DNA from: a virus
Virus record (IMG/VR): IMGVR_UViG_3300020204_002217
Coordinates: 7,508 to 71,507 of that record
Reading direction: 5' to 3' (one strand)
Length of the DNA stretch: 64,000 bases
Part shown: piece after piece, positions 1 to 64,000 of the stretch
How the letters are laid out: every line of letters starts with the position of its first letter
Numbering within the stretch: the first letter of the stretch is position 1
The notes under the pieces: generated by a model
What the model saw: the letters and a program-made list of their open reading frames with translations, nothing else
Databases searched by the model: none
What the model was told of the DNA's origin: nothing
Made by a program: the position numbers and the translations under genes

Positions 1-1
1 T

Positions 2-388
2 GATAACTACAGTTGCATCCTGGAAGTTGCTGGTTTGAAATCCTGCTGCTGCATGTGAAAGATGATGGTTGTGTGTTTTTACTTTGGGTGAGCCCAGGTA
101 GGCCATTGCTTCTAGTCCTAGAAGACTGCTGATTAAGAGGGGACCAAGGTCCTGTCCAGCCTGCAATTGACGAATTAATTTTAGCCACGGTTTTTCATAA
201 TAGTGAAATTCAACACTACTCCCTGTAAATTGCATTGCCTCTTCTAGTAAAGGTATACACAATTTAGCATCATGTTTAGTTTTACTATATCTTTCACTAT
301 GTCCTGCAAAAAGTATATCTCCTGTACTTGAAATTACACTAACCGCAGCATCGTGAAAGCCACAACTTATACCAAAGTGTGCATTCAT
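2..388 (-). CDS. Carbamoyltransferase, NodU/CmcH/TobZ family, N-terminal part (runs off the window; not in the ORF track)
   Basis: Manual translation from ATG at 388: MNAHFGISCGFHDAAVSVISSTGDILFAGHSERYSKTKHDAK...KTHNHHLSHAAAGFQTSNFQDATVVI. It has the family hallmarks HDAA, ERxSxxKHD, YYEKP and the HHxSH metal motif. Confidence 0.92.
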   Translation of the reverse strand, partial: MNAHFGISCGFHDAAVSVISSTGDILFAGHSERYSKTKHDAKLCIPLLEEAMQFTGSSVEFHYYEKPWLKLIRQLQAGQDLGPLLISSLLGLEAMAYLGSPKVKTHNHHLSHAAAGFQTSNFQDATVVI

Positions 389-390
389 AA

Positions 391-489
391 CTATTTATAT
401 ATGAAGGGGTCTCTTTTCCTCAACTCTTTTAACTTCTTGCGGTAAGCAATCTCCCTCTTCAACTTTTTCCACCATCGAACTAAAAACAT
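391..489 (-). CDS. Small basic 32-aa peptide MFLVRWWKKLKREIAYRKKLKELRKRDPFIYK, overprinted on the 3' end of the upstream gene
   Basis: Internal ATG at 489 of track ORF 391..579, preceded by a strong RBS (AGGAGAAAATCATG). The TAG stop lies 2 nt before the carbamoyltransferase ATG. Confidence 0.7.
   Translation of the reverse strand: MFLVRWWKKLKREIAYRKKLKELRKRDPFIYK
392..399 (-). promoter_or_regulatory. T4-type late promoter TATAAATA
   Basis: Perfect TATAAATA on the - strand, 3 nt upstream of the carbamoyltransferase ATG; gp55 is encoded in the window. Confidence 0.65.
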
Positions 490-1243
490 GATTTTCTCCT
501 GCAAATTTGTAAAGTTCTTCAGCAAATAATTCATGAGGAACTTCGTTATGATGCCAATATTTAGCTTTAGGATTTTCATATCCTAAATTCTTGTACTTCC
601 AATAAAAACACTCATCCTTATTTAGCAAGTTATAGTATCTACTTTGATCTATATGCTTAATATAATAATCAAGTAAGGTTTCTTTTTCACCTACAGTGTA
701 CATAGCATTACACATTAAGTATTCTATACCTTTTAATTTAAGATAATTTTGAAGCATTAATATACTAGTCACTGTAGCTATTTCAAGATACAATGGATTA
801 TCTGCCATAAATCTTTGCACCATTTGAAAATATTCTTTTTCTTCGTTACTATAGCTATTGTTATCGTCTCTTCCAGTACCATAATTTATATTATAGACAA
901 AATTTTGAGTTGTATCGAACCAGTCAGCAGACCTACAAATCTTTTCTCCGTCTATTTCGTAAGGTCTTACTAACTCCATTCTACCACTATCTGTCCAAGC
1001 TATTAGTACACTAAGAGTTACATAATCACTTTTAAGTTGATTATCAATCCAAGTCATAACTGATCGTGCTATACCAGCATTACTTATTGAATGATGACCT
1101 ATATTTACAGGTATTTTTCCTAACTTTCTAGCTAAACAATTGCCGAAACTGTATTGTCTATTATAAACACTATCTTGAGCGCCATTAATTTCAGCTCCGG
1201 CAATATGACTACAGCCGGCTATTAGCAATACATCTTGCGTCAT
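395..1243 (-). CDS. SGNH/GDSL hydrolase-like protein (possible sugar acyl esterase/transferase)
   Basis: N-terminal AGCSHIAG (block I Ser), NIG..SISNAGI (block II-like), IAWT..GR, and C-terminal HHNEVPHELFAE (block V His). Confidence 0.6.
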   Translation of the reverse strand: MTQDVLLIAGCSHIAGAEINGAQDSVYNRQYSFGNCLARKLGKIPVNIGHHSISNAGIARSVMTWIDNQLKSDYVTLSVLIAWTDSGRMELVRPYEIDGEKICRSADWFDTTQNFVYNINYGTGRDDNNSYSNEEKEYFQMVQRFMADNPLYLEIATVTSILMLQNYLKLKGIEYLMCNAMYTVGEKETLLDYYIKHIDQSRYYNLLNKDECFYWKYKNLGYENPKAKYWHHNEVPHELFAEELYKFAGENHVFSSMVEKVEEGDCLPQEVKRVEEKRPLHI

Positions 1244-1248
1244 ACTGC

Positions 1249-1256
1249 TACTTATA
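1249..1256 (-). promoter_or_regulatory. Late promoter variant TATAAGTA
   Basis: One mismatch to TATAAATA; 5 nt before ATG 1243; overlaps the upstream TAA stop. Confidence 0.5.
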
Positions 1257-3585
1257 CTGGAAATGCAGGTCTTTTTGTTTTTCTAACTTCAGGTACAGAA
1301 ACAATAATTTCTAACTCAGGTTTAGGCTTTACGTCTGACCTTTTAATGTCTAATACATTTACAGTAGCAAGTGACAATGCTTCTTTGGCAGTCATTGCTT
1401 CTTTTTCAGGTATTACTGTTGCTGTACTGTTGGAAACTTTAACCTCATAATTTTTATAATCGCCCCAATCGCCTTGACCTACATAATGGTTTTCAAAACT
1501 AAAATCTATACTAGCGTTTAATGCTGCTTCTTCATTTAATAAATTTGCAAAATCTTGTCCACTACGGCCCTCATCCTCACTCCACTGAGGTTTAGCTAAC
1601 TTCCTAGCACGTTTAGCAGTATTAGCTTGTATACGAGAATAGTCCTGTGCATAGAAAGGACCCTTACGTCCTTGTGGGGGAGGCAAACGATCATCAGTTG
1701 GATTATCTATTTGATTAAACTTTGTATAAAAGTCTGCTTCCCATTTACCGTCCTTATTAATTTTAAATTTGTATATTCCTGTATAGAAACATGCACCATA
1801 AGTATTACCAAATTCACGTTGGTCTATTTCAGGATTAAAATGTATTTCTGCAGTAAATCCACCTCTTACCTTCCATAACATACGCAAGAAAGTCCAAGGT
1901 TCATTTACTAAACTATTTGCATAAGGGTTATTTGGATCTACAGGGGGTATAATATTATAATCAAATTTCTCATATTGTATTTCTCTAAAATATGTAGGAT
2001 CGTCAAATTTTATTAGATAATGTTCCTTACGTAAATTATCACGTATAGGATAACTTATAGGATTATCTGTAAATCCTTTAAACATATCTAACCACATATG
2101 TATAAGTTTAACGCGAGCCATAATATGACTTCCGCCCTTAGTAAAATCGTTACTTATCCAAAAGCCCTGATACTTGTGCCATGACACATTAAATTTATGG
2201 GGATTTTGTCCTACTATAGTCTCAGGCCCTAAGCCATAACCAACACCCAGACCTGCATTATTAATATTCATGTTTCTTTGACGCCACATGAATGTCATAG
2301 TGTCTGCAAAGTCTTGATAATCTTCTGTAGGGAATCCTACAATCCAATTAGTTGCAGCCCATATTCCTACTTCTTTACCGGCTTTAAAATTATCTTCCAT
2401 TTCTTGTATAGTCACACCTTTTGCCATATCATCTAATACTTTTTGACTACCGCTTTCACAACCATAGTTAAACATTATGCAGCCGCCTTCTTTAAGGTCT
2501 TTAAAGTATTCAAGATCCATACGTCCGTCGCAACGTGCATATCCAGTCCAGTTTATTTTAAGACCTTTTGCTGCTACTGCTTTACAGAAAGCACGTAATT
2601 CTTTTAAGTTTCCATTAACAAGACTATCAATAAACCATATAATATCTGTGCCTTTATTATAGTAAAGCCATTCTACTTCTGTGACTAGGTCTACTGCTTG
2701 ACGTTGACGATACTTCCAAAAGTGAGTTTCTTCGCAAAATGTACACTTAGCTGTACATCCGCGACTAATTTCGCTGTTTACTCCATTGGGTAATTCATAT
2801 AAGCTAAAGTCAATACTTTCATAGTCTGGCATTGGTAGACCATTGATGTTTAATCTTTCATCTTCTGGTTGACTTAAAATTAATGGAGTATTTCTAATAT
2901 TACCATTTTCTGCATCTTCTAAAAGTTTTAGTAAATTAATTTCACCTTCACCTATGACAACATAATCATAATAAGGTTCAACTTTGAACCAACTCTTATG
3001 CACGTTAGGTCCACCTACTGCTATTTTGATTTCGGGCTTCCTACGTTTTAATTCTTCGCACATCCATTTGGTAGGTTCTTCGCTGATATAATATACACTG
3101 AAGCCAACTACGTCCGGATCTTTTGACAATATTTTATCTATTGTATCTGATAATATAGGTTCAAGTAAAGGATGAACATATCTTTTATAATTGTCGCCTA
3201 ACCAACGCCAGCTAGCACTAGGATCCCAAAGTCTAAATGGAATTTTTTCATTTGGACGCCAATCATCTCTATAAGCATTATAAGCAAGAACATTTAAGTC
3301 ATAAATGTTTGTTTCGTAGCCTGAACTTTTTGCTACACCGGATAGTCTTGCTAGACTAAATGGAGGCATATATGGACTCCACTCAGGACACAATACTAAA
3401 GCTAATTTCGTTTTACGTGTTTTATAATCTACATAAACGGGTGTTAGGTTTTTCTGCACTGTAGGTTTTGCATATGGCGCAATAGCATTCATCATGCTGC
3501 GATGACGTTCATCTGCAATATCCTCAGTGGGTCTTTGGTGAGGCTTTAATTCATTTACTGCTAAGTGTCTTAAGTTAAAATCCAA
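1252..3585 (-). CDS. Cobalamin-binding radical SAM enzyme (class B methyltransferase-like), 777 aa
   Basis: B12-binding-like region (PPFSLARL, VVGFSVY, IAVGGPNV, VVIGEGE), SRGCTAKCTFC CxxxCxxC motif, GCESGSQKVL, WIVGFPTE. TTG start with an AAGGAG RBS. Confidence 0.9.
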   Translation of the reverse strand: MDFNLRHLAVNELKPHQRPTEDIADERHRSMMNAIAPYAKPTVQKNLTPVYVDYKTRKTKLALVLCPEWSPYMPPFSLARLSGVAKSSGYETNIYDLNVLAYNAYRDDWRPNEKIPFRLWDPSASWRWLGDNYKRYVHPLLEPILSDTIDKILSKDPDVVGFSVYYISEEPTKWMCEELKRRKPEIKIAVGGPNVHKSWFKVEPYYDYVVIGEGEINLLKLLEDAENGNIRNTPLILSQPEDERLNINGLPMPDYESIDFSLYELPNGVNSEISRGCTAKCTFCEETHFWKYRQRQAVDLVTEVEWLYYNKGTDIIWFIDSLVNGNLKELRAFCKAVAAKGLKINWTGYARCDGRMDLEYFKDLKEGGCIMFNYGCESGSQKVLDDMAKGVTIQEMEDNFKAGKEVGIWAATNWIVGFPTEDYQDFADTMTFMWRQRNMNINNAGLGVGYGLGPETIVGQNPHKFNVSWHKYQGFWISNDFTKGGSHIMARVKLIHMWLDMFKGFTDNPISYPIRDNLRKEHYLIKFDDPTYFREIQYEKFDYNIIPPVDPNNPYANSLVNEPWTFLRMLWKVRGGFTAEIHFNPEIDQREFGNTYGACFYTGIYKFKINKDGKWEADFYTKFNQIDNPTDDRLPPPQGRKGPFYAQDYSRIQANTAKRARKLAKPQWSEDEGRSGQDFANLLNEEAALNASIDFSFENHYVGQGDWGDYKNYEVKVSNSTATVIPEKEAMTAKEALSLATVNVLDIKRSDVKPKPELEIIVSVPEVRKTKRPAFPV

Positions 3586-3604
3586 TTTGTGTATACTCCT
3601 TACT

Positions 3605-3611
3605 TATTTAG
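3605..3611 (-). promoter_or_regulatory. Late promoter-like CTAAATA
   Basis: Overlaps the TAA stop of 3608..4264 and is followed by AAGGAG and the TTG start. Confidence 0.45.
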
Positions 3612-4264
3612 ATTTTAGCAAAGAAGCCGCGTAAACTTTTTGTAAAGCCTTCAGTCGCTTTTATAAAATCATGTTGTAATTTATAGTGAATTATGGCCCT
3701 TTTTCCAATAATACGTGTGGTTTCATGATAAAATCCAGATACTCTTGCTACATGATTATAGGTTTCTTCATTTTCGTCATTATTTTCAATAACAAGCACA
3801 TCAGCAGTAAGAGGTAATGCAGGTCTTATATGTTCTAAATATTGGTTCAGCATATTTTGTTTATCGGTTACTGCTTCAGGAATAGTAATAACTATTAGAT
3901 CATAATTTTTCTTTGGTATATCCACAGGGTATTTACATACTACTGTATCTACGTGATATGGTATATAATGATTAAAAGATATTTGTTTTAAGTAACTACA
4001 TTTTTGAGAACTATCATCACAAAATGTTATTTTATTTGTAACTCCTAATCCTAATAATTCAAAGCCTATCTCACCCATATTAGAATTAATTATTAATGTG
4101 TTAAGATAAAATCTATGATATATAGTTCCTATAAACTCTATTAGTTCAGGAATTATATCATAATGTTCATAAACCTTTTCATTTGGTTCGTAAAGTATGA
4201 TATTGCTATGAAGAAAAATTCTTCCCTTATCTGGGTCGTCTAAAGCTGTTTTTGAGTTTATCAT
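3608..4264 (-). CDS. Degenerate class I SAM methyltransferase-like protein
   Basis: LIINSNMGEIGFELL (eroded motif I), ITFCDD, YDLIVITIP (motif IV-like). Confidence 0.45.
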   Translation of the reverse strand: MINSKTALDDPDKGRIFLHSNIILYEPNEKVYEHYDIIPELIEFIGTIYHRFYLNTLIINSNMGEIGFELLGLGVTNKITFCDDSSQKCSYLKQISFNHYIPYHVDTVVCKYPVDIPKKNYDLIVITIPEAVTDKQNMLNQYLEHIRPALPLTADVLVIENNDENEETYNHVARVSGFYHETTRIIGKRAIIHYKLQHDFIKATEGFTKSLRGFFAKI

Positions 4265-4265
4265 A

Positions 4266-6551
4266 TTAATTTAAAAAAGTCGTATCTACCTTATAGTTAT
4301 TATTTTCCTTAAAAAATAGCATATGATTGTATTCAACTATGGGTTTAACATTTTTATAAAAATCTAACCATTGTGTTGTATAGGTTAGCAATCTTTTAAT
4401 TTCTTTATATACTGCTTCCAAACGTAAATCATCATCTTCTATTTGATCATAATTTTCATCAATAAATGGACTAAAAGTTTTGTACCCTAAATTATGTAGT
4501 TCCTTTAAAATAGTGGGTTTTCCTAAAATTATAAAAGGATGTTTCATAGCAATAGCTTTATAAGTTTTTTCACTTATAAAAACAGTATCATCTCTTCCAT
4601 TTGTGTAAAAGTCTGTTTCAGTAATTATACTAAAACTACTTGATTTAAAGTATTTAAAATCGTCTGGAAGTATATCTACTGGATTGGGTCGTTCTGGTGT
4701 AATGTTTAACCTTAAAGGTAAATCTTTTTTAAATTTACGTATGTTTGAACACATAGGAGAATTTATAGTTGTAATTAAAAATTGTTTATCTCCCTCAAAT
4801 GAGACATGTCCCATATGTACTATACTGTCTCTATACATATTATCCAATAACTTTATTCTATGCAACCTAGGCACTTTGTTAAAACATAAAAAATTCTTTT
4901 CTCTAAATGTAAGTTCATAATCTCCAGTAAACTCTACATTTTTATATTTTTTTCTAGTAGCATGATGAAAGTAATTCGTACAAACTATAGTAATGTACCT
5001 TTCTATATTATACTTAATACATAAATTTCTATACAAAGATTTCTGAACGCTTGCGCCAGTTAATAACACAAAATGTGCCGAATCAATTTTATGTGCTACT
5101 AGACTATGAATTCTATGAATTTTTAAGACTATTGACTCCAATAGTGTTTCAGAACAACAATCAAATATAATTCTATTTTTGCCGTTATCTATAGCTTGTA
5201 TAATTTCCTCTACGACATCCTCAGTTGGTCGTAACCTAAATGTACACATAGGCGCTATATCCGCAGGGATTATATGCGCTCTATGTAAACTTGATCCTAT
5301 TTCTGGAATAAACAGAATTATTTGATCTAGTCTATCTCTAAATTCTTTTTCTGTTAGTTTATGCTTTTTTTTAGGACGTGTATCACCATAGTGAATTATC
5401 TCACCAGTATGATTTCTATGATTTAACTTACGCCATGGGTCAATAACAACTGTATGTTGCGGAAAATTAAGTTTTTCTGTATAGTCGTCCCAATACCCTA
5501 TTAAGTAAACGTCTGTCCAATCTTCATGCAGTTCATAATCCTCGGTGTTAGGATCATAATATCTAACGTAACCACCGTGTAACATTATGTAATGACCTAT
5601 TAATAAGCTATTACTACCCTGAGTATAATGAACTTTTGGTTTATAGGCTTTGCCAACTATTGTGATTTTTTTACCATTTTTTAAACAGCGCAAGGCCATA
5701 TTTTCTGCTTGCACTTCTCTTGCCTTCATAATACTATCAAATAGATCATAACCCAAATTTAAACGATCTGCTAAAAATCTAAGTGCAATATTATCTCTAG
5801 GATGACAAGCTCCGGCATCACCTAGTCCTGCTTTCATATATGCTGGACCCATGATACGGTGTGTAGATTTAGCAAGAGCGTTTGTCACAACATCCACATT
5901 CATGTTTCCATTAAATTCAGCAACGTCTTGTATCATGTTGACTAAAGCTAATTTTGTACTAATAAAAGTATTGTAAAAAATCTTAATAGCTTCAGCTTCA
6001 TCCCAAGTACCTACTTCATATCGAGGCTCATTCTGCATAAAAACCTTGTAAAAATCTATAAGTTCTTTTGCGTCGCCTGTTAAACTACCATCTTCTGTTC
6101 CAATGATAACCATTTCAGGATTAACCATATCCCATTTTATAGTGCCCATTGCTATTAAATATGGATTGTAAATAAAACGTGCTTTAGTTATACATGGACG
6201 TAATAGAGTTCGTGTGGTACCTGGTAATACTGTGCTAATTAAAACTACAAGTTGGTGAGATTTGGCATGTAAATTAACTTCACGTAATATATTAATTACC
6301 GGAGTATAATCAAAGTCTTTGTTAGGGAGATGACTAGTAGGAGTTTCTCCTCCATACATGTCTTCGTGTGGTGTAGGAGCTGCTATAAAAATTATGTTTC
6401 TGTCTGCTATAGCATCCTGAATACTGTCTTTCATAACAAACCCAGGACTTCTGGGCAAAATATCGTAACCTACTACATCATAATGTTGAGCCATTACTTC
6501 AGCGCAATCTTTACCCAATTTTCCAACACCTATCATTGCTACTTTCTTCAT
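4266..6551 (-). CDS. UDP-glucose/GDP-mannose dehydrogenase fused to a GT10-like (fucosyltransferase-like) domain
   Basis: GVGKLG Rossmann motif, FIAAPTP, STVLPGT, EAIKIFYNTF, catalytic GACHPRD, GKAYKP. The C-terminal ~370 aa carry FSIITET..ISEKTYKAIAMKHPFIILG. Confidence 0.88.
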   Translation of the reverse strand: MKKVAMIGVGKLGKDCAEVMAQHYDVVGYDILPRSPGFVMKDSIQDAIADRNIIFIAAPTPHEDMYGGETPTSHLPNKDFDYTPVINILREVNLHAKSHQLVVLISTVLPGTTRTLLRPCITKARFIYNPYLIAMGTIKWDMVNPEMVIIGTEDGSLTGDAKELIDFYKVFMQNEPRYEVGTWDEAEAIKIFYNTFISTKLALVNMIQDVAEFNGNMNVDVVTNALAKSTHRIMGPAYMKAGLGDAGACHPRDNIALRFLADRLNLGYDLFDSIMKAREVQAENMALRCLKNGKKITIVGKAYKPKVHYTQGSNSLLIGHYIMLHGGYVRYYDPNTEDYELHEDWTDVYLIGYWDDYTEKLNFPQHTVVIDPWRKLNHRNHTGEIIHYGDTRPKKKHKLTEKEFRDRLDQIILFIPEIGSSLHRAHIIPADIAPMCTFRLRPTEDVVEEIIQAIDNGKNRIIFDCCSETLLESIVLKIHRIHSLVAHKIDSAHFVLLTGASVQKSLYRNLCIKYNIERYITIVCTNYFHHATRKKYKNVEFTGDYELTFREKNFLCFNKVPRLHRIKLLDNMYRDSIVHMGHVSFEGDKQFLITTINSPMCSNIRKFKKDLPLRLNITPERPNPVDILPDDFKYFKSSSFSIITETDFYTNGRDDTVFISEKTYKAIAMKHPFIILGKPTILKELHNLGYKTFSPFIDENYDQIEDDDLRLEAVYKEIKRLLTYTTQWLDFYKNVKPIVEYNHMLFFKENNNYKVDTTFLN

Positions 6552-6558
6552 AGTTGAT

Positions 6559-6565
6559 TATTTAG
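6559..6565 (-). promoter_or_regulatory. Late promoter-like CTAAATA
   Basis: Overlaps the TAA stop at 6562; 7 nt before ATG 6551; no Shine-Dalgarno. Confidence 0.45.
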
Positions 6566-7560
6566 TTAGTCATTGCTTGACGTAGAAATTGCTTATATCT
6601 GTAATCTACATCGTAAAAATCACTATTATCTACTTTTAACTCTTTTATACGACATTGTATTATTTGTGGAATATATGTAATGTCATGAATTATTTCTAAA
6701 GCTCTATTATAATTATGTAGAATTTTAGGATAAAGCTTATTATATAATAACTTTAAATTTTCATTTTTAATATTATGTAGATTAAGTACTAATTGTTTAG
6801 CTCTATCATCTAAAACTACATTACTGTCAAATTTGTAATCAATTATTTCATCATATAGCTCAAAGCCTAGGTGTTTAAGATATTGATAATAATTGGGCAA
6901 ACTTAATACCACAAAAGGCTTTTTGAGCAAGATAGGCACTATAGTTTTTTCAGTTATGAACGGGACACTATCTGTAGCTTCGCCTACAACCTGCATGAAA
7001 CTTTTATGTTGTTGTTTACAGAAAAAGAAACTATCTTGAAGTTGATAAAAGTCATCCCCTACTGATCTGTAACTGTTGTCATAATGTTTAAATTTATAAT
7101 GAGTGTTAATATAAGGAAATCTATTCCATGAAACAACACCTATATCTAATAGACCTTGCTCACTTATATTGTCTATTAAGGCGCAACGATGATCATGTGA
7201 TTTATTGTTTAAATTAATAAAAGGATAATCAAATTGGTCATATTTTACACTATCATAATCTATAGTATTACGTAGTAACATTTCGCCCCAATTAAACCAA
7301 AAACTATACCAATGTATTAATGTTATTTCTATTTTATCGCTTTCATAATATTTATAAAAGTCGTGATTAAAAGATGAAAATATATACGTAATTTTTCTTA
7401 CACCCTTATTAAAAAGATCATCATAAAAATTATCGTTTATTGCCCAAAACCATTCTGTATCAGTATTAATTATTATATGGGAGGCAGTTGCGTTTTCAAT
7501 AATATAATTATTATTATCGCCCCGCTGGTTGAAAAACCATTTTACTTCTTTGTGAGCCAT
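6562..7560 (-). CDS. GT10-like glycosyltransferase-related protein
   Basis: LNNKSHDHR, QVVGEA..FITEKTIVPILLKKPFVV..LKHLGFELYDEIIDYKFD. Paralogous to the C-terminus of 4266..6551 and to 12188..13588. Confidence 0.6.
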   Translation of the reverse strand: MAHKEVKWFFNQRGDNNNYIIENATASHIIINTDTEWFWAINDNFYDDLFNKGVRKITYIFSSFNHDFYKYYESDKIEITLIHWYSFWFNWGEMLLRNTIDYDSVKYDQFDYPFINLNNKSHDHRCALIDNISEQGLLDIGVVSWNRFPYINTHYKFKHYDNSYRSVGDDFYQLQDSFFFCKQQHKSFMQVVGEATDSVPFITEKTIVPILLKKPFVVLSLPNYYQYLKHLGFELYDEIIDYKFDSNVVLDDRAKQLVLNLHNIKNENLKLLYNKLYPKILHNYNRALEIIHDITYIPQIIQCRIKELKVDNSDFYDVDYRYKQFLRQAMTN

Positions 7561-9482
7561 GCTTTACCAAAATTTCTACGTCTAGCAAAAAATATCTGTT
7601 CACAAAATCTTTGTAGTGATTGGTGTTTATCTTCAGGAAAATCAAACTCATATGTGCATGTTGAATGGGAATAAAGATTACTATTGTCTTTTACATATCC
7701 TGGAATGTCAAAGTTTAAATTAAGTATTTTTGGATAATCAGAAATAGTGTTGTAATCAATTAAAAATGTTTTTTGAAATAGTACTAGCTCTTTTTGTAAG
7801 TCATAATCTAAATTAAAGTACGTGTAAAGAAAGTTATCTATAAATTTAAATATATGACTATGTTTGTTTTCACTATGTATATTAATAACAGTGCTATGTA
7901 TTAAGTTCCAACCATGTATTTCCATTCCTTGTATAGGATCATGATCTATTTTACCTTCCTCAGTCCATTTAGAGTAATGAGTTCGAATCCTTTTAATTTC
8001 TTCACTAAACCATTCATCTTTTTGTATGTACTCAAAAAGTAATTCATAAAATTTACTATACTCTACATTTTGTGATTTATACAATACTCTACTAATATAA
8101 TTTGTTATACCGTTAATATGGAACGTGTTTATAAACCAACTCCATACTTGAGCCTCAATCATGTCATGTCTAGGCATATCTTTTGTCGATACTATAACCT
8201 CTATTCCTTCTTTTAGCTCATGCTCATTATATGTGCCTACAAGATAATCATAGACAACTTTGCCTTCTAAATTAAACTCTTCTTTTTGTGTAAGGTTCAT
8301 TTCGGCATTTTCTAATAACTGTGCTTGGTAGACTGTAATGCCAGTATGGTTTCCTGCTTTAAATAGCTTATAGAAGTTATCTTTCCAAGTTTGTAGTGTT
8401 TCGCCCGGCAAACCTAAAATTAGTTCAGTATACAACGGAATGCTATACTGTTCACATATTTCAAATACCTCTTCAATCTTGTTCATCTCAAGATTTTTTC
8501 TTTTGATGATATCTAAAACGTTATCATCCATACTTTGCACAGATAAGTTCAGTCCCATCTTACTTCCGCCTTCATAAATTAGCTTACGAACAATATCAAC
8601 TACTTCTTGTTTTTGATTTTTAGCCCAAGCTATCGTATAGGCCTTAGGATTACCATACTTCTTTTGTACTTCAATTAGTTTATCAGCTATCAAACTGTCT
8701 CGTTCTGGAAAAATACCGAAGTTAGCATCTGTCAAACTTATAAAATCTAATCCATGACTTCCTATCCATTCTAATTCATCAAATACTCTGTGCAAATCAA
8801 ACTTCTTTACTTTATTATAAGTAAGACTGCCCCAGTCACAAAATGTACATGCATATGGACAACCCCGATTTGTTTCTAGTGTGGCATTCCAGCGTATCTC
8901 CGGATGATCATTCATCAACTTATCAAACACACCCGTAAGATAAGGACTAGGAATCTCGTCAAGTTTTTCAATTCTTATACCAGGACCAGTATCAAATATT
9001 TTGCCATTATCATTAATAAGCAAACCCGATATTGATTTAAAACTAGCTCCCTTTACACTTATAGTTTCAAGTAATTTCTTAAAAGTTATTTCACCTTCTT
9101 GTTTAACAGCTATATCTACATATGGGAATTTTTCAAAAAAATTCTTATCAGTAATAGGAGGTTCCGGGCCTCCGATAAAAATTAAAATGTCTTTGTTTCT
9201 TTTTTTAAGTTTTTTAGCTAGAACGTTGTTATAACTACGGTTCCAAATATAAGTACTAAACCCTACGACCTGACTATCTTTAAGTTTTTCTACAGCCTCT
9301 TCGATAGTATCGCGACGCCAGATAAATTCACCTAATTCAAACTTATCTGTTATATGTTTAAATTGGCTTACATAGCTCCATAATACAGCCGGGCTATAGG
9401 GTAAGTAGTAGGCATTAAATTCTTTAGGACCCTGTTGAAAATTAGGGTTGACAAAACTGACGGTTATTTTTGACATAGCCAT
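7542..9482 (-). CDS. Cobalamin-binding radical SAM enzyme, 646 aa
   Basis: YLPYSPAVL, VVGFSTYIWN, IFIGGPEP, QEGE, ETNRGCPYACTFCDW, DANFG, LSVQS, ELILGLPGET. Confidence 0.92.
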   Translation of the reverse strand: MAMSKITVSFVNPNFQQGPKEFNAYYLPYSPAVLWSYVSQFKHITDKFELGEFIWRRDTIEEAVEKLKDSQVVGFSTYIWNRSYNNVLAKKLKKRNKDILIFIGGPEPPITDKNFFEKFPYVDIAVKQEGEITFKKLLETISVKGASFKSISGLLINDNGKIFDTGPGIRIEKLDEIPSPYLTGVFDKLMNDHPEIRWNATLETNRGCPYACTFCDWGSLTYNKVKKFDLHRVFDELEWIGSHGLDFISLTDANFGIFPERDSLIADKLIEVQKKYGNPKAYTIAWAKNQKQEVVDIVRKLIYEGGSKMGLNLSVQSMDDNVLDIIKRKNLEMNKIEEVFEICEQYSIPLYTELILGLPGETLQTWKDNFYKLFKAGNHTGITVYQAQLLENAEMNLTQKEEFNLEGKVVYDYLVGTYNEHELKEGIEVIVSTKDMPRHDMIEAQVWSWFINTFHINGITNYISRVLYKSQNVEYSKFYELLFEYIQKDEWFSEEIKRIRTHYSKWTEEGKIDHDPIQGMEIHGWNLIHSTVINIHSENKHSHIFKFIDNFLYTYFNLDYDLQKELVLFQKTFLIDYNTISDYPKILNLNFDIPGYVKDNSNLYSHSTCTYEFDFPEDKHQSLQRFCEQIFFARRRNFGKAWLTKK

Positions 9483-10362
9483 GACTATTTATGAAGTCGG
9501 CTAATTCACTTGCTATAAACTTGTAACCTTCAATGGTTGGGTGTGCGCCGTCGCAATTAGTTAAGTATTTTGCTGGCCAATCTCTTCTCTTATAAAAGTT
9601 GTACCATCCACCTAACTGATCCTTAGGTAGAAGACCATCCAATAAAGCCAGTTTATGTACAAAGTTGGTATAATCTTTACTTGCGTGAAAGTAATTTGAC
9701 CAGTCTATTTTATTAAAAAATTTATTGCCGCTATACTGTTGCATGTAAGTTTTAATATCTAATCCATATGGATCATTAAAAGCGTTGGCAAACATAAATT
9801 TGTAATTATGTGCTTTGGCAAATGTCTGAGCATTAATAATAGCCATAAGTGAGTTGTTGACGACAAAATGATCACTATGTAACATTTTTCCATAAACAGC
9901 CCATAATGGTTCTTCGATGTCTCCGTGACCAGCAAATGGCCAAGCTGTGCGCCATTTGTAATGTTTATATTCTAAAGTTGAGTACATATCATCAGGCGGC
10001 ACATAAGGCGGAATAGGACACAAAGGGTCTCGCTGCCAAAAATCAAGTCTTTCAAAACCACTAAGCATCATAACTATAATGCCTGTGCTATTACCAAAAT
10101 CAATTTTATCAGCAAAATGAAGTTGATTGGCTGCAGCCAAATTTCCTATTCCACGTACACCTAGATTTACTGATGTATATTCAGGAAAATGATCTCTAGA
10201 TAAAACATTTACCCAGCTATGTTCATGTTCATGATGTCTTAAATAATAATCAGGTTTGCAACGAACCTGCACCCTACCGCCATGTTCTTTCCAAACTTCT
10301 TCTGGGTATCCTCCTTCACCCTGTGTCCAGCTGCATCCTATACCAACAATATACTTTTTCAT
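9442..10362 (-). CDS. SGNH/GDSL hydrolase-like protein
   Basis: GIGCSWTQGEG (block I), NLGVRGIGN (block II), DGAHPTIEGYKFIA (block V D..HP). Confidence 0.7.
   Translation of the reverse strand: MKKYIVGIGCSWTQGEGGYPEEVWKEHGGRVQVRCKPDYYLRHHEHEHSWVNVLSRDHFPEYTSVNLGVRGIGNLAAANQLHFADKIDFGNSTGIIVMMLSGFERLDFWQRDPLCPIPPYVPPDDMYSTLEYKHYKWRTAWPFAGHGDIEEPLWAVYGKMLHSDHFVVNNSLMAIINAQTFAKAHNYKFMFANAFNDPYGLDIKTYMQQYSGNKFFNKIDWSNYFHASKDYTNFVHKLALLDGLLPKDQLGGWYNFYKRRDWPAKYLTNCDGAHPTIEGYKFIASELADFINSHGYVKNNRQFCQP
9486..9493 (-). promoter_or_regulatory. Late promoter-like CATAAATA
   Basis: Immediately upstream of ATG 9482/9476, inside the 3' end of the SGNH gene. Confidence 0.5.
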
Positions 10363-11217
10363 TTAATTTAGCCTATATCGATTATCTTTTTGTCTTTTTA
10401 CTCTTTTCTTATAAACTAATTTACGTATTTGTTCTACAGTGTATGTATCGTCAGGCCAGTTTAAGAAATCTAAATCAGGGTCTGCAATGCGATCTGCTGA
10501 AAAGGGTCCTATAGGCCCATTTGCTTCTAACCATGTATCGGACTCATCTTTAAGTCCCCCTAGACCTGTAAGTTTATATAATAAACTTAATATGGATTGA
10601 TCGTGCCTATGTGCGATGAACTCTGGATGTTCCTTTACTTTTGAAGGTTCATCATTAGCTAAATGTATATCATTAAAAACATTTAAAAAACTATGAATAA
10701 ATGATTTTCCTATATCATTATTGACGACCAAAAGTTGACCGCTTGCAAACTGATTAGAATAAAATCTCTCGTTATCACAATTAAGGTGTATAAGTAAATC
10801 TCGTTTTGTATATTGTTTTTCATCAATATTATTAGTGCCGTCTCCTAAAAAAAAAGCCAGTATATTATGTTCTAGTACATATTCAAGATATGTAATTAAT
10901 TTTTTTTCACATTCTTTAATTATATTATGTCCGGAGTCTAGATATAATACAATATCATTATCAGGTATATTATTTAATAATTGTAAAATAATAGCAGGCT
11001 TCCACCATCCATATCCTGCTATTCGACCTAACATAGATTTATTATATCTTTGTAAAAAAAGATCCCTATCACTAAAACAATTTACAGTTTCAAACCAACC
11101 TGTATGTATGGCTTGTTTTTCAAGTCGAAATTTAGTTCTAGTTCTGTCAGCAGAACCAAATATTACTAAATGTAATTTTCTTGAGTTCCTGCGTCTTTTG
11201 ATAATAGATACTGACAT
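10363..11217 (-). CDS. Glycosyltransferase-like (GT-A) protein
   Basis: GYGWWKPAII, VLYLDSG (DxD-like), HRHDQSILSLL. Confidence 0.65.
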   Translation of the reverse strand: MSVSIIKRRRNSRKLHLVIFGSADRTRTKFRLEKQAIHTGWFETVNCFSDRDLFLQRYNKSMLGRIAGYGWWKPAIILQLLNNIPDNDIVLYLDSGHNIIKECEKKLITYLEYVLEHNILAFFLGDGTNNIDEKQYTKRDLLIHLNCDNERFYSNQFASGQLLVVNNDIGKSFIHSFLNVFNDIHLANDEPSKVKEHPEFIAHRHDQSILSLLYKLTGLGGLKDESDTWLEANGPIGPFSADRIADPDLDFLNWPDDTYTVEQIRKLVYKKRVKRQKDNRYRLN

Positions 11218-11219
11218 GA

Positions 11220-12191
11220 TCAGTGCTTATCTTCAAGCCCGTTTTCCAGTTGTTCTTTAATCCATTTGTAAGTGTTTATTAATCCTGTTTCTAAATCTTC
11301 GCCAGGAGCCCAATCAAGTTTTTCTTTTATTAATTTATTATCACTATTACGTCCCATAACGCCTAATGGACCATATATATTTTTAATTACAACTTCTTTA
11401 CCTACAAGTTTAGCTATTAAATGTACTAAATCATTTATAGCAATTATTCTTGTACTACCCAAATTTAATGGTAATTTATAATCACCTTCCATTATCTTGT
11501 GTATACCTTCTATACATTCATTAATATATAAAAAACTACGTGTTTGTGTGCCGGGTCCCCACACTTCAACAACTCCGTCACTCAATGCAATTTTACGACA
11601 AAGAGCTGCCGGAGCTTTTTCTTTACCGTTGTTCCAGCTACCTCTAGGTCCAAATATATTATGAAAACGTGCTACTCGCACATCCATATTATAATTTCTT
11701 GCATAAGTTAAGTATAATCTTTCACTAAATAATTTTTCCCAGCCATATTCACTATCGGGTGCAGCTGGATATGCACTGTTTTCACTACATAATGGATTAT
11801 TAGGATCGGTTTGATTATATGCAGGGTACATACAAGCACTAGAACTATAAAAAACTTTTTTTACGTTTTTCTTTTTCATAACATCTAAAACGTTAAGATT
11901 TATGCTTGCGCTATTATGCATAATATCGGCATCATGTTCACCAGTAAATATATAACCGGCGCCGCCCATATCTGCAGCAAACTGATATACTTCGTCGATT
12001 TGATTTTCAAATATAGTTTTTACGTTTTTGTATTCACGTAAATCTAGTTTATAAAACTTATCACACTTTGTTTTACTATATAAAGGCAACTTTAAGTCTG
12101 CTCCTACTACATAGTGTCCTTGTTGTTTCAAACTTTCAACAAGATATGTGCCTATAAAGCCGCCTGCACCGCATACTAAAATTCTTTTCAT
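11220..12191 (-). CDS. GDP-mannose 3',5'-epimerase-like NAD-dependent epimerase (extended SDR)
   Basis: GAGGFIG, AADMGGAGYI, YSSSACMYP, YGWEK (YxxxK), RFHNIFGP, GKEKAPAALCRK, QTRSF, GRNSDN, all typical of the GME family. Confidence 0.92.
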   Translation of the reverse strand: MKRILVCGAGGFIGTYLVESLKQQGHYVVGADLKLPLYSKTKCDKFYKLDLREYKNVKTIFENQIDEVYQFAADMGGAGYIFTGEHDADIMHNSASINLNVLDVMKKKNVKKVFYSSSACMYPAYNQTDPNNPLCSENSAYPAAPDSEYGWEKLFSERLYLTYARNYNMDVRVARFHNIFGPRGSWNNGKEKAPAALCRKIALSDGVVEVWGPGTQTRSFLYINECIEGIHKIMEGDYKLPLNLGSTRIIAINDLVHLIAKLVGKEVVIKNIYGPLGVMGRNSDNKLIKEKLDWAPGEDLETGLINTYKWIKEQLENGLEDKH

Positions 12192-13588
12192 TTTTTATGC
12201 GAATCCATCTTAAATAACATTTTCATTTGTTCAGCTTTAAGTAAATCTATTTTACCGATCTTTGCTAACTGGTTGATCATAGTATTAGCTATTTTTTCGC
12301 TTATTAATTCTTCGGGACTTGTTCTTAATAGATTAAAATTGTGATCTAAAATATGTTTTACTTTACGTTTAAAATCTAGGATTTTATCACTTTCCCAACT
12401 GCCGATTTCTCTGCATATATTTACAATAGCGACCATTCTTGCTTTTGGATCATGTAAATCGTCATAACTTTCACTCCAAAATTCGCCAAATGTTTTATAT
12501 CCAAGGTCTCTCATTGCTTTAAGTGATCCTTGTGCACCAACAATTATAAAAGGATGTTTCTCTTTTACCGGTTTAAATGATTTTTCAGTCAAAGTAACTG
12601 TTCCTAAATTATAGTTCGTTTCTGTTACTAAACTAACTAGGCTATTTGTATAAAAATTTCTTGCTTCCATATCTCTATCTTCACACATATATTCGATTTG
12701 TGTGTGATTATCAATTTTTAATGGAAGTTTATTAAACAAATTTTCTACATCTGGTCCTTGTAACTCTAAATATGGATTATTATAAATGTCGGCGTAATTT
12801 CTAAACGTAGAGGCAGGTTGTTCAGGATCAGATAATCCTAAACTATAATAGCTTCTATCTACAAGTCCATGTTTATTTAAGGCTATAGATAGCTCTATTC
12901 TATGACTTCTATATCTTCTATTCCAACATAAAAAAACTTTTTCTGGAACTTTGTTTTCATCGTAATTTGGTTCTGTTAATGCTCCATTTGATAATTGTGT
13001 AGCGTAAATAGCCTGGCTACTAGGGTTGCTTATAATGTTTAATCTTTGGTCTGCTCTTTTTGGTATATTTCTACGCCTACAAAAATCCTCATAGATTTCA
13101 TTAGCATTCATACAACCTGTCAAATATATTATTTTGTTTAATGGTAATCCCTTTACAACATTAAAGTAATTGTGCAGAGCCATTAAGTTATCTTCTTCTA
13201 CAAAAGCCTCTACAGATAAGTCTATCAATATAAATCCTTGACCGGATCTAATTTGATGTAAAACATGACCTGAAATATGACTATATTCTAATATACCTGT
13301 ATTACCAAAAAAGTAATTATTAAAAGGTATTCTCCAAGTTAAGCTATAAGGATATAAAAATATGTCTCTATCTGTAACTTCACTATTAGCCCACAATATC
13401 CAATTTTCTTTTTTATATCTAAAAATTCTTCGCCATAAATCATCTTGCCACCACATTCTTGAATGAGGCTGCATTTCTTCGCCTGCATTTACAAAACTCA
13501 TTATTGTTGGTAACTCAGTATTCCATATTGGACCCTTAGGACCCATCCACGCATATACAACTTTTAGTGCATAATCTAACCGTATCAT
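12188..13588 (-). CDS. GT10-like glycosyltransferase-related protein, 466 aa
   Basis: FLCWNRRYRSHR, LVSLVTET..LTEKSFKPVKEKHPFIIVG..RDLGYKTF..WSESYD. Confidence 0.6.
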   Translation of the reverse strand: MIRLDYALKVVYAWMGPKGPIWNTELPTIMSFVNAGEEMQPHSRMWWQDDLWRRIFRYKKENWILWANSEVTDRDIFLYPYSLTWRIPFNNYFFGNTGILEYSHISGHVLHQIRSGQGFILIDLSVEAFVEEDNLMALHNYFNVVKGLPLNKIIYLTGCMNANEIYEDFCRRRNIPKRADQRLNIISNPSSQAIYATQLSNGALTEPNYDENKVPEKVFLCWNRRYRSHRIELSIALNKHGLVDRSYYSLGLSDPEQPASTFRNYADIYNNPYLELQGPDVENLFNKLPLKIDNHTQIEYMCEDRDMEARNFYTNSLVSLVTETNYNLGTVTLTEKSFKPVKEKHPFIIVGAQGSLKAMRDLGYKTFGEFWSESYDDLHDPKARMVAIVNICREIGSWESDKILDFKRKVKHILDHNFNLLRTSPEELISEKIANTMINQLAKIGKIDLLKAEQMKMLFKMDSHKK

Positions 13589-13594
13589 AAGATT

Positions 13595-13602
13595 TATTTA
13601 TG
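13595..13602 (-). promoter_or_regulatory. Late promoter-like CATAAATA
   Basis: Overlaps the TAA stop at 13598; 6 nt before ATG 13588. Confidence 0.5.
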
Positions 13603-14566
13603 TATCAATATATTTGGGTATTATAATATCGGTGCCGCAATGACAATGTTCTTTGCCGCAAATAATTCGCTTAGGCCCTACTCTTGCAACGTCATCAAGT
13701 ATATGACCTATATAGCCACCTTGACCGCAACTTGCTAGGCTCATCTCCCCAACTGGATTGATGAATATACAATCTCCTACATTGCATTCCCAGCCCATAA
13801 AGAAATTGTTACCTGCAACAATGACTTCATTACTATTACAGACCTCCGTTGACTTATCATCATATTTGTTATAGCTTACAGTCATAGTAGTACGTTTCAT
13901 TGGCTTACGCTTACTTTGATATACCTCAGTTGTATTGTTTTTAATAAACTCAACTTTAGCTGGGTCATCATAATGCCACGGTCCAGTATTAGGACTCATT
14001 TCGTCGAATAAAGGTGTCCACTCTAAGAAGTAGTTAGGCATAACTGTTTTTAGATAGTTACCAAACTCTACAACTTCCCAAAATCTTTGATCATGCAATA
14101 ACATCTTAGTGGATAGGTAGTTTACCTTATCACATAAAAAGATATTGTTGTCTTCATAACGCTTTTTATTTGCAAATTCTATATGAAAACTTGCTACTAC
14201 ATCATCAAATAAATAATAATTCTTTTCCCACCAAGCTAATGGCCTTGATAAGTTTGTGTTTACTGCTAATGTTGCACGTGGTAATTCATTATATAACCAC
14301 TCACATATTGGTAAAAAGTTCTTCCATGCTGTAGGTTCGCCACCACTAAAGAAAAACTTAAAGTTTTTATAGCCAGCAGCTTTATATTTTGTTACTATTG
14401 TATCAAGGTTTTTAATATATCTGTCAGTATTACCTTCGTTCTTTGCAGTACCTCCCCAGTTGCCAGGGTTACAGTAGCTACATTGATAATTACAAAAGTT
14501 ATTTACCTGCCAGGTAATACTTAAATATGGCTGAGGAGCTTCAATAGCTATTAACTTCTTGCCCAA
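13598..14566 (-). CDS. Radical SAM enzyme with a C-terminal twitch/SPASM-like Cys cluster
   Basis: CNYQCSYC, FSGGEPT, NTNLS, ASFH; C-terminal GWECNVG..I.P.G...ASC..ICGKEHCHCGTD. Confidence 0.9.
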   Translation of the reverse strand: MGKKLIAIEAPQPYLSITWQVNNFCNYQCSYCNPGNWGGTAKNEGNTDRYIKNLDTIVTKYKAAGYKNFKFFFSGGEPTAWKNFLPICEWLYNELPRATLAVNTNLSRPLAWWEKNYYLFDDVVASFHIEFANKKRYEDNNIFLCDKVNYLSTKMLLHDQRFWEVVEFGNYLKTVMPNYFLEWTPLFDEMSPNTGPWHYDDPAKVEFIKNNTTEVYQSKRKPMKRTTMTVSYNKYDDKSTEVCNSNEVIVAGNNFFMGWECNVGDCIFINPVGEMSLASCGQGGYIGHILDDVARVGPKRIICGKEHCHCGTDIIIPKYIDT

Positions 14567-15822
14567 TCGAACACCTCTTTAAGTTCGGGAACTATTTCTT
14601 CTAACTTTTCGTCACGAAATTTGTCTAATTCTTCATTAAACTGTATAAACTCTTGAACGCCACCTTTGTTTTCATCACCTACAGTTAGATTATAGATAAT
14701 CATTTTGAAACCATTATAAATGTCTTGATTATCTTTATATTTGTTTTGATATACACGATATAATTCTGCTAATCTACGCTTAACATGTGTTGGCATAATC
14801 ATTATATTACTATACCAAGGATTTGTAGCTAAATTAAAGCGCGGGCTTGATTTAGTATCAATGAAGCCACTTTCAATCATATAATCAAAAAAGTCCGGGA
14901 AAGTAAACACGTTCCACATGCTTATGGTTGGAGTAATCTGAAATTCAGCATGTGGAACTTGCTTTTTAACAGTTCGAATGTTTGCTTCAATGCGTGACCA
15001 ATCGGTACCCTTACGGATACATTCTGCTACTTTCCCGTGTGCGTCAAGACTGGCCCATATTTTAAGTTTAGGAAACTTCTTCCAATATTCAATTAAATCA
15101 ACACCTTTTTTATATTTTAATGAACTAAAGTTAGTGGTGTATGTTAATTCAACTTGATCTGTAAGGCCGTTAGCTATCCAATAGTCTAAGCACTCATAAT
15201 GCTCTGGAGTGATGATAATTTCACCTCCTGCAAAATATACTTCTGTTACGTCTTTTAGATGAGGCTTTAATTTTTTCATAAAATCGCCGCCATCGTTGTT
15301 GTTAATAACAACTTTATTTGTTTTAAAATACTGTTGATAAATTTCTGGGCCGCGTTCTTCCATAAACTCTTGTGCCCATTGGCTTGAGCAGCTAGGTCCA
15401 CAACTACGGCATTTCATATTACATAGATTACTAAAACGTATATCCATGTATTTCATTTCAAATTCTTTTAAACTTCCATCTTTGTTTGTATTTTCGCTTA
15501 TGTAGTTTACATATTCTAAACCTTTACGTTTATTATGACTTTGACGCATAGTCCATGTGCCCATAAGTTCAAGATCATAACAACGCTTACAAGCCTCTAC
15601 AGGCTCGTCATTCATCATAGCTAAACGTAATTTCTTATAATCAGGAGTATTCATCATATCAATTATTTCTTGATTACTCTTAATTTCTGAGACTGGCATG
15701 TTACTGTCAGCCACACAACAAGGAAGTACACGCTTATCTGGCCATGCATGAAAGTGTACCCATGGCAGTACACAAAAGTACTTGCCGTGTTTAACAAGGT
15801 TTTCTGTTTCTATTTTATCCAT
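14551..15822 (-). CDS. Radical SAM enzyme with an N-terminal twitch Fe-S domain
   Basis: CVLPWVH..PCC..CKRCY precedes DIRFSNLCNMKCRSC, YFAGGE, YTTN, ASLD. Confidence 0.9.
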   Translation of the reverse strand: MDKIETENLVKHGKYFCVLPWVHFHAWPDKRVLPCCVADSNMPVSEIKSNQEIIDMMNTPDYKKLRLAMMNDEPVEACKRCYDLELMGTWTMRQSHNKRKGLEYVNYISENTNKDGSLKEFEMKYMDIRFSNLCNMKCRSCGPSCSSQWAQEFMEERGPEIYQQYFKTNKVVINNNDGGDFMKKLKPHLKDVTEVYFAGGEIIITPEHYECLDYWIANGLTDQVELTYTTNFSSLKYKKGVDLIEYWKKFPKLKIWASLDAHGKVAECIRKGTDWSRIEANIRTVKKQVPHAEFQITPTISMWNVFTFPDFFDYMIESGFIDTKSSPRFNLATNPWYSNIMIMPTHVKRRLAELYRVYQNKYKDNQDIYNGFKMIIYNLTVGDENKGGVQEFIQFNEELDKFRDEKLEEIVPELKEVFDWARS

Positions 15823-15824
15823 TT

Positions 15825-17063
15825 TTACTCCAACAAATCTTGCAAACTATTTAATTCAGGGAACGTTTTCCAGAAACTTTCATCACGTATTCTATCAATA
15901 CTTCCTGTATGCATTAAGAACTTTTCTTTATTTGCAGCCCAAGTATCACGCTCCTTAGCAAAATTAATAGCATCTAGTACAAGTCTAGGTAAACAAGTCT
16001 TATCATTTGTATTAGCCTCACTCCACGCTAACGCTTTACGCTCTGCTTCAACTTTTAATGCTTTTGGCAAACTAGTAGCACTATAATAACTAGGATGAAC
16101 CGCCAAATATAAACTATGATACCAATCTTCTTCACGTATAATATTTTTACTTTTTAAGTAGCTATAAAACTCACTTAATGTAAGATAATTATAGATACTG
16201 AAAACAGTATTCATTTGAAATACTATATAATCCAAATTACGGAAAGTTAATAGATTGCTTTCCACCTTTCCCCAATCTGTCCCCTTACGCATGTATTCTG
16301 CACGTTCACCATAGTGATCAATACTACAGCTTAATTCAATTTTTTTAAAATGTTTCCATAAATCTAAAACATCATGATTTTTATAACGTATATTACTTGA
16401 ATTAGTATTGTACCTTAAAGTAATATTGGTACGCCCTAATCGTATCATTTCTTCAAGTATGGTATAATGTTCATCAGTAATTAATGGCTCACCACCTGCA
16501 AAGTATGCCAGATCAATATGTTCTACATGAGTGAGTACTTCTTTTAATAAATCTCCCTTTTCATCGTCGGCGTGAATTAGTATAGGATGTTTAGGATCAT
16601 AGTTTTTATTCATTTCTAGACCCCATTGACTGCTAAACTCACTTCCGCACGTTCTGCATTTAAAATTGCAAATATTACTGAAACGTATGTCAAAATAGCG
16701 CATTTTAAATTCGTCCACAGTACCGTCTTCTTTTGTACTAGGTACGACTTCATCATAGTACTTGCCAAAATGCTCTTTACTATAGTTTCTAAAACTATGC
16801 GGACCTGCTTCTTCATGTTTATAACAAAAATCACAAATTTTATTCTTACGTTCATTAAGCATGTCCAATCGTAATTCTTTCATCTTAGTACTATTAAATG
16901 CTTGTTCAAGTGTAATTTCTTTAGTGTTTCCAAAAGGTTGTGTATAGTCATTACTACAGCAAGGGTAAATATCTCCTTTAGGAGTAACATTAAGATGTAG
17001 CCATGGGAACATGCAAAATGTTTTACTTTCGTTTAATAAAAATTGTTTATTCATACTGGCCAA
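15825..17063 (-). CDS. Radical SAM enzyme with an N-terminal twitch Fe-S domain
   Basis: CMFPWLH..PCC..CDFCY; DIRFSNICNFKCRTC; YFAGGEP; YNTN; CSID. Confidence 0.9.
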   Translation of the reverse strand: MASMNKQFLLNESKTFCMFPWLHLNVTPKGDIYPCCSNDYTQPFGNTKEITLEQAFNSTKMKELRLDMLNERKNKICDFCYKHEEAGPHSFRNYSKEHFGKYYDEVVPSTKEDGTVDEFKMRYFDIRFSNICNFKCRTCGSEFSSQWGLEMNKNYDPKHPILIHADDEKGDLLKEVLTHVEHIDLAYFAGGEPLITDEHYTILEEMIRLGRTNITLRYNTNSSNIRYKNHDVLDLWKHFKKIELSCSIDHYGERAEYMRKGTDWGKVESNLLTFRNLDYIVFQMNTVFSIYNYLTLSEFYSYLKSKNIIREEDWYHSLYLAVHPSYYSATSLPKALKVEAERKALAWSEANTNDKTCLPRLVLDAINFAKERDTWAANKEKFLMHTGSIDRIRDESFWKTFPELNSLQDLLE

Positions 17064-18322
17064 AATTTTCTTTTGTCTATGTTTATTAATCCACGTAATT
17101 CAGGAAAAACACTTTCAAATTTTTCCCCGCGTATCTTATCTAATCGTTCTATCTCAGCTTTAAAATAATGTCCATGAGTTTCCCAAGTATTTTGACTATC
17201 AGCCCAAATATGAGTTCTTTCAAGTTGCTCTATCTTTTGTTCTTGGAAAGCCTTTGTTTTCATTAATTCAATTACTTTGTTTACGCTTTGTTTACCCTTT
17301 TCTTTATATTCCTGCGGTAGTACATGGCAAGCAATATGGAAAGGAGTGCTAGCACAATATAGTGTATAAACTCTATCTTTAATTGTATACATTTTGTTAT
17401 CTATTAGATATTGATAAAATTCTGCAATACTTAGGTAATTGAATGCACTTAATACTGTGTTTATTTGCAACACAAGATTTTTTTGTTTTTTTATAGTATG
17501 GAAGTTTGTTTCTACAACTCCCCAATCAGTACCATGTCTTATATACTCTGCTCTTTTACCAAAGTGATCTATACTTGCGTAAATGTTTATGTCGTGTGTA
17601 AAATAACTCCAAAGTTTAAGCAAATCTTTATTCTTAAATTTTAAGTTGCTTAAATTAGTATTATAACGTAACTTGATATTGGTTTTATTTTTACGTATCA
17701 TTTCTTCAAGCATAATATAATGCTCTTCAGTAATCAATGGCTCGCCGCCTGCAAAATAGGCCATCTCCATAAATTCTACTTGATCTAATACATCTTGTAA
17801 AAACTGCTTACTATCGTTTTTTGGAATTTGCCTTGCATAGGTAAGATTGCTTTTTATATCCTCTTGTTCCCATTGTGTACTAAATTCAGCTCCGCATGTT
17901 CTACATTTAAAGTTGCAAATATTACTAAAGCGGATATCAAAATATTTCATTTCAAATTTAGACAACGAGCCGTCGTCCAAATCAGTATATGCCATTACAT
18001 TATCAAACAAATGAAGCCATTCTGCATTAGCATATTGTCTCGAACTCTTTATACCCTGTTCTTCGTGTTGATAACAATTAGTGCATTCGTTATTCTTTTT
18101 GCCAGCTAGCATATCTAATCTAAGCTGCTTCATTTTTTCACTATTAACAAGTTCTAAAAGTGAATTTCTCCTTGGATCGCCAACTCCTGTAGTTGTTGTG
18201 CAACTTTGTGCTATACAACAAGGAGCAGCTACACTTGCAGGAGTAGTATGTAAATGAACCCAAGGGTACATACAAAAAGTTTCGCTTTTTTCAAGCATCA
18301 AATGTTGTAGTACATTTTTCAT
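17051..18322 (-). CDS. Radical SAM enzyme with an N-terminal twitch Fe-S domain
   Basis: CMYPWVH..PCC..CTNCY; DIRFSNICNFKCRTC; YFAGGEP; ASID. Confidence 0.9.
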   Translation of the reverse strand: MKNVLQHLMLEKSETFCMYPWVHLHTTPASVAAPCCIAQSCTTTTGVGDPRRNSLLELVNSEKMKQLRLDMLAGKKNNECTNCYQHEEQGIKSSRQYANAEWLHLFDNVMAYTDLDDGSLSKFEMKYFDIRFSNICNFKCRTCGAEFSTQWEQEDIKSNLTYARQIPKNDSKQFLQDVLDQVEFMEMAYFAGGEPLITEEHYIMLEEMIRKNKTNIKLRYNTNLSNLKFKNKDLLKLWSYFTHDINIYASIDHFGKRAEYIRHGTDWGVVETNFHTIKKQKNLVLQINTVLSAFNYLSIAEFYQYLIDNKMYTIKDRVYTLYCASTPFHIACHVLPQEYKEKGKQSVNKVIELMKTKAFQEQKIEQLERTHIWADSQNTWETHGHYFKAEIERLDKIRGEKFESVFPELRGLINIDKRKFWPV

Positions 18323-19725
18323 AGTGGATGTAATCTATTAGTTTCTTGGCATAATCTATAAAAACTTAATAATTCTGGGAAGATGCTTAACATGTCAGTT
18401 TCACGCCGCTCATCTAGTTCATTAAACCAATTGTAGAAATCTCTACGGCCCTCTACTAATTTATCTTCTTCGTAAACTGTATCTTTCATATAATCCACAA
18501 CACGTTTAAATCTCTCAAATTCTAAAGAGCTAAACTTTTGTCCAGATTTATCGTCTACGTTTTGTTTCATAAAATCTAGGGCATCTTCCATATATGGCAT
18601 AAACTCTATTTTAGGTAACAAGTTCATATCATACTGAATAGGTTCTCTAAGATAAGGAGTATCAAATCTAACACGATGCTGAGGATTTAGTGGATCATCA
18701 TACCAATCATATATACTACGCCATTTTAATATTTTTTCAAGAAGTAATTTAAAAGATGTAACACTGAAAAGGTTGAAAGTTATCATAAAAGTCACAGGGC
18801 TATTAGTAATACTCAAATAAGTATGTAAATTTTTTTCCCACAGTTCAATATCAAGACCAGTACGATTATACTCTGCCCTTGGTCCCCAAGTATCTATACT
18901 TGAAAACAGTTTAAAAGTGCGTATTTTACCTTCATCTACGAGTTTGCGCACACTCTTAGACATCTTTTCAACAAGTGCTGTTTTGGTTCCAAGATTGCTA
19001 TTAATGTTTAGTTCGAGCCAAGGCATAGGATCTTTATCAATTTCATCAAGTACTTGATATGTACTTCTATGCATAGTTGGTTCACCGCCAGTAATGCGCA
19101 TAATGTTTAGTGTCTTGCGTAGTTCAGGCCACCATTTCCAAAATGCATCAACATATGGATTTTCTTCTTCACGTTGATATAGTTTCATCCAGTCAATATC
19201 GCAGCGATGGTTTTTAACACTTGTTACTGGACCATGTTCTTTAATTTCTTGATAGAAACGTGTGCTGTATTTAGGATGACAATAGCCACATTTAAAATTA
19301 CATTCGTTACCGAAATTAATTTCAAGATATTCTGGATTTATATTTTGATTCCAAGGGCCAAATGCTGTTTGATTATATCTTTCTTCAGTAAAGATGCTTG
19401 CATTACGCTGATGTCTATCACTAATATAGTCTGGACCCATAGCTTCAATATTCCAACAATACTGACATCCTTCAGGTTTTTGACCTTCAAGCATCATTTT
19501 TCTTTCATGCTTTTTTTCGTCAGTATTATGCAATGCGCTAGGATTATCTACTAACTCACTTAAAGGAATTTTATGCGGTCGGGGATGATAACAGGAGTGT
19601 GTCTCACCACTTTGTAAGTACATAGTTACATGATGCCATTTGGCTAAACAAAAAGTAGGACCTACTTCGTTCTCTACTTTTATTTTTATATCTTTAATTC
19701 TTTGTATTTCGTAACTCATCACCAA
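18319..19725 (-). CDS. Radical SAM enzyme with an N-terminal twitch-like domain (divergent member)
   Basis: CLAKWHH..HSCYHP..CQYCW; EINFGNECNFKCGYC; ITGGEPT; SSIDTWG. Confidence 0.88.
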   Translation of the reverse strand: MVMSYEIQRIKDIKIKVENEVGPTFCLAKWHHVTMYLQSGETHSCYHPRPHKIPLSELVDNPSALHNTDEKKHERKMMLEGQKPEGCQYCWNIEAMGPDYISDRHQRNASIFTEERYNQTAFGPWNQNINPEYLEINFGNECNFKCGYCHPKYSTRFYQEIKEHGPVTSVKNHRCDIDWMKLYQREEENPYVDAFWKWWPELRKTLNIMRITGGEPTMHRSTYQVLDEIDKDPMPWLELNINSNLGTKTALVEKMSKSVRKLVDEGKIRTFKLFSSIDTWGPRAEYNRTGLDIELWEKNLHTYLSITNSPVTFMITFNLFSVTSFKLLLEKILKWRSIYDWYDDPLNPQHRVRFDTPYLREPIQYDMNLLPKIEFMPYMEDALDFMKQNVDDKSGQKFSSLEFERFKRVVDYMKDTVYEEDKLVEGRRDFYNWFNELDERRETDMLSIFPELLSFYRLCQETNRLHPL

Positions 19726-20681
19726 CCTTCAATCTTTCTTATTACATCCATCTCACGAACTAGTGGACCTTGATTATGTTTGTCTGCGTTATAATGTCTT
19801 TTAAAAAATTTACTTGTTGCTTTGTCTAACGTACAAGTTGGAAGACTTAGCTTATCTTGTAATGGCACTCCAAGCATTGTTGCTTCTTTGAATGGATCTT
19901 TATCTTTATGTTGTTCCCAAAGAATAGGAAAATTATCAAACCACATAACATTTGTATAATCCCAATCTGTAAGCATAGTCATATAGGTTCCTAATCTTGC
20001 ACCGTAAATTGCCCATATACCATTATCAACATCAGATCCTACATTATGCCAAATAGTTAGATTATTTAAATTTCTACTTGCTACGCGCTCAACAAAATCA
20101 TCTACACTTGTTTTAGCACCTTTGTCAAGGACCATTTTTACTCCTTCACGAAACCCTGCACGCCATGCTTGAAAAGGAGTATGGTTGGGATAGGTGGTAC
20201 TATAGCAGTCGTACATAGCCCAATATAAATTGTCCTGACTATCCATACAAAAGTCTACTTGAGTAGCATGACTACCGTCACTAGTTTCATGAGTTTTCAT
20301 GTTTAGGACATATTCTTTAGTCCAACTACTCATGCCACCATTGCCATAACGTAATCCATTTATATTATTAATAGCTTTCCATCTAAATTGCGCACGTTTA
20401 AAATTTGGTTCAAGGTTAGTAAAGTTTAATGTAAGATTGAAAAAATCTTCTTGCGGCATATTGTCGCCATCAATAAGTATAAATCGTGGCGTGTCACTAG
20501 CCTCTGCTGCTGCCTTATGTGCAGCGTCACTACCCTTTACGCCATCAATTCGTTTGGCGTATGGTATCATATTTTTTATTTGAAGCCAAAATTCTTCTTT
20601 TTGTGGCTCGTCGTAACTTAAGTAAATACAGTCTAAATCTGCAACATCTACAATATCATCCGTTAAGTTCATAAGTTTCAA
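19719..20681 (-). CDS. Glycosyltransferase-like (GT-A fold) protein
   Basis: YLSYDEP, RIDGVKG..AHKAAA, FILIDGDN (DxD), YGNGG, AWRAGFREGVK. Confidence 0.6.
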   Translation of the reverse strand: MKLMNLTDDIVDVADLDCIYLSYDEPQKEEFWLQIKNMIPYAKRIDGVKGSDAAHKAAAEASDTPRFILIDGDNMPQEDFFNLTLNFTNLEPNFKRAQFRWKAINNINGLRYGNGGMSSWTKEYVLNMKTHETSDGSHATQVDFCMDSQDNLYWAMYDCYSTTYPNHTPFQAWRAGFREGVKMVLDKGAKTSVDDFVERVASRNLNNLTIWHNVGSDVDNGIWAIYGARLGTYMTMLTDWDYTNVMWFDNFPILWEQHKDKDPFKEATMLGVPLQDKLSLPTCTLDKATSKFFKRHYNADKHNQGPLVREMDVIRKIEGW

Positions 20682-21027
20682 GCTTCCATTTAGTAGTTTT
20701 TAATTTAGTATTAGGTGCTACTATTATACTGATATCTTCCTCAGCACACAATACTCCTTCATTGCTATTGGGCATTAATTTGCATACTATAAAGTTTGGA
20801 TTAACTGTACTGATTTTTCCATCAATTACTCTTAAGTCTGGTCTGCCTTCAGCATAAGTTCTTGCATCAATAACAATATAATTACCATCTAGTTTTTCAC
20901 TAGTATAGCAAACTACCTTACCTGCATCGTCATAATATAAACGGAACTCAGGAACCTCAATTTTCGGAGCTTCAAATAAAGTTATATAAATTGTTTCTTC
21001 AGTCATATACATCCAATTTGTCAGCAA
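20656..21027 (-). CDS. Hypothetical protein (start may be the ATG near 21005)
   Basis: 123-aa ORF that tightly fills the operon; no recognised motif. Confidence 0.6.
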   Translation of the reverse strand: MLTNWMYMTEETIYITLFEAPKIEVPEFRLYYDDAGKVVCYTSEKLDGNYIVIDARTYAEGRPDLRVIDGKISTVNPNFIVCKLMPNSNEGVLCAEEDISIIVAPNTKLKTTKWKLETYELNG

Positions 21028-21793
21028 AGTTCTTTATGTAATAATGAAAGGGATACTGTTGCGGATAAGTATTTATCCTAATTGAATTTTTATGTATTTC
21101 ATAAATTAACGTATCTGTCCAGTTTTCAGTAGGTAATCCATTAATCCATTGTTTCATATGTATCATAGACATTTCATTAAAACTTTTAAGTGTAGTTTTA
21201 TTTTCACCTATAATATGACATGCTATAGCGTATGTCCAATCAGTGCTAACTTCTTCGTCAGGATTACATTTTAAAATTTCTTTCCATTCTTTCCAATTAT
21301 CAAAAACATTTCTTACAATTTTAAAAAACTGTTCTGCTACATTAGATTTTTTGAAATAAGTTAAACTATTATAAACGTTTGGTAATCTATTTTCTTCGAT
21401 AAATTTTCTATAAAATTTACTTTCGCTTATTTCTTGCTTAAAATTTCTTATTGTAGATGATACTACAATGTCCTGTATTTCCAAAACTTCCCACCAATAT
21501 TCAATACTTTTTGGTATGAAAATATCTGCTTCAATTTTTATTGTTTGATCATATGGACTAGCTTCATAAACTTGCCAGTCATTTATTAACTTCCATTTAC
21601 CTGTAGGATCTAAATCACCGTAGGGAAGTTTTATTACTTTATCAAATACTTTTGACTTAAATGTTTCACTTGTAACTAGACTTACGCTTTGATCCGGCAT
21701 AGTCCTTTTAATACTTTTAGCCAAAACTTCCGCACATTTGATATAATTAACATCAATGGTGTTTTGAGCAAGTATTACAAACCCTTTTGTCAT
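20999..21793 (-). CDS. Nucleotide-diphospho-sugar transferase-like protein
   Basis: GFVILA..Y..CA..LA.SIK, FDKVI, YEASPYDQTIKIEADI (DxD-like). Confidence 0.65.
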   Translation of the reverse strand: MTKGFVILAQNTIDVNYIKCAEVLAKSIKRTMPDQSVSLVTSETFKSKVFDKVIKLPYGDLDPTGKWKLINDWQVYEASPYDQTIKIEADIFIPKSIEYWWEVLEIQDIVVSSTIRNFKQEISESKFYRKFIEENRLPNVYNSLTYFKKSNVAEQFFKIVRNVFDNWKEWKEILKCNPDEEVSTDWTYAIACHIIGENKTTLKSFNEMSMIHMKQWINGLPTENWTDTLIYEIHKNSIRINTYPQQYPFHYYIKNFADKLDVYD

Positions 21794-22593
21794 TTAATTA
21801 ACTCTACAAATATGTCTTTATTCATTACGTGAAAGTCCATGTCTTTGATATTAATATATTCTTTACGAATTTTTCCTTTCTTCCAATTATCAAACATTAC
21901 AGTATATTCTGTATTATAAGGATAGTCGTTGTCACGGTATATGCTAGTATTTCTACCTATGTGTAATAAATTCCAAGGTATAATATCTTTTGGCAGTATT
22001 ATATGACCATTCACAATTCGCAACGCTAAGGTTAATGCATAATCGTTTCTGTAGGTACCCGCAATAAAATTATGTATATTAGCATAATGGTCAAAGTTTT
22101 TTTGTATCATTTCTAAGCAATTAAAAATAAATTTAGCCCTGTTAGTTTTTCTGAATGTAACTACAGTTGCCCATAAGGTATTATAACTATACACGCTTAA
22201 GGCTTCTTGTGTAGCAGCAGGATGCATTAAAAATGATGTAGTATCATGACAACAGAAGTCATCATAAAAATCAAAAGTTTTTAGCAATTTGGTTGAATTA
22301 ACCATATAATCTACATCTAATAATAAAGTTTCATCATAAGGACTTAATTCATAAGCTTGATATCTACCTTTATTGATCCAAACTCCCCAGTCACGTTTGT
22401 TGTTTTTGTCTGGTTCTACTGTAATTACTTCATCAAAACTATAGTTTGAGTTGGTAGATAAACTCTCTTTGTCAGTTACCAGAGTTACTGGTAAATTTAA
22501 AAAATGATTTATTCTCTGAGCAGTATATTCTGCCATTGAGTAATAATTATATTTTGGGCTATTAAATGCGAAAAGTATCGCGCCGCGCGTCAT
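21790..22593 (-). CDS. Nucleotide-diphospho-sugar transferase-like protein (paralogue of 20999..21793)
   Basis: GAILFAFN, FDEVI, YELSPYDETLLLDVDY (DxD), YRNDYA. Confidence 0.68.
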   Translation of the reverse strand: MTRGAILFAFNSPKYNYYSMAEYTAQRINHFLNLPVTLVTDKESLSTNSNYSFDEVITVEPDKNNKRDWGVWINKGRYQAYELSPYDETLLLDVDYMVNSTKLLKTFDFYDDFCCHDTTSFLMHPAATQEALSVYSYNTLWATVVTFRKTNRAKFIFNCLEMIQKNFDHYANIHNFIAGTYRNDYALTLALRIVNGHIILPKDIIPWNLLHIGRNTSIYRDNDYPYNTEYTVMFDNWKKGKIRKEYINIKDMDFHVMNKDIFVELIK

Positions 22594-22895
22594 CGTTTAG
22601 CCTCTAACTCTTTCCATTCTTTATGATACTCTTTCATAGTATCAGCATATAATTTCTTAAGTGTATCTAACAGCTCCTTCCTATCTACTTCAATAGGAGT
22701 GTCGTAGAAATCTTTAAGTATCATTTTTTTAGTAGAAAAGAGTGACAAGAAATTTATAGTTTGCTCATTAGCTAACCATAATCCTTGCTGTGTGGCTATT
22801 TGAAATTTATTTTTATATTTTTCACGCAAATAATCTTGCGCTGCTTTATGTGCAAAACGTGCTTTTGCTTCAGTTATTAACCTTTTAGTGTCCAT
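22590..22895 (-). CDS. Hypothetical helical protein, first gene of the biosynthetic cluster
   Basis: 101 aa, AAGGAG RBS, preceded by a late-promoter-like box. Confidence 0.7.
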   Translation of the reverse strand: MDTKRLITEAKARFAHKAAQDYLREKYKNKFQIATQQGLWLANEQTINFLSLFSTKKMILKDFYDTPIEVDRKELLDTLKKLYADTMKEYHKEWKELEAKR

Positions 22896-22911
22896 GACTA
22901 CTCCTTGCGAG

Positions 22912-22918
22912 TATTTAG
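22912..22918 (-). promoter_or_regulatory. Late promoter-like CTAAATA at the head of the GT/radical SAM cluster
   Basis: TCTAAATACTCGCAAGGAGTAGTCATG on the - strand, in the intergenic gap. Confidence 0.55.
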
Positions 22919-22944
22919 ATGGACGACTTAAATGCTAAAAATTA

Positions 22945-23904
22945 TTAGGAACCGGTAACTGTTCCAGTTAAACTAATAGTGCCCCAAGTGTTAGCTATAT
23001 AAGTAGTTGCTGGGGGTCTGACTGTCATAGTTGTTGTTGAACCAGATGATACTACTAGTCCGTCTGGGACTTCATCCCAAATTGTAAATATTGTAATGAC
23101 GTTACCGCAATCTGAATTGCTACCTACTGGGCCATTTGTTCTTGCAATAAATCGAATAAATGTATTCAAATATCCTGATGGGCCTGTACTTGCAGTTTGT
23201 GTGAATATTGTTGTATTAGAATTAGCTGTAGTGTAACTGTAGTATCCACTATTAGTTGAAACTGTAGGTGTGTTGCCGCCTCCGCCAACCTGTGTAACAC
23301 CATTATAACTTGTTCCTGCAACAGTAATACTTCCTGATGTTGGTGCCGAGAGGACTACTGTTCCTACATTGCTTGCTAGACCATTAAATAACAAATTAAT
23401 TCCTGTGCCACTTGGATGTGAAACAGTCATAGCAAGTTGTCCACCGGCATTAAAGAAGTAACGCGCAGCATCACCATTAGCAAAAGTTGCTGTATGTGTA
23501 AATGTTAAGGCTGAACTCCAACTAGCAGCACGTGAAACAGCATTGGCTGCAGTTGAACCTTGAGTTACTGCATTTAAACGACTGGTGAATATTGAAGTTA
23601 AGTTTGTTGGCAATGCGCTATGATATGTAATTATGCCGCCAGCTACAGGCACAGAAATACTTGAAATACTAGTGCCTTGGTGACTTGCAGCGTTAGCACA
23701 GTTGGAAATTAATGTAGCCCATTGACCTACAGCAGCAATGCTTTGTCCTGCACTTACGTTTGCTAAGGCAGTTTGACCGTATCCCTTATCACTACCACCA
23801 GTTGCCCACACAGCATTTAATGTGCCTGAAGTTGTAGTAGGATCCCCGCCAGCAAATGTATTTAAGTCGGCAGCTTGTATTAATCCAAATTGTGCGTAAC
23901 TCAT
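22945..23904 (-). CDS. Virion structural protein (Thr/Ser/Gly-rich, beta-rich)
   Basis: Almost no Lys/Glu; GYGQ and ARYFFNAGG motifs; lies downstream of fibre genes. Confidence 0.6.
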   Translation of the reverse strand: MSYAQFGLIQAADLNTFAGGDPTTTSGTLNAVWATGGSDKGYGQTALANVSAGQSIAAVGQWATLISNCANAASHQGTSISSISVPVAGGIITYHSALPTNLTSIFTSRLNAVTQGSTAANAVSRAASWSSALTFTHTATFANGDAARYFFNAGGQLAMTVSHPSGTGINLLFNGLASNVGTVVLSAPTSGSITVAGTSYNGVTQVGGGGNTPTVSTNSGYYSYTTANSNTTIFTQTASTGPSGYLNTFIRFIARTNGPVGSNSDCGNVITIFTIWDEVPDGLVVSSGSTTTMTVRPPATTYIANTWGTISLTGTVTGS

Positions 23905-23918
23905 TTTTTTTAATCCTA

Positions 23919-25160
23919 TTATCTTATCATTACAATGGCTTCAACAAAGCCTTCTTCTTCTGTATATTTATCTGTTAACGAACGACCTATGGTGTTAAAC
24001 GCATTGGCTTCTCCCTCAAGTGCTGCTCTGGCTTTACCATGCCCTGCACTGACAAGACGCTGTCCTTTTCGTACTTTACCACTAACCTTTACTTGAACTC
24101 TGCCTGAAACCGCTACAGGAGGATGTGTCTTATCATCTCCTGCCATGCCGTTCATTAGATATGCAGCAGTATTTGATATAACGCCAAAGACATCTTCGCT
24201 TAATTCATATTTAACTGCAGTGATTTCTGCTGGTCCACCTAGTTGCACTACAGTGCCAGCATCATATTCTGTGTCAGCCTCAAATCTTTCTGCTAAGTCA
24301 GCATATGTCGCTGTTAATCTTGATCCACTGCTCAATGCCCAGTTACCTGTAATTGTACCGGCAACGCTATTTGCACCTGTAGATAATACTGTACCTAAAA
24401 ATGCTGTTGACGCTGCAGTTGCAGCATTACCTACATTGCCTGCATAGGTGGGCAAAAATAATGCAACGTTACTGTTACTATATGCCGTACCGCCGCCAAA
24501 AACATTAGCCCCGTTACTATACATTAAGTTATCGCATAATAGTCCCTTGTATGGCGCACTAGCACCTGGAGTAATATACATATTACCGTTAGCTAGTATC
24601 ATTGAGTTACCAGTAAGACCACCGGTTACTGTATATGTGCCGTTTATATTGCCTGCAGTTGCATTGCCGCCTGTAGTAATTACAGTTGTGGTTAAATTAG
24701 CCACGTTAGTAGTACCGCTTAAGTTAGCATTGCCTACATTGGCACTTGTAATTACTGTAAGATAGTTAAATGTTGCAGCATTAGCATTACTATTATTAGT
24801 AGCAACAATATTATTTGCTGATAGATTACCTGTAACAGTAACTGCACCGAAACTTGTATTACCACCTGAGCTAGTTGCTGTTAGAGCTAGCCATGCTGCT
24901 GCATTGGATTCGCCGTCAGTTGGACAGACATACAAAGTTGTATTGTTTGTATTGTACCATAGCTGTCCTGCTAACGGGTTAGCTGGTGGTGCTGTATCTG
25001 CGAAATTTTCAAGCATATGGACAAAGTTAGTGTCAAGAGACTGTCCATAACCAGCGTAGTTTCTACCAGGTAATCCTAAAGATGTGCTAGTAGTGTTTAT
25101 TGTACCATCAGCAATGGTAGTTAGTACTGTTCCATCGCTTTTAACAATCGTATATGCCAT
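23919..25160 (-). CDS. Tail fibre/spike-like protein with a C-terminal intramolecular-chaperone (peptidase G2/S74-like) domain
   Basis: N-terminal GRNYAGYG..NFVHMLENFA..P.AGQLWY anchor; Asn/Ala/Thr beta repeats; YADLAERFEAD..YDAGTVV..GVIS..P.A..GRV.VKV.G. Confidence 0.7.
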   Translation of the reverse strand: MAYTIVKSDGTVLTTIADGTINTTSTSLGLPGRNYAGYGQSLDTNFVHMLENFADTAPPANPLAGQLWYNTNNTTLYVCPTDGESNAAAWLALTATSSGGNTSFGAVTVTGNLSANNIVATNNSNANAATFNYLTVITSANVGNANLSGTTNVANLTTTVITTGGNATAGNINGTYTVTGGLTGNSMILANGNMYITPGASAPYKGLLCDNLMYSNGANVFGGGTAYSNSNVALFLPTYAGNVGNAATAASTAFLGTVLSTGANSVAGTITGNWALSSGSRLTATYADLAERFEADTEYDAGTVVQLGGPAEITAVKYELSEDVFGVISNTAAYLMNGMAGDDKTHPPVAVSGRVQVKVSGKVRKGQRLVSAGHGKARAALEGEANAFNTIGRSLTDKYTEEEGFVEAIVMIR

Positions 25161-25179
25161 ATGCTAAACTCCGCTCTTT

Positions 25180-25187
25180 TATTTATC
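25180..25187 (-). promoter_or_regulatory. Late promoter-like GATAAATA
   Basis: Intergenic, upstream of a GGAG RBS and ATG 25160. Confidence 0.55.
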
Positions 25188-25802
25188 TTATATTGTAATC
25201 AAATTAGTAAGGGCTTGTATTCTTACTGTATAATCGATCTGAATTTGTCTATTTAAAGACTTTTGTACTGGATGGAAAATAACATGAGTTAATAGTCTTG
25301 TTATTGTTTCTCCTGCGCTGTCAGTACCATAGTATGCTAATAATCCTAATTCATCAAAAATGTAGTCACTATCAGTTTGGGTGCTATTATCAAAGGCGTC
25401 CTGCCCTGGAGGTTCACCGTAGTCTAATAAACATTGCACTAAAATGTCGCTATATAATTGCCCCGACGTATGATTTACTGTCATTTTATTACGTGTAGGG
25501 TCTAAATTTAATACGCTAGTATCGTCAACAATTTTAGCATATGTCTCGTTGTATAGCGCAGCGTTGATACCTGTAGTGTTTGGGGGTAAATAAGTTATTA
25601 TACCTGTCTCATCTACGCTAGCTCCGCCATTACCAAAAGCCATTTGAAAGATTTGTCCATAGCCCCTGCTACTTAAAGTATCAGCTAAACTAACTGACAT
25701 ATTTTCATAATTAATAGCGTTATTTTTATCAACAAAAACCTCTAAGGAATTAGGGTCATATATCTTTAAAAAGCCCTCAACTTTGTAGGGAACATTTATC
25801 AT
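25188..25802 (-). CDS. Virion structural protein (baseplate/tail-fibre attachment-like)
   Basis: KNNAI, MAFGNGG, LDYGEP, FDELGL, LLTHVIFHPVQKS..IQIDYTVRI, resembling tail-collar/fibre-attachment proteins. Confidence 0.6.
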   Translation of the reverse strand: MINVPYKVEGFLKIYDPNSLEVFVDKNNAINYENMSVSLADTLSSRGYGQIFQMAFGNGGASVDETGIITYLPPNTTGINAALYNETYAKIVDDTSVLNLDPTRNKMTVNHTSGQLYSDILVQCLLDYGEPPGQDAFDNSTQTDSDYIFDELGLLAYYGTDSAGETITRLLTHVIFHPVQKSLNRQIQIDYTVRIQALTNLITI

Positions 25803-25972
25803 TAGGTATCGCCCCTTTTCTGCACTAACACTTGACCTGTCTTTGCATCATAAATCTTTACATGTGTTGTAATATTAACGCCGCTGTTTTCATTTGGCTT
25901 ATTAAGATGTATCTTAACATCTTTATTAGGATTTTGCTTATTTTCAGGGGGATTTATTACAATTTTGCTCAT
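25802..25972 (-). CDS. Small 56-aa protein (not in the ORF track)
   Basis: MSKIVINPPENKQNPNKDVKIHLNKPNENSGVNITTHVKIYDAKTGQVLVQKRGDT*. TAATG couples it to the next gene; a late promoter lies 5 nt upstream. Confidence 0.7.
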   Translation of the reverse strand: MSKIVINPPENKQNPNKDVKIHLNKPNENSGVNITTHVKIYDAKTGQVLVQKRGDT

Positions 25973-25977
25973 AGTTT

Positions 25978-25985
25978 TATTTATC
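25978..25985 (-). promoter_or_regulatory. Late promoter-like GATAAATA
   Basis: GATAAATAAAACTATG, 5 nt before ATG 25972. Confidence 0.55.
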
Positions 25986-25987
25986 TT

Positions 25988-28900
25988 TTAATATATGTTG
26001 GAGTTTAAGAATATAGCAGCAGAAGTTGTGCTTATTGACAAAGGATCTCCCAACGTTGTATTATATGTATAACTATTCCAAGTCCTATTATAATTAGAAG
26101 CAATCATTCTATTATTTGGCAATAGGCTAAAGACCTCAGTATATTTTGGTATAGACAATTGCATACCTGTGCCATTTGCTCCTCTTTGTAAATTACCTAC
26201 AGTATTCAAGTCAGGATCGCAACTAAAGAATTTTATATATTCTCCATTTATTATTAAATCACGACCTTCAATTACTGTAATCATTAATTCATCCCCTTCT
26301 TCAAGATACTCTGAATTTTCAGTAATTATTAATGTCGGACTTAAAGCTTCGATTTCTACTTCGAATTGTGTTTTTGGTATTTCAATATTTTTAGTTTCAT
26401 TACGTACAAGTATACCGCATAGAACTTCTTTGTTTGCGTATAGACCAAACTCATATCCATCATCTGTTGGGGCCATTACCATATACATATGTGCTTCGCT
26501 TTGTGTAACCTTACTAAGGTCGTCTAAGTAAATTTCATTATCTATATCATTTAATGCATGACGTAGGAATGTTCTTGTCTGACTGTTGGCACGATAAACT
26601 GCAGGTTGATTATTTTTATCAACAAGATTTAAATAGCTTTCTTCATTTGGAGTTGCGTTTGGGATCATGCTAGTAATAATTACTTCATCTCCTGGCTCAA
26701 TCGTTGTGAGAATACTTAATTCGTTTGCAGCATTAAGTCTTAAGTGACTAGAAGGTAATCTATAACCATTAACTGTAACCCACAATCTATCTACATTACT
26801 TTGTTCCCACTGAGTTACTGTAATTGTACCTGAGGCATTATTTAATGCAAAGATGTCTCCTTGTCTAGTTGCACTTATAGTAAATTCATTTAAACTTGAA
26901 GTAGTACCTGTACCTGTGCCGGCACCTGTAGCTATAAATATTGTACCAACATTATTATCTACTGCACCTACTAACGTAAAGTCGGTATCTCCTACAGTTA
27001 AAATTTGATATTCATAATCTGTTATTAAGGCTGTAGCTACTGTTTCTGGAGCGACTGTCTTAACATAATAAGTTGTTCCGTCAATAATGTTGCTACTACT
27101 CATAATAGCATCACCAATATTTGCTCCAACTTCAGTAAACAATACTGGAGTATTAATAATTAAACCATCTGTACTCTCGACCGTAATTCTGTCGGTCGTA
27201 GCATTAGTATCAGTAGCTGTTGTTAAAGTAATTACAAACAATCCTGCTCGCCATATGTATCCGTCGCTAATATAGGCTGATACCATTTCTACAGGATAAT
27301 TTGGTTGAGCATATGCTGGATTATATGGTTCAGTATATAAATCTACTATAGTGGTTGAAATTATATGCACGTAATACTTGTTATTATTCAATTGGGTAGA
27401 TCCTTCTACGCCATCAATTTGTACAAATGTATTTTCCGTTAACGCATGCGGTATTCCTGTTTGTACTCTTACAGCGGGTTGCCCACCAATCTGAACTAAT
27501 ATAAATCCAGTATCGTCTGTAAGAGCTATTTGATTGCCATCTTCGTCCTTTATAGTAAATTCTGAGGCATTTATTATAGTATCTACAAAATAAGTTGTAC
27601 CTAATAAACTTATACCGCCTAATGAAGCCTGTAATGCTTTACCAGTACCAGAACCTACAGTAGCATTAGCAGTAAATGTTCCATAAACTACTGGAGTTCC
27701 AACATAGCCTACTGCGTTCCAATTAGTATCTCCTAAAACTTCAATTCTATATTGCACACCATTTGTTAAACTATCTGCAGATGATCTAGAAGTTTTAAAT
27801 AACGCAGTTTGTCCTACTACAAAATTAGCAGTACTACTACAAGTTATAACATTAGTTGTTGATGAAGTTCCTGTAACATTAGTTTCCGCTATAGGACTAG
27901 AAAGTGTATTGCTGATAAAGATAATGTTAGCTACAGTCAAACTATTGACTAAAACGGGCATAGCACCAGTGTCGTTTGTTAATTGTAATGCTGGTCCACC
28001 TAATGTTTCACTTATTACAAATTCTGTGCTATTGAGAATTTCTATAATATAATATATTTTTCCTGCTACTATTCCGTCTAGTACAGGACTTTGGAATATA
28101 ATAGTGTCATTTACGTTAAGTTCCGTAGTAGTATATCCTGATGCTAATGTTAACCAATTTAAATTTTCATCATATGTTACTATGCTAGGTGTATTTTGGT
28201 CATATGTTTGTATGCTAGGAGTATCTTGGTCATAACTTCCAATAGAATTATTAGTGCTTTCTACCACTAACTCTAGGAAATCACCACCGAGAGTACCTGT
28301 TACACCAAATTCAGTATTAAAGTATTGTCTATCAGTTAAATTGTAAGATGTTATTGCTACAACACTATTTGCTGGAGGAGGGCTTACAAATGTAAGTGTA
28401 TCTAAGGATGAATTAATAGTGTACTGACTTCCTGTTTGACGTAAACCATTAATTTCTACAATTGCATTTCCAGGATTATCTTGTCCCACAAAGTAAGATA
28501 ATGCAAACTGAGACGTAGAGCCATTACCATTAAACAATTCAGTTTGTGGTAAAGTATATCCATATTGAATTGGGCTAGTTTCACCAAAGAATGAATATAC
28601 TAGATAATCTATGTCCTGATCATATTGATCTGCTAATAATACTTTAGCCTGCACGCTATCCGACTGTATACCAATAGCATAATCATATGTTATGAATATA
28701 CCGCCACCTGAACCTTCTGCAAGTAATATTGTTGGTCCTCCTAAAGTTGCACTAATAGTAAATTCATTATCATCAATTATATTATTAATATAATATGTTG
28801 TTAATGGCACCAAATTTGCTCCGCCAAATGTTACAGTCTCACTAAACTTAATAGGATCATTAACACTTAATAATGCAGTAGTATTAATTGTAATAGCATT

Positions 28901-31900
28901 ATTTGTATTTTTAGTTTTAAATACTGAACCGGTTATACCATAAGTTAATAAAGAACCATTATGATACATAACTGGATCCGTATATACTAGACCTGAACCT
29001 ATTTGTATTATAACACTCATTGGTCCTTCGCCGGTAAGCGGACCATCGAGCAATTCTACAGCAGGACCTGCGATTCCGCCGCTTGCAGACGCAGAAATTA
29101 TAATTGCATTTCTAGCATTACTAATTTCCTTGACATAATAGTTGGTATCTTCTAATAGTCCCCCGTATGTGTCGCCTGTAAATCTTACTATTGTATTTTG
29201 TACAAAATATGAAACGTCAGTGCAAATAATATAATTACTTACACTTTCTGTTTTTATAACCGTAATTTCAATTGGTTCAGTGCCTGGCTGAATTAAACCG
29301 CTGCCTTGAAATACACTAGCTGAGTAGTTACAATTTAAATTTATTTCTTGGAATCCAGTTATAAGATTTGCACGAATAGGATCAGTCTTAGTACTTGATT
29401 TTACTAGCTGATCGCTGTTACCCACTTCATATACATCAATTCTTAACTTATCCATAATTGGACTGAATGGCAATGGATTTGTCAATGTAATATAATTGTT
29501 TACATAATTTACTGTATAGTCTATTCCCTCGTACAATCTTGTGCCTAAATTAGTGGTTCCATTTATTTGGTATACCGTTAATTGTGCAGTAGTTTCACTT
29601 GTGATTTGTATACCTTCGTGTGAATGTCCATGAACATGACGCATAGGCCCATACATATATTGAACTTGATCTGCTGTATCAGGATCGTACTCTACAGAAA
29701 TTGAATTATATCCAACATGTTGGTATTCAGTTACTTCCCAATTTGTGCCTGCTCTCGTTGAAACAGTCATATTTAAATTGTCTGTAACTATACCTGGTAC
29801 TAATTCTTCTGGGCCATAACCAAACACAAACGGTGAGCCAATAACTTCATAAGCAGGGGAGACTATATTAAAGAAATTATCAATGTCCCAAGTTACGCCA
29901 TCATCATATGATCTTATAGCTGTATTATTATCTCCAACAACAGTAAATCTTGTTTCTGCACTATCAAAATTTATAGCATTTAGATTTTCTGTGACACCAC
30001 TTGTTTGTGTAACCCAATTAAATCCATCACTACTAGTTCTAACTTCACCATCGTTACCTACAGCCATGTAGATATTGTTTTGATATATAACATCGTTAAG
30101 TTTTGGTTCGTATGGATATTTGTACATTAATGTTTGTTCAGGTATAGATCCTATACCAGATAAACCTACTGTACCTGTACCCGATGTTGTACCTGTTGCT
30201 GTAAACACAACTCCTGGCGTATTTGTTGCTGCGCCAACTAAAACAAAATTAGATGTTCCTGGATTTAATATTGTGTAGGTCTTACCGATTTCTAAATTGC
30301 CTGCAGTTACATCTGAATTTATTGTTATGAAGTTACTTGACAAAATGCCAGTAACAGTATATGAAACGTCATCGTCAATGATGTCGAATGGCTTAGTAAA
30401 TCTTACTGTATCTCCTACAATAAATCCTAGAGTGCTGCCTACAGCTATTTTCTGTAAGCTTGATCCTAACACTAAATTTACGTTTGTTTCGGTGATGCCT
30501 TGCCATGTGCCCGGCTGTGTTGATGTATAGATAGCACCATTATCACCGACAATTATAATATTAGTGCCATCACTAGTTATACTATAGAAACCATTTTGTG
30601 TAGCTGAACCTGCACTTGTCCAGTTATAACCATTAGTACTATAAAGAATAATGTTTGTACTAACTATTTCGGTTAGTCCGCTGCTATAATCATAACGCTG
30701 ACCTTTACCAACTGCTATCCAACCGCTAAACAAACTAGTGCTTACATAACTTATACCATATAGTTCTTGTGTTAAGTTACTATCAAATCTAAACACTTCC
30801 TGCCAAACTGTTGAGTTTGTACTTAAAACTATCTTATTACCTACAGCAACATAAACTCCATTATTATAAGCTACACTATTTAAACTTAATGCACCATTTG
30901 ATAATGGTATAGCATACTGACTAGTTTTTCCGAAAGGTATTAGTTGTCCTGCAGTAGTCCATGCTGTGGAATTTACACTGCGTATAATAGGTGTTGCGCT
31001 ATTCGTACTGGTCATTACATAATAAGTGCCTGAGTATATTACGTCACTTAATCCTAACGGTTCATTTGCAATTTTTGCAATATCCCAATTTACATCGTCA
31101 ATATCTACAGCAAAGGCTGAGTATGTTGGTAAGTTTGCTGGTGCAAAATAACGTGTACCAACAAATATCAAACTTTCCATATTAATATTTGTTGGATAGA
31201 AAGCCTGCGCTTGTAGTTGCGTGTCTAGAGGAAATTGTTGATCTGGTTCAAACGCATTACCTAAGTAGTTGTTATTTGGATAACGTGTTCCAGTAACTAA
31301 TTGAGTTGTGTCAACACCAGGCATATCAACAGTTGGTTGATAGTATCCTATTATACGATCTAGACCATTTAATACTCTGTCACCGCTGTTTAACAATTCC
31401 CATTTACCATATACGAATTCAGGGTCATTATTACTTACAATACATCTGTATACATTATTATTATATTTGACTATGCTTTGATTAAAGTAAAACGGTTCAG
31501 GCAAGAATGTAAATGCTCCTGCTTTTGCCATTGTCATATTTCCACTAGAATTAGTTAATGAGAATGTTGAGCCTCCTGGCTGATCGCTTATTGTAATTGT
31601 ATTACTACTCTTTGTTAAAATATAATAAGGAGTACCCAAAGTTACGCCCCCAAATACTGTGCCAGAAAATATTATTGTATCATTTATATTAAATTCGCTT
31701 GCATTTGTAACAGTAATGATGTTTGATGCAATACTGCTAGCAGTTGTAGTTGTATATCCATTATAGTTAAAATCATTAATATTAACATGCTGAGTTAATA
31801 ATGGATTACTGTAGACTTCAAATGTATTTGCACTTAACACCTTAAGATAATACTGATTAGCTACACCAGCAGGTGTTCCTTGACATATTACATTTTCAAG

Positions 31901-34900
31901 TTGTCCATTTGCACCTATCGTTTCAACTACTATGGTTAAATTATTATTTGGTGTTGTGCCACCAATTAAAACTCCTGCTATAGTAATAGTATTGTCTGTT
32001 GCAAAGCCTGATCCAGCATCTTGAATTTGTACTCTATATCCGCCTAATATATAACTTACATCGAATATTGGAGTGCTAGTAATTTCTTGATCTAATACAA
32101 CAGTTTTAGTTTCACTACTTAAAGCAATAGTGGAACCGCCTATTGAACTTGATAATGTTATAAAAGGTTCGCCGGCACCAGTCATTGGTCCGCTATCTGC
32201 TGTTAAATCTTCCTCTGGTCCTCCTGGACTTAAAGAAATCTTAAAGCTTGTATTGGACACAATTGAGCTAGGTACTACATAGTATTGAACACCAATAACT
32301 ATACCACCTAAACCAGAACCACTAAAAATTATTGAAGCATTATCATATAAGTTGCTAGTATCAGAAGTTAATAATAAATTTGCACTTGTAGTTGCTGTTA
32401 CCGTAGTTTCTAATACACCAATTGTTTTAATAAAATAAGTTGTTCCGGAAGTTAATCCACCTAAGTCTTGATCTAGAGTAAATGGCATATTAACATACAT
32501 GTTTGTAGTGCCATCTACAACTTCAACAATATATACGTCTTCTATTGCTAATGCATTAATACCGGTTAAGGATGCCATAACACTACGTGATATTAAGTTG
32601 CCGATTGTAAAGACATCTATATTCACGTATTGAGGGCTTGTATCGTAAAAAGTAAATAATTGACCATCTACTTGTCCAGGGCTTACTGGAAGTGATACAT
32701 TCATTACTATATCAGTATCAGCATCGGTTAATTGTACAACCTCAGCTTGACTTGTACCTAATCCTGTTGTATCTGTAGCACTTGCTACGGTAGTTACAGC
32801 AAATGTTGTGCCGTTGATACTTTCACTTAAAGTTATTATTTGTAGGTCAATAATAGAACTTACATAATATATTACGCCTTCTAATATATTACCGAAATTA
32901 CTTACAGTTAATCCAGATATTTCTAGGTTACTAAATGTAATAGGTTCATTGACTGCCAACCCAGTAGTACTATCTAAAAACACATAATTACCTGTGCTAT
33001 TAGTTTCAGTCAAAATGTATGTAGTTGGATTTTTACTTTCACTGATAGTAAATGTTTGTTCATCTAGAATGCTTGTAACATAATATGTTTGGTTCATTCT
33101 AATGTTGCCGGCATATAGAGGAGGATCTATTACTCCTGGTAGTGTAAAGAACAATGGAATATTCGTATACAAGCCGGTTGTGCCACCTGTACCTATAGCT
33201 GTGATTGGTACTGTTAATGCATTTACATTAGCTGAGGCTCCTGTAATTGTACGTATACCCGAATAATCTACACTAATAATTGTTTTGTTAACAATTTCTG
33301 CTGTGTAAAGTTTACATCCTGCTGGACTTACTGTATAGTCTGCTAAATTAATACTTGAGCCACCATTAGTTAAACTTACTTTAAAATTCTTTTCATCTAC
33401 AATTTCACTTATATAATAAACTGTAAATCCTTGTAGACCACTTGTGCCCACATCGCCAATCATTTTAATTGGCATTCCAATGGTAAAGCCTATAGTAGAG
33501 CCGGAACTATTAGGCTCACCTGTATCATCATCATATGGTTCAAGTTCAATAGTATCGTTAGTACCATCAAAATCTACAACTGTTCTTTCAAAACTCGACC
33601 ATTCAACACCGTCACTGTTATCAATAGTAATTGAAGTTGGTATACTTTCTACAGTGTTTATTGGGAAGACTACTCCTTGTGCGCTAGCTAAAATATTTTC
33701 GATAGGCGGAGTTGTGCTTTGTAATGATATTATTGAGCTACTTACTCTTTCACTGTTTTCATAGGTACCTGCAAAGAAGGATCCATAAAATGCATCGGCT
33801 CTCCAATCTGTAACCTGACTATTATATGTTGTTCTATCAAAGCGTAGATTGATATTATTTTCTCTCACAGGCATAGCACTGCTAATTGTGCTAGCTTTTG
33901 CACCAAAATTAAGTGTATGTGAGCCAGAGCCTTGATTATAAAGTGTAACTCTATCAACATCATTAACTGCATCATCAAAACTAGTATAGAGAGCAATAAT
34001 TGTAAATGGTGCGTTTTCTAATACATTGATGTAATACCATTGATTGTTATCTAAACCACCAACATTAATACTGCCTGGATTATTTTTATATCTTAATAAA
34101 TTTCCTGTACTCAAAGAAGGTGCAAATATTTTAATTGTATTTGTTAGTTCGTTAATATCGCTTACAGTGAAATCAATTACTAGTGCAGGATCAATAATAA
34201 TTTCTGGTAAGAATACATATCCTAATCCTGGATTTATTACAGTAACACTTACTACACTGTCTAAACTCATAACTGCTTCTAGTACAGCCGGTACTTTTGG
34301 TTCTGGATATAAACTTGCTGTGCCAGTACCTGTACCTGCACCGGTAGCTATAAAGCTTAAGCCAATAGTATTACTAGTTGCACCGATTAGCGTAAAGTCA
34401 GTAGGATTATTGTTAAGTCCTAAAGATTGTATAATATAGTTTCTACCACTTATAAAAGTGCCTGCTTCTGTTAGACCTATGTCTATATAAGCTGTGACCT
34501 TAGGTGGTTCAGTATATTGACTGCCACCGTCAAGTAGTAATACAGGCGGTAAGTCAATATAAATATTTTGTCCTGGTAAATGATCAAATACTGTGGTACT
34601 ATTTAATCCGCGCACTAATCCGCTTAGTGTGTTTAATGCTCTATTAACGTTGGAGTATCCAATTAATTCATAACTTTGTTTAGTTGGGTCACTTGGATCA
34701 TAAATTTTAATTACGCCGTTTATAGGGAACCCACTAGCGTTGTCAACTATTATAAAGTTACTTGCTAATGTAACATAGCTGCCTAATGTAGTAATTAAGA
34801 AATCATTTTGCCCAGTTATGCTTACTCCATAATTATTATACCACTGAGTATATTCTGCATTTTGCCAAATGTCATTACCAGGCAAATATTGATAACCAGT

Positions 34901-37900
34901 ATTTGGATTTTGATAAACTAGTTCAGGGCTTACAAACTGATTAATATCAAAGGCGAATTGTGCGGGCAAATCAAAGTCAGTTATATTGCCTTGATATATT
35001 TCCTCACCTGTATATTGAATTAAGAAGTCTTTTATTACAACGTGATAGGGCTTAACTTCATTGACATAACCTTCTAGGAAAGTTTGATTATCGCTTTGAA
35101 AAACCTTCAATGGTATTAGTTCTCTAATCTTGTGACTAATATCGACAAGACTTGTTTTATTTAACCATGGTAAGTAATTTTGTGACTCCACAGTTTCACT
35201 TTGAATATAATCAAATAACAATATTAAACTTTGATTTCTTAAAATTAAAAGTTCATTAGTATAAATCTGTTCATTTAATGCACGAATTATCCAACGAGTT
35301 GGACCAGAAGGATATACATCGTATGTGTCAGTATCAAAGAAGTTATCTCCAAATCCTAATCTACCTTTTGAGTAATCCCATAAAGTACTACTAAACTCAA
35401 TTGTACCATTTTGTAGACCAATACGGATCCAACTCTCTTTGCCGGTTATATTATCCTCGTCATAAATATACCATTCAGTATTACCATCACCGTTAGTAGC
35501 TACAGAAACTATCGTGCCATAAGGTACTTGTAATTTAGATAGGTCTGCATATAAAGGAACACGCAGTGCTGCTCTAGTACTATTATCATAGCCAGGAGCC
35601 CACCAATTAATATTATTAACATAATCTCTAGTATTATAAATTAAAACTTGTTCGCCATTAACCTCAATATAACCTTTATTGTTTAAGAATGTAGCACCGG
35701 GACGAATTTCATTAATTGGATACTTTGCTAGTTCAGCATTAGCAAAAGTCAAATAATTTTTTAAAGCCAAATTTCTATTATAGAAGAAACTTTGTCTTGG
35801 TCTTGCTAGTATACCGGATTGTACTGCCTTAGGTAAATATGGATTAGGTACTATTTGCCCTGGTTCATCTGTACCCGGACTATAATTTACTACGCCTGAT
35901 AAACTATCTAACAACTTGTCGTAAAGACTAGTTGGATATATGCTGTCTACTGTTGGGAAACCAGGCAAGAAGTCGTCAGGATTATTAACTCTTATTAAAT
36001 TAAATTCATTGTGACTTTCTGCTGCTGTACTGCCAGTGGAGTAGCCTACGTGTAATACGCTATCATCTGCATTTAAATATGATTGAGAATTATATAATGC
36101 AAAAGCATTAGGCAATAATGGCGCTAGATAAGCTATGCCTGATGCTAGGGGATTAGCAATATAATTACTTATTGTTGTATCTGATAATGTTTTTCCGCGC
36201 TGTTTTGCAATTATGCCAGTATCTCTTACCCAAAAGTAATATAGTAAAGAATTACCACCATTATTATCATTAACAGCTTCTACGCTAAAATTATTAATAT
36301 TATATGGTATGCCGGGTCCTTCATAATTTACAGGTATCTGTTCAGAAACTACCCATGAATAAATTGCAACGTCACTATTTGGAAACAAATTTGCCCAATA
36401 TCTTGCATTGTAAGCTGGATCGTTTTGATGATAATTTAAATATCTTATATTTGAAGTGTCGAACCATATTTGTCCAACATTTCGTGCGCCCCACATTTCA
36501 CCAGTATCTAAGAATATACTATAGCCGGCTGGATCGTTATTACATACATAATCAATATTTGGTCTTACTGCGCCTAGTATTTTGCCTTGCAATGGATCAA
36601 CATAATCTAAATGAACAAGTGTATTATTTGTAGACGCACTAAAAATTTGAGTATTTTGTATTTTTGTAATGTCAACTACTTCTGCACTTTCTCTAAATAT
36701 TTGCCAGTCATTTAATCCATTCAAATTAACAAAGGTTGTAACTTGACCGTCTGTAAAGTCGGGTCTAAAGTTTGGAGTGCCCACTACAACCCTATTTTCA
36801 TTAAAGTCTAAAGTTGTGCCATATCTTGGTTGTGAACCATAATTTAAATTTTGATCATTTACACATTGTGCGTAAACAAAAGCACCCACATTATTAATAT
36901 TTTCATTATAAATGCCGATGTAATCATACATATACACCGCGCCTGCGTTTACAAAACCTTCTATAAACTGTGTGCAATTATTATCAAAAACAGTATCATT
37001 ATCTAGGTTAGCGTCATCAGTAAAATCAAATAATGTTTGAGCATAACGTGTTCCTACAGGAGCACTTACTACAATACTATTATTTGATGTATTAAATTTA
37101 ACAAAAGTACCAAATTGTGTAGGACCTGTTAAGTGTGGGCACTGTATGGTTTGAGTATTTGTATATAAAGTAAATCCTAACTCGGTTAATGTGTCAATTT
37201 CTGTTACGCTGATATTTAACTTTTCATTTATCGGTGCAAGATCATTATCTAACAATTGAATTACTAAAATACCATTTGTTTGGCTTGCGACTATATTAGT
37301 GATGTTTGCAGAATTGATTGCTTCCATCACACTTTCAGCATCACCTGCAGTCAATAAAATATAATAACCATTTATTAATAATTTTCTATTTGTAGTTATA
37401 GAGACTGATTGATTTCCTGTTATGCTACCATATTTTTGAGAGCCGTTCGTATATCTGTACACCGCGCCTTCTTCATTTGCACTATTCAGTGCAAATGGCG
37501 CACCTATAATTATTTCATTACCATATCGATTTGATGATACGCTTGTGCCGAATCCTGTGCCTGTACGTTGAGTGTTCGGGCTATCAATAGCTTGTACTAA
37601 TACAAAATTATTACTACTGATATTAATAACATCGCCTGCTCTTAAAAAGCCTGCATAATAAATGTTAGATCCAATTACATAATAATTGTCATCTGTAACA
37701 TTTATACCATTTACACTTACATATAAAGGTGTACTTTGTATTGTTGCAGATATAGTTAATGGACCAGCTTTAGTAGCTAAATTAACAACTGTATTTGTGC
37801 TTCTTGATGTTTTAATAGTAATCGTTGAACCAACTATGCTACCTACATAGTAAACTTGATTTGCTATAATATTTGTATCTAACAAGTCATTACCTGTAAA

Positions 37901-40900
37901 GACAATTGCATCATTAGGATTAATATTTGCTATATCGTTTAAAGTGATTGTATTAGATGAGCCGTCTAATGTGCTAGTTGCTGTTCTCGATAATGTTGAA
38001 GGAGTCCAAGCTAAAGGAAATACTTGCGGTTGACCATTGATAGAAGGAGCTTGAGTTTCTATATTTTGTATAAGTCTTTGATATACATAAGACGCTCCAG
38101 TATTTTCAACAGATACACTATAATCTTTACTTGGCGCGCCAACAACTAATGTGTCTCCGTAATAATCAGTAGAAATAGAAGTACCATATGCCTCTGCGGA
38201 TACACCAGTAATTACGCTAGAATATTGATAAGTTACTTGGCTTGCTTGACCAGTTCCACTACCTACTCCTGTTGCGACAAAATACAATCCTACTAGGTTG
38301 TCGTCAGCACCTACAGCAGTAAAGTCTGTTGGATCTTCTAATACCTTACCATTACCGGTTCCCACAGCAGTAGCCGTGAATACTGTACCGATTTCATTTG
38401 ATGCAGCACCTATAGTTGTAAAGTCGGTAGTTCCTTGTGAAACGATTTGATATGTTTGTCCTATAGTTATGCTAGTAGCTACAATTTCATCACCTAAAGA
38501 TGTAATTTGAAATGTTTGACCTACTGCAAAATAACCTGCTGTATATGGAATATTGCTCTTTCTATAAACAAATATTTTATTATCGTCCTTTGCTGAGATG
38601 TATAACCAATTTGTATCTCCGGAGAATGCTAAGGCTTCGCCCCATTCTCCTGTTGCACTTGCATGTCTGCTTATCTCTTGATATGTTACAAAGTCGTCAG
38701 TGACTGGAGTATCATTGATAGTGTAAACATAAACTTTTGGTGTGCCCGTTGGTTGTGACACAATATATAAATTTTGTGCGTGTGCTAAGGCAGTACCATA
38801 ACTTGTAGTTTCGGTTATAGTTTCATTTAACTGATAATTTTCGTAAAGATCATTATAAGTGTAACGATATAAACTACCTATATCTTTGTCAGTTATTAAA
38901 TATCCAGCAATACTATCATAACCAACTGCACTACCAAACTTAGCACTATTTTGTTTTGTAAATTCTTCTTCAAATTTATAGTTAATACTCTTGCGATATA
39001 CTGCCCAACTGCCGCTCTCAGCTTCGTCTACCCAAACAGTGTTTTTTACAAATTCAGTATCAATTAACGGTAGTGAATTAATTTGAGAAGCATTAGCTAC
39101 TCTTGCTGTTTGAAACTTATAGGCAACACCTTGACCTGTTACAATATTAACATTATTTGTTAAATTAAATGTTAATTCAATTATTACTTTATTTTGATCA
39201 AGAATTTCTTGGCAAATATAATAACCATCTACTATTGGACTAAAATTAATAATTGCAAATGGTTGAAATTTCGTTAATCCATGAGGCTGTTTAAACGTAA
39301 CAGTACTAAAATTTTGATTATTATTAATTTGTACACTTATTACATTTCCTATGACTTTAGGAGTATAAATTTGAAAGTCAGCAAGATAATTAGCTATCCA
39401 TACAAATTGATTGACATAAAATTCATTTAAAGTAACAGGAACACCGTTGGCTCCTATAGCTGAAGGTAATTCGCTAACGTAATATGCTAGCATTTTAACA
39501 TCATTAACATTTGCATAACCAGCGTTTGGATATATGTCGCTGTAACTTGTAGGTTCTATTGTAGGTAGTACATTTGGATTAGATATTGGCTGACTGTAAT
39601 TAAACAATGAATATATAGGTACTTGTTGCTGTATACCGGGTGTATAAACACCATTAGTTAATGCAACTGTGCCAGGATTATTAGTTAATAATTTTTGTTT
39701 TAATCTAAATTCAACAAAGTTGTCATTCAATACTCCACCAAAAGCCTGTGATTTAATAGCCCAATTTTCATAAACTGTATAATCAATACCGCCTTGCGGT
39801 AATTGCGCTCCTTGGAAGGCTGTCAATGCATTCAATGTACCTTTATTTTTGATGAAGTTTTTATATACATTAATTTGTGTAATATCTGTTAAATCTGCGA
39901 TTGCTAGATAATCTCTAGGACGATATCCTATTAATGAGAATGATAATAAGTCTGCATCTTTTTCAAGGTTAGCAACATCTGTATTGTAATACAATGCACT
40001 TTCATAACTTCTAGTACTGCTATTAGGCAGTAATCCTTTTTGAATTTCATTGTAATCAGTTTCTTTCCATTCATCTTCCTGAAAAATATTGTTTGGTTGA
40101 ATAATTGTCGATGCAGTAAAAAACTTATTTTTATACTTAACGATACTGCCCTTTGTATATTTGACTTCTTTTTTCCATTGTTCAATATTATCTTGGTTAT
40201 AGATAAAGCCGCTAGCAGTAACTGTTCCGTTCCAATCAGCAGTTTTAGTGCCATACAGTTTAATTCTTACTTGTCTTAAACCTGTTATTAAGTTATAAAT
40301 GATATCATCAAATAATGTCACATTATCAAAGACGATTCCATTTTCAAATGCGCTTAAATTAAATTGTCCATAAGCAATAGTATCACCCTTATTTTGTGTT
40401 TTGACACTAAAAAGTGTATCATTTCTTACAATTGATAAATCCTTCAACTGTATTGGATAAAGATTTTGATTTAATATAAAGTTTTGTTGTTGTATAGTTA
40501 ATGGTTGTACTACAAGTCCTGGTTTATCAATATTAAGTTCTGTAGCCCAAGGATTTAAAGTTACAATACTACTATCTTGCCAACCCATCTGTGACCAATA
40601 TAAAAATTCTAATACCATTTGTTGCCAAGTTACAGGTACAGCGTTTGTAATTTGATTAAATTGTGCGCCTTGTTGTTGTATATAATTGCCATAGCTCATT
40701 AAGAATTGTGACAACTCTTGTGCTGTTGAAAACGTTGTACCATATGGAACATACTCTAATGTAGTGCTGTAGTTTTTTGCTACTTTTACAGTCATATTTT
40801 CTACAACCAAATTATCTAACTCGCCGTCAAAAATTGGTTTAACTATTGTAAAATAGGCGTACTGTTGATTATTACCAAATACACTATATCCTTCTCTTAC

Positions 40901-43900
40901 TTTTTGTACAATTACTGCACTATAAATAATTCTATCACTTGGTTGATTTTCATATAATAATAAATTATAACTTTCGTCAGGTATTAACAAACTAGCATTT
41001 GTGTTATTTGGTGTACCCTTTTCAACATAAAACTTTAATAATTTCTTATCACTAAATCCTGCCATTCTATAAACAAGTCTAACATCTAAATTATACAATA
41101 GTTCTTTAATATTGGTAGTACTGTCTAATCCTAGTTGTTTTTCAAAATCAACTATCCAATTAATATAACTTGTTTTTGCTGTACCGTTACCATATATTTC
41201 AATGTTAGCAGGTACAAGATGGCTGCGATCATTTACTAAGTATTGGTTAAATTCTTCGCTGTAACGATAATTGTCTAGGTCGGCACCTAAGTTATAAAAC
41301 TTAGCTGGTTTAGTTAATGCCATTAATCTCATCAAGTCAAATGGCCAAGTTGAACTACGGCGATAACTAAACTCTACCGGACCGTCGTCTCCTACCAACC
41401 AGTCTTTATTAAAGTTCTTACTTATATAATTGCCTACTGTAGAATTAATAGGCGGTACAATTTTTCCTTCGCTATCAACAGGCAATACTTCTAGCAATCC
41501 CGGACGTATAAATTCAGGAATAATTCTTATATCACCATTATTATAATCTATACCTGCTGCTAAATCTTCCCACATTACTAAGTTATTACTTGTATATGGA
41601 GCAGCACCATATTTTTCATCCCACCATTCTGGTTTGTTTACATATCCAATCATTTCCCAAGGTGTTTTATTGGGCATAGTAGTATCAAAGAAGTAACTGT
41701 TAATACCTCTCCAATAACCTTGAAGTATAGGACCTTTACTTAATTTGTTTTCACTATTTCTATAATTGAATGAGAAAGGATTAGTGCTTGAATAAAATTG
41801 ACGTTTATAATTTAATCTGTTTTGACCGACCCAATCTAAGAACATTGTGCTATACATGCTCAGAAATTCATCGTATGAGTAATCGCTAGGTCTAAAATAT
41901 CCAGGCAATATTTCATAATCTCTAATTGGAATAGTTGATCCTAATTTTAGGTTGTTATAAATTCTACTTTCAAACTCTAAAAGTACTTGATCTCTATAGT
42001 CAGTAAGCACTCCAGTGACAGGATCATAATCTCCGTATAATTGATTATATGATCCATCATGACCCTTAATAAAGTAAGTAGGTATTTGATAACCATCATC
42101 AAAAATAACTTGTGGTATAAAAGATGGATATAGTCCTAATTTAGTAGGTGTATTTGGAACAAAGCTACCATATGTCTGATTGTATTCGTTGATTGTAACT
42201 TCGTCGCCTTCTTGTAACTCTATTAAAACTGTTAAAGAAGGAGCAGTAGAACTTACAACATAATCAACATCACGTATCAGTTGTTTAACTATAGGTAATC
42301 CAGATGTTGGATATATTGTTCTGTAAACTAATACACCGTTATAATTTGCTACATTGAAGTCATAAACTCTAGACAATCCAAACACACTGCCTGTGCTATT
42401 GTTATTAAAGAAATAAGTATTGGTTGCGTACACGCTTCTGTTTGGTAGCATGTCCGACCAAAAGAATGATTGACTTCTATTTTTATATGCAGTAATTTGC
42501 TCCAATGCATCGTCAAGCATGAATGCAGGTGTAGACCCTATATTATATGAGGTTTTAGTTATAACATCAACTAATAAAGTTTTAAATTTTACGTACTCAC
42601 GACTATTATACAATATTGAATTTAATAGGTTATGATTTGGACCGCGCATAAATGCAGCAGGTAAAACCAAGCTAGCACTATTTTGTATAATTCTGTTACC
42701 CCAGGGTACAAGATTACCTAAATCTCTATAATTATTTGAACCAAAAACTACGCCTGTGATATTTGGATTATTATAGAATATACTTTGATATTGTCCGCGG
42801 ATATCACCTATGTTCACAGTTGTAATATCTGTATTAAATGGGTCATTACTTAAATTAATTGGTATTGTATAGCTTGCTTTTGTGCTTACTTTTTCACTTA
42901 TCATTAAGATTTGTATTACAGTATCAATATCCTGAGTTAGATTGATAGTAAAAATTGTATTTGTTCCATCAATTACATAAGAGTACTCATCAGTTGACAT
43001 TAAATTATTATTATTATATACCTGTAATACAGGCCAATATAAGTTGGTTTGATCTATGGGCGTGATGTCAGATTTTACCAAGAAAGAAATAGTATCTCCA
43101 TTTTGTAATAGTCTGGGAGGCACTGTAGCGTTATACTTGTATTGGAATAGTTGGTATTGAGTGCTTGGAGCAACAGCAGTCTGCCATCCTAATAATCTTT
43201 CTCTTTCTGTTCTTGTAATGTAATTATAAACATAACCTATGTTTATATTTTCTGTTACAGGTTCTGTTGTTATAACGTAATTAAATGTATCTTTGTTTAA
43301 GCTTACCTCAAAGCTTATATCTCCTACATTATTAAGTTCGCTATATTGTAGGGGAAAACCTAATACACTATCTTTAGGACCCTCTCCTATACCATAAGCA
43401 AATAATTTTGTACCTTCAAAACTTGAACCTTTATATACAGTTCGGTCGCCTATGCTTATTCCATTACTATCAAATATGTCGAATAAGGGAGGTTGATTGA
43501 CTGTTGTTTTTTGTTGCCCTTCTAAATATTCTAAGCCGTCAAAGTAAAATGTTAGACCCTGATAATTGTAACCTCTAGTTACTACTGTTTGATCATCAGA
43601 TAATATTTCTCCGTCAAACGCTTCTGTAAGTGTTATAACTGGAGTTGAGCCTGGTATAATAGTTGAAAAAGAAACTACATAAATTTTTGATTTAATACTT
43701 AAAATACTGTCATTAGCGAAAATAATTCTGGCTCCTGAAAACAATTGATAACTTGTATTATTTTCATTACCTGCTACAAATGAAGTATTAGTTACAGTAT
43801 TGAAATTTGTTGGATCGTCCCATGCTACAGTAATAGTTAATACTGTTACACCTGTTATATTTGTTATTAATGAGTTTAAAGGTAAAGTTTGTAATTGATC

Positions 43901-46900
43901 ACTAATATACATATCAGTGGTTAAAGTACCTTCAATATCATTGGCATTAATTGTAATTGTTGTTTCAGTTTCGCCAGCAGTCATAGCTGTTGGTGTTACA
44001 GCAACCGCAGGTGCAACACTGACTGTATATGTTCCTATACCTCCTGTACCTGTGCCCAATGCTGTTATTGTAGTTCCTACAGTTACGCCATCACCAGATA
44101 TAGTTGATCCTACTGTTATAGTTCCAGTAGTAACGGATAATACATTTAAAGTGGTGCCTGTTAATGATGCCACAAACTCTGCTCCCACTCCATTGATAGT
44201 AGCTGTAGGTAGTGAATAAGTTTGAACATCAGGCCAATAAACTGTTTGACCTGCTACATCACTAAATGCATCAGTTGTTCTATAATCAATAAAATCTACA
44301 GGAGCTTTACCTACAGTGCCACCCTTATACAGTTTTAAGTTTGGATAAAATTCTATAATTGGACGTTTTGCTTTATTTTGTGGGGTAGCATATAAATTTT
44401 CAATGTCTGGATTTTGATTGTAAGTTGCAGTATCTTCAATTACTTGTTTATGGAACCAACGATTACTACGTGACCAGGCATTACGATTAATACTATTTCT
44501 AGCTATAGTAATATAATCTTGATCTAATGGAATATAAAGTGCGTTATCATATGGATCAGTGTCAAAAGGCAAAATGTCATAAGGTGTATATGTATTTTTT
44601 GTAAAGGGTTCTGGTACTACCAATGTATTAGTTGGTACTAATTCTATTCCTCGTTCAGTACCTACACCCTCAACATAGTATTGACCCTCAAGATAGCTTA
44701 CTGGTATTACGTCACCGATAAATTCAACTTTTAATCCATTAGTAAATTGTACACCATTTTCACTAGTAAAATTTTTCTTGCCTAATATATCAAGTTCAAC
44801 ATTTAATGTGTTAAAATTATTGCCGTCTATAATTTTAATAATACCTACTTTTAATGGGCTGCTTCCATCTTGATAATATAATTTATTAAGGGGTGCTGAT
44901 ATATAAGGTATTTTTAGTATGTATCCTAAAGTATTTTTGTAAAAACCTAAGTTAATAAATTCTTCGCCGTATTGTGGAATAATCTTTTGATTAACTGGTA
45001 TAAGTCCTGTAGGTATTAATTGTAAGACTGGATCATTTGGATCACCCAAATAGTTTATAGTAAAGAACCAATCATTAACATTATAATTAAAGCCTTCTTC
45101 ATATAAACCTTGATTGATGTTTGCAGTCATGTTGCCAGAAGCTGTGGTTAAAACATGATCTTCTATTGCTGCACCATAACCTTCTATTGCTACACCAGTA
45201 GTCCCTGCATCAAAGTTTGTTGCTACAAATCTTTTAATATACGCACTGCCAGTAGTGTTTACCTGTGCTACACTTCCATAAGGACTTGCATATACAGTAT
45301 CTCCTACGTTATATGTAATACCTGTAGTATCTGCTAATGCATTCCAATCTGTGTCACCCAACGTTTCAATAACATAAGCTATGCCTGGAACAAATGAACC
45401 ACCATTTACTAAAACTGCTCCACAACTTGCCCAGTCAGTGTCACCTAGTATAGATATTTCATAAGTGTTACCAACAGTAAGTGAACTTGCGCTGGTTGTA
45501 CCTGTGCTTGTTGCTGTAAATCTTTGTTCAAACGCTTTACCTGTGCCTATGCCTACACCTGTAGCTATAAATGCTAAACCAACTGTATTATCATCAGCTC
45601 CTATAATTGTAAAATCTGTAGTGCCTACTTCACTAATAAAATATGTTTTTCCTATAGTGAAAAATCCTGCATTTGTTTCTGTTGCGCCTACTGATGTCCA
45701 ATTAGTTTGATCATATTCACTTATTGAATATCTACGTCCTACAACAAAAGAACCTGAATTTACTTTTGTATTAAGAGTAATATTAAATGTTGTTGCACTA
45801 TCAATTTCACTTACGTAGTAGATTGTATTTGGGTTGGTAGTATTATAAGAACTAATGTTACCAAATGTAACTGGATTAAATGTGATTGTTTGACCTACAT
45901 TTAAATTAGCTGTAGTATTTGCTGTTAAAAGACCAGTACTACTGTCAGTATTAGTAATGTTGATTAATTCAACACCGCCTGTAAATCCTAAATTTGTATC
46001 ATAATTACTTTGGTCATAAAAAGTATTAACTTGTGCAACTTCGTTTGGAATACCTGTATTATAAAATAAAACAGTTAGTCCGTTAAGACTGGTAACGCCA
46101 TCGATGCCGTTACTAAGTGAACTTAATTTAACACCGTTTAAATTTGCAAAACTTGTTGTACTAACTACACCAACAGGATTATTACCTGGGAAGTCAAATT
46201 CATCCTGAACATTTGCTGCAGGTACATTAAATGTTACAATGCCTGTTGTTGCACCATTATTAGTTACACCAAAAATTTCTCTTGTATATAAATTCGGCTG
46301 AGAAGGACTGTAGCCTGTAACACCTGGTTCGCCTTGTATCCAAAAATTGGTATTTTGGTTTACATAAAAGTTATATTCGCCGCCACGTATTAAAGTAATA
46401 GTTGGATTATTTGTTCCAGATGCAGCGCCTAATTCTTTTATATTGTATGCGTTAGGTAAATCTGTTACAACATAATCTTGTGCGACAAACACTGTGCTTG
46501 AACTAACCTGTACTGCTGGCGGACCTTCTGGTAACCAATAGTATTCATTATAGTTAATAACTGCATCTAGATTTGTAAAACTGTCCCAACTATAAAATTC
46601 ACTTTCAAATAATCTATTATTATCAGTCGATATTCCATTGCCTAACTTTATTGCATCAAGAATACCAGGATAGCTTAAAAAGTCTTTAGCTACTTCTTCA
46701 TCTTTTTTCGTAAAAACAACGCCTGGCTCTAATTGATAATCTCTTCTAACTTTAGTTGGTTCAGTTACATAATAGTCATTGGCATTAAGTCCATAACCAA
46801 ATCGTGAACCTATATAGCCCTGATTTTTCTGCAAAGTTGGGGGATTTACTAATTGATCCAATGTAGCCGCAAGAAATTGGCTATTCGTTGGGGTTTGAAA

Positions 46901-46939
46901 TATTTCCGGTAGAAATTCAAGTGTTCTTATTCTAGTCAT
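25988..46939 (-). CDS. Giant 6983-aa virion protein (baseplate wedge gp7-position N-terminus plus fibre/receptor-binding repeat array)
   Basis: Directly follows gp6. Contains ~16 'F..G..I.F..GG..YY(V/I)..I..F.IS...GG' beta repeats, FG-GAP-like and BNR/YCF48-like propeller regions, and ~10 GTTDF/GTG modules. One open frame of 20952 nt. Confidence 0.8.
28171..28234. repeat. 30-bp tandem duplication (2 copies, 26/30 identical, plus a partial copy)
   Basis: catatgttactatgctaggtgtattttggt / catatgtttgtatgctaggagtatcttggt / cata; encodes [22 protein letters not shown]. Confidence 0.85.
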
Positions 46940-46940
46940 T

Positions 46941-49900
46941 TTATCTTTCTTGCAACTCTGCAGGAGTTAATGCAGCAATTACTACAACATCATTTGATGT
47001 AGCTGCATTAACAAAAATCTCATATGGTGCAGATTTAATCTCATACAAATCACCGAACTGTGCTTCAGGATTATTTGGTACAAGTACAGCACTATTAATT
47101 AAATCACCACATTCATTATGTAGATAGGCACTAAGTTCGCTGAAATAAAATGTTTCACCGAAGTTCCAATTATTGATGTTAAAGTAATTATTCATAGCAG
47201 TTAATACAGCACTACGTATTTCACTATCACTAGCACTTGTATCTACATTTTTAATTACTTTTATTGTTCCTCTAAGTGCTGCGTCTGCTTTAATTCCAAA
47301 TAAGGGTTTAAAAGTAACGCAGTTTAAAATTACGCTATCACTCAACATTTTATAATCATTAATTTTGCCGTATGCAATATTTAATTCTGTTGTAGTTGGC
47401 TTATCTGGATAAGGTACTGTATTAGTTGTATCAACTAACCAATTATTATATGCAGTATAATAACTTTGCGTTACTACATATAAGTCAATTATGTTTGTTG
47501 TAGCTGGATCGATACGTGTAGTATTGTTGCTATTATGACGATATTGGAAACTTAAGCCCTGTCTGCCAGGTTTCATAGTATATAGTGGTTGTAGTACTAA
47601 ACTATACGAAGGCGTTGTTACTGTAGGATCTTGTACAGTTTTATAGAAAACATTATACTTTTCATAACTATCAATTTCAGCATATGCATAAAATAATTGT
47701 CCTAATGGATAATCATATTTTACTACTTCAATTTGATTTTTATTACTATATTGATATTCAACTTCACTTGTAGGAACAATTTGTTCTCTTGTTAAATTGA
47801 TTGGATCTTGAATTGTAACGAAAAATACATACTTACCGATGTTTGCAGCATCCGTTTGCACACCAGTTACAGTTTCAAAAAAATCTGGATTTAATATTAA
47901 AGTTTTATTATTAACATCTGTACCTGAAACTTCTACTTCAAAATCATTAATATAACCGTCGCTTTCAACAGTTTGACCAACAATATTTACTTTAATATCT
48001 CTTGATAATGAAGTGTTTGAATATGGTATAGTATTTATTGATAAGATGTTTATGTAATCTTGTAAAATTTTACCACTGAAAGGATCATAAACTAATTCTC
48101 CTGTGCTAAAGGCAAATCTAATATCTTCAACACTGCCGAAATAGTAAGTCAATGATTTATAAGTTACGCTATATCTATTATTACCCAAACTTAAAAAATT
48201 AACAAAATAATCAGGATCTTCATATGGACGTATTGACCATCTTTGTTGATCTATTGCTAATGAATTATTAAAGACTAAGGAGAAGCTGAGTTGTAGTTCC
48301 ATCCTGTCAACACATTCATTTACTATAATAGTATTAAGTTTATTTTCAAATACAGGTATAACTTGTGTACAAATTGCGCCTTGTGGAATAAAGCCATTTA
48401 ATGTAACTGGTCCTGTTCCATTTGCAAAGTTTCCTTGACCGTTATTATTACCGTCTCCATTTATGTTAAGAACAGTAGTCCAAATACTTGTAGGATTGTT
48501 AGGTCCTGGTATACCAGAAACTAGTCTATTTTTATCGTTAAAATAAAATCCTATTGGTGCTGTAAATTGTACTAAAGCACCTTGTGTAATATATTTGGCA
48601 TTATTGCTATTAAACAGACCAATTGCTAAGGGCACATCATTGTTTAAGTTAATATTATAAAAATATCCTGTTTGACTATTTGCATCTACTGTACTGCTAT
48701 GCCAGTAAACTGTGCCGTCACCGCTAGCAGCATCTAAGTTGTAACGCTCATAGTTTTGAATATAGTATTGATTTGCCTTATTTGAAGCAAGAACGGTTGC
48801 CAAATCAACAGATAAGAATTCGATAATATCACTTTGGTCAACAATAGTTAAGTTTAAAAATCCATCAATATCAGTTTGATATAAAGCACCATCACTACCA
48901 AAACTATTAAGGCTTGAATATTTGCCTGTTGGATCAAGTAAATCTAAATTTTTGCTTACGCCTACGCTACTACGGTTTACTGCTTTTGATTTTATTATTG
49001 AACTGTATAAAGTATAGGGGAAATTATTATAATCTTCACCATTAACCATACGATTTTGTGTATAGTAACGTGTTGGTGCGCGTTGTTTTATATCAGGCAA
49101 TGTTTCACGTGCCTGAGCATTAGATACTGGGTTAGTAAGAGTTAATCCAACAGTCAGTGTTTCAATTTTGCCAACTCTACTGATGTAATTAAATGATACA
49201 CTAATACCTTGCATTTCGCTTGGATCGATTGTATAAGTTAAACCATTGCCAGCACGTACATAGGCTCTAAATGCTCCTACAGGAATTTTACTGAATACGC
49301 CGTCTCCAAATACATATGTTACTTGATCGTTAAATCTACTATTGACACTAAAGATTTCTCTATTGCTACCTTCGGTTTGTAAATATGCGTTGGCGTAAAC
49401 ACTATCTACTTGACGCCATAAAATTCTTGTATTATTATCTGCACTTAATTGATATAACCAAGTATCAGTATTATTGATGCCCTCAATGTTGATATCAACT
49501 ATTTGATTTGATATTTGCTGAGTAAAATTAAAATCTACGTTTTGTAATATACCTTGTTTAAAGTAAAAGAAAAATCCAGTATCGCCACTACCATATCCTA
49601 GTTGGTCGTTCCTGTAACACAAATTAAAGCGTCCGCTGGGAGCCGGCGGAATTTCATATAAGTAATCTTTACCAACGCTACTTACACTTACTAGTTCAAA
49701 AGACATAGTTGTACCGTCTATACTAGTTTGAAAAGGGGCGATTGGTAATGTATTAGTTGGTATTTTTATTGAATATTCGCTAGTTACCACACCTAATATA
49801 TCGCTTACATTTCCTGGTCTACCTATTTTTTGTGTGTCGATAAGTGCAGCGTTAATGATTGCATTAAACTGCTCTAAGAAAAATATATTAGCTGGGTCAT

Positions 49901-50333
49901 TCCATAGAACAGGTACATTACTTAAGTTAGTACCATTTAAATCTATAACATTCTGTGTGGTTGATATGCTTGTGATTTTAAGGTAACCTTCAGAACACAG
50001 ATTACGTTTTGGCGTATAGCTTACAAGATTTGCTAACTTAATAACACTATCACGGCGTTCGGCTGTGTCTAAGAAATTTTCACGACTATTAAGATCATTA
50101 CGAAATGCTAGACCTTGACCCATAAAGGCCATAACGTCTAGTAATGCAATATATTCACTACTTTCGATATAATCATTAAATGTTTCTGGATAATAGACAC
50201 GAAGATAATCTATGAAACTTTTACGCAAAGTTTCATAATCATAGCTAAGGAAATCGGCTTCACGAAAAGTTTGATAGATTGCTTTCCAATCATTTACACC
50301 GAACAATGCAGCTTGTCTTGAACTTGTAGCCAT
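46941..50333 (-). CDS. gp6: Baseplate wedge subunit, T4 gp6-like
   Basis: DY.TLR..FIDYLR..F.DY.ESS..LLD.MA, ENFLDTA.RRDSV..LA..VSY.PK, FGDGVF.KIP, AP..Y.TQNRMV..EDY. Confidence 0.85.
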
Positions 50334-50351
50334 AATAAAACTCTGTTTTAG

Positions 50352-50359
50352 TATTTATC
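50352..50359 (-). promoter_or_regulatory. Late promoter-like GATAAATA
   Basis: Intergenic between gp25 and gp6. Confidence 0.55.
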
Positions 50360-50382
50360 AATATGAAAAACTGGGTTTTTAA

Positions 50383-50832
50383 CTATTGTAATGAAGCTGA
50401 GTTTAATCCGCTGTTAAAGAAAACGCTTAAAACTTGCGGATTATTAAAGGGTGCAACAGCTACTTGTAATTCAATTAATATGCCATTTTGCACGGGACTT
50501 GCTTTAACTGTATTAACTTGCAATCTAGGATCAAGTGTTGCAACTCTACGTAACTCAACTTCTAATTTGCCCTGTACGTCTGGTGTATTAGGCTCAAATA
50601 TAAATTCCCATAAACTGGTTCCATACTGCGGTTGTCCTACCTTTTCGCCTATGCGAATGTTTAAAGCGTTCATAAAATCTTGTATTACAAGTTTTTCATC
50701 TGTAAGTTTAAACTTTTTTCCATAAACTATGGGTTCTCTAATTCCCCCTGGACCTCCGTCAATTCCATTTACCATGTTGGAAGACTTAGGTTTGTTTGCA
50801 TTGATTGTACTAAATCCAAGATATTGTGGCAT
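50383..50832 (-). CDS. gp25: Baseplate wedge subunit gp25 (GPW/gp25 family)
   Basis: LTD..LVIQD..N.L.IR.GEKVGQPQYGTSLWEFIFEP..DPRL. Confidence 0.9.
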   Translation of the reverse strand: MPQYLGFSTINANKPKSSNMVNGIDGGPGGIREPIVYGKKFKLTDEKLVIQDFMNALNIRIGEKVGQPQYGTSLWEFIFEPNTPDVQGKLEVELRRVATLDPRLQVNTVKASPVQNGILIELQVAVAPFNNPQVLSVFFNSGLNSASLQ

Positions 50833-50838
50833 ATTCTT

Positions 50839-50846
50839 TATTTATT
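50839..50846 (-). promoter_or_regulatory. Late promoter-like AATAAATA
   Basis: 6 nt before the gp25 ATG; no Shine-Dalgarno. Confidence 0.45.
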
Positions 50847-53800
50847 AAATGATTGTGCCGTCAGGTAGTACTCTAGCTCCGGGCGGAAGCCTTCTAAATC
50901 TTAAATAAAATGCTCTATACTGCTGCGGTATTTGATTTATATTATACTGCGTGGGATTTGTTGGTGTTATAGGTAGTTGTGTACTAACTGCTGTGCTGCT
51001 TATTTGATTTTGAGCAGTAAGACTATCTACTTTATTCTTGGCAGCTAATATTTCAGGGCTTCCTTGTGGATAGTTTGAAGCAATAAAGTCATAATCTTTT
51101 TTAGCTAAAGCAAGGTTTCTTACCTCAGTGCTTAATGCTTCTGCTTCTTTAGCTTGTAATGCTCTAGTAGATATACCTGCTCCAATAACTGTTGTTGCTC
51201 CTGTATTAGTAGTTACTATACCCTGAGCAACTTGATTAACAGTTTGTCCATCAGTGGTAGCATCGTTGATTATATTTTTTGGAATACCACTAACCCCTTG
51301 ATTTGCAGGATTATTACGATTATTTGCATTAACTCCCCTGTTAAGAACTTGCTGTCTGGCTTTTTCTCTAATCTTGTTTAGTTCTTGTATTTGAAGTTCA
51401 CTTACTCCCTCAATGAATATAGGAGCAGGTATCTTAGGATCGCCTATAGTGCTTAAAATTTGTTTATTAATACCCGCTCTGTTTACAGTTTTGTTTTTAC
51501 TTACACCTTTCCTTATTTTACGTTTGCCGCCAAACAATGCTGCTACAGAAGCTACAGCATTCATAACGTTAAACGCAGTGCCTAATGCTGCTGAACCCGC
51601 CTGTACTATACTATCAAATCCTGCCTTAGCTGATGAGAAGATACCAGCAATACCTCCTCCTGCTGGACCTCCAAATATTTGTTGAGCAAATTGCCCTGAT
51701 TTACTTAAACCTACGGTTACTCCAGTTAATTCTCTTGTTTTAGTAGCGAAGCCTACAGCTTTTGAGGCATTCGTAATTGCTGTAAATGTGTCTCTTATTT
51801 GTCCTGGTAATACTTTAATAGCTGTACTAATAGTTTGTACTGCGTTATTAATAGTAGTTACGTAACCGCCAATACCAGGTATACTTCCTAACCCGCTAGC
51901 AAGAGCATTGCCTGCTAGGCTAAATTGCCCAGCATTTAAAAATAAACCTGCAGCTTTTATACTTTGTGCAGCACCAAGTGCTGTGTTTTGTAGTCCTAAC
52001 AATTTGGTCTGAGAGGCTAAACCTGCCTGAGCAAAAGCACTGTTAATATTAACTGTACCAGTAATATTATTTTTAAAATTAGCCTTTAATTGATTTGTAA
52101 ATGTACTGGTATATGTATTAGCAGCGTTAATAAATTGGTTACTGACATAACCAGCCAATCCGCCCTGTTTTGAACCTTTAATACTGAAATTTGTAAATCT
52201 TTCTATACCCTTAGCTGCTGCCAATGCACCAAGATTGATTGGCTGTCCGGCTTCTAGTTTGCCAATACCTTCTTTGACAACACTTAGTGCTGCACCGGTA
52301 GTGCCTTTATTGTAATCAATTTTACCAGCAAATTTAGGATTTCTTTCCATAAATTGTATTGCTGCTGAAATTGGTTTGTCTGATGAATTCACTGCATTTA
52401 CAGCTTGATTACCTAAATTTACTGTCTGTGCAATCTTATCTGTTTTACGTGCTATGGTAGCTGCAGTACTGCTACCAGTAGATTGAGCGACCCTACGCGC
52501 TACTGCTGCTGTGCTGGTAGTGGCTGCTGCTAATGTAACTCCTGCTTCTTGATTTGGAGCTGCAGTACCTGTTATAACACCAGCTTGTATTAACTCAGTT
52601 TGGGCTCTTTGATAAGAAGAATTAGCTGCGCCTGCTTGCGATGTATAACTTGCGATTAATTCTTGGAAGTTTTTAGCTCCTGCTTTGCCAGTAAACAAAT
52701 TTGTAGCAAAGGCTCGTTCTGGTGGCATACCTTTGTTGATATTATTTTCAATAAGAGTGGCTGCGCCTGGTTTCAATATACCGCCACTTTCCAACTGGCT
52801 TATTGGCATTCCAGCAGGTCCTACACGTATTTCCTTTTTTCCATTTACATCAACAATTGCGTAACCGTTTTTATTGCTGCTTGCGAAAGGAGAATTAGCA
52901 TTAACTTGACTTTGCGCAGCTAACATTGCTCCTGCATTCAAATTATCAATATTTTTACTTACTCCTGATAATGATGGACTGTTTGACATAATGCCACTAG
53001 CAATTTGTCCTTCAAGTTGTGCTACTTCTTTGTTAATTTTTGCAACCTGCTCATTTGGAGCATCTGGAAGTGCGCTTGATTTTGACAAATCAACTTTTAA
53101 ATCAACACCCTTATTACTATCATCCCAAGGATAGTGCGCAGGCACTCTACTACAAATTGATGCCATTGCATTGGGTACGCTAACAAAGCCTTGATCTGGT
53201 GTCCATATATTATCAATGTTTGTAACAATATCACTGCCCTTTACATCTTTAGCAATTAATGGACTAGTTAATGTGTTTATTAATACAACTTTACCCTTTA
53301 TAAATGTTAATAAAGATCCGCTAAAACTAGCTACACCGCCACTTTCTATTGATAATCCTAAACCACCCTTAATAGTCATAATCATACCAGAACTTAAATT
53401 ATATTCTGAACCAGCTAAATGTTTTGTTTTCTTAGCACTAGTAAGTTCTAAATCGCCGTTAGTATTAATTTTTGTATTTTTGTTGCCATTGATATTAACA
53501 TCACGATCTGCGTGTATGTTAATATCCCCTTGACTTCTCATGTTAATACTATTGGTAGAGTACATATCAATAGTACCTTCTTTACCAAACTCAATATATG
53601 ATTGACCATTACTATGAAGTATTGATAAAATCTGATTTTTATCGTGCATCATTATTTGATGCCCGCCAGCAGTTCTAACTCTTACTAATTGGTCTCTACC
53701 TAATATATCACCGTCATCCATTACAATGCTATGGCCACCGCGTCTACCTATAACTTTAAGTTGTGATTGATCTATGCCTTCATCTAATGCTTTAGGTAAA

Positions 53801-54537
53801 TTTGTATCATCAAATCCACCTGCATAAATTGGTCTGCCGGGAGTGCTTACTCCCCAACCAACCCTTGATGGACTTTCTCTTGTAGCACTTGAACCTATTA
53901 CGCCTAAAATAGCATCACGTATTAAACCTTGTTGTTGTAATATTGCCGCAGTATAACTATGTACAGGCGTAGGTTCCTCAAGATAGCTTACGCCAGTTGA
54001 AATCGCAGGGTTATTTGTATTAAGTCCAGCTGCTGGTAATCTTACAGCATCTGCCATGCTAGCAGCTTCTCCCTTGTTAGGTACTACATCTTCTCTACCG
54101 CCAATAGCAGGCACCATATGTAAAAGTAAAGGATTAGGAATACCCCCTATCCAATAACCTTGACTTGGCTTTCCTTGAACAAATATACATAAAACTCTAG
54201 ATCCTAAGTCAGGCGGACTATACCACATTCCATAGCTTGACGGATTGGTTTTATAACTACCGTATGTATCCTCTCCGCTTGTAGCTAAAGTAGCCCCAAA
54301 GAAAGGACTTAAAAAATAACAAGTTACCCAGCATTTATCGTCCTCAGGATTTGTATTAACGTTTTCGCTGCTTTCTATCCAAACACGAATTGCACCTTGT
54401 CTAAAAGGATCAATATTATCTTTGACTACGCCGACTACTGGATAAGGATAGGTTATGGCACTACTGCCACCTGGTTCGCTAGCTGCTGCCGGCTTATTAA
54501 GTATTGCCATTCCATCATTCGATTTTACTATTGACAT
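50845..54537 (-). CDS. gp5/VgrG-like baseplate central spike (OB-fold plus beta-helix) with a long Ala/Gly-rich C-terminal extension
   Basis: GVVKDNIDP.RQG.IRVWI, YGMW..PPDLGSRVLCIF..G..GYWIG, GHSIVMDD, RTAGGHQI.M.D, GQSYIE..G.IDMYS followed by beta-helix repeats. Confidence 0.8.
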   Translation of the reverse strand: MSIVKSNDGMAILNKPAAASEPGGSSAITYPYPVVGVVKDNIDPFRQGAIRVWIESSENVNTNPEDDKCWVTCYFLSPFFGATLATSGEDTYGSYKTNPSSYGMWYSPPDLGSRVLCIFVQGKPSQGYWIGGIPNPLLLHMVPAIGGREDVVPNKGEAASMADAVRLPAAGLNTNNPAISTGVSYLEEPTPVHSYTAAILQQQGLIRDAILGVIGSSATRESPSRVGWGVSTPGRPIYAGGFDDTNLPKALDEGIDQSQLKVIGRRGGHSIVMDDGDILGRDQLVRVRTAGGHQIMMHDKNQILSILHSNGQSYIEFGKEGTIDMYSTNSINMRSQGDINIHADRDVNINGNKNTKINTNGDLELTSAKKTKHLAGSEYNLSSGMIMTIKGGLGLSIESGGVASFSGSLLTFIKGKVVLINTLTSPLIAKDVKGSDIVTNIDNIWTPDQGFVSVPNAMASICSRVPAHYPWDDSNKGVDLKVDLSKSSALPDAPNEQVAKINKEVAQLEGQIASGIMSNSPSLSGVSKNIDNLNAGAMLAAQSQVNANSPFASSNKNGYAIVDVNGKKEIRVGPAGMPISQLESGGILKPGAATLIENNINKGMPPERAFATNLFTGKAGAKNFQELIASYTSQAGAANSSYQRAQTELIQAGVITGTAAPNQEAGVTLAAATTSTAAVARRVAQSTGSSTAATIARKTDKIAQTVNLGNQAVNAVNSSDKPISAAIQFMERNPKFAGKIDYNKGTTGAALSVVKEGIGKLEAGQPINLGALAAAKGIERFTNFSIKGSKQGGLAGYVSNQFINAANTYTSTFTNQLKANFKNNITGTVNINSAFAQAGLASQTKLLGLQNTALGAAQSIKAAGLFLNAGQFSLAGNALASGLGSIPGIGGYVTTINNAVQTISTAIKVLPGQIRDTFTAITNASKAVGFATKTRELTGVTVGLSKSGQFAQQIFGGPAGGGIAGIFSSAKAGFDSIVQAGSAALGTAFNVMNAVASVAALFGGKRKIRKGVSKNKTVNRAGINKQILSTIGDPKIPAPIFIEGVSELQIQELNKIREKARQQVLNRGVNANNRNNPANQGVSGIPKNIINDATTDGQTVNQVAQGIVTTNTGATTVIGAGISTRALQAKEAEALSTEVRNLALAKKDYDFIASNYPQGSPEILAAKNKVDSLTAQNQISSTAVSTQLPITPTNPTQYNINQIPQQYRAFYLRFRRLPPGARVLPDGTII

Positions 54538-54550
54538 ATACTTCTACTCA

Positions 54551-56986
54551 TTAAGGTCCAAATGGTGGATCACCACGCCATCCTAACTTACTTAGTGGAT
54601 TAGCAAACGGATCTGAATTATTAACTCCGGCTAAAGGATCCAAACTACCAGGACCATAATCATATCTTGTAGGGCCATATCTAGGATTATTGATCGGATT
54701 ATTATCATCAGTACTAGAATTATTAGTGGGACCTATTCCAAATGGATTTTTTATTCCAGCTCCTTCTCTTGTAGGACTTTGTACTGGTGGCCCTGGTAAT
54801 TGATCAGGTCTTAATCCTGTTCCGTCTACTGTAGTTCCTACTGGGTCTACTGCAGTGTTAGCGTTACGTTGTCTAATTGCATTAGCTACTGATGCAACGT
54901 CCTTAACAATTAGTTGTAAGTCTTGAGTAAATTTTCCTTGACTAAATTTGCTTGTAACTCTAACTACTTCATATACTACCCCAGGACTTATACTAGGATC
55001 CTGTTGCATAGTCATACCAATTGATCTATTAATATCAAAAACACCTGTTTGAGTGTTATAATCTTTTCCTTCATAAAACACTATTTCAACAAAATTTTTG
55101 CCACCTGTTGGTTTAATAGTAAAGCCATCGCCCCCGTAAAATCTTTGATATAAACTATTAACACTTGTTGATGTAGGCGCAAGATAGTCTGGATCACCTA
55201 AAATAGAAATCTTGGCAGTAGCAAATGATTTGTCGTCATAAATCTGTGTTAATATTGTATTTTGACTGATTAATCCTAAATTTTCTGCAGTTTGTGTACT
55301 TTGTCCTGATGGTCTATTTGACAATTGTACGTCAGGACTTATTGCACTTGCATTTAAACCTGCAAGATTTATTTGATAAGCTAAATTAATTTCTTGTTGA
55401 TAATCTAATACTTCTGTATTTTGACCTGTAAAATAATATCTATAAGATTTTTGTATACCATAAAAATCTTGTTCTGGTACTACGTTATCTGTATATAAAA
55501 AAGGTATTTCAAATTTTTCAATCATATATAAAATATCATAAGCCCAACTGTTAATTTTATTATCCCATCTAGGATTACTTAATTCGGGTGTAACACTATA
55601 CCAATATATTGGCTGTGTATTGTCAATAATTATATCTGGATTTTTATTTTTAGCTTCATAATTATCTTCTATTCTTAATAAGCTTACAGTCATAAAACTA
55701 CTTTCTTTTATAATTGTTTCTATTGCCTTAACAATTGGAGTATCAGCTTGAAAAGGTATAGTTTTAGTTGACTTATCTGGAAAGGATCTATATTCTGTAA
55801 ATGGATTACTTTGTTCGCTAGTTTTTGCTCCGCTAGTAGATCCATTATATCTTTGTTCGCTATTATTTCCATCATAAAACATAGGACTGTCTTCTATGCT
55901 TTTTGCATCAGGTTTAAATGCAACAGCATAGTGAACCATTTCTAAAATTTTTCCTTGATCAAAAAGCTGTTGTTGTTGTTGATTAAGTGCAGTAAACAAT
56001 CCTTTGCTGCCCATTAAGCAATCTAAGATAGTTACTCCTTCAACAGTAGTCGGAGGAGGAATATGTCCATATTTTAATCCAAATGCTTGCATAGGCGTAA
56101 GTTTAGCTGTGCAATCATATGTGGTAGTTACACCTAATTTAAATGTCACTTTATGAAGAGTGATGTCAAAAAATCTTTCAAATACTCCAGCTGTTATAGA
56201 TGATCCACTAGCCTCTACTCCTCCCATTACACTTTCTCTACTTTGTATAGGATTTCCAGCTATGTCATAACCATAAAATCTAATTCCTATAACATACTGC
56301 ATTCTTAATCCGTTTAAGTTAACACTGCCCTGAGAACCTCCAGTGAGTGTAGCATTTAAACTTCTATCATATTGTTGTAATGTGTTTGCTGCTCTAGTCA
56401 ACTCACTTAGAAAACTAAAGCCATATGGTTCTGTTATGTTAAATGAAACGTCATATTCTGCTGTTGATCCGCCTGTACCACTGCCGGGATTTGCTTGATT
56501 TATTACAAGATTATCAATATAATAATCTAATTCCATACCAGGAGCACGATTTTGTTCTGGGCCTAATCCACCGCTCTGTGCTATTAAAAATGTACCGCCA
56601 CCAGTAGATGCTAATACACGACCGGTAAGAGTATCAAACGCTTCTATGCTTGTTCTACCAGTTGCTAAAAACGCTTGATAGGCATCAGCACTCAACATAT
56701 AAAGAGATATATTATATGTATAACTTGCAAAATACCCTAACGGGTTCATTAATCTACGACCTATAGTATTAGGTTCAGATCCTACGCCATTGTTAGTATT
56801 AGGATTATAATCAGTTACTGGGGTAATTTGTATATTTGCTATATCTTTTGCTAGCTTATTATCAGTTAAGCTAGGAAAAGAATTGCCTTTATAAACGAAA
56901 TTAAAGTCAGTTTGATTTTTACTTGGGTTTTTAAATTCACCCAAGTCATCTGGTACTCCTCCCTGACTTTTGAAACTGAAAGCCAT
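54551..56986 (-). CDS. Baseplate hub-like protein (gp27/late control D-like)
   Basis: NPL..FASYTYNISL, F.I.EPYG.SF, Y.Y.FTGQNTEVLD, I.ILGDPDY, Y.V..V.SKFSQGKFTQ.L; located between gp53 and gp5. Confidence 0.65.
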   Translation of the reverse strand: MAFSFKSQGGVPDDLGEFKNPSKNQTDFNFVYKGNSFPSLTDNKLAKDIANIQITPVTDYNPNTNNGVGSEPNTIGRRLMNPLGYFASYTYNISLYMLSADAYQAFLATGRTSIEAFDTLTGRVLASTGGGTFLIAQSGGLGPEQNRAPGMELDYYIDNLVINQANPGSGTGGSTAEYDVSFNITEPYGFSFLSELTRAANTLQQYDRSLNATLTGGSQGSVNLNGLRMQYVIGIRFYGYDIAGNPIQSRESVMGGVEASGSSITAGVFERFFDITLHKVTFKLGVTTTYDCTAKLTPMQAFGLKYGHIPPPTTVEGVTILDCLMGSKGLFTALNQQQQQLFDQGKILEMVHYAVAFKPDAKSIEDSPMFYDGNNSEQRYNGSTSGAKTSEQSNPFTEYRSFPDKSTKTIPFQADTPIVKAIETIIKESSFMTVSLLRIEDNYEAKNKNPDIIIDNTQPIYWYSVTPELSNPRWDNKINSWAYDILYMIEKFEIPFLYTDNVVPEQDFYGIQKSYRYYFTGQNTEVLDYQQEINLAYQINLAGLNASAISPDVQLSNRPSGQSTQTAENLGLISQNTILTQIYDDKSFATAKISILGDPDYLAPTSTSVNSLYQRFYGGDGFTIKPTGGKNFVEIVFYEGKDYNTQTGVFDINRSIGMTMQQDPSISPGVVYEVVRVTSKFSQGKFTQDLQLIVKDVASVANAIRQRNANTAVDPVGTTVDGTGLRPDQLPGPPVQSPTREGAGIKNPFGIGPTNNSSTDDNNPINNPRYGPTRYDYGPGSLDPLAGVNNSDPFANPLSKLGWRGDPPFGP

Positions 56987-56987
56987 T

Positions 56988-57305
56988 TTATATTCCTAAT
57001 GCGGCTTTTAATGTATCTAGTTTAGGTACATAAATGGATAAACCTGCCACAAAATCAAAATAAGGATCAGGACCTAATACGTTTGGATTACGTGCTGCAA
57101 ACACCCAATATAATCGTGGGTCCATATATAAATCATAGGCTAACATATCAGGTCTAAATTGATAAACTCTTGGTATTTCAAAATAGATGTCACTCTGATA
57201 TTTAGGTATTACTCTGTAATTTAAAAAATCCAAATACTTGCCTGTCTTATTAATAGGCGTCATGCTATATGGACTTGTTGAGGGATAAAAATTGTTGATA
57301 GCCAT
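56988..57305 (-). CDS. gp53: Baseplate wedge subunit, gp53-like (LysM-like)
   Basis: YQFRPDMLAYDLY.DPRLYWVFA.RN..DP..F..G..IYVP. Confidence 0.8.
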   Translation of the reverse strand: MAINNFYPSTSPYSMTPINKTGKYLDFLNYRVIPKYQSDIYFEIPRVYQFRPDMLAYDLYMDPRLYWVFAARNPNVLGPDPYFDFVAGLSIYVPKLDTLKAALGI

Positions 57306-58909
57306 TACCAGAAACCTCCACCGTTTCTTCTATTGCCTTGTAACAATGCTCCTGTTGAATATCCTGCCAGACTAAATTCGTTACTAACTTCATTTCTACT
57401 TACTACAGGATAGCAAGTAATTGTCAAATTAATAGCTGTTGGAACATATGTAGGCGGGTTACTACCTTGCTGTAAAACACTCCAATCGGGCTCTGGGCTA
57501 TAACCGCCTTGAGCAATTTGTTTACCTAGCTTCCAAATTTTGTCTACCGGATTACCTTTAATTTGATTATTATATGTGCTTACACCCGGCGCTCCGCCTG
57601 CAGTAGGTGTAGCGCGAATATAATTAACATTGGTTGGCAGGTTATATATAAAGCTAGATATTACTAAAGGATGCTGATTGAATTGAAATTCTCCTAATCC
57701 ATTTAAAAAACATAATGGAGGAGGTGTGCCTGGTTTTACAGTATCATCTAATCCATAAAACATTTTTGTTGCACTGCGGAAAAAGTGTATCACAGCCATT
57801 AAATAATTTGCTTCAAAAATGTCCTGAGCAGTGAAATCTGCTTGTATAGTAACTTGTTCCACTGCACTTCCCTTATACGCTAGTACTTTGTAATTACTAT
57901 GTGTTAGCATCGTATTGTCATAATCTGCAGTATACGTTACATTAATAGTTGGTGTGTATGGAAATATTACACCGTCGGTAGCACGCAGTGGAGCTAAAAT
58001 ACCAACACTATCATCATTGTTATTATATAAAATATTTGGTGACCCGGGAGCTAATGATAGTTTTACTCTCCAATCACCTTGTGCAGCTAAATTCGTTGCG
58101 TCCTGTTCTGTAAATCTTACTCTAGCAGTTTCCTCCTCACCCTCTAAACCTACACTAGTTCCAGCACTAAAAGGATTGGGTTGTGTACGTGGAGGTACTC
58201 CTGGGGACACCGCAGGGGGAGGGGCTGCTCCTGTTGCTCCGGCAACTGGAGTAGGAATAGCAGGCTTTTTAGAGTTTAAATTGCCTATTAATTTTGATAA
58301 ATCAGTAATTTGTTGATTTACTGTTTGTTGTGTAGATTTACCCCAACTTTGATCATCAGTAAGTTTTGCATTAGCTGCTTTATTAGTATAATTTAGTGTT
58401 TCATTAAGTAGACTATTTGCTTTATCAAATGCGGCTTTAGCTTTTGCTTTGCCTGCATCAATTTCTGCCTTACTAGCATTTCTAGCTATAAGAGCATTAA
58501 GTTCACTTATAATATCTTTATTACTACTAACTTGCGGTACAATACTTGCTTTAAGTACAGATAACTCCTTTTTAGTATTTGGCAATCCAGTTTGATCAGG
58601 CTTATTATATTCTATAAATTTATATGCATTTTCGCTAAATTTTATTGCGGATTCGCCCTGATCTTCTGCTGCAGTAAAACTTGCTGTAAGCCCCTGTGAT
58701 TTTAACAGGCCTTTGTTTGCTCTTTCATATGCAGCTATTCTGCTTGTTGCATCTTTGGCTTGATTTTTAGCATTATTAATTTGTAATAGCGCATTTTCTT
58801 TAGAAATTTTTCCCTGTCTCCAATCATTTTGTGTACTGGTGGCAATAGTTTGAGACCTAGAAATTATTTCTAGATTTGTACGTAATACATCTGCTGGAGT
58901 TTGTGCCAT
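57305..58909 (-). CDS. Baseplate tail-tube initiator/junction (gp48/gp54-like) with an N-terminal coiled-coil extension
   Basis: C-terminal half: GVIFPYTP.I..Y.A.Y..THSNY, FTAQ..EA.YL.A..HF.RS.TKMF.G, G.PPP..L.G.G..FN..P.VI.SF..LP..V.Y. Confidence 0.65.
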   Translation of the reverse strand: MAQTPADVLRTNLEIISRSQTIATSTQNDWRQGKISKENALLQINNAKNQAKDATSRIAAYERANKGLLKSQGLTASFTAAEDQGESAIKFSENAYKFIEYNKPDQTGLPNTKKELSVLKASIVPQVSSNKDIISELNALIARNASKAEIDAGKAKAKAAFDKANSLLNETLNYTNKAANAKLTDDQSWGKSTQQTVNQQITDLSKLIGNLNSKKPAIPTPVAGATGAAPPPAVSPGVPPRTQPNPFSAGTSVGLEGEEETARVRFTEQDATNLAAQGDWRVKLSLAPGSPNILYNNNDDSVGILAPLRATDGVIFPYTPTINVTYTADYDNTMLTHSNYKVLAYKGSAVEQVTIQADFTAQDIFEANYLMAVIHFFRSATKMFYGLDDTVKPGTPPPLCFLNGLGEFQFNQHPLVISSFIYNLPTNVNYIRATPTAGGAPGVSTYNNQIKGNPVDKIWKLGKQIAQGGYSPEPDWSVLQQGSNPPTYVPTAINLTITCYPVVSRNEVSNEFSLAGYSTGALLQGNRRNGGGFW

Positions 58910-58933
58910 TAATTTATCCTAAAGAAAAACATC

Positions 58934-58941
58934 TATAAATA
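58934..58941 (+). promoter_or_regulatory. Perfect late promoter TATAAATA facing gp55
   Basis: atcTATAAATAgta in the divergent intergenic region. Confidence 0.5.
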
Positions 58942-58954
58942 GTAATCTCATTGA

Positions 58955-58962
58955 TATTTATC
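58955..58962 (-). promoter_or_regulatory. Late promoter-like GATAAATA for the baseplate operon
   Basis: - strand, ~45 nt upstream of ATG 58909. Confidence 0.55.
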
Positions 58963-58994
58963 GTCATAAATTCACCAAAATTGTAATAAATTAC

Positions 58995-59023
58995 TTGACA
59001 CTTTATACAGGGTCGTGTATCAT
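58995..59023 (+). promoter_or_regulatory. Sigma70-type early/middle promoter TTGACA-N17-TATCAT
   Basis: TTGACA at 58995-59000, 17-nt spacer, TATCAT at 59018-59023, then a GAGGA RBS before ATG 59051. Confidence 0.75.
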
Positions 59024-59050
59024 TTTTACAACAAAATTATAAGAGGAACT

Positions 59051-59947
59051 ATGTCTACAGCGAAAAAACCCGTAAATTACTTAAACAATAAAGATATCCT
59101 AAAAGAGATACACGCAAGTAAAACCAGCTATTGCAGTTTTTCAAGACAGGAATATCATCAATATGATCTAATCATCGACATGCCGCAGAGCCCATTAGAC
59201 AAGTCATTAGATCAATTATCTAAACTAAAAAACATCAAAACTGCTAGAGAAACAAGAGCAGCAAGAATTTTTAACCAGACTGGTACTAAAGTCAAATTAA
59301 AAGACATACCAATAACCGATTTAGTATTTCGTGTTATGACCTGGGAACATATCCCAGTAAGTCCAAAACAACCACGCAAGGTCATTAAAAAGAAGACAGC
59401 AGTAGATATACTTGAATTTGAAGAAAACGAAGAAGAAAGTTTATTTGAAGATTTAGAAATTGAAGATACTAAAGATGAAGTTGATGACATGGTACATGTT
59501 AAAGTGAACTTTCCCCCATTTCAACATTACAAGTTAGATGAAACCAATTCAGCAGTATGTGTAGGTAAAAGTCATTGGAAGGGCGGTGTTAAGACAGGCG
59601 ACTTCAGCAAAGACCACGGCAAGATTTCTGACAAACTAGCACGTATGTTTATCATGCTTTGCGAAAAATATGCCATGAAGTTTAACTGGCGCGGTTACAC
59701 ATACAATGATGAAATGCGTAACAGTGCTATACTTCAATTGACATATGTTGGATTACGTTTCAATGAAGCAAAGAGTGCTAATCCATTCGCTTACTACACT
59801 GCTGCTATCACAAATAGTTTCTGCCGCGTACTAAATACCGAAAAGCGTAATCAAAATATTCGTGACGATATCTTAGAGATGAATGGATTGAATCCCAGTT
59901 TCACTCGTCAAATGCGTGATCAAAAGTTTAATGTTTATGAAGAATAA
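59051..59947 (+). CDS. gp55: Late-transcription sigma factor, T4 gp55-like (likely start 59051 rather than 59015)
   Basis: NYLNNKDILKEI; NWRGYTYNDEM..A..FNEAKSANPFAYYT..NSF.R..EKR; syntenic with gp47 and gp46. Confidence 0.88.
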   Translation: MSTAKKPVNYLNNKDILKEIHASKTSYCSFSRQEYHQYDLIIDMPQSPLDKSLDQLSKLKNIKTARETRAARIFNQTGTKVKLKDIPITDLVFRVMTWEHIPVSPKQPRKVIKKKTAVDILEFEENEEESLFEDLEIEDTKDEVDDMVHVKVNFPPFQHYKLDETNSAVCVGKSHWKGGVKTGDFSKDHGKISDKLARMFIMLCEKYAMKFNWRGYTYNDEMRNSAILQLTYVGLRFNEAKSANPFAYYTAAITNSFCRVLNTEKRNQNIRDDILEMNGLNPSFTRQMRDQKFNVYEE

Positions 59948-59991
59948 CCAAAAAACTTTAAGTAAATCAATAACTTATATAAAATATATAG

Positions 59992-61008
59992 ATGTCTAAC
60001 TTATTTAAGAAGGCAGCAATCTTTACAGATATACATTTTGGTTTAAAGTCAAATAGTTTGGAACATAATCAAGATTGCGCCGATTTCATTGATTGGTTCA
60101 TAGAAACTGCTAAGGCTGAAGGTTGCGAGACTTGCTTTTTCTTAGGTGATTATAATCACCATCGTGCAAGTATCAATATACATACTATGCAATATGGATT
60201 ACGTGCATTAGAAAAATTAAATGACAATTTTGATAATGTTTATTTTATTCCCGGCAATCACGATCTTTACTATCGTGATCGCAGGGATATACATAGTGTT
60301 GAGTGGGCAAGGCATTTGCCAAACGTTCATATCATCAACGACTGGTTTAGTGAAGACGATGTAACTATCGCACCCTGGCTTGTAGGAGATGAATACAAGA
60401 AACTGCTCAAGTTTAAAACAAAATACTTGTTTTCGCATCTTGAGTTGCCACGCTTCTATATGAATGCCATGGTAGAAATGCCAGATCATGGTGAAATTAG
60501 CGATGAACATGTAGTTAGATTTGAACAAGTATATTCGGGACACTTTCATAAACGACAGTCACGTAAAAACATCTGGTACATGGGCAATGCTTTCCCACAC
60601 AACTATGCTGATGCAGGTGACGATGCTAGAGGTATGATGATATTAGAATGGGGAGTTGATCCTATATTCAAATCATGGCCTAAACAGCCCACATTTAGAG
60701 TTTATAAACTAAGCGATATATTAGAAAATCCTGAAGGATATCTATTGCCTCGTAGTAGTATTCGTGTGCATCTTGATATTGATATTAGTTATGAAGAGGC
60801 AAACTACATAAAAGAAACACTAGTTCCTAAGCATCAATTGCGTGAAATGGCACTAATACCTATGAAACTTGATCAGCACACGCTTGATCTTGCCCCAGGC
60901 GAGTTGAAATTTGAAAGCGTTGATCAGATAATTACAGATCAAATTAGCAATATTGAAAGTCAACATTATGACCCTAAAGTGTTACTTGAGATTTATAGAA
61001 ACCTATGA
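59992..61008 (+). CDS. gp47: Recombination endonuclease subunit gp47 (Mre11/SbcD-like)
   Basis: DIHFG, LGD, PGNHD, SHLE and SGHFH phosphoesterase motifs. Confidence 0.93.
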   Translation: MSNLFKKAAIFTDIHFGLKSNSLEHNQDCADFIDWFIETAKAEGCETCFFLGDYNHHRASINIHTMQYGLRALEKLNDNFDNVYFIPGNHDLYYRDRRDIHSVEWARHLPNVHIINDWFSEDDVTIAPWLVGDEYKKLLKFKTKYLFSHLELPRFYMNAMVEMPDHGEISDEHVVRFEQVYSGHFHKRQSRKNIWYMGNAFPHNYADAGDDARGMMILEWGVDPIFKSWPKQPTFRVYKLSDILENPEGYLLPRSSIRVHLDIDISYEEANYIKETLVPKHQLREMALIPMKLDQHTLDLAPGELKFESVDQIITDQISNIESQHYDPKVLLEIYRNL

Positions 61009-62768
61009 TACTATTAAAAAACATTACATTAAGAAATTTTTTATCTATTGGTGCAGTTACACAGGCTGTGAACTTTGATAGCAAAGAATTAACATTAATA
61101 CTGGGCGAGAACCTAGATCTAGGAGGGGACGGTGCTAGAAATGGTACTGGCAAGACGACTCTCATCCAGGGTCTTTCATATGTATTGTTTGGTACTCCAA
61201 TCAATCAAATTCGTAAAGATAACTTAATCAATCGTACTAATGCTAAAGGCATGATGGTTACATTAGAGTTTCAATGTAACGGTATTGATTATAAGATTGA
61301 ACGCGGTCGTAAACCAAACATACTCAAATTTTATGTAAACAATCAAGAAGAAGAATGTATTAATGATGCTCAGGGTGAGAACAAAGAAACACAAGAACAT
61401 ATTGAACGTGCTATAGGTATGACTCCCGATATGTTTAAACATATTGTGGCACTAAATACATATAGCGAACCATTTTTAGCCATGAAGGCTAATGATCAGC
61501 GTAATATTATTGAACAGTTGCTTGGCATCACATTGTTGAGTGAAAAAGCAGAACTAATAAAAGAACAAATCAAAACAACCAAAGACAGTATAACTGAAGA
61601 AGAATACAAAGTAAAAGCAATAGAAGAAGCAAATAAACGTATACAAGAACAAATTGAAAACTTAAAACGACGAGCGAAACTTTGGGATGCCAAGCACGAC
61701 GAAGATTTAAAGAAGTTAACAGAAGACCTTGAAGAACTGCGTAAGTTAGATATTGAAGCTGAACTTCAAGGTCATAAAGATTTAAGTTTATATAATCAAA
61801 ATAAAAAAGATTTAGCCGATATTGATAAAGCAATCAATAGAGCAGAAACAGATATTGATCGTGAGGAAAAGGCACTTAAGAAAGCTGAAAAAGAATTAAA
61901 GTCATTGCAAGACCATAAGTGTCATGCTTGCGGTCAAGATATACATGATGACAAACACAGCAAACTATTAAAAGAACGCGAAAAATTCGTAAAGACCACC
62001 GCAGCAACACTTGAAACATTGAATATTGAAATATCTCAGGTACACAAAGCCAAAAAAGAATTAGGTACTTTAGGCAAACCACCAAAACTATATTACGATA
62101 CAGAGCAAGAGGCGTTCCAACATCGAAGTATGGTTGATAGCCTCGTTAAGTCTATAGATGAAAAAACTAACGATTTAAATCCATATACTGATCAAATATC
62201 CGAAATGGAAAATAAGGCGTTACAAGTTGTTGACTTTAACAGTATCAATTCATATAATAGACTTCTTGAACATCAAAAGTTCTTATTAGAGTTACTAACC
62301 AGTAAAGACAGTTTTGTACGTAAGAAAATTATTGATCAAAATCTCAGTTATCTCAACGCAAGGCTTACACACTACCTTGATAGGATCGGATTACCTCATC
62401 AAGTAATATTTTTAAACGATCTATCTGTTGAGATAACTGAGTATGGACGCGAACTTGATTTTGATAATTTAAGTCGTGGTGAACGCAATAGATTAATACT
62501 TGGTTTAAGTTTTGCTTTCCGTGATGTATGGGAAAGTTTATATTGCCAAATTAACACATTATTTATAGATGAACTAATTGACAGCGGTATGGATAGTATC
62601 GGTGTTGAAAACAGTATGGCAATACTAAAAGATATGTCACGTAATAGAAACAAATCTGTATGGCTTGTAAGTCATCGTGAGGAACTTGCTGGACGTGTGC
62701 CTAGCGTGTTGCGTGTAGTCAAAGAAAATGGATTTACAACATATAACACAACACATGATTTTGTATGA
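61005..62768 (+). CDS. gp46: Recombination ATPase subunit gp46 (Rad50/SbcC-like)
   Basis: Walker A NGTGKT, coiled coil with CHAC hook, signature LSRGE, Walker B LFIDE, VSH. Confidence 0.94.
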   Translation: MILLKNITLRNFLSIGAVTQAVNFDSKELTLILGENLDLGGDGARNGTGKTTLIQGLSYVLFGTPINQIRKDNLINRTNAKGMMVTLEFQCNGIDYKIERGRKPNILKFYVNNQEEECINDAQGENKETQEHIERAIGMTPDMFKHIVALNTYSEPFLAMKANDQRNIIEQLLGITLLSEKAELIKEQIKTTKDSITEEEYKVKAIEEANKRIQEQIENLKRRAKLWDAKHDEDLKKLTEDLEELRKLDIEAELQGHKDLSLYNQNKKDLADIDKAINRAETDIDREEKALKKAEKELKSLQDHKCHACGQDIHDDKHSKLLKEREKFVKTTAATLETLNIEISQVHKAKKELGTLGKPPKLYYDTEQEAFQHRSMVDSLVKSIDEKTNDLNPYTDQISEMENKALQVVDFNSINSYNRLLEHQKFLLELLTSKDSFVRKKIIDQNLSYLNARLTHYLDRIGLPHQVIFLNDLSVEITEYGRELDFDNLSRGERNRLILGLSFAFRDVWESLYCQINTLFIDELIDSGMDSIGVENSMAILKDMSRNRNKSVWLVSHREELAGRVPSVLRVVKENGFTTYNTTHDFV

Positions 62769-63772
62769 ACCTAGCTACGTGGCATTGGCATATTGAAATT
62801 AGTAGTAAATGTACTTTAAAATGTACGAGATGCCCTAGAACAGAAGTACCTGATACATTGGTTAATACCGAATTGCATTTGGAATTTTTTAAAAGAAACT
62901 TTACTGAAGAGTTTGTAAAAAACAATGTTGAAAGAATAACTTTTTGTGGTGATGACGGAGATCCAATTTACGCACAAGATTTAATTGAAGTTATAAAGTA
63001 CTTTAAAAAAATAAAACCAATTAGTATTACTATAATAACGAACGGTAGCTATAAAAGTAAAAAATGGTGGGTAGAATTGGGATCAGTACTTGATAGTAAT
63101 GATCAATTACATTTTAGCATTGATGGCTACGATCAAGATACAAATGTTTTATATAGAGTTAATAGTGATTTTAAAAGCATAATGCAAGGTATTAAAATAA
63201 TAAGAAGATATAGTAGTTGTTATATGTTTTGGGACCTTATTATTTTTAAATTTAATCAAGATCATATAGACAAAATTACAAATTTAGCAAGAAGTTTAGG
63301 CTTTGATTTTTTACAAATTACCAAAAGTAGTAAGTTTGGAAGTATAGATAAAAGATATAACAATGATATATTAGAACCTAGGCCTGAAAATATAGCACAA
63401 AGTATGTTATATGAAAAATCTACAATTAGTTTATCAAATAAAAAAATGCCTGAGAATTTTTTAAACAAAGTAAAAAACTTATTTCACCATTTATCTGAAA
63501 ATGAAACTATAACTCCATTATGTTTTACTGGGGTAAAAGGTTTATTTATAAACAGTCAAGGAGATTTTTTTCCCTGTTGTTGGGTAGCTAATAGATATGA
63601 TCAAAATAGTAATTGGTTACAGTTAGGCAAAAAGTTTAACTTGTATAAAGAAAATTTGCAAGATGTTTTACATAATATTTTATGGCAAACTAAATTTTAT
63701 AACAACCATTCAACTTGTAACCATAAGTGTAGTAAACAAAGAACATTAATAAATTCTAGCTTTAATTTTTAA
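62765..63772 (+). CDS. Radical SAM enzyme with a SPASM/twitch domain
   Basis: EISSKCTLKCTRC, FCGDDGDP, ITNGS, FSIDG; C-terminal C..FINSQGDFFPCCW..CNHKC. Confidence 0.9.
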   Translation: MNLATWHWHIEISSKCTLKCTRCPRTEVPDTLVNTELHLEFFKRNFTEEFVKNNVERITFCGDDGDPIYAQDLIEVIKYFKKIKPISITIITNGSYKSKKWWVELGSVLDSNDQLHFSIDGYDQDTNVLYRVNSDFKSIMQGIKIIRRYSSCYMFWDLIIFKFNQDHIDKITNLARSLGFDFLQITKSSKFGSIDKRYNNDILEPRPENIAQSMLYEKSTISLSNKKMPENFLNKVKNLFHHLSENETITPLCFTGVKGLFINSQGDFFPCCWVANRYDQNSNWLQLGKKFNLYKENLQDVLHNILWQTKFYNNHSTCNHKCSKQRTLINSSFNF

Positions 63773-63786
63773 AGATAACTAACAAT

Positions 63787-64000
63787 ATGCCTAATCCACA
63801 AAAACAAAAAGGATCAAGTTTTGAGCGTGAGATTGCTATTTTTTTAAGCGATTTATATAAAGAAAGCTTTATACGTGCTCCTGGCAGCGGTGCATATGTG
63901 GGCGGCAAAAATCAAGTTCGTACACAGATATTACACGAAGGCCAAATACGTAGTTTTAAGGGTGACATTGTTCCAGGACAGAGTTTCCCAAAATTTAATG
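63787..64000 (+). CDS. Holliday junction resolvase-like PD-(D/E)xK nuclease, partial (not in the ORF track)
   Basis: MPNPQKQKGSSFEREIAIFLSDLYKESFIRAPGSGAYVGG...GDIVP, matching the Hjc-type KG..FERE, R.P.SG and GD motifs. Preceded by GATAACTA. Confidence 0.7.
   Translation, partial: MPNPQKQKGSSFEREIAIFLSDLYKESFIRAPGSGAYVGGKNQVRTQILHEGQIRSFKGDIVPGQSFPKFN

Follow-up and report, generated by a model that had tools for sequence, protein, structure and literature searches.

A conserved gene block beside the tail-fibre genes of a giant lake-water phage, tentatively read as a pathway for virion glycan synthesis

A giant phage from lake water carries, directly after its tail-fibre genes, a block of about 30 kb that we tentatively read as a late, wholly cytoplasmic glycan pathway decorating a component of the virion. 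The block comprises 24 co-oriented genes that run from position 22895 down past the start of the window (the whole 64,000-nt stretch of DNA analysed) and onward along the contig. Positions 2..22895 are occupied by 21 ORFs of 101-777 aa, every one on the minus strand, with overlaps at 11 of 21 junctions (that with the fibre gene included) and a coding density of ~100%, in agreement with the roughly 20 co-oriented, often overlapping genes described by a sequence-only reading of this DNA. Beyond window base 1 the block region continues for about 6.8-7.5 kb of contig, which holds the remainder of a carbamoyltransferase gene, an ORF for an 1898-aa repeat protein and, excluded from the block gene count, a 74-aa ORF.

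The position downstream of tail and fibre genes was also borne out. Two tail-fibre-like genes on the minus strand (22945-23904 and 23919-25160; phrog_14394, virion structural protein) lie directly upstream, the latter with a C-terminal intramolecular-chaperone domain (Peptidase_G2 IMC, E 5.3e-7), and T4-type baseplate genes also adjoin. Among related viruses, 80 contigs keep the block's gene order, and two complete genomes (361-364 kb) retain it entirely. Conservation of the cluster beside tail genes, the check suggested earlier, was seen in these relatives: of 61 evaluable related loci, 47 have a fibre homologue upstream in the same orientation, and 58 of 69 have the first glycosyltransferase (GT)-like genes. 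The first block gene (22590..22895, 101 aa), which has no match in Pfam or PHROG, has a homologue on the same side and strand in 51 of 69 evaluable related loci. By kinship this is a jumbo phage of 330-364 kb, nearer to the RaK2/Atu_ph07 group (~32% identity in a gp6-like protein).

Nucleotide-sugar enzymes and candidate transferases

Both nucleotide-sugar enzymes proposed from the sequence, a GME-like epimerase and a UDP-sugar dehydrogenase, were recovered by homology. The 323-aa product of 11220..12191 matches the solved GDP-mannose 3,5-epimerase 2c59 over residues 3-317 in phmmer (303 bits, E 2.3e-89; next family, 91 bits) and Pfam Epimerase at E 8.7e-44. The second enzyme is part of a 761-aa fusion (4266..6551; Pfam, PHROG and BLAST) that joins a nucleotide-sugar dehydrogenase (residues 1-390; UDPG_MGDP_dh N and central domains above cut-off, phrog_9148 UDP-glucose dehydrogenase E 2.6e-94) to a GT-B-like domain (residues 450-746). 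In the proposed pathway the epimerase homologue would supply GDP-L-galactose or GDP-L-gulose, and the dehydrogenase a uronic acid donor.

Three domains had been called GT10-like. This identity is not supported, with no GT10 Pfam match and no fucosyltransferase name among the matches listed; what stands is one GT-B fold protein with two BLAST-paralogous domains. The AlphaFold2 model of the 466-aa product of 12188..13588 (pLDDT 85, pTM 0.84) returned at least 32 Foldseek PDB matches at E<=1e-3, all of them GT-B glycosyltransferases among the matches listed, including OtsA, LmbT, BshA, GtfA, TarM and glycogen synthase. Residues 450-746 of the dehydrogenase fusion are its paralogue (E 2.5e-21), and a 332-aa protein (6562..7560) is a more distant member of the family by BLASTP (E 7e-7 to residues 554-702 of the fusion; E 0.003 to 12188-13588).

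Four GT-A-type proteins had also been proposed, and these assignments are weakly supported, in part by matches to known structures. Two neighbouring genes, 21790..22593 (267 aa, invariant D93-x-D95) and 20999..21793 (264 aa, phrog_1903, function unassigned), encode candidate GT8-like transferases that are paralogous in their N-terminal parts (E 1.6e-7) and are found in 58 of 69 and 58 of 71 loci, respectively. Glycogenin is matched by the profile of the second at E 0.1 and by the merged profile at E 0.005, in the nucleotide-binding half; none of 32 members has a Pfam GT match. The third candidate (19719..20681, 320 aa, 70/72 loci) has an invariant D71-G-D73 and an AlphaFold2 model of pLDDT 70, whose fold resembles mostly nucleotide-diphospho-sugar (GT-A type) transferases among the PDB matches listed (best E 0.025); its atlas neighbours are automatically named GT2-like. 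A 284-aa protein (10363..11217) bears a faint resemblance to Glyco_transf_34 (E 0.0053, 17 bits, cut-off 23), with no PDB match and a homologue in none of 80 loci. Assembly of the oligosaccharide would then fall to three transferases of GT-B-like and three or four of GT-A-like type. A 123-aa protein from the same region (20656..21027) is found in 52 of 72 loci and drew no match in family searches.

The GT-A-like domain of 19719-20681 recurs at the C-terminus of the 1898-aa protein (L001:708-6404), which follows the carbamoyltransferase and closes the block. This protein contains 18 tandem aromatic-rich repeats of ~65 aa and is a member of no known family; its GT-A-like end suggests an enzyme rather than a substrate.

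Radical SAM enzymes and other tailoring proteins

Seven radical SAM proteins, each with a CX3CX2C motif, make up the candidate tailoring set. Four tandem paralogues (14551..19725: 18319-19725, 17051-18322, 15825-17063 and 14551-15822) are full-length members of the N-twitch family NF033640 at 302-369 bits against a cut-off of 170, with pairwise identities of 23-43% and four N-terminal Cys that do not vary across an alignment of 10 sequences; we found no characterised member of this family. The sequence-only reading had counted five twitch/SPASM enzymes. The fifth, a 322-aa radical SAM with a Cys-rich C-terminus (13598..14566, CNYQCSYC at residue 25), is found in 68 of 68 loci and scores 27.6 bits to Radical_SAM, slightly below the Pfam cut-off of 29.5, with no twitch domain detectable. 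Two B12 radical SAMs were confirmed as claimed, with Pfam B12-binding and Radical_SAM domains above cut-off in both: 1252..3585 (777 aa) and 7542..9482 (646 aa; class B, methyltransferase-like), the latter nearest to KedN5 in NCBIfam (252 bits, cut-off 700). We infer that these enzymes act on sugars; the B12 pair would C-methylate the glycan, and the four N-twitch enzymes and the short radical SAM would carry out radical chemistry of unspecified kind.

Bacterial members of NF033640 offer a different context. Among 95 relatives, mostly from Bdellovibrionota and Bacteroidota metagenome-assembled genomes, the N-twitch genes form paralogue arrays, at most 6 genes long, with no sugar genes alongside, and GT families are absent from the 25 commonest families among 133 neighbouring ORFs. 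A sugar substrate for the N-twitch enzymes is therefore unsupported by these neighbourhoods, which would suit a composite block in which the radical SAMs, perhaps joined by the transferases, act after translation on a protein instead of a sugar, much as SPASM/twitch and B12 radical SAM peptide maturases do. Either the tail fibres or the 1898-aa protein, whose repeats are aromatic-rich, could serve as substrate, and the presence at the block end of so large a repeat protein outside any known family is in keeping with this. Peptide maturases (ApyD, RiPP C-methyltransferases, PapB, YhhB and DynA, all far under cut-off) also account for many of the nearest NCBIfam models to the B12 enzymes and, at low scores, for several of those near the twitch enzymes. 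We nevertheless consider protein modification unlikely: neither a precursor-peptide-like gene nor a recognition domain was detected, the GT-A-like end of the repeat protein speaks for an enzyme, and in every relative the nucleotide-sugar genes stand in between the radical SAM genes.

Further tailoring of the glycan would involve O-carbamoylation and acyl or ester editing. The predicted NodU/CmcH-type carbamoyltransferase was verified: its N-terminal 129 aa lie in the window (2..388), where the gene runs off the edge, and the full 493-aa gene (L001:6414-7895) has Carbam_trans_N and _C above cut-off and 67-70% identity in five of five large relatives. For two proteins described as SGNH-like, and here proposed for the editing step, motifs are visible by eye and profile support amounts to one sub-threshold match. 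The 306-aa product of 9442..10362 (36/59 loci) shows a block I GCSWTQG and a block V DGAHP and has no match in Pfam or NCBIfam; the 282-aa product of 395..1243 has an N-terminal AGCSH, a DUF6071 match at E 0.003, below cut-off, and homologues in the genomes G001 and G002 (~41% identity). An MTase-like assignment for the 218-aa product of 3608..4264 found no HMM, family or PDB support; this protein has a homologue in none of 80 loci.

Twitch radical SAMs, B12 C-methylases, a carbamoyltransferase and glycosyltransferases together recall aminoglycoside and Nod-factor tailoring, and the block might accordingly make a diffusible small molecule, aminoglycoside-like or nucleoside-like, directed at the host or at competitors. 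The analogies drawn earlier to BtrN, GenK/GenD1 and TobZ/NodU hold at the level of broad superfamilies, but no block protein scores as high as the curated threshold for any characterised equivalog of BtrN, GenK, AprD4 or NodU type: the carbamoyltransferase scores 124.8 bits against the NodU model (cut-off 1000) and block proteins 28-32 bits against AprD4 (cut-off 500). The twitch domain of BtrN is C-terminal, whereas that of the block enzymes is N-terminal. With no aminotransferase, cyclitol synthase or exporter seen, and the tight linkage to fibres left unexplained, a small-molecule product appears improbable.

Late-type boxes and the target of the pathway

The 49-nt spacer upstream of the first block gene (22896..22944, minus strand) contains a conserved box whose 5' base is 22918, TCTAAATAC; AGGAG and then the ATG come after it. 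TAAATA stands before this gene in all 44 distinct homologue upstreams and before the tail-fibre gene in all 39 (the box of 23919-25160 reads GATAAATAA), and is almost missing ahead of internal block genes (1/48, 0/51, 0/59 and 0/34). Two further boxes are kept in relatives: CTAAATA at 6565, 14 nt 5' of 4266-6551 (10/14 upstreams), and the box at 3611 ahead of 1252-3585, TCTAAATAAG..AGGAG (12/17 distinct homologue upstreams). Six late-promoter-like boxes had been proposed; judged by conservation, those at 22918, 6565 and 3611 are credible, and the boxes at 13601 and 9492 lack such conservation. The exact sequence TATAAATA is not enriched (8 observed, 20 expected); ATAAATA within 45 nt of a start occurs 6 times against 0.36 expected, with only 3 of the 6 inside the block. 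Box and start codon are just 9-26 nt apart; this spacing and the missing enrichment of exact TATAAATA count against the favoured reading. A weak hairpin and T-run (22965-22948) ends the fibre gene immediately 5' of the spacer, in a region where terminator-like sites are no commoner than chance.

The likely reader of the TAAATA boxes is a gp55-like late sigma factor encoded at 59015..59947 on the plus strand (phrog_12791, "sigma factor for late transcription", E 8.5e-74). Together with the box shared with the fibre gene, it points to late expression of the block. The earlier preference for a late, hypermodified glycan on virion or host surface over DNA modification gains partial, indirect support from the enzyme set, the fibre linkage, the box with this sigma factor, the want of membrane segments and the canonical ThyA of relatives; that the virion is the target, we infer. 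The finished glycan would most likely end up on some part of the virion that is produced concurrently, for example the adjacent tail fibres or another surface part.

Hypermodification of the phage's own DNA with a tailored glycan seems very improbable. Phage glycosyltransferases can build multi-sugar DNA modifications (Pyle et al. 2024, as cited in the available text of PMC12619734), and a cytoplasmic enzyme set without membrane proteins would fit. However, each of four large relatives has a single thymidylate-synthase-family gene (PF00303), a canonical ThyA that passes the equivalog cut-off (336.8 against 327), and therefore no hydroxymethylase was found; this fits a target other than DNA. 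The block also belongs to the structural module and follows a late-type box, and T4-type DNA glucosyltransferases are early genes.

Membrane segments were found in none of the 24 block proteins (no 19-residue Kyte-Doolittle window reaching 1.6; 29 proteins scanned), and on that basis the block holds no flippase, polymerase or initiating transferase, which fits a cytoplasmic target. The same result bears on remodelling of a host envelope glycan (LPS O-chain or capsule) through the host's lipid-linked assembly and export machinery, which could block superinfection or keep progeny from sticking to debris. Precedent exists in the pelagimyophage "host recognition cluster" and the related cyanomyophage hypervariable region, where, in the available text of PMC7029224, tail-fibre genes are followed by glycosyltransferases (GT8 commonest), with UDP-glucose 6-dehydrogenase and radical SAM cassettes also in the pelagimyophage cluster, whose published reading is host O-chain modification. 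The GT8-like resemblance of 20999 and 21790 agrees with this, and carbamoyltransferases of the block's type are widespread in cyanomyophage and pelagiphage records (n=143). We still regard envelope remodelling as rather unlikely: beyond the fact that the 24 proteins include no flippase, polymerase, phosphoglycosyl transferase or other membrane protein, a late-type box allows little time for surface turnover, and the core is common to phages of probably different hosts (lake-water relatives and a Ralstonia phage).

Fibre-linked sugar-gene regions are thus already known in pelagimyophages, and the claim that no comparable phage pathway exists was too strong. The likeness, as far as the available account goes, is that of a large T4-like myovirus region combining fibres and sugar genes, with a putative function there too. 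In contrast to that cluster, the block has a strongly conserved rather than hypervariable core, and it adds four N-twitch paralogues, two B12 radical SAMs, a GME homologue and the 1898-aa repeat protein.

For virion decoration, the mechanism we favour, a close model is mycobacteriophage virion glycosylation, in which glycans are carried at the C-termini of capsid and tail-tube subunits (Freeman et al. 2023, via the available text of PMC12619734). There, on that account, phage-encoded glycosyltransferases place glycans on structural proteins, as proposed for the block. Mycobacteriophage systems of this kind have only a handful of GT genes and are not known to include enzymes for sugar-nucleotide synthesis or radical SAM tailoring.

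Among phage isolates, the block's GT-like proteins matched only the Ralstonia phage RsoM2USA (MG752970; ORF348-355 and ORF199-202). Its genes follow the order of the block, with a fibre-like gene first, then two 21790/20999 homologues (27-32% identity), a 19719 homologue (38.5%) and an N-twitch radical SAM (35%), after which comes one more gene resembling 19719. Elsewhere in the genome, a further N-twitch gene has a carbamoyltransferase (46%) close by. The set is far smaller than the block and divided between two loci, and neither of the stretches compared showed a B12 radical SAM, GME or dehydrogenase. These homologues are annotated as hypothetical and go undiscussed in the paper on this phage; "radical SAM" and "carbamoyl" each occur 0 times in the available text of PMC8504454. 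According to the same text, the tail sheath protein ORF359, encoded immediately upstream of the mini-locus, was identified in virions by mass spectrometry.

A minus-strand gene block behind the tail fibre genes

The window comprises the terminal 64,000 bases of one viral contig (71,507 bases), and its minus strand carries all sizeable ORFs from 58909 to base 1. A T4-type baseplate module with a hub/lysozyme-like protein (50845-54537) and a gp25-like protein (50383-50832) is followed by a gp6-like baseplate gene (46941-50333; phrog_10646, E 1.2e-251), a 6983-aa ORF (25988-46939) and two fibre-like genes, one encoding a C-terminal intramolecular-chaperone domain (23919-25160) and the other lying directly upstream of the block (22945-23904). 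Behind the fibre genes, 21 ORFs on the same strand fill positions 2 to 22895 with overlaps at 11 of 21 junctions, and the block then passes the window edge into the rest of the parent contig (L001), continuing with a 493-aa carbamoyltransferase, a 1898-aa ORF and a 74-aa ORF before the contig ends. Leaving out the 74-aa ORF, we count 24 genes over approximately 30 kb. The 6983-aa ORF would rank among the largest phage proteins, and a Pfam scan of it in three pieces returned only a weak FG-GAP_2 match (E 2.3e-5).

Profile searches identified a series of radical SAM enzymes in the block. Four are full-length matches to NCBIfam NF033640 (hereafter N-twitch; cut-off 170 bits), at 18319-19725 (301.9 bits), 17051-18322 (360.5), 15825-17063 (369.2) and 14551-15822 (356.3). 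They share 23-43% pairwise identity, and N-terminal cysteines C17, C36, C77 and C80 are invariant across 10 aligned sequences that include all four. The sequence-only reading had claimed five twitch/SPASM enzymes; these four bear it out, but the fifth, 13598-14566, is a shorter radical SAM that reaches just 33.6 bits and falls outside the family. Two further proteins, 1252-3585 and 7542-9482, have B12-binding and Radical_SAM Pfam domains above cut-off (class B architecture), and all seven block enzymes, N-twitch included, keep the CX3CX2C motif. Curated models did not place the B12 enzymes in a subfamily: 7542-9482 scored 252.3 bits against the KedN5 C-methyltransferase model (cut-off 700), and the top NCBIfam model for 1252-3585 was ApyD (101 bits against 750). 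The full carbamoyltransferase passed the Carbam_trans_N and Carbam_trans_C cut-offs (113.7 and 167 bits against 24 and 27) and matched phrog_1601 (E 4.5e-93), while the NodU equivalog was not reached (124.8 bits against 1000). On these profile matches, one NodU/CmcH-type carbamoyltransferase, four N-twitch enzymes, one shorter radical SAM and two B12 radical SAMs are firmly predicted.

Two sugar-nucleotide enzymes are predicted as well. The protein encoded at 11220-12191 is a homologue of GDP-mannose 3,5-epimerase (GME): it aligns over residues 3-317 with the solved structure 2c59 (E 2.3e-89, 303 bits), well ahead of UDP-glucuronate decarboxylase as the second-best family (91 bits). It contains GxxGxxG and YxxxK motifs. 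In 4266-6551, two domains of the UDP-glucose/GDP-mannose dehydrogenase family pass Pfam, the N-terminal one at 51.8 bits and the central one at 52.9; the C-terminal domain (18 against 30) and TIGR03026 (141.7 against 189.8) stay under cut-off. This protein also matches phrog_9148 (E 2.6e-94), and a cysteine sits where expected, within a GACHPRD motif; its N-terminal 390 aa are predicted to form a nucleotide-sugar dehydrogenase. The earlier description of the block from sequence proves largely right, including the GME, dehydrogenase, B12 radical SAMs and carbamoyltransferase; its GT10-like and methyltransferase-like assignments were not supported.

Glycosyltransferase (GT) assignments were more graded. 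The AlphaFold2 model of 12188-13588 (pLDDT 85) had 32 PDB matches at E<=1e-3 (TM 0.25-0.40), and those listed are all GT-B; BLAST alone identified its paralogues, residues 450-746 of 4266-6551 and, more distantly, 6562-7560. We therefore recognize three GT-B-like domains in the block, one by modeled fold and two by BLAST kinship. Nothing ties these domains to GT10, the family to which they had been compared: Pfam gave no match at E<=0.01, no fucosyltransferase is named among the Foldseek matches listed, and a TEK-containing motif spotted by eye is a resemblance only.

GT-A-like folds had also been proposed. A merged profile of 32 sequences (20999-21793, 21790-22593 and relatives) matched glycogenin (GT8) across its nucleotide-binding half, at positions 4-104 (E 0.005), with glycogenins making up the top 19 of the 20 listed matches, and D93 and D95 are invariant within the 21790 family. 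The model of 19719-20681 (pLDDT 70) had its best fold match at E 0.025 and none at 1e-3; the matches listed are mostly nucleotide-diphospho-sugar (GT-A type) transferases, including B4GalT7, PBCV-1 A64R and GtrB, and a viral library returned two significant uncharacterised phage proteins followed by weak GT25, GT2 and GT8 matches. Against these hints, none of the 32 members of the merged family has a GT Pfam match at E<=1, leaving 20999-21793, 21790-22593 and 19719-20681 as weak GT-A candidates. Profiles of the 21790, 19719 and 12188 families found no meaningful match among PDB sequences.

Other block proteins gave fainter signals. For 10363-11217 we found a GT34 match below threshold, and PDB searches with it and with 3608-4264 returned no match; the latter had been read as methyltransferase-like, which neither families nor PDB support. 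Two proteins weakly resemble SGNH enzymes on a reading of motifs by eye: 9442-10362, which has a block I-like GCS and a block V-like DGAHP (SGNH/GDSL) and no match in Pfam or NCBIfam, and 395-1243, which matches only DUF6071, under cut-off. In two relatives, the tblastn spans homologous to 9442-10362 (L025:15756-16664 and L009:15808-16707) contain two in-frame stop codons, which could reflect gene decay or a misjoined alignment.

The 1898-aa protein (L001:708-6404, minus strand) contains 18 tandem repeats of approximately 65 aa with the consensus FDFSWxPDPxxPPYIYxFGTQW...GPxYxVxGAxExKY and ends in a domain like 19719-20681. The repeats have no relative in Pfam, PHROG or PDB (best E for the repeat profile against PDB, 0.13), and an Atlas search gave no usable match. 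Descent of the repeat from the 19719-like domain was considered and rejected (hhalign probability 0.09%). Scoring 8000 candidates against the C-terminal 509 aa yielded 3865 relatives at E<=1e-3; the 120 listed all lack Pfam domains, and almost every one is unnamed or labelled "hypothetical".

Conservation and promoter-like boxes

Judged by its gp6-like protein, the phage is closest to the isolated jumbo myoviruses Phosso, Atu_ph07, RaK2 and 121Q (approximately 32% identity). Related metagenomic records with terminal repeats measure 361-364 kb, and DNA of the phage is present in lake-water metagenome runs. This freshwater jumbo-phage lineage is common and uncultured; one relative, Ralstonia phage RsoM2USA, is in culture.

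Scanning viral contigs with one N-twitch protein produced 126 stretches, from which 80 loci were kept (57-83% identity). Counting only loci with enough flank to judge and homologues on the expected side and strand, we found 19719-20681 in 70/72 loci, 18319-19725 in 74/75, 13598-14566 in 68/68 and 21790-22593 in 58/69, with 12188-13588 in 42/63 and 11220-12191 in 41/61. The linkage to tail genes noted in the sequence-only reading recurs in relatives: the fibre gene 23919-25160 has a homologue in 47 of 61 loci, and two complete genomes keep the full order from fibres to repeat protein. Homologues of 10363-11217 and 3608-4264 occur in none of the 80 loci, indicating that the middle of the block varies while its head and radical SAM core stay.

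Among 50,697 phage records, megablast of 1-23000 matched none, and only RsoM2USA has the GT-like genes. Its miniature version of the block runs from fibre-like ORF355 through ORF353 (similar to 21790), ORF352 (to 20999), ORF350 (38.5% identical to 19719) and N-twitch ORF349 (35%) to ORF348. The tail sheath gene ORF359, whose product was detected in virions by mass spectrometry according to the accessible part of PMC8504454, lies close upstream of this module. Since this cultured phage carries the core module, bench testing is possible. More broadly, the first GT-like protein has 2409 relatives at E<=1e-3.

Several contigs in bacterial bins carry block genes: L117 and L175 (Haliscomenobacter), L135 and L136 (Rickettsiales), L099 (Flavobacteriaceae), and also L176 and L177. 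The 19719 homologue is approximately 60% identical in L117 and L175 and 48% in L135 and L136, the carbamoyltransferase homologue approximately 62% in L117, L175, L176 and L177, and N-twitch 75% in L099. Probably all seven are of phage origin and were binned with bacteria, and they may or may not point to a Bacteroidota host.

Late-promoter boxes had been claimed within the block. The exact T4 late promoter TATAAATA is not enriched (8 observed against 20 expected), but its TAAATA core precedes the first block gene (22590-22895) in 44/44 distinct upstream sequences, in the arrangement TCTAAATAC, short spacer, AGGAG, ATG. The core also precedes the fibre gene in 39/39 sequences, 1252-3585 in 12/17 and 4266-6551 in 10/14. 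Before internal genes it is rare (0-3 of 32-59 at six of them; 5/24 before 7542-9482), and the proposed boxes at 13601 and 9492 were dropped, being conserved in 0/2 and 5/24 relatives only. From this pattern, TAAATA appears to act like a genuine signal. Sigma-70-like sites (101 against 103) and terminator-like sites (10 against 7.9) in 1-20000 are at chance.

A divergent plus-strand unit (59015-63772) contains genes for nuclease subunits resembling SbcD and SbcC, for a further radical SAM, the eighth, and for a late sigma factor of the gp55 type (phrog_12791, E 8.5e-74). The conserved TAAATA together with this factor supports predicted late, structural-class transcription of the block. A perfect TATAAATA lies at 58934 (+), shortly upstream of the sigma gene. 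The eighth radical SAM (62765-63772) is closest to models of SPASM-type maturases, with scores far under cut-off. Most block genes lack a Shine-Dalgarno sequence and their starts abut A/T-rich junctions; a strong AGGAG occurs at the few genes preceded by a TAAATA box.

Predicted destination of the product

The nearest described counterpart of the block comes from pelagimyophages: their fibre-linked "host recognition cluster", for which the accessible part of PMC7029224 lists radical SAM cassettes, GT8 enzymes and UDP-glucose 6-dehydrogenase. Both systems have fibre genes adjoining those for GTs, sugar-nucleotide enzymes and radical SAMs. Unlike the hypervariable pelagimyophage cluster, the block is variable in part, its head and radical SAM core being found in 58-74 of 69-75 loci. 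The analogy makes an earlier claim of uniqueness too strong. A carbamoyltransferase of the block's family is found in 143 phage records, for the most part from cyanomyophages and pelagiphages, and moraphages, another aquatic jumbo lineage (up to 307 kb), have four core GT groups in PMC12619734, the accessible part of which does not mention radical SAM. Literature on jumbo-phage or fibre-linked radical SAM genes with GT or carbamoyltransferase genes yielded no description of the block; new here are a conserved seven-gene radical SAM set, a GME homologue and a giant protein with repeats.

The pelagimyophage authors, in the same part of PMC7029224, read their cluster as modifying the host O-chain. 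Were the host surface the target here as well, this would be phage-driven envelope remodelling on an unusually large scale. However, none of the 24 block proteins contains a hydrophobic 19-residue window of >=1.6, and hence a flippase, polymerase or membrane transferase would be missing from the block, making it less likely to synthesize a surface polysaccharide by itself. For DNA glycosylation, we found no hydroxymethyl-pyrimidine route among the thymidylate-synthase-family genes of four large relatives; each has one such gene, and the single one examined scores above the cut-off of the thymidylate synthase equivalog. Because neither a membrane protein in the block nor a hydroxymethyl-pyrimidine route in these relatives was found, and given the fibre linkage and late-type box, we tentatively favor a part of the virion as the glycan target. 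Virion decoration, as proposed in the sequence-only reading, is a reasonable but unproven interpretation; the weak GT-A assignments count against it, as do the bacterial surroundings of N-twitch genes described below. If correct, it would extend phage glycobiology from the few-gene mycobacteriophage systems to a 24-gene pathway and give the N-twitch family, with its thousands of environmental relatives, a first functional context.

A fuller proposal, which we consider rather doubtful, is that this lineage makes a radical-SAM-tailored glycan on tail fibres or another virion surface. The glycan would be C-methylated and carbamoylated, with a uronic acid and either L-galactose or L-gulose among its sugars. 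The four N-twitch paralogues would represent a previously undescribed class of radical enzymes that modify carbohydrates, and the 1898-aa protein, through its 18 novel repeats and GT-A-like end domain, would serve the process as scaffold or ruler. Bacterial viruses would thereby gain their first known virion glycan tailored by radical SAM enzymes.

The N-twitch substrate may, alternatively, be something other than a sugar. In bacteria the family forms arrays of up to six genes, mostly in metagenome-assembled genomes of Bdellovibrionota and Bacteroidota, and the 25 Pfam families seen most often in 133 neighbouring ORFs include no GT family. These neighbourhoods are heterogeneous (of the 133 ORFs, 12 have Radical_SAM and 5 have TPR_2) and were set aside as a guide to the substrate.

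Some bacterial N-twitch proteins differ in architecture. Forms of 643-649 aa in L113 and L121 have an extra C-terminal domain of approximately 230 aa; a GT2 identity, suggested by eye for the 643-aa form, was rejected, as its sole relative has only SPASM and Radical_SAM Pfam domains and no PDB entry matched. Bdellovibrionota-type loci L105, L111, L168 and L123 contain arrays of 4-6 copies, often on alternating strands, and a 1106-aa ORF in L123 joins two N-twitch copies by a linker that looks TPR-like by eye.

Follow-up and report, generated by a model that had tools for sequence, protein, structure and literature searches.

A conserved mini-protein gene linked to a phage carbamoyltransferase, most likely encoding a helper subunit of the enzyme

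A small reading frame at positions 489..391 (minus strand) of the 64,000-nucleotide phage DNA stretch analyzed here (the window) is a genuine conserved protein-coding gene under purifying selection, and it is linked to the gene for a NodU/CmcH/TobZ-type carbamoyltransferase (CT). Its product belongs to a strongly conserved and so far unnamed peptide family, which is most likely a helper subunit of the phage CT. The best reading of the mini-protein is a soluble, helical accessory subunit of the enzyme, and we give that reading an even chance.

The gene (391..489, minus strand) consists of 32 codons and a stop codon, with its ATG at 489-487 and its TAG at 393-391, and the translation is a 32-aa protein, MFLVRWWKKLKREIAYRKKLKELRKRDPFIYK. 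A Shine-Dalgarno (SD) sequence, AGGAG (496..500, read 500-496 on the minus strand), sits 6 nt 5' of the ATG within the coding sequence of an SGNH-like gene, while downstream the TAG is followed by TT and then by the CT start codon (ATG, 388-386), a spacing of 2 nt on the minus strand. The initial annotation had described a small ORF in another frame, with its own ribosome binding site, that stops 2 nt before the CT; the coordinates and the AGGAG bear this out. The richness in Lys and Arg described there is also real, with 13 K or R residues against three D or E and a net charge of +10. The mean hydrophobicity is -0.41, and no transmembrane (TM) segment was found in the 32-aa peptide from its hydrophobicity, charge, and predicted fold. 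That fold is a charged helix over residues 2 to 26 (pLDDT 88), amphipathic at the N terminus (muH ~0.37) and followed by the invariant D27-P28-F29-I30-Y31 and by K32, the last residue.

Conservation was examined in 59 viral loci encoding a CT 52 to 82% identical to that of the window, in which we looked upstream of the CT, on the same strand, for an ORF ending in [KR][KRQ][DE]P[FY][IVL]Y.{0,2} and then the stop codon. The ORF was present in 54 of the 59. Earlier it had been proposed to look for small RDPFIY-ending ORFs upstream of phage CTs, with loss of the peptide frame at homologous loci taken as evidence against the gene; what we found instead is a frame that is kept and is tied to the CT. 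Among 33 distinct peptides, K18, K25, D27, P28, F29, I30, and Y31 are invariant. Conservation peaks in the ~17 residues before the stop codon, and the amphipathic pattern of the N terminus is conserved likewise. The paired tryptophans pointed out in the initial annotation (W6 and W7) are present here, but both vary in the relatives. Over the last 16 codons of the gene, pN is 0.125 and pS 0.94 (pN/pS 0.13), each of the 16 codons examined varies at its third position, and synonymous change is saturated; selection acts on the protein and not on the DNA.

The family extends well beyond these loci. A profile search returned 393 protein clusters (50% identity) at E≤1e-3; all 149 clusters listed end in the motif, and the 10 looked up carry only the names "hypothetical" or "uncharacterized." The phage peptides range from 31 to 40 aa, and one database protein, P0001, holds a tandem double copy. 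A scan of 185,579 species genomes yielded only 12 peptide loci, each in a metagenome-assembled genome; a CT lies within 3 kb of 11 of them, in some cases one just 31 to 33% identical. At locus L076, a peptide copy lies on either side of the CT, the downstream copy 138 nt before the next ORF. No family match was found in Pfam, PHROGs, or NCBIfam (32-aa and 62-aa forms in Pfam hmmscan, E≤1), and the ESM Atlas matches are unnamed clusters only. A tblastn search of the 32-aa peptide against cultured phages gave nothing at E≤1 with the low-complexity filter on, missing the copy in the Ralstonia phage RsoM2USA (complete genome, 343,806 bp), which carries a peptide-DUF6071-CT trio; blastn of window positions 1 to 4300 against cultured phages gave no match. 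Literature searches on carbamoyltransferase, jumbo phage, and small protein found no paper on the peptide family among those listed, those joining PFIY with carbamoyltransferase found nothing related as judged by title, and those naming DUF5989 found no paper. At three loci with a CT (L042, L061, and L050; 3 kb of upstream sequence each), no peptide lies within ±3 kb, and it is absent from five CT loci of Kyanoviridae phages; thus, a CT of this type can work without the peptide.

The window contains the 5' part of the CT gene (2..388, minus strand; 129 codons), which runs past the window start; the full enzyme is 493 aa (parent record, G000:C1:6414-7895). Both the Kae1-like Carbam_trans_N domain (Pfam PF02543, 1.6e-32) and the YrdC-like Carbam_trans_C domain (PF16861, 3.6e-49) are present in it, which identifies it as a NodU/CmcH/TobZ O-carbamoyltransferase, and its relatives in the PDB are the novobiocin CT (1e-49), GdmN, and TobZ (2e-33). 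The gene is surrounded by a sugar-nucleotide and radical SAM cluster. Matches to UDP-glucose dehydrogenase and an epimerase in this cluster make a nucleotide sugar or glycan a candidate acceptor of the CT, in place of 5hmC-DNA (PMC8670742). Directly after it comes a gene for a 1898-aa protein with about twelve (D/E)-P-P-[FY]-I-Y repeats.

Peptide and CT are arranged for translational coupling, as had been proposed for the window: the peptide has its own SD, and the CT has none. At 23 distinct abutting loci, an SD-like core precedes the peptide ATG in 19 and the CT ATG in none. The peptide ORF ends within -4..+12 nt of the next gene in 53 of 54 copies. Thirty-nine copies abut the CT ATG itself (-4..+3 nt), 21 with an ATGA overlap and 18 with gaps of 1 to 3 nt; the remaining 15 lie 168 to 2032 nt upstream of the CT, and 14 of these abut (-4..+12 nt) an ORF preceding it. 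What precedes the pair varies among loci (SGNH-like, B12-radical SAM, primase, and NTP-transferase-like genes all occur there; primase and DnaB flank the pair in L053-L058), yet peptide and CT stay together. The link persists with diverged CTs (31% to 82% identity) and in both gene orders.

The SGNH/GDSL-like (DUF6071-like) gene of the window (395..1243, minus strand; 282 aa) ends with a TAA at 397-395, and 95 of the 99 nt of the small ORF lie inside it in a different frame. Its assignment comes from a weak DUF6071 match (E 0.003; 17.7 bits, under the 27-bit cutoff) and from better-scoring homologues in related loci. Homologues with 39 to 45% identity occur in 9 loci, a DUF6071/SGNH-like gene lies within ±3 kb at 26 of the 59 CT loci, and in 8 loci it precedes the peptide gene as in the window; it is a third, facultative member of the module. 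An SGNH protein search of viral contigs matched no pattern. The peptide had been described as overprinted on this gene, but the polarity is the reverse, with a conserved peptide gene and a nonconserved C-terminal extension of ~28 codons (SSMVEK...PLHI; 395..478, minus strand) through which the SGNH-like gene reads. In relatives, the SGNH stop falls 4 codons (L004, L005, L007, L006, and L011), 5 codons (L049), or 8 codons (L019 and L021) into the peptide gene, and read-through to ...LHI or ...LYI before the stop codon is found only in the window and in L043. The near-complete overlap is therefore true of this phage but peculiar to it and L043 rather than a trait of the family. The overlap is secondary: the SGNH-like gene lost or shifted its ancestral stop and came to read through the purine-rich peptide gene. 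It illustrates cleanly how two genes can come to overlap over a long stretch by a neighbor's read-through of a conserved purine-rich mini-gene, not by overprinting with a new ORF. The idea of a programmed frameshift that would join the peptide to the SGNH protein was set aside, since at most loci the neighbors are unrelated and the SGNH frame relative to the peptide is not the same in L004 as in the window or L019.

The mini-protein is predicted to be a single long alpha-helix with an amphipathic N-terminal part, broken at Asp-Pro and ending in an invariant D-P-F-I-Y(K) hook. It would be translated from its own SD, and the SD-less CT would be started by ribosomes terminating on the peptide ORF (2 nt away here, ATGA in many relatives); through such coupled translation, both products would be made together. 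From the gene, the purifying selection on it, its linkage to the CT, and the coupling architecture, all of which are observed, we infer physical binding and its effect: the mini-protein may bind the NodU/CmcH-type CT as a noncatalytic subunit that stabilizes, activates, or localizes the enzyme. Its basic amphipathic helix could hold the CT on an anionic surface, either the inner membrane leaflet or a polyanionic acceptor. The role would be close to that thought for the transmembrane small proteins of cellular CTs (DUF5989/SxtK type, GvgG).

Co-folding of the CT with the peptide, a check proposed in the initial annotation, gave scores of 0.51, 0.50, and 0.00. The median of 0.50, against 0.00 for the best of three controls, passes weakly with one of the three runs at 0.00, and the tool's own verdict is "weak support" with no interface reported; contact agreement was at least 0% and partner pLDDT at least 56. 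Of 157 solved complexes, 116 reach the mark, as do 2 of 215 mismatched pairs, and scores of 0.60 or under account for 18 of the 157 solved complexes and for both passing mismatches. The accessory subunit is the best-supported of the functions suggested earlier, but the membrane tether suggested with it does not hold in the form of a DUF5989-type anchor, the TM segment being absent. An invariant C terminus at the stop codon, which would also be expected of an arrest peptide or a modified core peptide, counts against the subunit. The peptide is unlikely to be a fragment detached from a longer CT: a peptide also accompanies the 560-aa CT of L076, and length differences among CTs are spread along the protein.

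The lead given in the initial annotation, that small proteins ending in PFIY accompany CTs, proved right for bacterial DUF5989 (PF19451), a 49-aa protein with a TM helix that ends in ...APFIYTLF. A CT homologue lies within 1.5 kb at 33 of 35 DUF5989 loci, all of which contain partial CTs only, and in a Pseudomonadota sample the DUF5989 gene is directly upstream of the CT, as is the phage peptide. Among 20 DUF5989 sequences, P43, I45, and Y46 are invariant and F44 is at least 90% conserved. Both families are very small, carry a Leu/Ile-x-x-Leu-Trp pattern and then a basic cluster at the N terminus, have P-F-I-Y in the last 8 residues, and adjoin a Carbam_trans_N/C gene (33/35 bacterial versus 54/59 phage loci). 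They differ in that DUF5989 has a hydrophobic TM helix (...WLLPILIxxxLLGGLIVL...), whereas the phage peptide has a charged helix and ends in ...RDPFIY(K). DUF5989 is also common in cells, occurring in 83 of the 201 Bacteroidota and 37 of the 151 Pseudomonadota genomes sampled, in contrast to the 12 loci of the phage family.

The phage peptide itself is not a DUF5989 member. It has neither a Pfam match above the 27-bit gathering score nor a central TM helix, and PF19451, searched in six frames across the entire 71.5-kb record, matched nowhere at E≤10. Comparison of the two families by hhalign gave a probability of 23% (P 8.7e-4) over the N-terminal 13 columns only, and the top scores of reciprocal hmmsearch (8.3 and 5.8 bits) are about those of shuffled sequences (9.6 and 5.6 bits). 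Homology to DUF5989 is thus not demonstrable, and what carries the analogy is a motif of 4 residues, the small size, and the gene neighborhood. Moreover, with a basic N terminus and a single TM helix, DUF5989 would by the positive-inside rule place its PFIY tail across the membrane from the cytoplasmic CT, which argues against PFIY as a shared CT-docking hook.

Small ORFs beside NodU-type CTs (sxtJ/K, gvgG, and DUF5989) have been noted for years, and at least one is genetically essential. According to the sxt reports, sxtK, 165 nt long and with no assigned function, adjoins the CT gene sxtI, with which it is proposed to act (PMC2679770, PMC2885083); the neighboring GDSL-lipase gene sxtL (PMC2679770) parallels the SGNH-like gene of the window. 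In the gvg cluster of Pseudomonas fluorescens, gvgG is reported as a 47-aa TM small ORF beside the CT gene gvgF, its deletion abolishes product formation and is complemented in trans, and the authors propose that small proteins facilitate CTs generally (bioRxiv 10.1101/080572). SxtK/SxtJ and GvgG resemble the phage protein as short ORFs adjoining a NodU-type O-carbamoyltransferase, with a proposed role as its co-worker, but they are described as having TM domains and lie downstream of the CT, whereas the phage protein is soluble, polybasic, and encoded upstream. The phage family, with at least 393 clusters, is the soluble, TM-less counterpart, in which just the amphipathic segment at the N terminus and the PFIY end are kept, and a 32-residue synthetic peptide with a soluble enzyme would give a tractable handle for asking what such partners do for CTs.

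A phage-encoded NodU/TobZ-type enzyme is already represented by the 5-hydroxymethylcytosine (5hmC) CT of environmental phages, which, in the accessible part of its description, is a 63-kDa protein that showed activity in vitro on its own and is found together with thymidylate-synthase homologues (Yang et al. 2021; PMC8670742). It shows that polyanions, DNA or RNA, can be substrates of this type of enzyme, and that part of the account mentions no small partner (PMC8670742). The window CT differs in its setting among sugar-nucleotide and radical SAM genes; the 32 window ORFs scanned gave no thymidylate-synthase match (the record is 21% complete).

The close spacing of the two genes could also mean that the ORF works in cis as a leader or arrest peptide, mainly loading ribosomes onto the SD-less CT (or DUF6071-CT) cistron, while its invariant C terminus acts within the ribosome at termination and tunes reinitiation, perhaps in response to a metabolite; we consider this unlikely. 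Leader and arrest peptides of the TnaC, SecM, and SpeFL type are short ORFs before a regulated gene, conserved at the C-terminal residues near the stop. The phage ORF agrees with this in its distance to the next ORF (53 of 54 copies), in the distribution of SD-like cores (19/23 before the peptide, 0/23 before the CT), and in the peak of conservation beside the stop, but unlike that type it has copies downstream of the CT, in L076 with 138 nt to the next ORF, and in tandem, in P0001. The N-terminal amphipathic pattern is conserved too, and the SGNH gene precedes the peptide in the 8 loci arranged like the window, so the ORF is not always an operon leader. A ribosome stalled at a stop 2 nt from the CT ATG, or overlapping it, would be expected to occlude that start rather than expose it, and the stop-start overlap fits simple coupling. 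The analogous gvgG acts in trans (10.1101/080572), which, for a different family, bears on the question indirectly.

That the peptide is an independent small basic protein with a target of its own (nucleic acid, membrane, or host), cotranscribed and coupled with the CT without binding it, strikes us as unlikely. A net charge of +10 on a single helix with an amphipathic N terminus is typical of proteins that bind nucleic acids or membrane surfaces, the co-folding support for CT binding is weak, and some phage CTs act on DNA, such as the 5hmC CT (PMC8670742). However, a linkage that holds from 31% to 82% CT identity, through changing neighborhoods and in both orders, would be difficult to account for if there were no functional tie to the CT, and a parallel PFIY-ending small protein stands beside bacterial CTs.

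The remaining functional alternative, which we regard as improbable, makes the peptide a substrate or scaffold, RiPP-like or the precursor of a peptide-borne cofactor, with Tyr31 or the C terminus modified by the CT, for example by O-carbamoylation, or by radical SAM enzymes. HypF, which carbamoylates the C terminus of HypE, is an analogy, and the cofactor precursors PqqA and MftA resemble a short invariant C-terminal core with Tyr31. Such a core is present here, and radical SAM genes abound: besides two B12-radical SAM genes, the window has a SPASM array and five other radical SAM matches (six genes if a SPASM-only one is counted); five large related jumbo-phage contigs have 9 to 14 matches each; and in L010 a B12-radical SAM gene directly precedes the peptide. 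Yet the constant neighbor is the CT and not a radical SAM enzyme. The single radical SAM match in RsoM2USA is ~93 kb away from its peptide-DUF6071-CT trio, the 41.7-kb L058 record has none, and in L053-L058 the pair lies between primase and DnaB. The constant co-occurrence with a maturase (radical SAM/SPASM, RRE, or protease) that marks RiPP precursors was thus not seen in RsoM2USA, L058, or L053, and no protease, RRE, or exporter was recognized in the 32 window ORFs scanned. The Trp residues vary, and the earlier suggestion of a RiPP precursor for the radical SAM enzymes gained no specific support. Known NodU/CmcH/TobZ-type CTs act on hydroxyls of small molecules or nucleic acids.

Stated as a pathway, this alternative has the mini-protein as an acceptor or scaffold on whose D-P-F-I-Y(K) end the CT and the SGNH-like esterase act, joined in some phages by the radical SAM enzymes, a role that we think doubtful. 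Tyr31 could be carbamoylated, or a product could be built on the peptide C terminus. If so, the phages would encode a peptide-borne cofactor or RiPP-like molecule with chemistry so far undescribed, and in cells the PFIY end shared by DUF5989/SxtK-type proteins of bacteria would be a sign of this reaction. In a bolder variant, the DPFIY end would mimic the (D/E)-P-P-[FY]-I-Y repeats of the 1898-aa protein and compete for, or prime, whatever recognizes them.

A chance alternative-frame ORF inside the SGNH gene, giving no product, would suit its position almost wholly within another ORF and the lack of a match in Pfam, PHROGs, and NCBIfam, but it is refuted, to the point of having almost no probability left, by 54 of 59 loci in which the ORF is mostly free-standing, the invariant DPFIY and other columns, the pN/pS of 0.13 with saturated synonymous change, the 393 clusters independently called by gene finders, and the conserved SD (19/23). 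At least one cultured jumbo phage, RsoM2USA, carries the gene without its being annotated. The source of the window is a lake jumbo phage whose parent record of 71.5 kb is 21% complete, and the 20 sequencing runs listed are all lake-water metagenome DNA.

The small ORF (489..391, minus strand; ATG at 489, TAG at 393-391) has 32 codons and encodes MFLVRWWKKLKREIAYRKKLKELRKRDPFIYK. A Shine-Dalgarno (SD) sequence, AGGAG (500-496, minus strand), precedes its ATG by 6 nt, and a TT spacer separates its stop codon from the ATG (388, minus strand) of a carbamoyltransferase (CT) gene, the first 129 codons of which fall inside the window. An SGNH-like gene of 282 aa (1243..395, minus strand; TAA at 397-395), whose sole match is a weak, below-cutoff hit to DUF6071 (E = 0.003), covers 95 of the 99 nt of the small ORF in a different frame. 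All the elements noted in the initial annotation, among them the overlap, the ORF's own ribosome-binding site, and the 2-nt junction to the CT, are present in the sequence. The complete CT was taken from the parent record, a 71.5-kb viral record rated 21% complete and a jumbo phage fragment, of which the window occupies G000:C1:7508-71507; the CT has 493 aa, with Carbam_trans_N (1.6e-32) and Carbam_trans_C (3.6e-49) domains, and among solved structures it is related to GdmN, TobZ, and the CT for novobiocin.

When viral contigs were scanned with this CT, 59 loci were recovered, their CTs being 52 to 82% identical. In 54 of them, an upstream ORF on the CT strand ends in [KR][KRQ][DE]P[FY][IVL]Y plus at most two residues. 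Among the five exceptions, the ORF, with a terminal RDPFIYK, is truncated where the retrieved region begins at its 5' end (L008) or the contig begins within the CT (L048); L042, L050, and L061 have no peptide ORF within ±3 kb of the CT. Because near-duplicates are common among the 59 loci, fewer of them are independent; the distinct peptides number 33, including that of the window. Across these, K18, K25, D27, P28, F29, I30, and Y31 are invariant, and conservation is 90% or higher at E13, Y16, R17, E22, R26, and K32. For the 16 codons ending at Tyr31, pN is 0.125 and pS is 0.94 (ratio, 0.13), and third positions vary at every one; this pattern places the selection on the protein rather than on an RNA or DNA element. 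The proposed peptide frame is thus conserved in homologous loci. A chance ORF inside the SGNH gene was considered and excluded.

A profile built from the 33 peptides and run against 1.84 billion cluster representatives matched 393 clusters with an E value of 1e-3 or less, 26 of which reached 1e-10 or less. The motif is present in all 149 sequences among the matches listed, which include a few miscalled longer ORFs, one frameshift fusion into a CT N terminus, and one protein (P0001) that is a tandem (head-to-tail) fusion of two peptide copies. Ten clusters that we looked up sit on contigs of up to 458 kb and are named only "hypothetical protein" or "uncharacterized protein." The peptide matched nothing in Pfam, PHROGs, or NCBIfam and only unnamed clusters in the ESM Atlas; no family library names it, and a literature search returned no report on it or its family.

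Among the 54 viral copies, 39 abut the CT ATG, 21 with an ATGA stop/start overlap and 18 with gaps of 1 to 3 nt. The remaining 15 lie 168 to 2032 nt upstream of the CT, and all but one of these abut (-4 to +12 nt) an ORF of 184 to 283 aa preceding the CT, which is DUF6071/GDSL-like wherever recognizable. The gene upstream of the peptide varies (SGNH-like, B12-radical SAM, primase with DnaB after the CT, NTP-transferase-like, or unknown), and a DUF6071/SGNH-like homologue occurs within ±3 kb in just 26 of the 59 loci, so the peptide and the CT are the core pair, often joined by the esterase-like gene as a third partner. A motif scan of 185,579 species genomes returned 15 loci, all in metagenome-assembled genomes (MAGs), 12 of them true peptide copies; a CT lies within 3 kb of 11 of the 12, the twelfth contig stopping 52 nt past the peptide, and these CTs include ones 31 to 33% identical to that of the window. 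On one MAG contig (L076), two diverged copies (1530-1649 and 3268-3453, plus strand) lie before and after a 560-aa CT; the upstream copy ends in a degraded motif, RDNFTYKH. Ralstonia phage RsoM2USA carries an unannotated copy of 36 codons between genes 201 and 200 (L062:2029-2139, plus strand on this locus; MG752970.1 complement 125891-126001), in the order peptide, DUF6071 gene, CT, and its CT is 45% identical to that of the window. Its DUF6071 gene 200 and CT gene 199 are both annotated merely as hypothetical proteins. Marine virus AG-345-D19 has a copy ending in SDPYIYEE ahead of its CT. No peptide was found within 2.5 to 3 kb in five Kyanoviridae loci, the CTs of which are 26 to 35% identical.

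We compared initiation sites across 23 distinct loci of the abutting type, the window among them. The peptide ATG has an SD-like core ahead of it in 19 of these and the CT ATG in none, so translation of the CT most likely depends on ribosomes that have just terminated on the small ORF; such ribosomes would restart at the CT, and both proteins would be produced together. A CT without an SD, together with invariant residues at the peptide's stop codon, would also suit a leader or arrest peptide that controls the CT, but we consider this unlikely because the N-terminal pattern of the peptide is conserved as well and because copies occur downstream of a CT (L076) and in tandem (P0001). The overlap itself, initially described as an overprinted peptide, has the reverse polarity. 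In relatives with the same SGNH-like gene upstream (39 to 45% identity), its stop falls near the start of the peptide gene: 4 codons in (ending in CF in L004, L005, and L007 and in CL in L006 and L011), 5 codons in (L049), or 8 codons in (ending in NQMV in L019 and L021). Full read-through is found only in the window (ending in PLHI) and in L043 (ending in SLYI; 1560-1800, plus strand), a second, independent case in which the peptide ORF is intact in the other frame. Since the SGNH stops of relatives come early and the peptide gene is purine rich, with few stop codons in any frame, the conserved element is the mini-gene, and the 28-residue SGNH tail is a lineage-specific read-through.

AlphaFold2, with a 33-row alignment, predicts a single helix (residues 2 to 26) that breaks at D27-P28 and is followed by a short turn (28 to 31), with a mean pLDDT of 88. 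The peptide has a net charge of +10, and residues 1 to 18 are moderately amphipathic (muH of about 0.37), with a hydrophobic face; sequence analysis found no hydrophobic stretch able to span a membrane. Three runs of cofolding with the CT (alignments of 38 rows for the CT and 33 for the peptide) scored 0.51, 0.50, and 0.00 (median, 0.50), and all three controls scored 0.00, for a tool verdict of "weak support." In calibration, 116 of 157 solved complexes attained the mark used, as did 2 of 215 mismatched pairs, and scores at the mark but ≤0.60 came from 18 of the 157 solved complexes and both passing mismatches. The runs had a contact agreement of at least 0% and a partner pLDDT of at least 56, and no interface was given. 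The cofolding nudges the odds toward CT-peptide binding without establishing it.

The best-fitting reading, which we hold at about even odds, is that the peptide is an accessory subunit of the CT: the linkage extends over CTs of 31 to 82% identity and both gene orders, translation appears coupled, and there are cellular parallels. This half of the original proposal is favored by linkage, coupling, and the weak cofold; as for its other half, a membrane tether, the lack of a membrane-spanning segment means that the peptide is not an anchor of the DUF5989 type. An unrelated basic peptide merely cotranscribed with the CT is slightly less probable than a leader peptide and is hard to square with the breadth of CT linkage. 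Least probable is a substrate or scaffold peptide, including the suggested RiPP-like precursor for radical SAM enzymes, which would suit the invariant, Tyr-containing C terminus and the many radical SAM genes (9 to 14 matches in each of five large related jumbo-phage contigs, an unusual load for phages), but the CT is the only constant partner, and in the complete genome of RsoM2USA the one radical SAM match lies about 93 kb from the peptide locus.

The initial annotation pointed to small PFIY-ending proteins beside CTs, and this is true of DUF5989 (PF19451; a 49-position model), which occurs in the sampled genomes of Bacteroidota (83 of 201) and Pseudomonadota (37 of 151). DUF5989 proteins begin with M-x-x-L-x-x-L-W-x-F-M-[KR]-x-R-K-K-F-W, followed by a transmembrane (TM) helix, after which they end in Q-G-S-A-V-A-P-F-I-Y-T-L-F; a CT homologue lies inside the 1.5-kb flanks of the gene in 33 of 35 loci, and in the Pseudomonadota sample the CT is about 25 nt downstream, which is the phage gene order. 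Common to the two families are their small size, a basic segment with L/I-x-x-L-W at the N terminus, P-F-I-Y near the C terminus, and the CT neighbor, but the TM helix of DUF5989 has no counterpart in the phage peptide. Nor does the peptide belong to DUF5989: it does not match the DUF5989 HMM, hhalign aligns the N-terminal 13 columns only (probability, 23%; P = 8.7e-4), and reciprocal HMM scores are not above those of shuffled sequences. That two families sharing a CT neighbor should both have PFIY in the same position is unlikely to be a coincidence (a chance roughly estimated, from residue frequencies, to be on the order of 1e-5); either common descent or convergence may account for it. By the positive-inside rule, the PFIY tail of DUF5989 should face the opposite side of the membrane from a cytoplasmic CT, so docking onto the CT may not be the role of PFIY in those proteins.

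The short ORFs sxtJ and sxtK (the latter 165 nt; PMC2679770), described as being of unknown function, adjoin the CT gene sxtI, with which sxtK is proposed to act (PMC2679770, PMC2885083). In Pseudomonas fluorescens WH6, the CT gene gvgF has as its neighbor gvgG, which encodes 47 aa with a TM domain; deletion of gvgG abolishes product formation and is rescued in trans, and the authors suggest that CTs are commonly facilitated by small TM proteins (bioRxiv 10.1101/080572). That small ORFs accompany CTs is already published; new here is a variant that is soluble and carried by phages.

Phage CTs can modify nucleic acids; a 5hmC carbamoyltransferase is active by itself in vitro, and homologues of thymidylate synthase co-occur with it (PMC8670742). 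Unlike that setting, the window CT cluster contains a UDP-glucose dehydrogenase fusion and an NAD-dependent epimerase/dehydratase, and none of the 32 window ORFs scanned matched thymidylate synthase. The cluster also holds two B12-radical SAM genes and a radical SAM/SPASM gene array and adjoins baseplate genes and a 6,983-codon ORF. The UDP-glucose/GDP-mannose dehydrogenase (4269-6551, minus strand; 761 residues) has its domains in the first ~280 residues and no Pfam match in the C-terminal ~400; in the related locus L008, a stand-alone dehydrogenase gene of 390 aa immediately precedes the CT. In the tandem radical SAM genes (13601-19725, minus strand), SPASM is N terminal to the radical SAM core (residues 17 to 84 before 127 to 287); further radical SAM genes lie at 1255-3585, 7545-9482, and 62765-63769. 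The 6,983-codon ORF (25991-46939, minus strand), which has no Pfam match in either half, probably encodes a giant fiber or virion protein, and gp25-like (50386-50832) and gp53-like (56991-57305) baseplate-like genes lie upstream of it. Directly after the CT, just outside the window, is a gene for a 1898-aa repeat protein (L002:708-6404, equal to G000:C1:708-6404; minus strand) with no Pfam match, ~65-aa repeats of FDFSWxPDPxDPP[FY]IYxFGxQW, and 12 matches to P[FY][IVT]Y. The P-[FY]-I-Y core of these repeats echoes the DPFIY end of the peptide, by coincidence or through a functional link, both being possible. Of the closest loci that we examined, nine (L003, L004, L007, L008, L009, L010, L024, L037, and L039) have long post-CT ORFs with 5 to 10 such motifs.

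What the first reader, a model, noticed from the sequence alone, without database searches (positions are those of the whole stretch)
26900..45765. A ~45-aa mobile mini-domain inserted about 10 times into loops of other domains
Consensus A(G/S)x(F/L)xxGxxYxIxxxG(T/D)T(D/N)(F/W)xxxGAxxNxxGxxFxATxxGxGTGxA. Copies lie at ~45765-45165 (4), ~38540-38240 (2), ~34468-34316, ~30304-30167, ~27778-27635 and ~27037-26900. They are not tandem; several split a host repeat, e.g. between YYVKTV and NEFTISAT, or between TALFK and [13 protein letters not shown]. This looks like an in-frame, self-folding plug-in spreading by recombination, possibly a ligand-binding knob or a Thr-rich glycosylation site.
Basis: partly seen in the sequence, partly recalled or inferred. 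Interest (0 to 1): 0.72.

Follow-up and report, generated by a model that had tools for sequence, protein, structure and literature searches.

The report
Plug-in mini-domain of phage virion proteins
A tiny, self-folding protein module of about 47 residues, not found in the domain libraries searched, sits ten times inside surface loops (three times inside another copy of itself) of a 6983-residue tail-baseplate protein of a lake phage, and related phages carry it at different loops or lack it.

Summary
The region lies in one 6983-aa ORF (25988-46939, minus strand), directly downstream of a gp6-like baseplate wedge gene of a T4-like lake-water phage. Six copies are uninterrupted. Three more are each split by another copy nested in one of their loops; one of the nested copies is a divergent variant.

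The module folds on its own (AlphaFold2 pLDDT 97.7). It keeps the same secondary structure when modelled inside a host beta-hairpin. No Pfam, NCBIfam, PDB-sequence or Foldseek-PDB match was found.

It is widespread: 3697 protein clusters in 1.84 billion, and every named PHROG family among its hosts is a virion protein.

Across 121 orthologues of the giant protein, full copies number 0 to 11, at about 50 alignment positions. Empty sites are precise. One loop is seen empty, single, double-nested and triple-nested.

"Self-folding plug-in in loops" is supported.

The events look old. There are no DNA-level signatures, and a 97%-identical strain keeps the four copies its contig covers. The mechanism of spread and the function (accessory adhesion versus bracing) remain inferred.

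The parts
25988..46939 (-). Giant virion structural protein, 6983 aa (P0001), host of all 10 copies. It lies directly downstream of the gp6-like wedge gene (46941-50333) and the gp5-like hub gene (50845-54537).
   Evidence: ORF. phrog_10938 'virion structural protein', E 2.9e-180. Neighbours phrog_10646 and phrog_13211. 251 relatives of 3840-12221 aa.
45671..45757 (-). m1, N-terminal part (aa 395-423); split by m2 at the loop after the conserved Asn
   Evidence: HMM positions 3-36, i-E 2.5e-8; read
45527..45670 (-). m2 (aa 424-471), complete copy nested inside m1
   Evidence: i-E 1.5e-24; E 9.5e-22
45488..45526 (-). m1, C-terminal part (aa 472-484), carrying the F-T-A-T...G-T motif
   Evidence: Read by eye against the consensus. 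Too short for an HMM hit of its own, so this is inference.
45404..45487 (-). m3, N-terminal part (aa 485-512); split by m4
   Evidence: HMM positions 2-28, i-E 1.9e-8
45239..45403 (-). m4 (aa 513-567), variant copy of the 'TDW-N...AGT...Y-x-V-G-D' subtype, nested inside m3
   Evidence: HMM positions 4-25, i-E 8.1e-6. The same subtype is seen in orthologues.
45188..45238 (-). m3, C-terminal part (aa 568-584)
   Evidence: Read by eye against the consensus; inference
38489..38542 (-). m5, N-terminal part (aa 2800-2817); split by m6 between the conserved Gly and the TDF motif
   Evidence: i-E 4.8e-3. Orthologues with an unsplit single copy align across the gap.
38336..38488 (-). m6 (aa 2818-2868), complete copy nested inside m5; this is the copy that was folded
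   Evidence: i-E 1.3e-24; AF2 pLDDT 97.7
38240..38335 (-). m5, C-terminal part (aa 2869-2900)
   Evidence: HMM positions 19-49, i-E 1.2e-14
34313..34468 (-). m7 (aa 4158-4209), at a rare site
   Evidence: i-E 9.6e-23. Filled in 2, empty in 118, holding another insert in 1, of 121.
30164..30310 (-). m8 (aa 5544-5592), inserted at the end of a host repeat
   Evidence: i-E 1.4e-22. 9 filled, 4 empty, 70 with other sequence, 38 undetermined, of 121.
27632..27784 (-). m9 (aa 6386-6436), in the first loop of a host repeat
   Evidence: i-E 5.3e-23. 25 filled, 72 empty, 24 other, of 121.
26891..27040 (-). m10 (aa 6634-6683), in the beta-hairpin turn of a host repeat
   Evidence: i-E 4e-24. 39 filled, 75 empty, 6 other, 1 undetermined, of 121. 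19 filled and 39 empty of 58 rows. AF2 in context.

Best explanation
The repeats are copies of a compact, autonomously folding domain of about 47 residues. It has four short beta-strands and one helical turn, and is rich in Gly, Thr and Ala. It belongs to a large family, absent from the libraries searched, that was found only in phage virion proteins.

Its two ends appear to lie close together. That would let a copy be spliced in frame into a tight surface loop of another domain without disturbing the host fold. Host loops include a beta-hairpin turn, a propeller-blade loop, and three loops of the module itself.

In this 6983-aa baseplate-associated protein, ten such cassettes have accumulated. 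In the orthologues, cassettes have been gained, duplicated to new loops and lost many times.

Inferred, not shown: (1) cassettes arise by rare illegitimate recombination or duplication of roughly 150 bp, are sorted by selection for tolerated loops, and are then spread among co-infecting relatives by homologous recombination of the flanks; (2) on the virion they project outward as accessory knobs that add weak, multivalent adhesion to cell-surface polymers, in the way proposed for Ig-like domains on phage particles. A purely bracing or decorative role is the main alternative.
For: Folding unit:
- AF2 of m6 with a 67-sequence alignment gives pLDDT 97.7 and pTM 0.79.
- In a 424-aa model of the C-terminus, the m10 residues have block pLDDT 95-97. 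Their strand/helix pattern is the same, offset by 72 residues. They are flanked by the two host hairpin strands, E64-70 and E126-130.

Precise cassettes:
- Five orthologue records join the two host strands with a 3-4-residue turn exactly where m10 sits.
- m7 is filled in 2, empty in 118 and holds another insert in 1, of 121.
- The m5/m6 loop occurs empty, single, double-nested and triple-nested. Of 54 distinct DNA loci, 22 are empty, 29 hold one copy, and 3 carry the copy in the neighbouring loop.

Turnover:
- Full copies per orthologue: 0 in 7, 1 in 33, 2 in 32, 3 in 19, 4 in 14, 5 in 8, 6 in 6, 7 in 1 and 11 in 1, of 121.
- There are about 49-50 site clusters.
- The state changes 2-10 times per window site on a core-region tree.
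- The nearest relative of a copy is at the same site in another protein for 216 of 304 copies, at another site in another protein for 84, and at another site in the same protein for 4.
- A few young duplicates exist, up to 87.5% identical at different sites of one protein.

Breadth:
- 3697 representative proteins at E<=1e-3, 1690 at <=1e-10.
- 355 or more IMG/VR stretches.
- Of the first 25 PHROG families hit by 71 host proteins, 19 are named and all 19 are virion parts: tail spike, baseplate wedge, head closure, adaptor, tail fibre, head and tail proteins. Six are unnamed.
- Self-nesting recurs in 10 of 148 unrelated host proteins. The breakpoint is at profile positions 25-33 in nine and at 17 in one.
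- Tandem bead-like arrays occur elsewhere: 105 of 346 inter-copy gaps are <=15 aa.
Against: - The tools gave no coordinates, so closeness of the N and C termini is inferred from secondary structure and from the host hairpin, not measured.
- The nested pairs were not folded.
- Nothing tests binding. About half the positions are strongly conserved across phages that must have different hosts. That fits fold constraints at least as well as a shared ligand.
- The events look old. Window copies are only 67-75% identical in DNA over 91 nt. The closest filled/empty pair at the m10 site shares only 60% identity in the flanks. A contig about 97% identical, from a 2025 lake run, covers and keeps m7-m10. 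'Mobile' therefore holds on evolutionary time only.
- The tree is unrooted and comes from one region of a probably mosaic gene, so gains and losses cannot be formally separated.
- Site clusters come from a fast MAFFT alignment of repetitive 6500-aa proteins and may be over-split.
Confidence: 0.75

Rival explanations
1. The copies are a selfish DNA element that transposes in frame into coding sequence, like the Rickettsia palindromic elements (recalled from the literature). On this view the peptide is a tolerated by-product.
For: Many dispersed in-frame insertions of uniform length, about 150 bp. Unrelated host genes in many phages.
Against: No hairpin propensity: 0 of 6 copies fold better than shuffles at z < -2 (z from -1.42 to +0.78). 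DNA identity between window copies is only 67-75% while the protein motif is kept. All 11 matches in the 71.5-kb record lie in one frame of one ORF. The peptide is a very confidently modelled fold with 12 near-invariant positions over 755 distinct copies.
Confidence: 0.04
2. There was never any insertion. An ancestral protein already carried the module in all these loops, and the present patchwork is differential loss only.
For: The tree is unrooted, so change counts cannot distinguish gain from loss. The common sites (m5 loop 83 of 121, m10 39 of 121) are inherited vertically; 216 of 304 copies are nearest to a same-site copy.
Against: Roughly half of the ~50 site clusters are filled in only 1-2 of 121 proteins, and the best-resolved of them show 112-120 precise empties. 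Copies at rare sites are closest to copies at other sites, 57-89% identical. Nested and triple-nested states need insertion into an existing copy. The same module sits inside unrelated proteins such as a gp8-like wedge, an SU10-type adaptor and a distal tail protein.
Confidence: 0.06
3. The module is mainly a Thr-rich acceptor for O-glycosylation of the virion, served by phage-encoded sugar enzymes.
For: Thr makes up 19.6% of module residues. The window also encodes a UDP-glucose dehydrogenase-like protein, an NAD-dependent epimerase/dehydratase and at least seven radical-SAM-type proteins at 1252-19725.
Against: The Thr occupy fixed, conserved positions of a folded domain (T20 95%, T39 75%, T45 78%), not a disordered Ser/Thr tract. 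No glycosyltransferase family was hit at E<=1e-4 in the 19 neighbouring ORFs scanned, 9 of which had no hit at all. Whether sugar genes accompany the module in the other phages was not examined. This idea is compatible with the best explanation rather than exclusive of it.
Confidence: 0.07
4. The copies are the primary receptor-binding determinants that set host range.
For: They are found in tail spikes, tail fibres and baseplate proteins. Variable positions cluster in the first hairpin, at positions 8, 10, 11, 13 and 15.
Against: The module is too conserved across very different phage contigs (mean column identity 56% in 67 copies). Seven of 121 orthologues lack any full copy. It also occurs in head-closure, adaptor and head proteins.
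Confidence: 0.08

Closest known systems
Ig-like accessory domains (Big_2, I-set, FN3) on phage virion proteins, e.g. T4 Hoc (concept recalled; the Hoc paper PMC10385173 was seen only as a listing and abstract start)
   Same: Small beta-rich accessory modules. They are confined to virion proteins, patchily present among orthologues, sometimes in bead-like arrays, and thought to add weak adhesion.
   Different: About 47 aa rather than about 90. No Ig/FN3 Pfam hit and no Foldseek-PDB match. Placed inside loops, and inside itself, rather than only appended at termini.
Insertion domains of phage structural proteins, e.g. the I-domain of the P22 coat protein (recalled)
   Same: An extra domain spliced into a loop of a virion protein without disrupting the host fold.
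   Different: Those are one domain at one fixed site of one protein family. Here one module occupies about 50 alternative sites in one family and many unrelated host families, with recursion.
Rickettsia palindromic elements: in-frame selfish DNA in coding genes (recalled)
   Same: Many dispersed in-frame insertions of about 100-150 bp on protein surfaces.
   Different: No palindrome, low DNA identity, and a conserved folded peptide.
Small carbohydrate-binding or peptidoglycan-binding modules of similar size (CBM_5_12, LysM)
   Same: About 45 aa, surface-exposed, and often repeated. A weak CBM_5_12-like stretch exists elsewhere in the same protein (aa 2254-2275, E 0.16, below cutoff).
   Different: No Pfam match of the module to either family. 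The predicted secondary structure is four strands plus one helical turn, not the beta-alpha-alpha-beta of LysM (the LysM topology is recalled).

Membership tests
The mini-domain family itself (defined here by profiles A1 and A2) | Significant match to the profile over about 47 residues | tested here: met
   Six full window copies at i-E 1e-22 to 1e-24; the halves of split copies at 1e-14 to 5e-3.
The mini-domain family itself | Autonomous fold | tested here: met
   AF2 pLDDT 97.7 alone; 95-97 in context with the same secondary structure. This is a prediction, not an experiment.
Pfam, NCBIfam or PHROG curated family covering the module | A library model matching the module region | tested here: not met
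   No model covers it in P0001, in 10 multi-copy proteins or in 10 host ORFs.
Any solved structure | Sequence or fold match in the PDB | tested here: not met
   Profile against PDB sequences: best E 0.35. Foldseek against PDB: best E 5.5. BFVD gave 7 hits at E<=1e-3, which are the same domain in proteins none of which has a functional name (six 'Uncharacterized', one 'YHYH domain containing protein').
LysM | Pfam LysM match and beta-alpha-alpha-beta topology | tested here: not met
   No hit at E<=1. DSSP shows four strands and one 4-residue helix.
Ig-like phage accessory domains (Big_2, I-set, FN3) | Pfam match or Ig-type sandwich fold | tested here: not met
   No Pfam hit. No Foldseek-PDB match.
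In-frame palindromic selfish DNA (RPE-like) | Hairpin-forming DNA, near-identical copies, copies outside coding frames | tested here: not met
   z-scores -1.42 to +0.78 for 6 of 6 copies. 67-75% DNA identity. 11 of 11 matches in one ORF.
phrog_10938 giant virion structural protein (the host protein) | Profile match | tested here: met
   E 2.9e-180 over aa 1333-2248; E 5.8e-58 for the C-terminal half.
T4 gp7 baseplate wedge (by gene position after gp6) | Sequence similarity to gp7 | tested here: not met
   No PDB chain at E<=1 other than two chance-level hits. Fold-level similarity of the N-terminus was not tested.
FG-GAP beta-propeller (host of m5/m6) | Pfam FG-GAP_2 above the gathering score | tested here: inconclusive
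   22.5 bits against a cutoff of 23, E 1.4e-4. Repeated blade-like motifs are seen.

The most novel reading that the evidence does not exclude
The module is a new minimal fold whose geometry makes it a general 'loop plug'. On this reading phages use it as a copy-and-paste cassette, including recursive self-insertion, to re-surface virion proteins. Some still unseen recombination route would favour its in-frame placement. It would then be a natural, evolution-tested scaffold for inserting domains into loops.
Probability: 0.15. Interest if true: 0.85.

Novelty: new variant of a known kind. Interest (0 to 1): 0.64.

Why it matters
Accessory domains on phage particles are known, but mostly as Ig-like units appended to termini. 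Here a much smaller module behaves as an interchangeable loop cassette. It matches no model in the libraries searched and has no solved or Foldseek-detectable relative. It is seen at about 50 sites in one protein family, inside itself up to three deep, and inside unrelated virion proteins (wedge, adaptor, distal tail, head closure, tail spike) of many uncultured phages.

If confirmed, three things follow:
- It adds a sizeable family (3697 clusters at 50% identity) to the annotation of phage 'dark matter'.
- It gives a natural data set of tolerated insertion points in large virion proteins.
- It offers a compact scaffold for protein engineering and for decorating phage surfaces.

It also gives a handle on how giant tail proteins of jumbo lake phages diversify.

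Tried and rejected
Near relatives in cultured phages:
- megablast of the gene against INPHARED found nothing.
- tblastn of the last 1583 aa gave one weak hit, to a Caulobacter phage tail fibre, outside the module.
- A single-protein scan of IMG/VR gave one weak locus.

Named relatives of the module:
- The ESM Atlas gave only low scores (best 0.81), all viral clusters without a family.
- Foldseek of the 424-aa C-terminal model against the PDB gave nothing at E<=1e-3. The best hits were generic adhesin-like sandwiches at TM about 0.1.

Is the module a shortened host repeat? MAFFT co-aligned the host hairpin with the module's first hairpin, but hhalign gives probability 0.8%. Rejected.

Folding a nested pair: the alignments I could build covered only the inner copy (A4) or were chimeric between inner and outer copies (A6). 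No job was sent, so the nested fold is untested.

A first alignment for the host-plus-insert model was misaligned (A7). It was replaced by orthologue loci (A9).

A narrower alignment, A3, gave 20 loci. Nineteen are MAGs, many by title of freshwater or groundwater taxa, and one is an isolate genome (Polaromonas sp. SM01). This is a narrow-pattern search, not a census.

Population polymorphism: contigs of four lake runs were laid on 26000-45999. No listed joint removes a copy. The listed joints have sides of only 20-37 nt at 85% likeness and touch conserved module DNA, so they probably come from other organisms.

DNA junction signatures: not readable, because the closest filled/empty pair shares only 60% identity.

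Earlier findings of this scan were not open.

Literature: four full-text searches listed no paper describing this module or recursive loop cassettes in phage proteins. Only listings and abstract starts were seen, no paper was read, and a motif cannot be searched by meaning, so this is weak evidence of absence. Supplementary files were not consulted.


Full report
CONTEXT

The window is part of a 71.5-kb IMG/VR virus record that CheckV rates 21% complete. It encodes T4-type functions:
- a gp5-like hub/lysozyme (50845-54537);
- a gp6-like wedge (46941-50333);
- a late sigma factor and an SbcC-like nuclease on the other strand.

Directly downstream of the wedge gene lies one ORF, 25988-46939 (-), of 6983 aa (P0001). 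It matches phrog_10938 'virion structural protein' at E 2.9e-180. It has 251 relatives of 3840-12221 aa in metagenomes, on contigs up to about 364 kb; the best 120 were stored and used here. One related record is 335 kb and 95% complete, so this is a clade of jumbo T4-like phages. Near-identical DNA occurs in 24 listed lake-water metagenome runs. No cultured relative was found.

THE OBSERVATION

A 67-sequence profile finds 11 pieces in the whole record, all in this ORF. There are ten copies, m1-m10 (coordinates under 'parts').

One refinement is needed. The two 'clusters' are not tandem repeats but nested copies:
- m2 lies inside m1, and m4 inside m3, in both cases in the loop after the conserved Asn.
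- m6 lies inside m5, between the conserved Gly and the TDF motif.
- The whole m1-m4 group sits in the loop of the first host repeat. There, orthologues have no insert (P0002, P0005), one copy (P0096), or three copies with one nested (P0085).

A FOLDING UNIT

AlphaFold2 on m6 with a 67-sequence alignment (6 window copies plus 61 of the 80 IMG/VR loci) gives pLDDT 97.7 and pTM 0.79. It predicts strands at residues 2-3, 12-17, 36-38 and 48-50 and one helical turn at 23-26.

A second model covers the last 424 aa, using 57 orthologous sequences (A9). Its mean pLDDT is 83.9. The m10 residues score 95-97 and show the same element pattern, offset by 72 residues. Host strands lie immediately before (E64-70, the '..YYVKTV' strand) and after (E126-130, 'EFTIS'). 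In five orthologue records these two strands are joined by a 3-4-residue turn. The module therefore replaces a hairpin turn, which requires its ends to be close. I could not measure that distance, because the tools return no coordinates.

NOT A KNOWN FAMILY

- No Pfam, NCBIfam or PHROG model covers the module.
- The profile finds no PDB sequence; the best E is 0.35.
- Foldseek finds no PDB fold; the best E is 5.5.
- BFVD returns seven hits at E<=1e-3 with TM 0.86-0.96. They are the same domain in proteins without a functional name (six 'Uncharacterized', one 'YHYH domain containing protein') of uncultured phages.
- hhalign rejects a relation to the host repeat.

BREADTH

The six-copy profile scored 3697 of 1.84 billion representative proteins at E<=1e-3, 1690 at <=1e-10 and 100 at <=1e-30. 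These proteins are 176-7522 aa long and carry up to 29 matched stretches.

In IMG/VR, at least 355 stretches encode the module. They lie on contigs from a 73.5-kb complete phage to 250-335-kb records.

A narrow-pattern scan of 185,579 species genomes gave 20 loci. Nineteen are MAGs, many by title of freshwater or groundwater taxa, and one is an isolate genome (Polaromonas sp. SM01).

Host proteins are virion parts:
- Of 10 host ORFs, six match named families: distal tail protein; tail protein with SU10 adaptor; head closure Hc3; virion structural protein with tail spike; gp8-like baseplate wedge; and virion structural protein. One matches only an unnamed family and three match nothing.
- In the adaptor and the wedge, the profile match spans about 60 and about 190 more residues than the model, and the module lies inside that span. 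I infer an internal insertion from these coordinates.
- I scanned 71 further hosts (those of 900 aa or less among the 148 stored). Of the first 25 of 37 families hit, 19 are named, and all 19 are virion proteins. Six are unnamed.

Elsewhere the module also forms tandem arrays. Between successive full copies, 105 of 346 gaps are <=15 aa in the other proteins, against 17 of 185 in the orthologues.

PRESENCE AND ABSENCE

Full copies per protein, among P0001 and 120 orthologues: 0 in 7, 1 in 33, 2 in 32, 3 in 19, 4 in 14, 5 in 8, 6 in 6, 7 in 1 and 11 in 1.

On a fast MAFFT alignment the copies fall into 49-50 site clusters. This number may be inflated by misalignment.

For the window's sites, of 121 proteins:

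| Site | Filled | Empty | Other sequence | Undetermined |
|---|---|---|---|---|
| m1-m4 loop | 3 | 61 | 3 | 54 |
| m5/m6 loop | 83 | 11 | 26 | 1 |
| m7 | 2 | 118 | 1 | 0 |
| m8 | 9 | 4 | 70 | 38 |
| m9 | 25 | 72 | 24 | 0 |
| m10 | 39 | 75 | 6 | 1 |

- 'Other' includes a variant subtype that the profile misses, and different inserts.
- At the m7 and m10 sites, two orthologues carry an unrelated module in the same loop.
- With DNA loci, the m5 loop is empty in 22, single in 29, and has the copy in the next loop in 3, of 54 distinct loci.
- The m10 site is filled in 19 and empty in 39 of 58 rows.
- One loop shows all states: empty, single, double-nested (P0001, P0002, P0056) and triple-nested (P0046).
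- By a strict automatic test, self-nesting also occurs in 10 of 148 unrelated proteins. That test missed P0001's own nested pairs, so this is a lower bound.

TEMPO AND MODE

On a FastTree of the conserved core (aa 1333-2248; 116 rows, 5 gappy rows dropped), the filled state changes as follows:

| Site | Changes |
|---|---|
| m1-m4 | 3 |
| m5/m6 | 9 |
| m7 | 2 |
| m8 | 3 |
| m9 | 10 |
| m10 | 5 |

The tree is unrooted and the gene is probably mosaic. These counts show repeated change but not its direction.

Same-site copies in different proteins have a median identity of 57% (4804 pairs). Copies at different sites have a median of 47%. A few are young: 87.5% between two sites of P0002, and 80-85% among three neighbouring copies of P0059.

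In the window itself nothing is recent:
- DNA identity between copies is 67-75% over 91 nt.
- The nearest relatives of its copies are 60-72% identical.
- An 11,147-nt contig from a 2025 run covers 26000-36281 with 274 differences and only small indels, so it retains m7-m10.

No DNA-level signature of a mobile element was found: no hairpin, no copies outside the ORF, and no filled/empty pair close enough to read junctions.

MECHANISM

Shown: the module is a cassette that occupies loops precisely, folds on its own in prediction, and has been gained, lost or duplicated many times in virion proteins.

Inferred:
- Rare illegitimate recombination or short duplications create in-frame insertions.
- Only those in tolerated surface loops survive. 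This would explain the recurrent use of the same three loops of the module itself and of hairpin turns of the host repeat.
- Homologous recombination among co-infecting relatives then redistributes filled and empty alleles.

On function: conservation is dominated by Gly, core aromatic and aliphatic residues, and capping or turn residues. Near-invariant positions are A3, G9, Y12, I14, G18, T20, G26, G33, F36, A38, G44 and G46, over 755 distinct copies. Variability is concentrated at positions 8, 10, 11, 13, 15 and 35. I favour an exposed accessory knob that adds multivalent weak adhesion, by analogy with Ig-like phage domains (recalled). I put that at about 40%. A bracing or decoration role is next. 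Neither has been tested.

VERDICT

The 'self-folding plug-in in loops with empty-site alleles' reading is supported. 'Mobile' holds on evolutionary time, not as an active element. The ligand-binding and glycosylation ideas remain open.

Noticed in passing
window ~43940-44167 (-), P0001 aa ~925-1000; also orthologues P0002, P0012, P0074: A second kind of loop cassette, about 70 aa, ending in a G-T-G-x-G-G-x-G-T-Y-x-V motif. In orthologues it occupies the very loops that hold the mini-domain in the window: the m10 site in P0002 and a propeller hairpin in P0074. A different insert sits at the m7 site in P0012. No Pfam hit.
   Followed up: partly
window 1252-19725 (-): A cluster of at least seven radical-SAM-type ORFs. 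Two have B12-binding domains and three have an N-terminal SPASM domain. Alongside them are a UDP-glucose dehydrogenase-like ORF (4266-6551) and an NAD-dependent epimerase/dehydratase (11220-12191), all downstream of the virion genes. Their purpose is unknown. No glycosyltransferase family was hit.
   Followed up: partly
window ~26800-34160 (-), P0001 aa ~4260-6710: At least 11 copies of a host repeat of about 70 aa with a '..YY(V/I)..' hairpin, found by motif and partly aligned. No Pfam model and no significant Foldseek-PDB match for the C-terminal model. This repeat is the main acceptor of cassettes.
   Followed up: partly
window ~37940-38842 (-), P0001 aa ~2700-3000: FG-GAP-like propeller blades (Pfam FG-GAP_2 at 22.5 bits, just under the 23-bit cutoff). 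m5/m6 sit in a blade loop, and neighbouring loops of the same blade accept cassettes in other phages.
   Followed up: partly
m4 (45239-45403) and m9 (27632-27784); orthologues P0005, P0006, P0009: A subtype of the module with Trp in place of Phe after T-D/N, and a longer second half (...A-G-T...Y-x-V-G-D-x-F...). The six-copy profile only half-detects it, so counts of filled sites are lower bounds.
   Followed up: no
L201 (record G002), about 70 aa before the C-terminus of the orthologue: A copy inserted at a site that is empty in the window and in four other orthologue records.
   Followed up: no
P0135, P0140, P0143, P0158, P0184, P0193, P0199, P0203, P0204, P0223: Self-nested copies in ten unrelated host proteins. 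The breakpoint falls at profile positions 25-33 in nine and at 17 in one, i.e. the same loops as in the window.
   Followed up: partly
window 26000-45999, run X17: A strain about 97% identical is present in lake runs dated 2025, alongside 2018 runs that hold the window almost exactly. The gene is stable in length over the part covered by its long contigs.
   Followed up: partly
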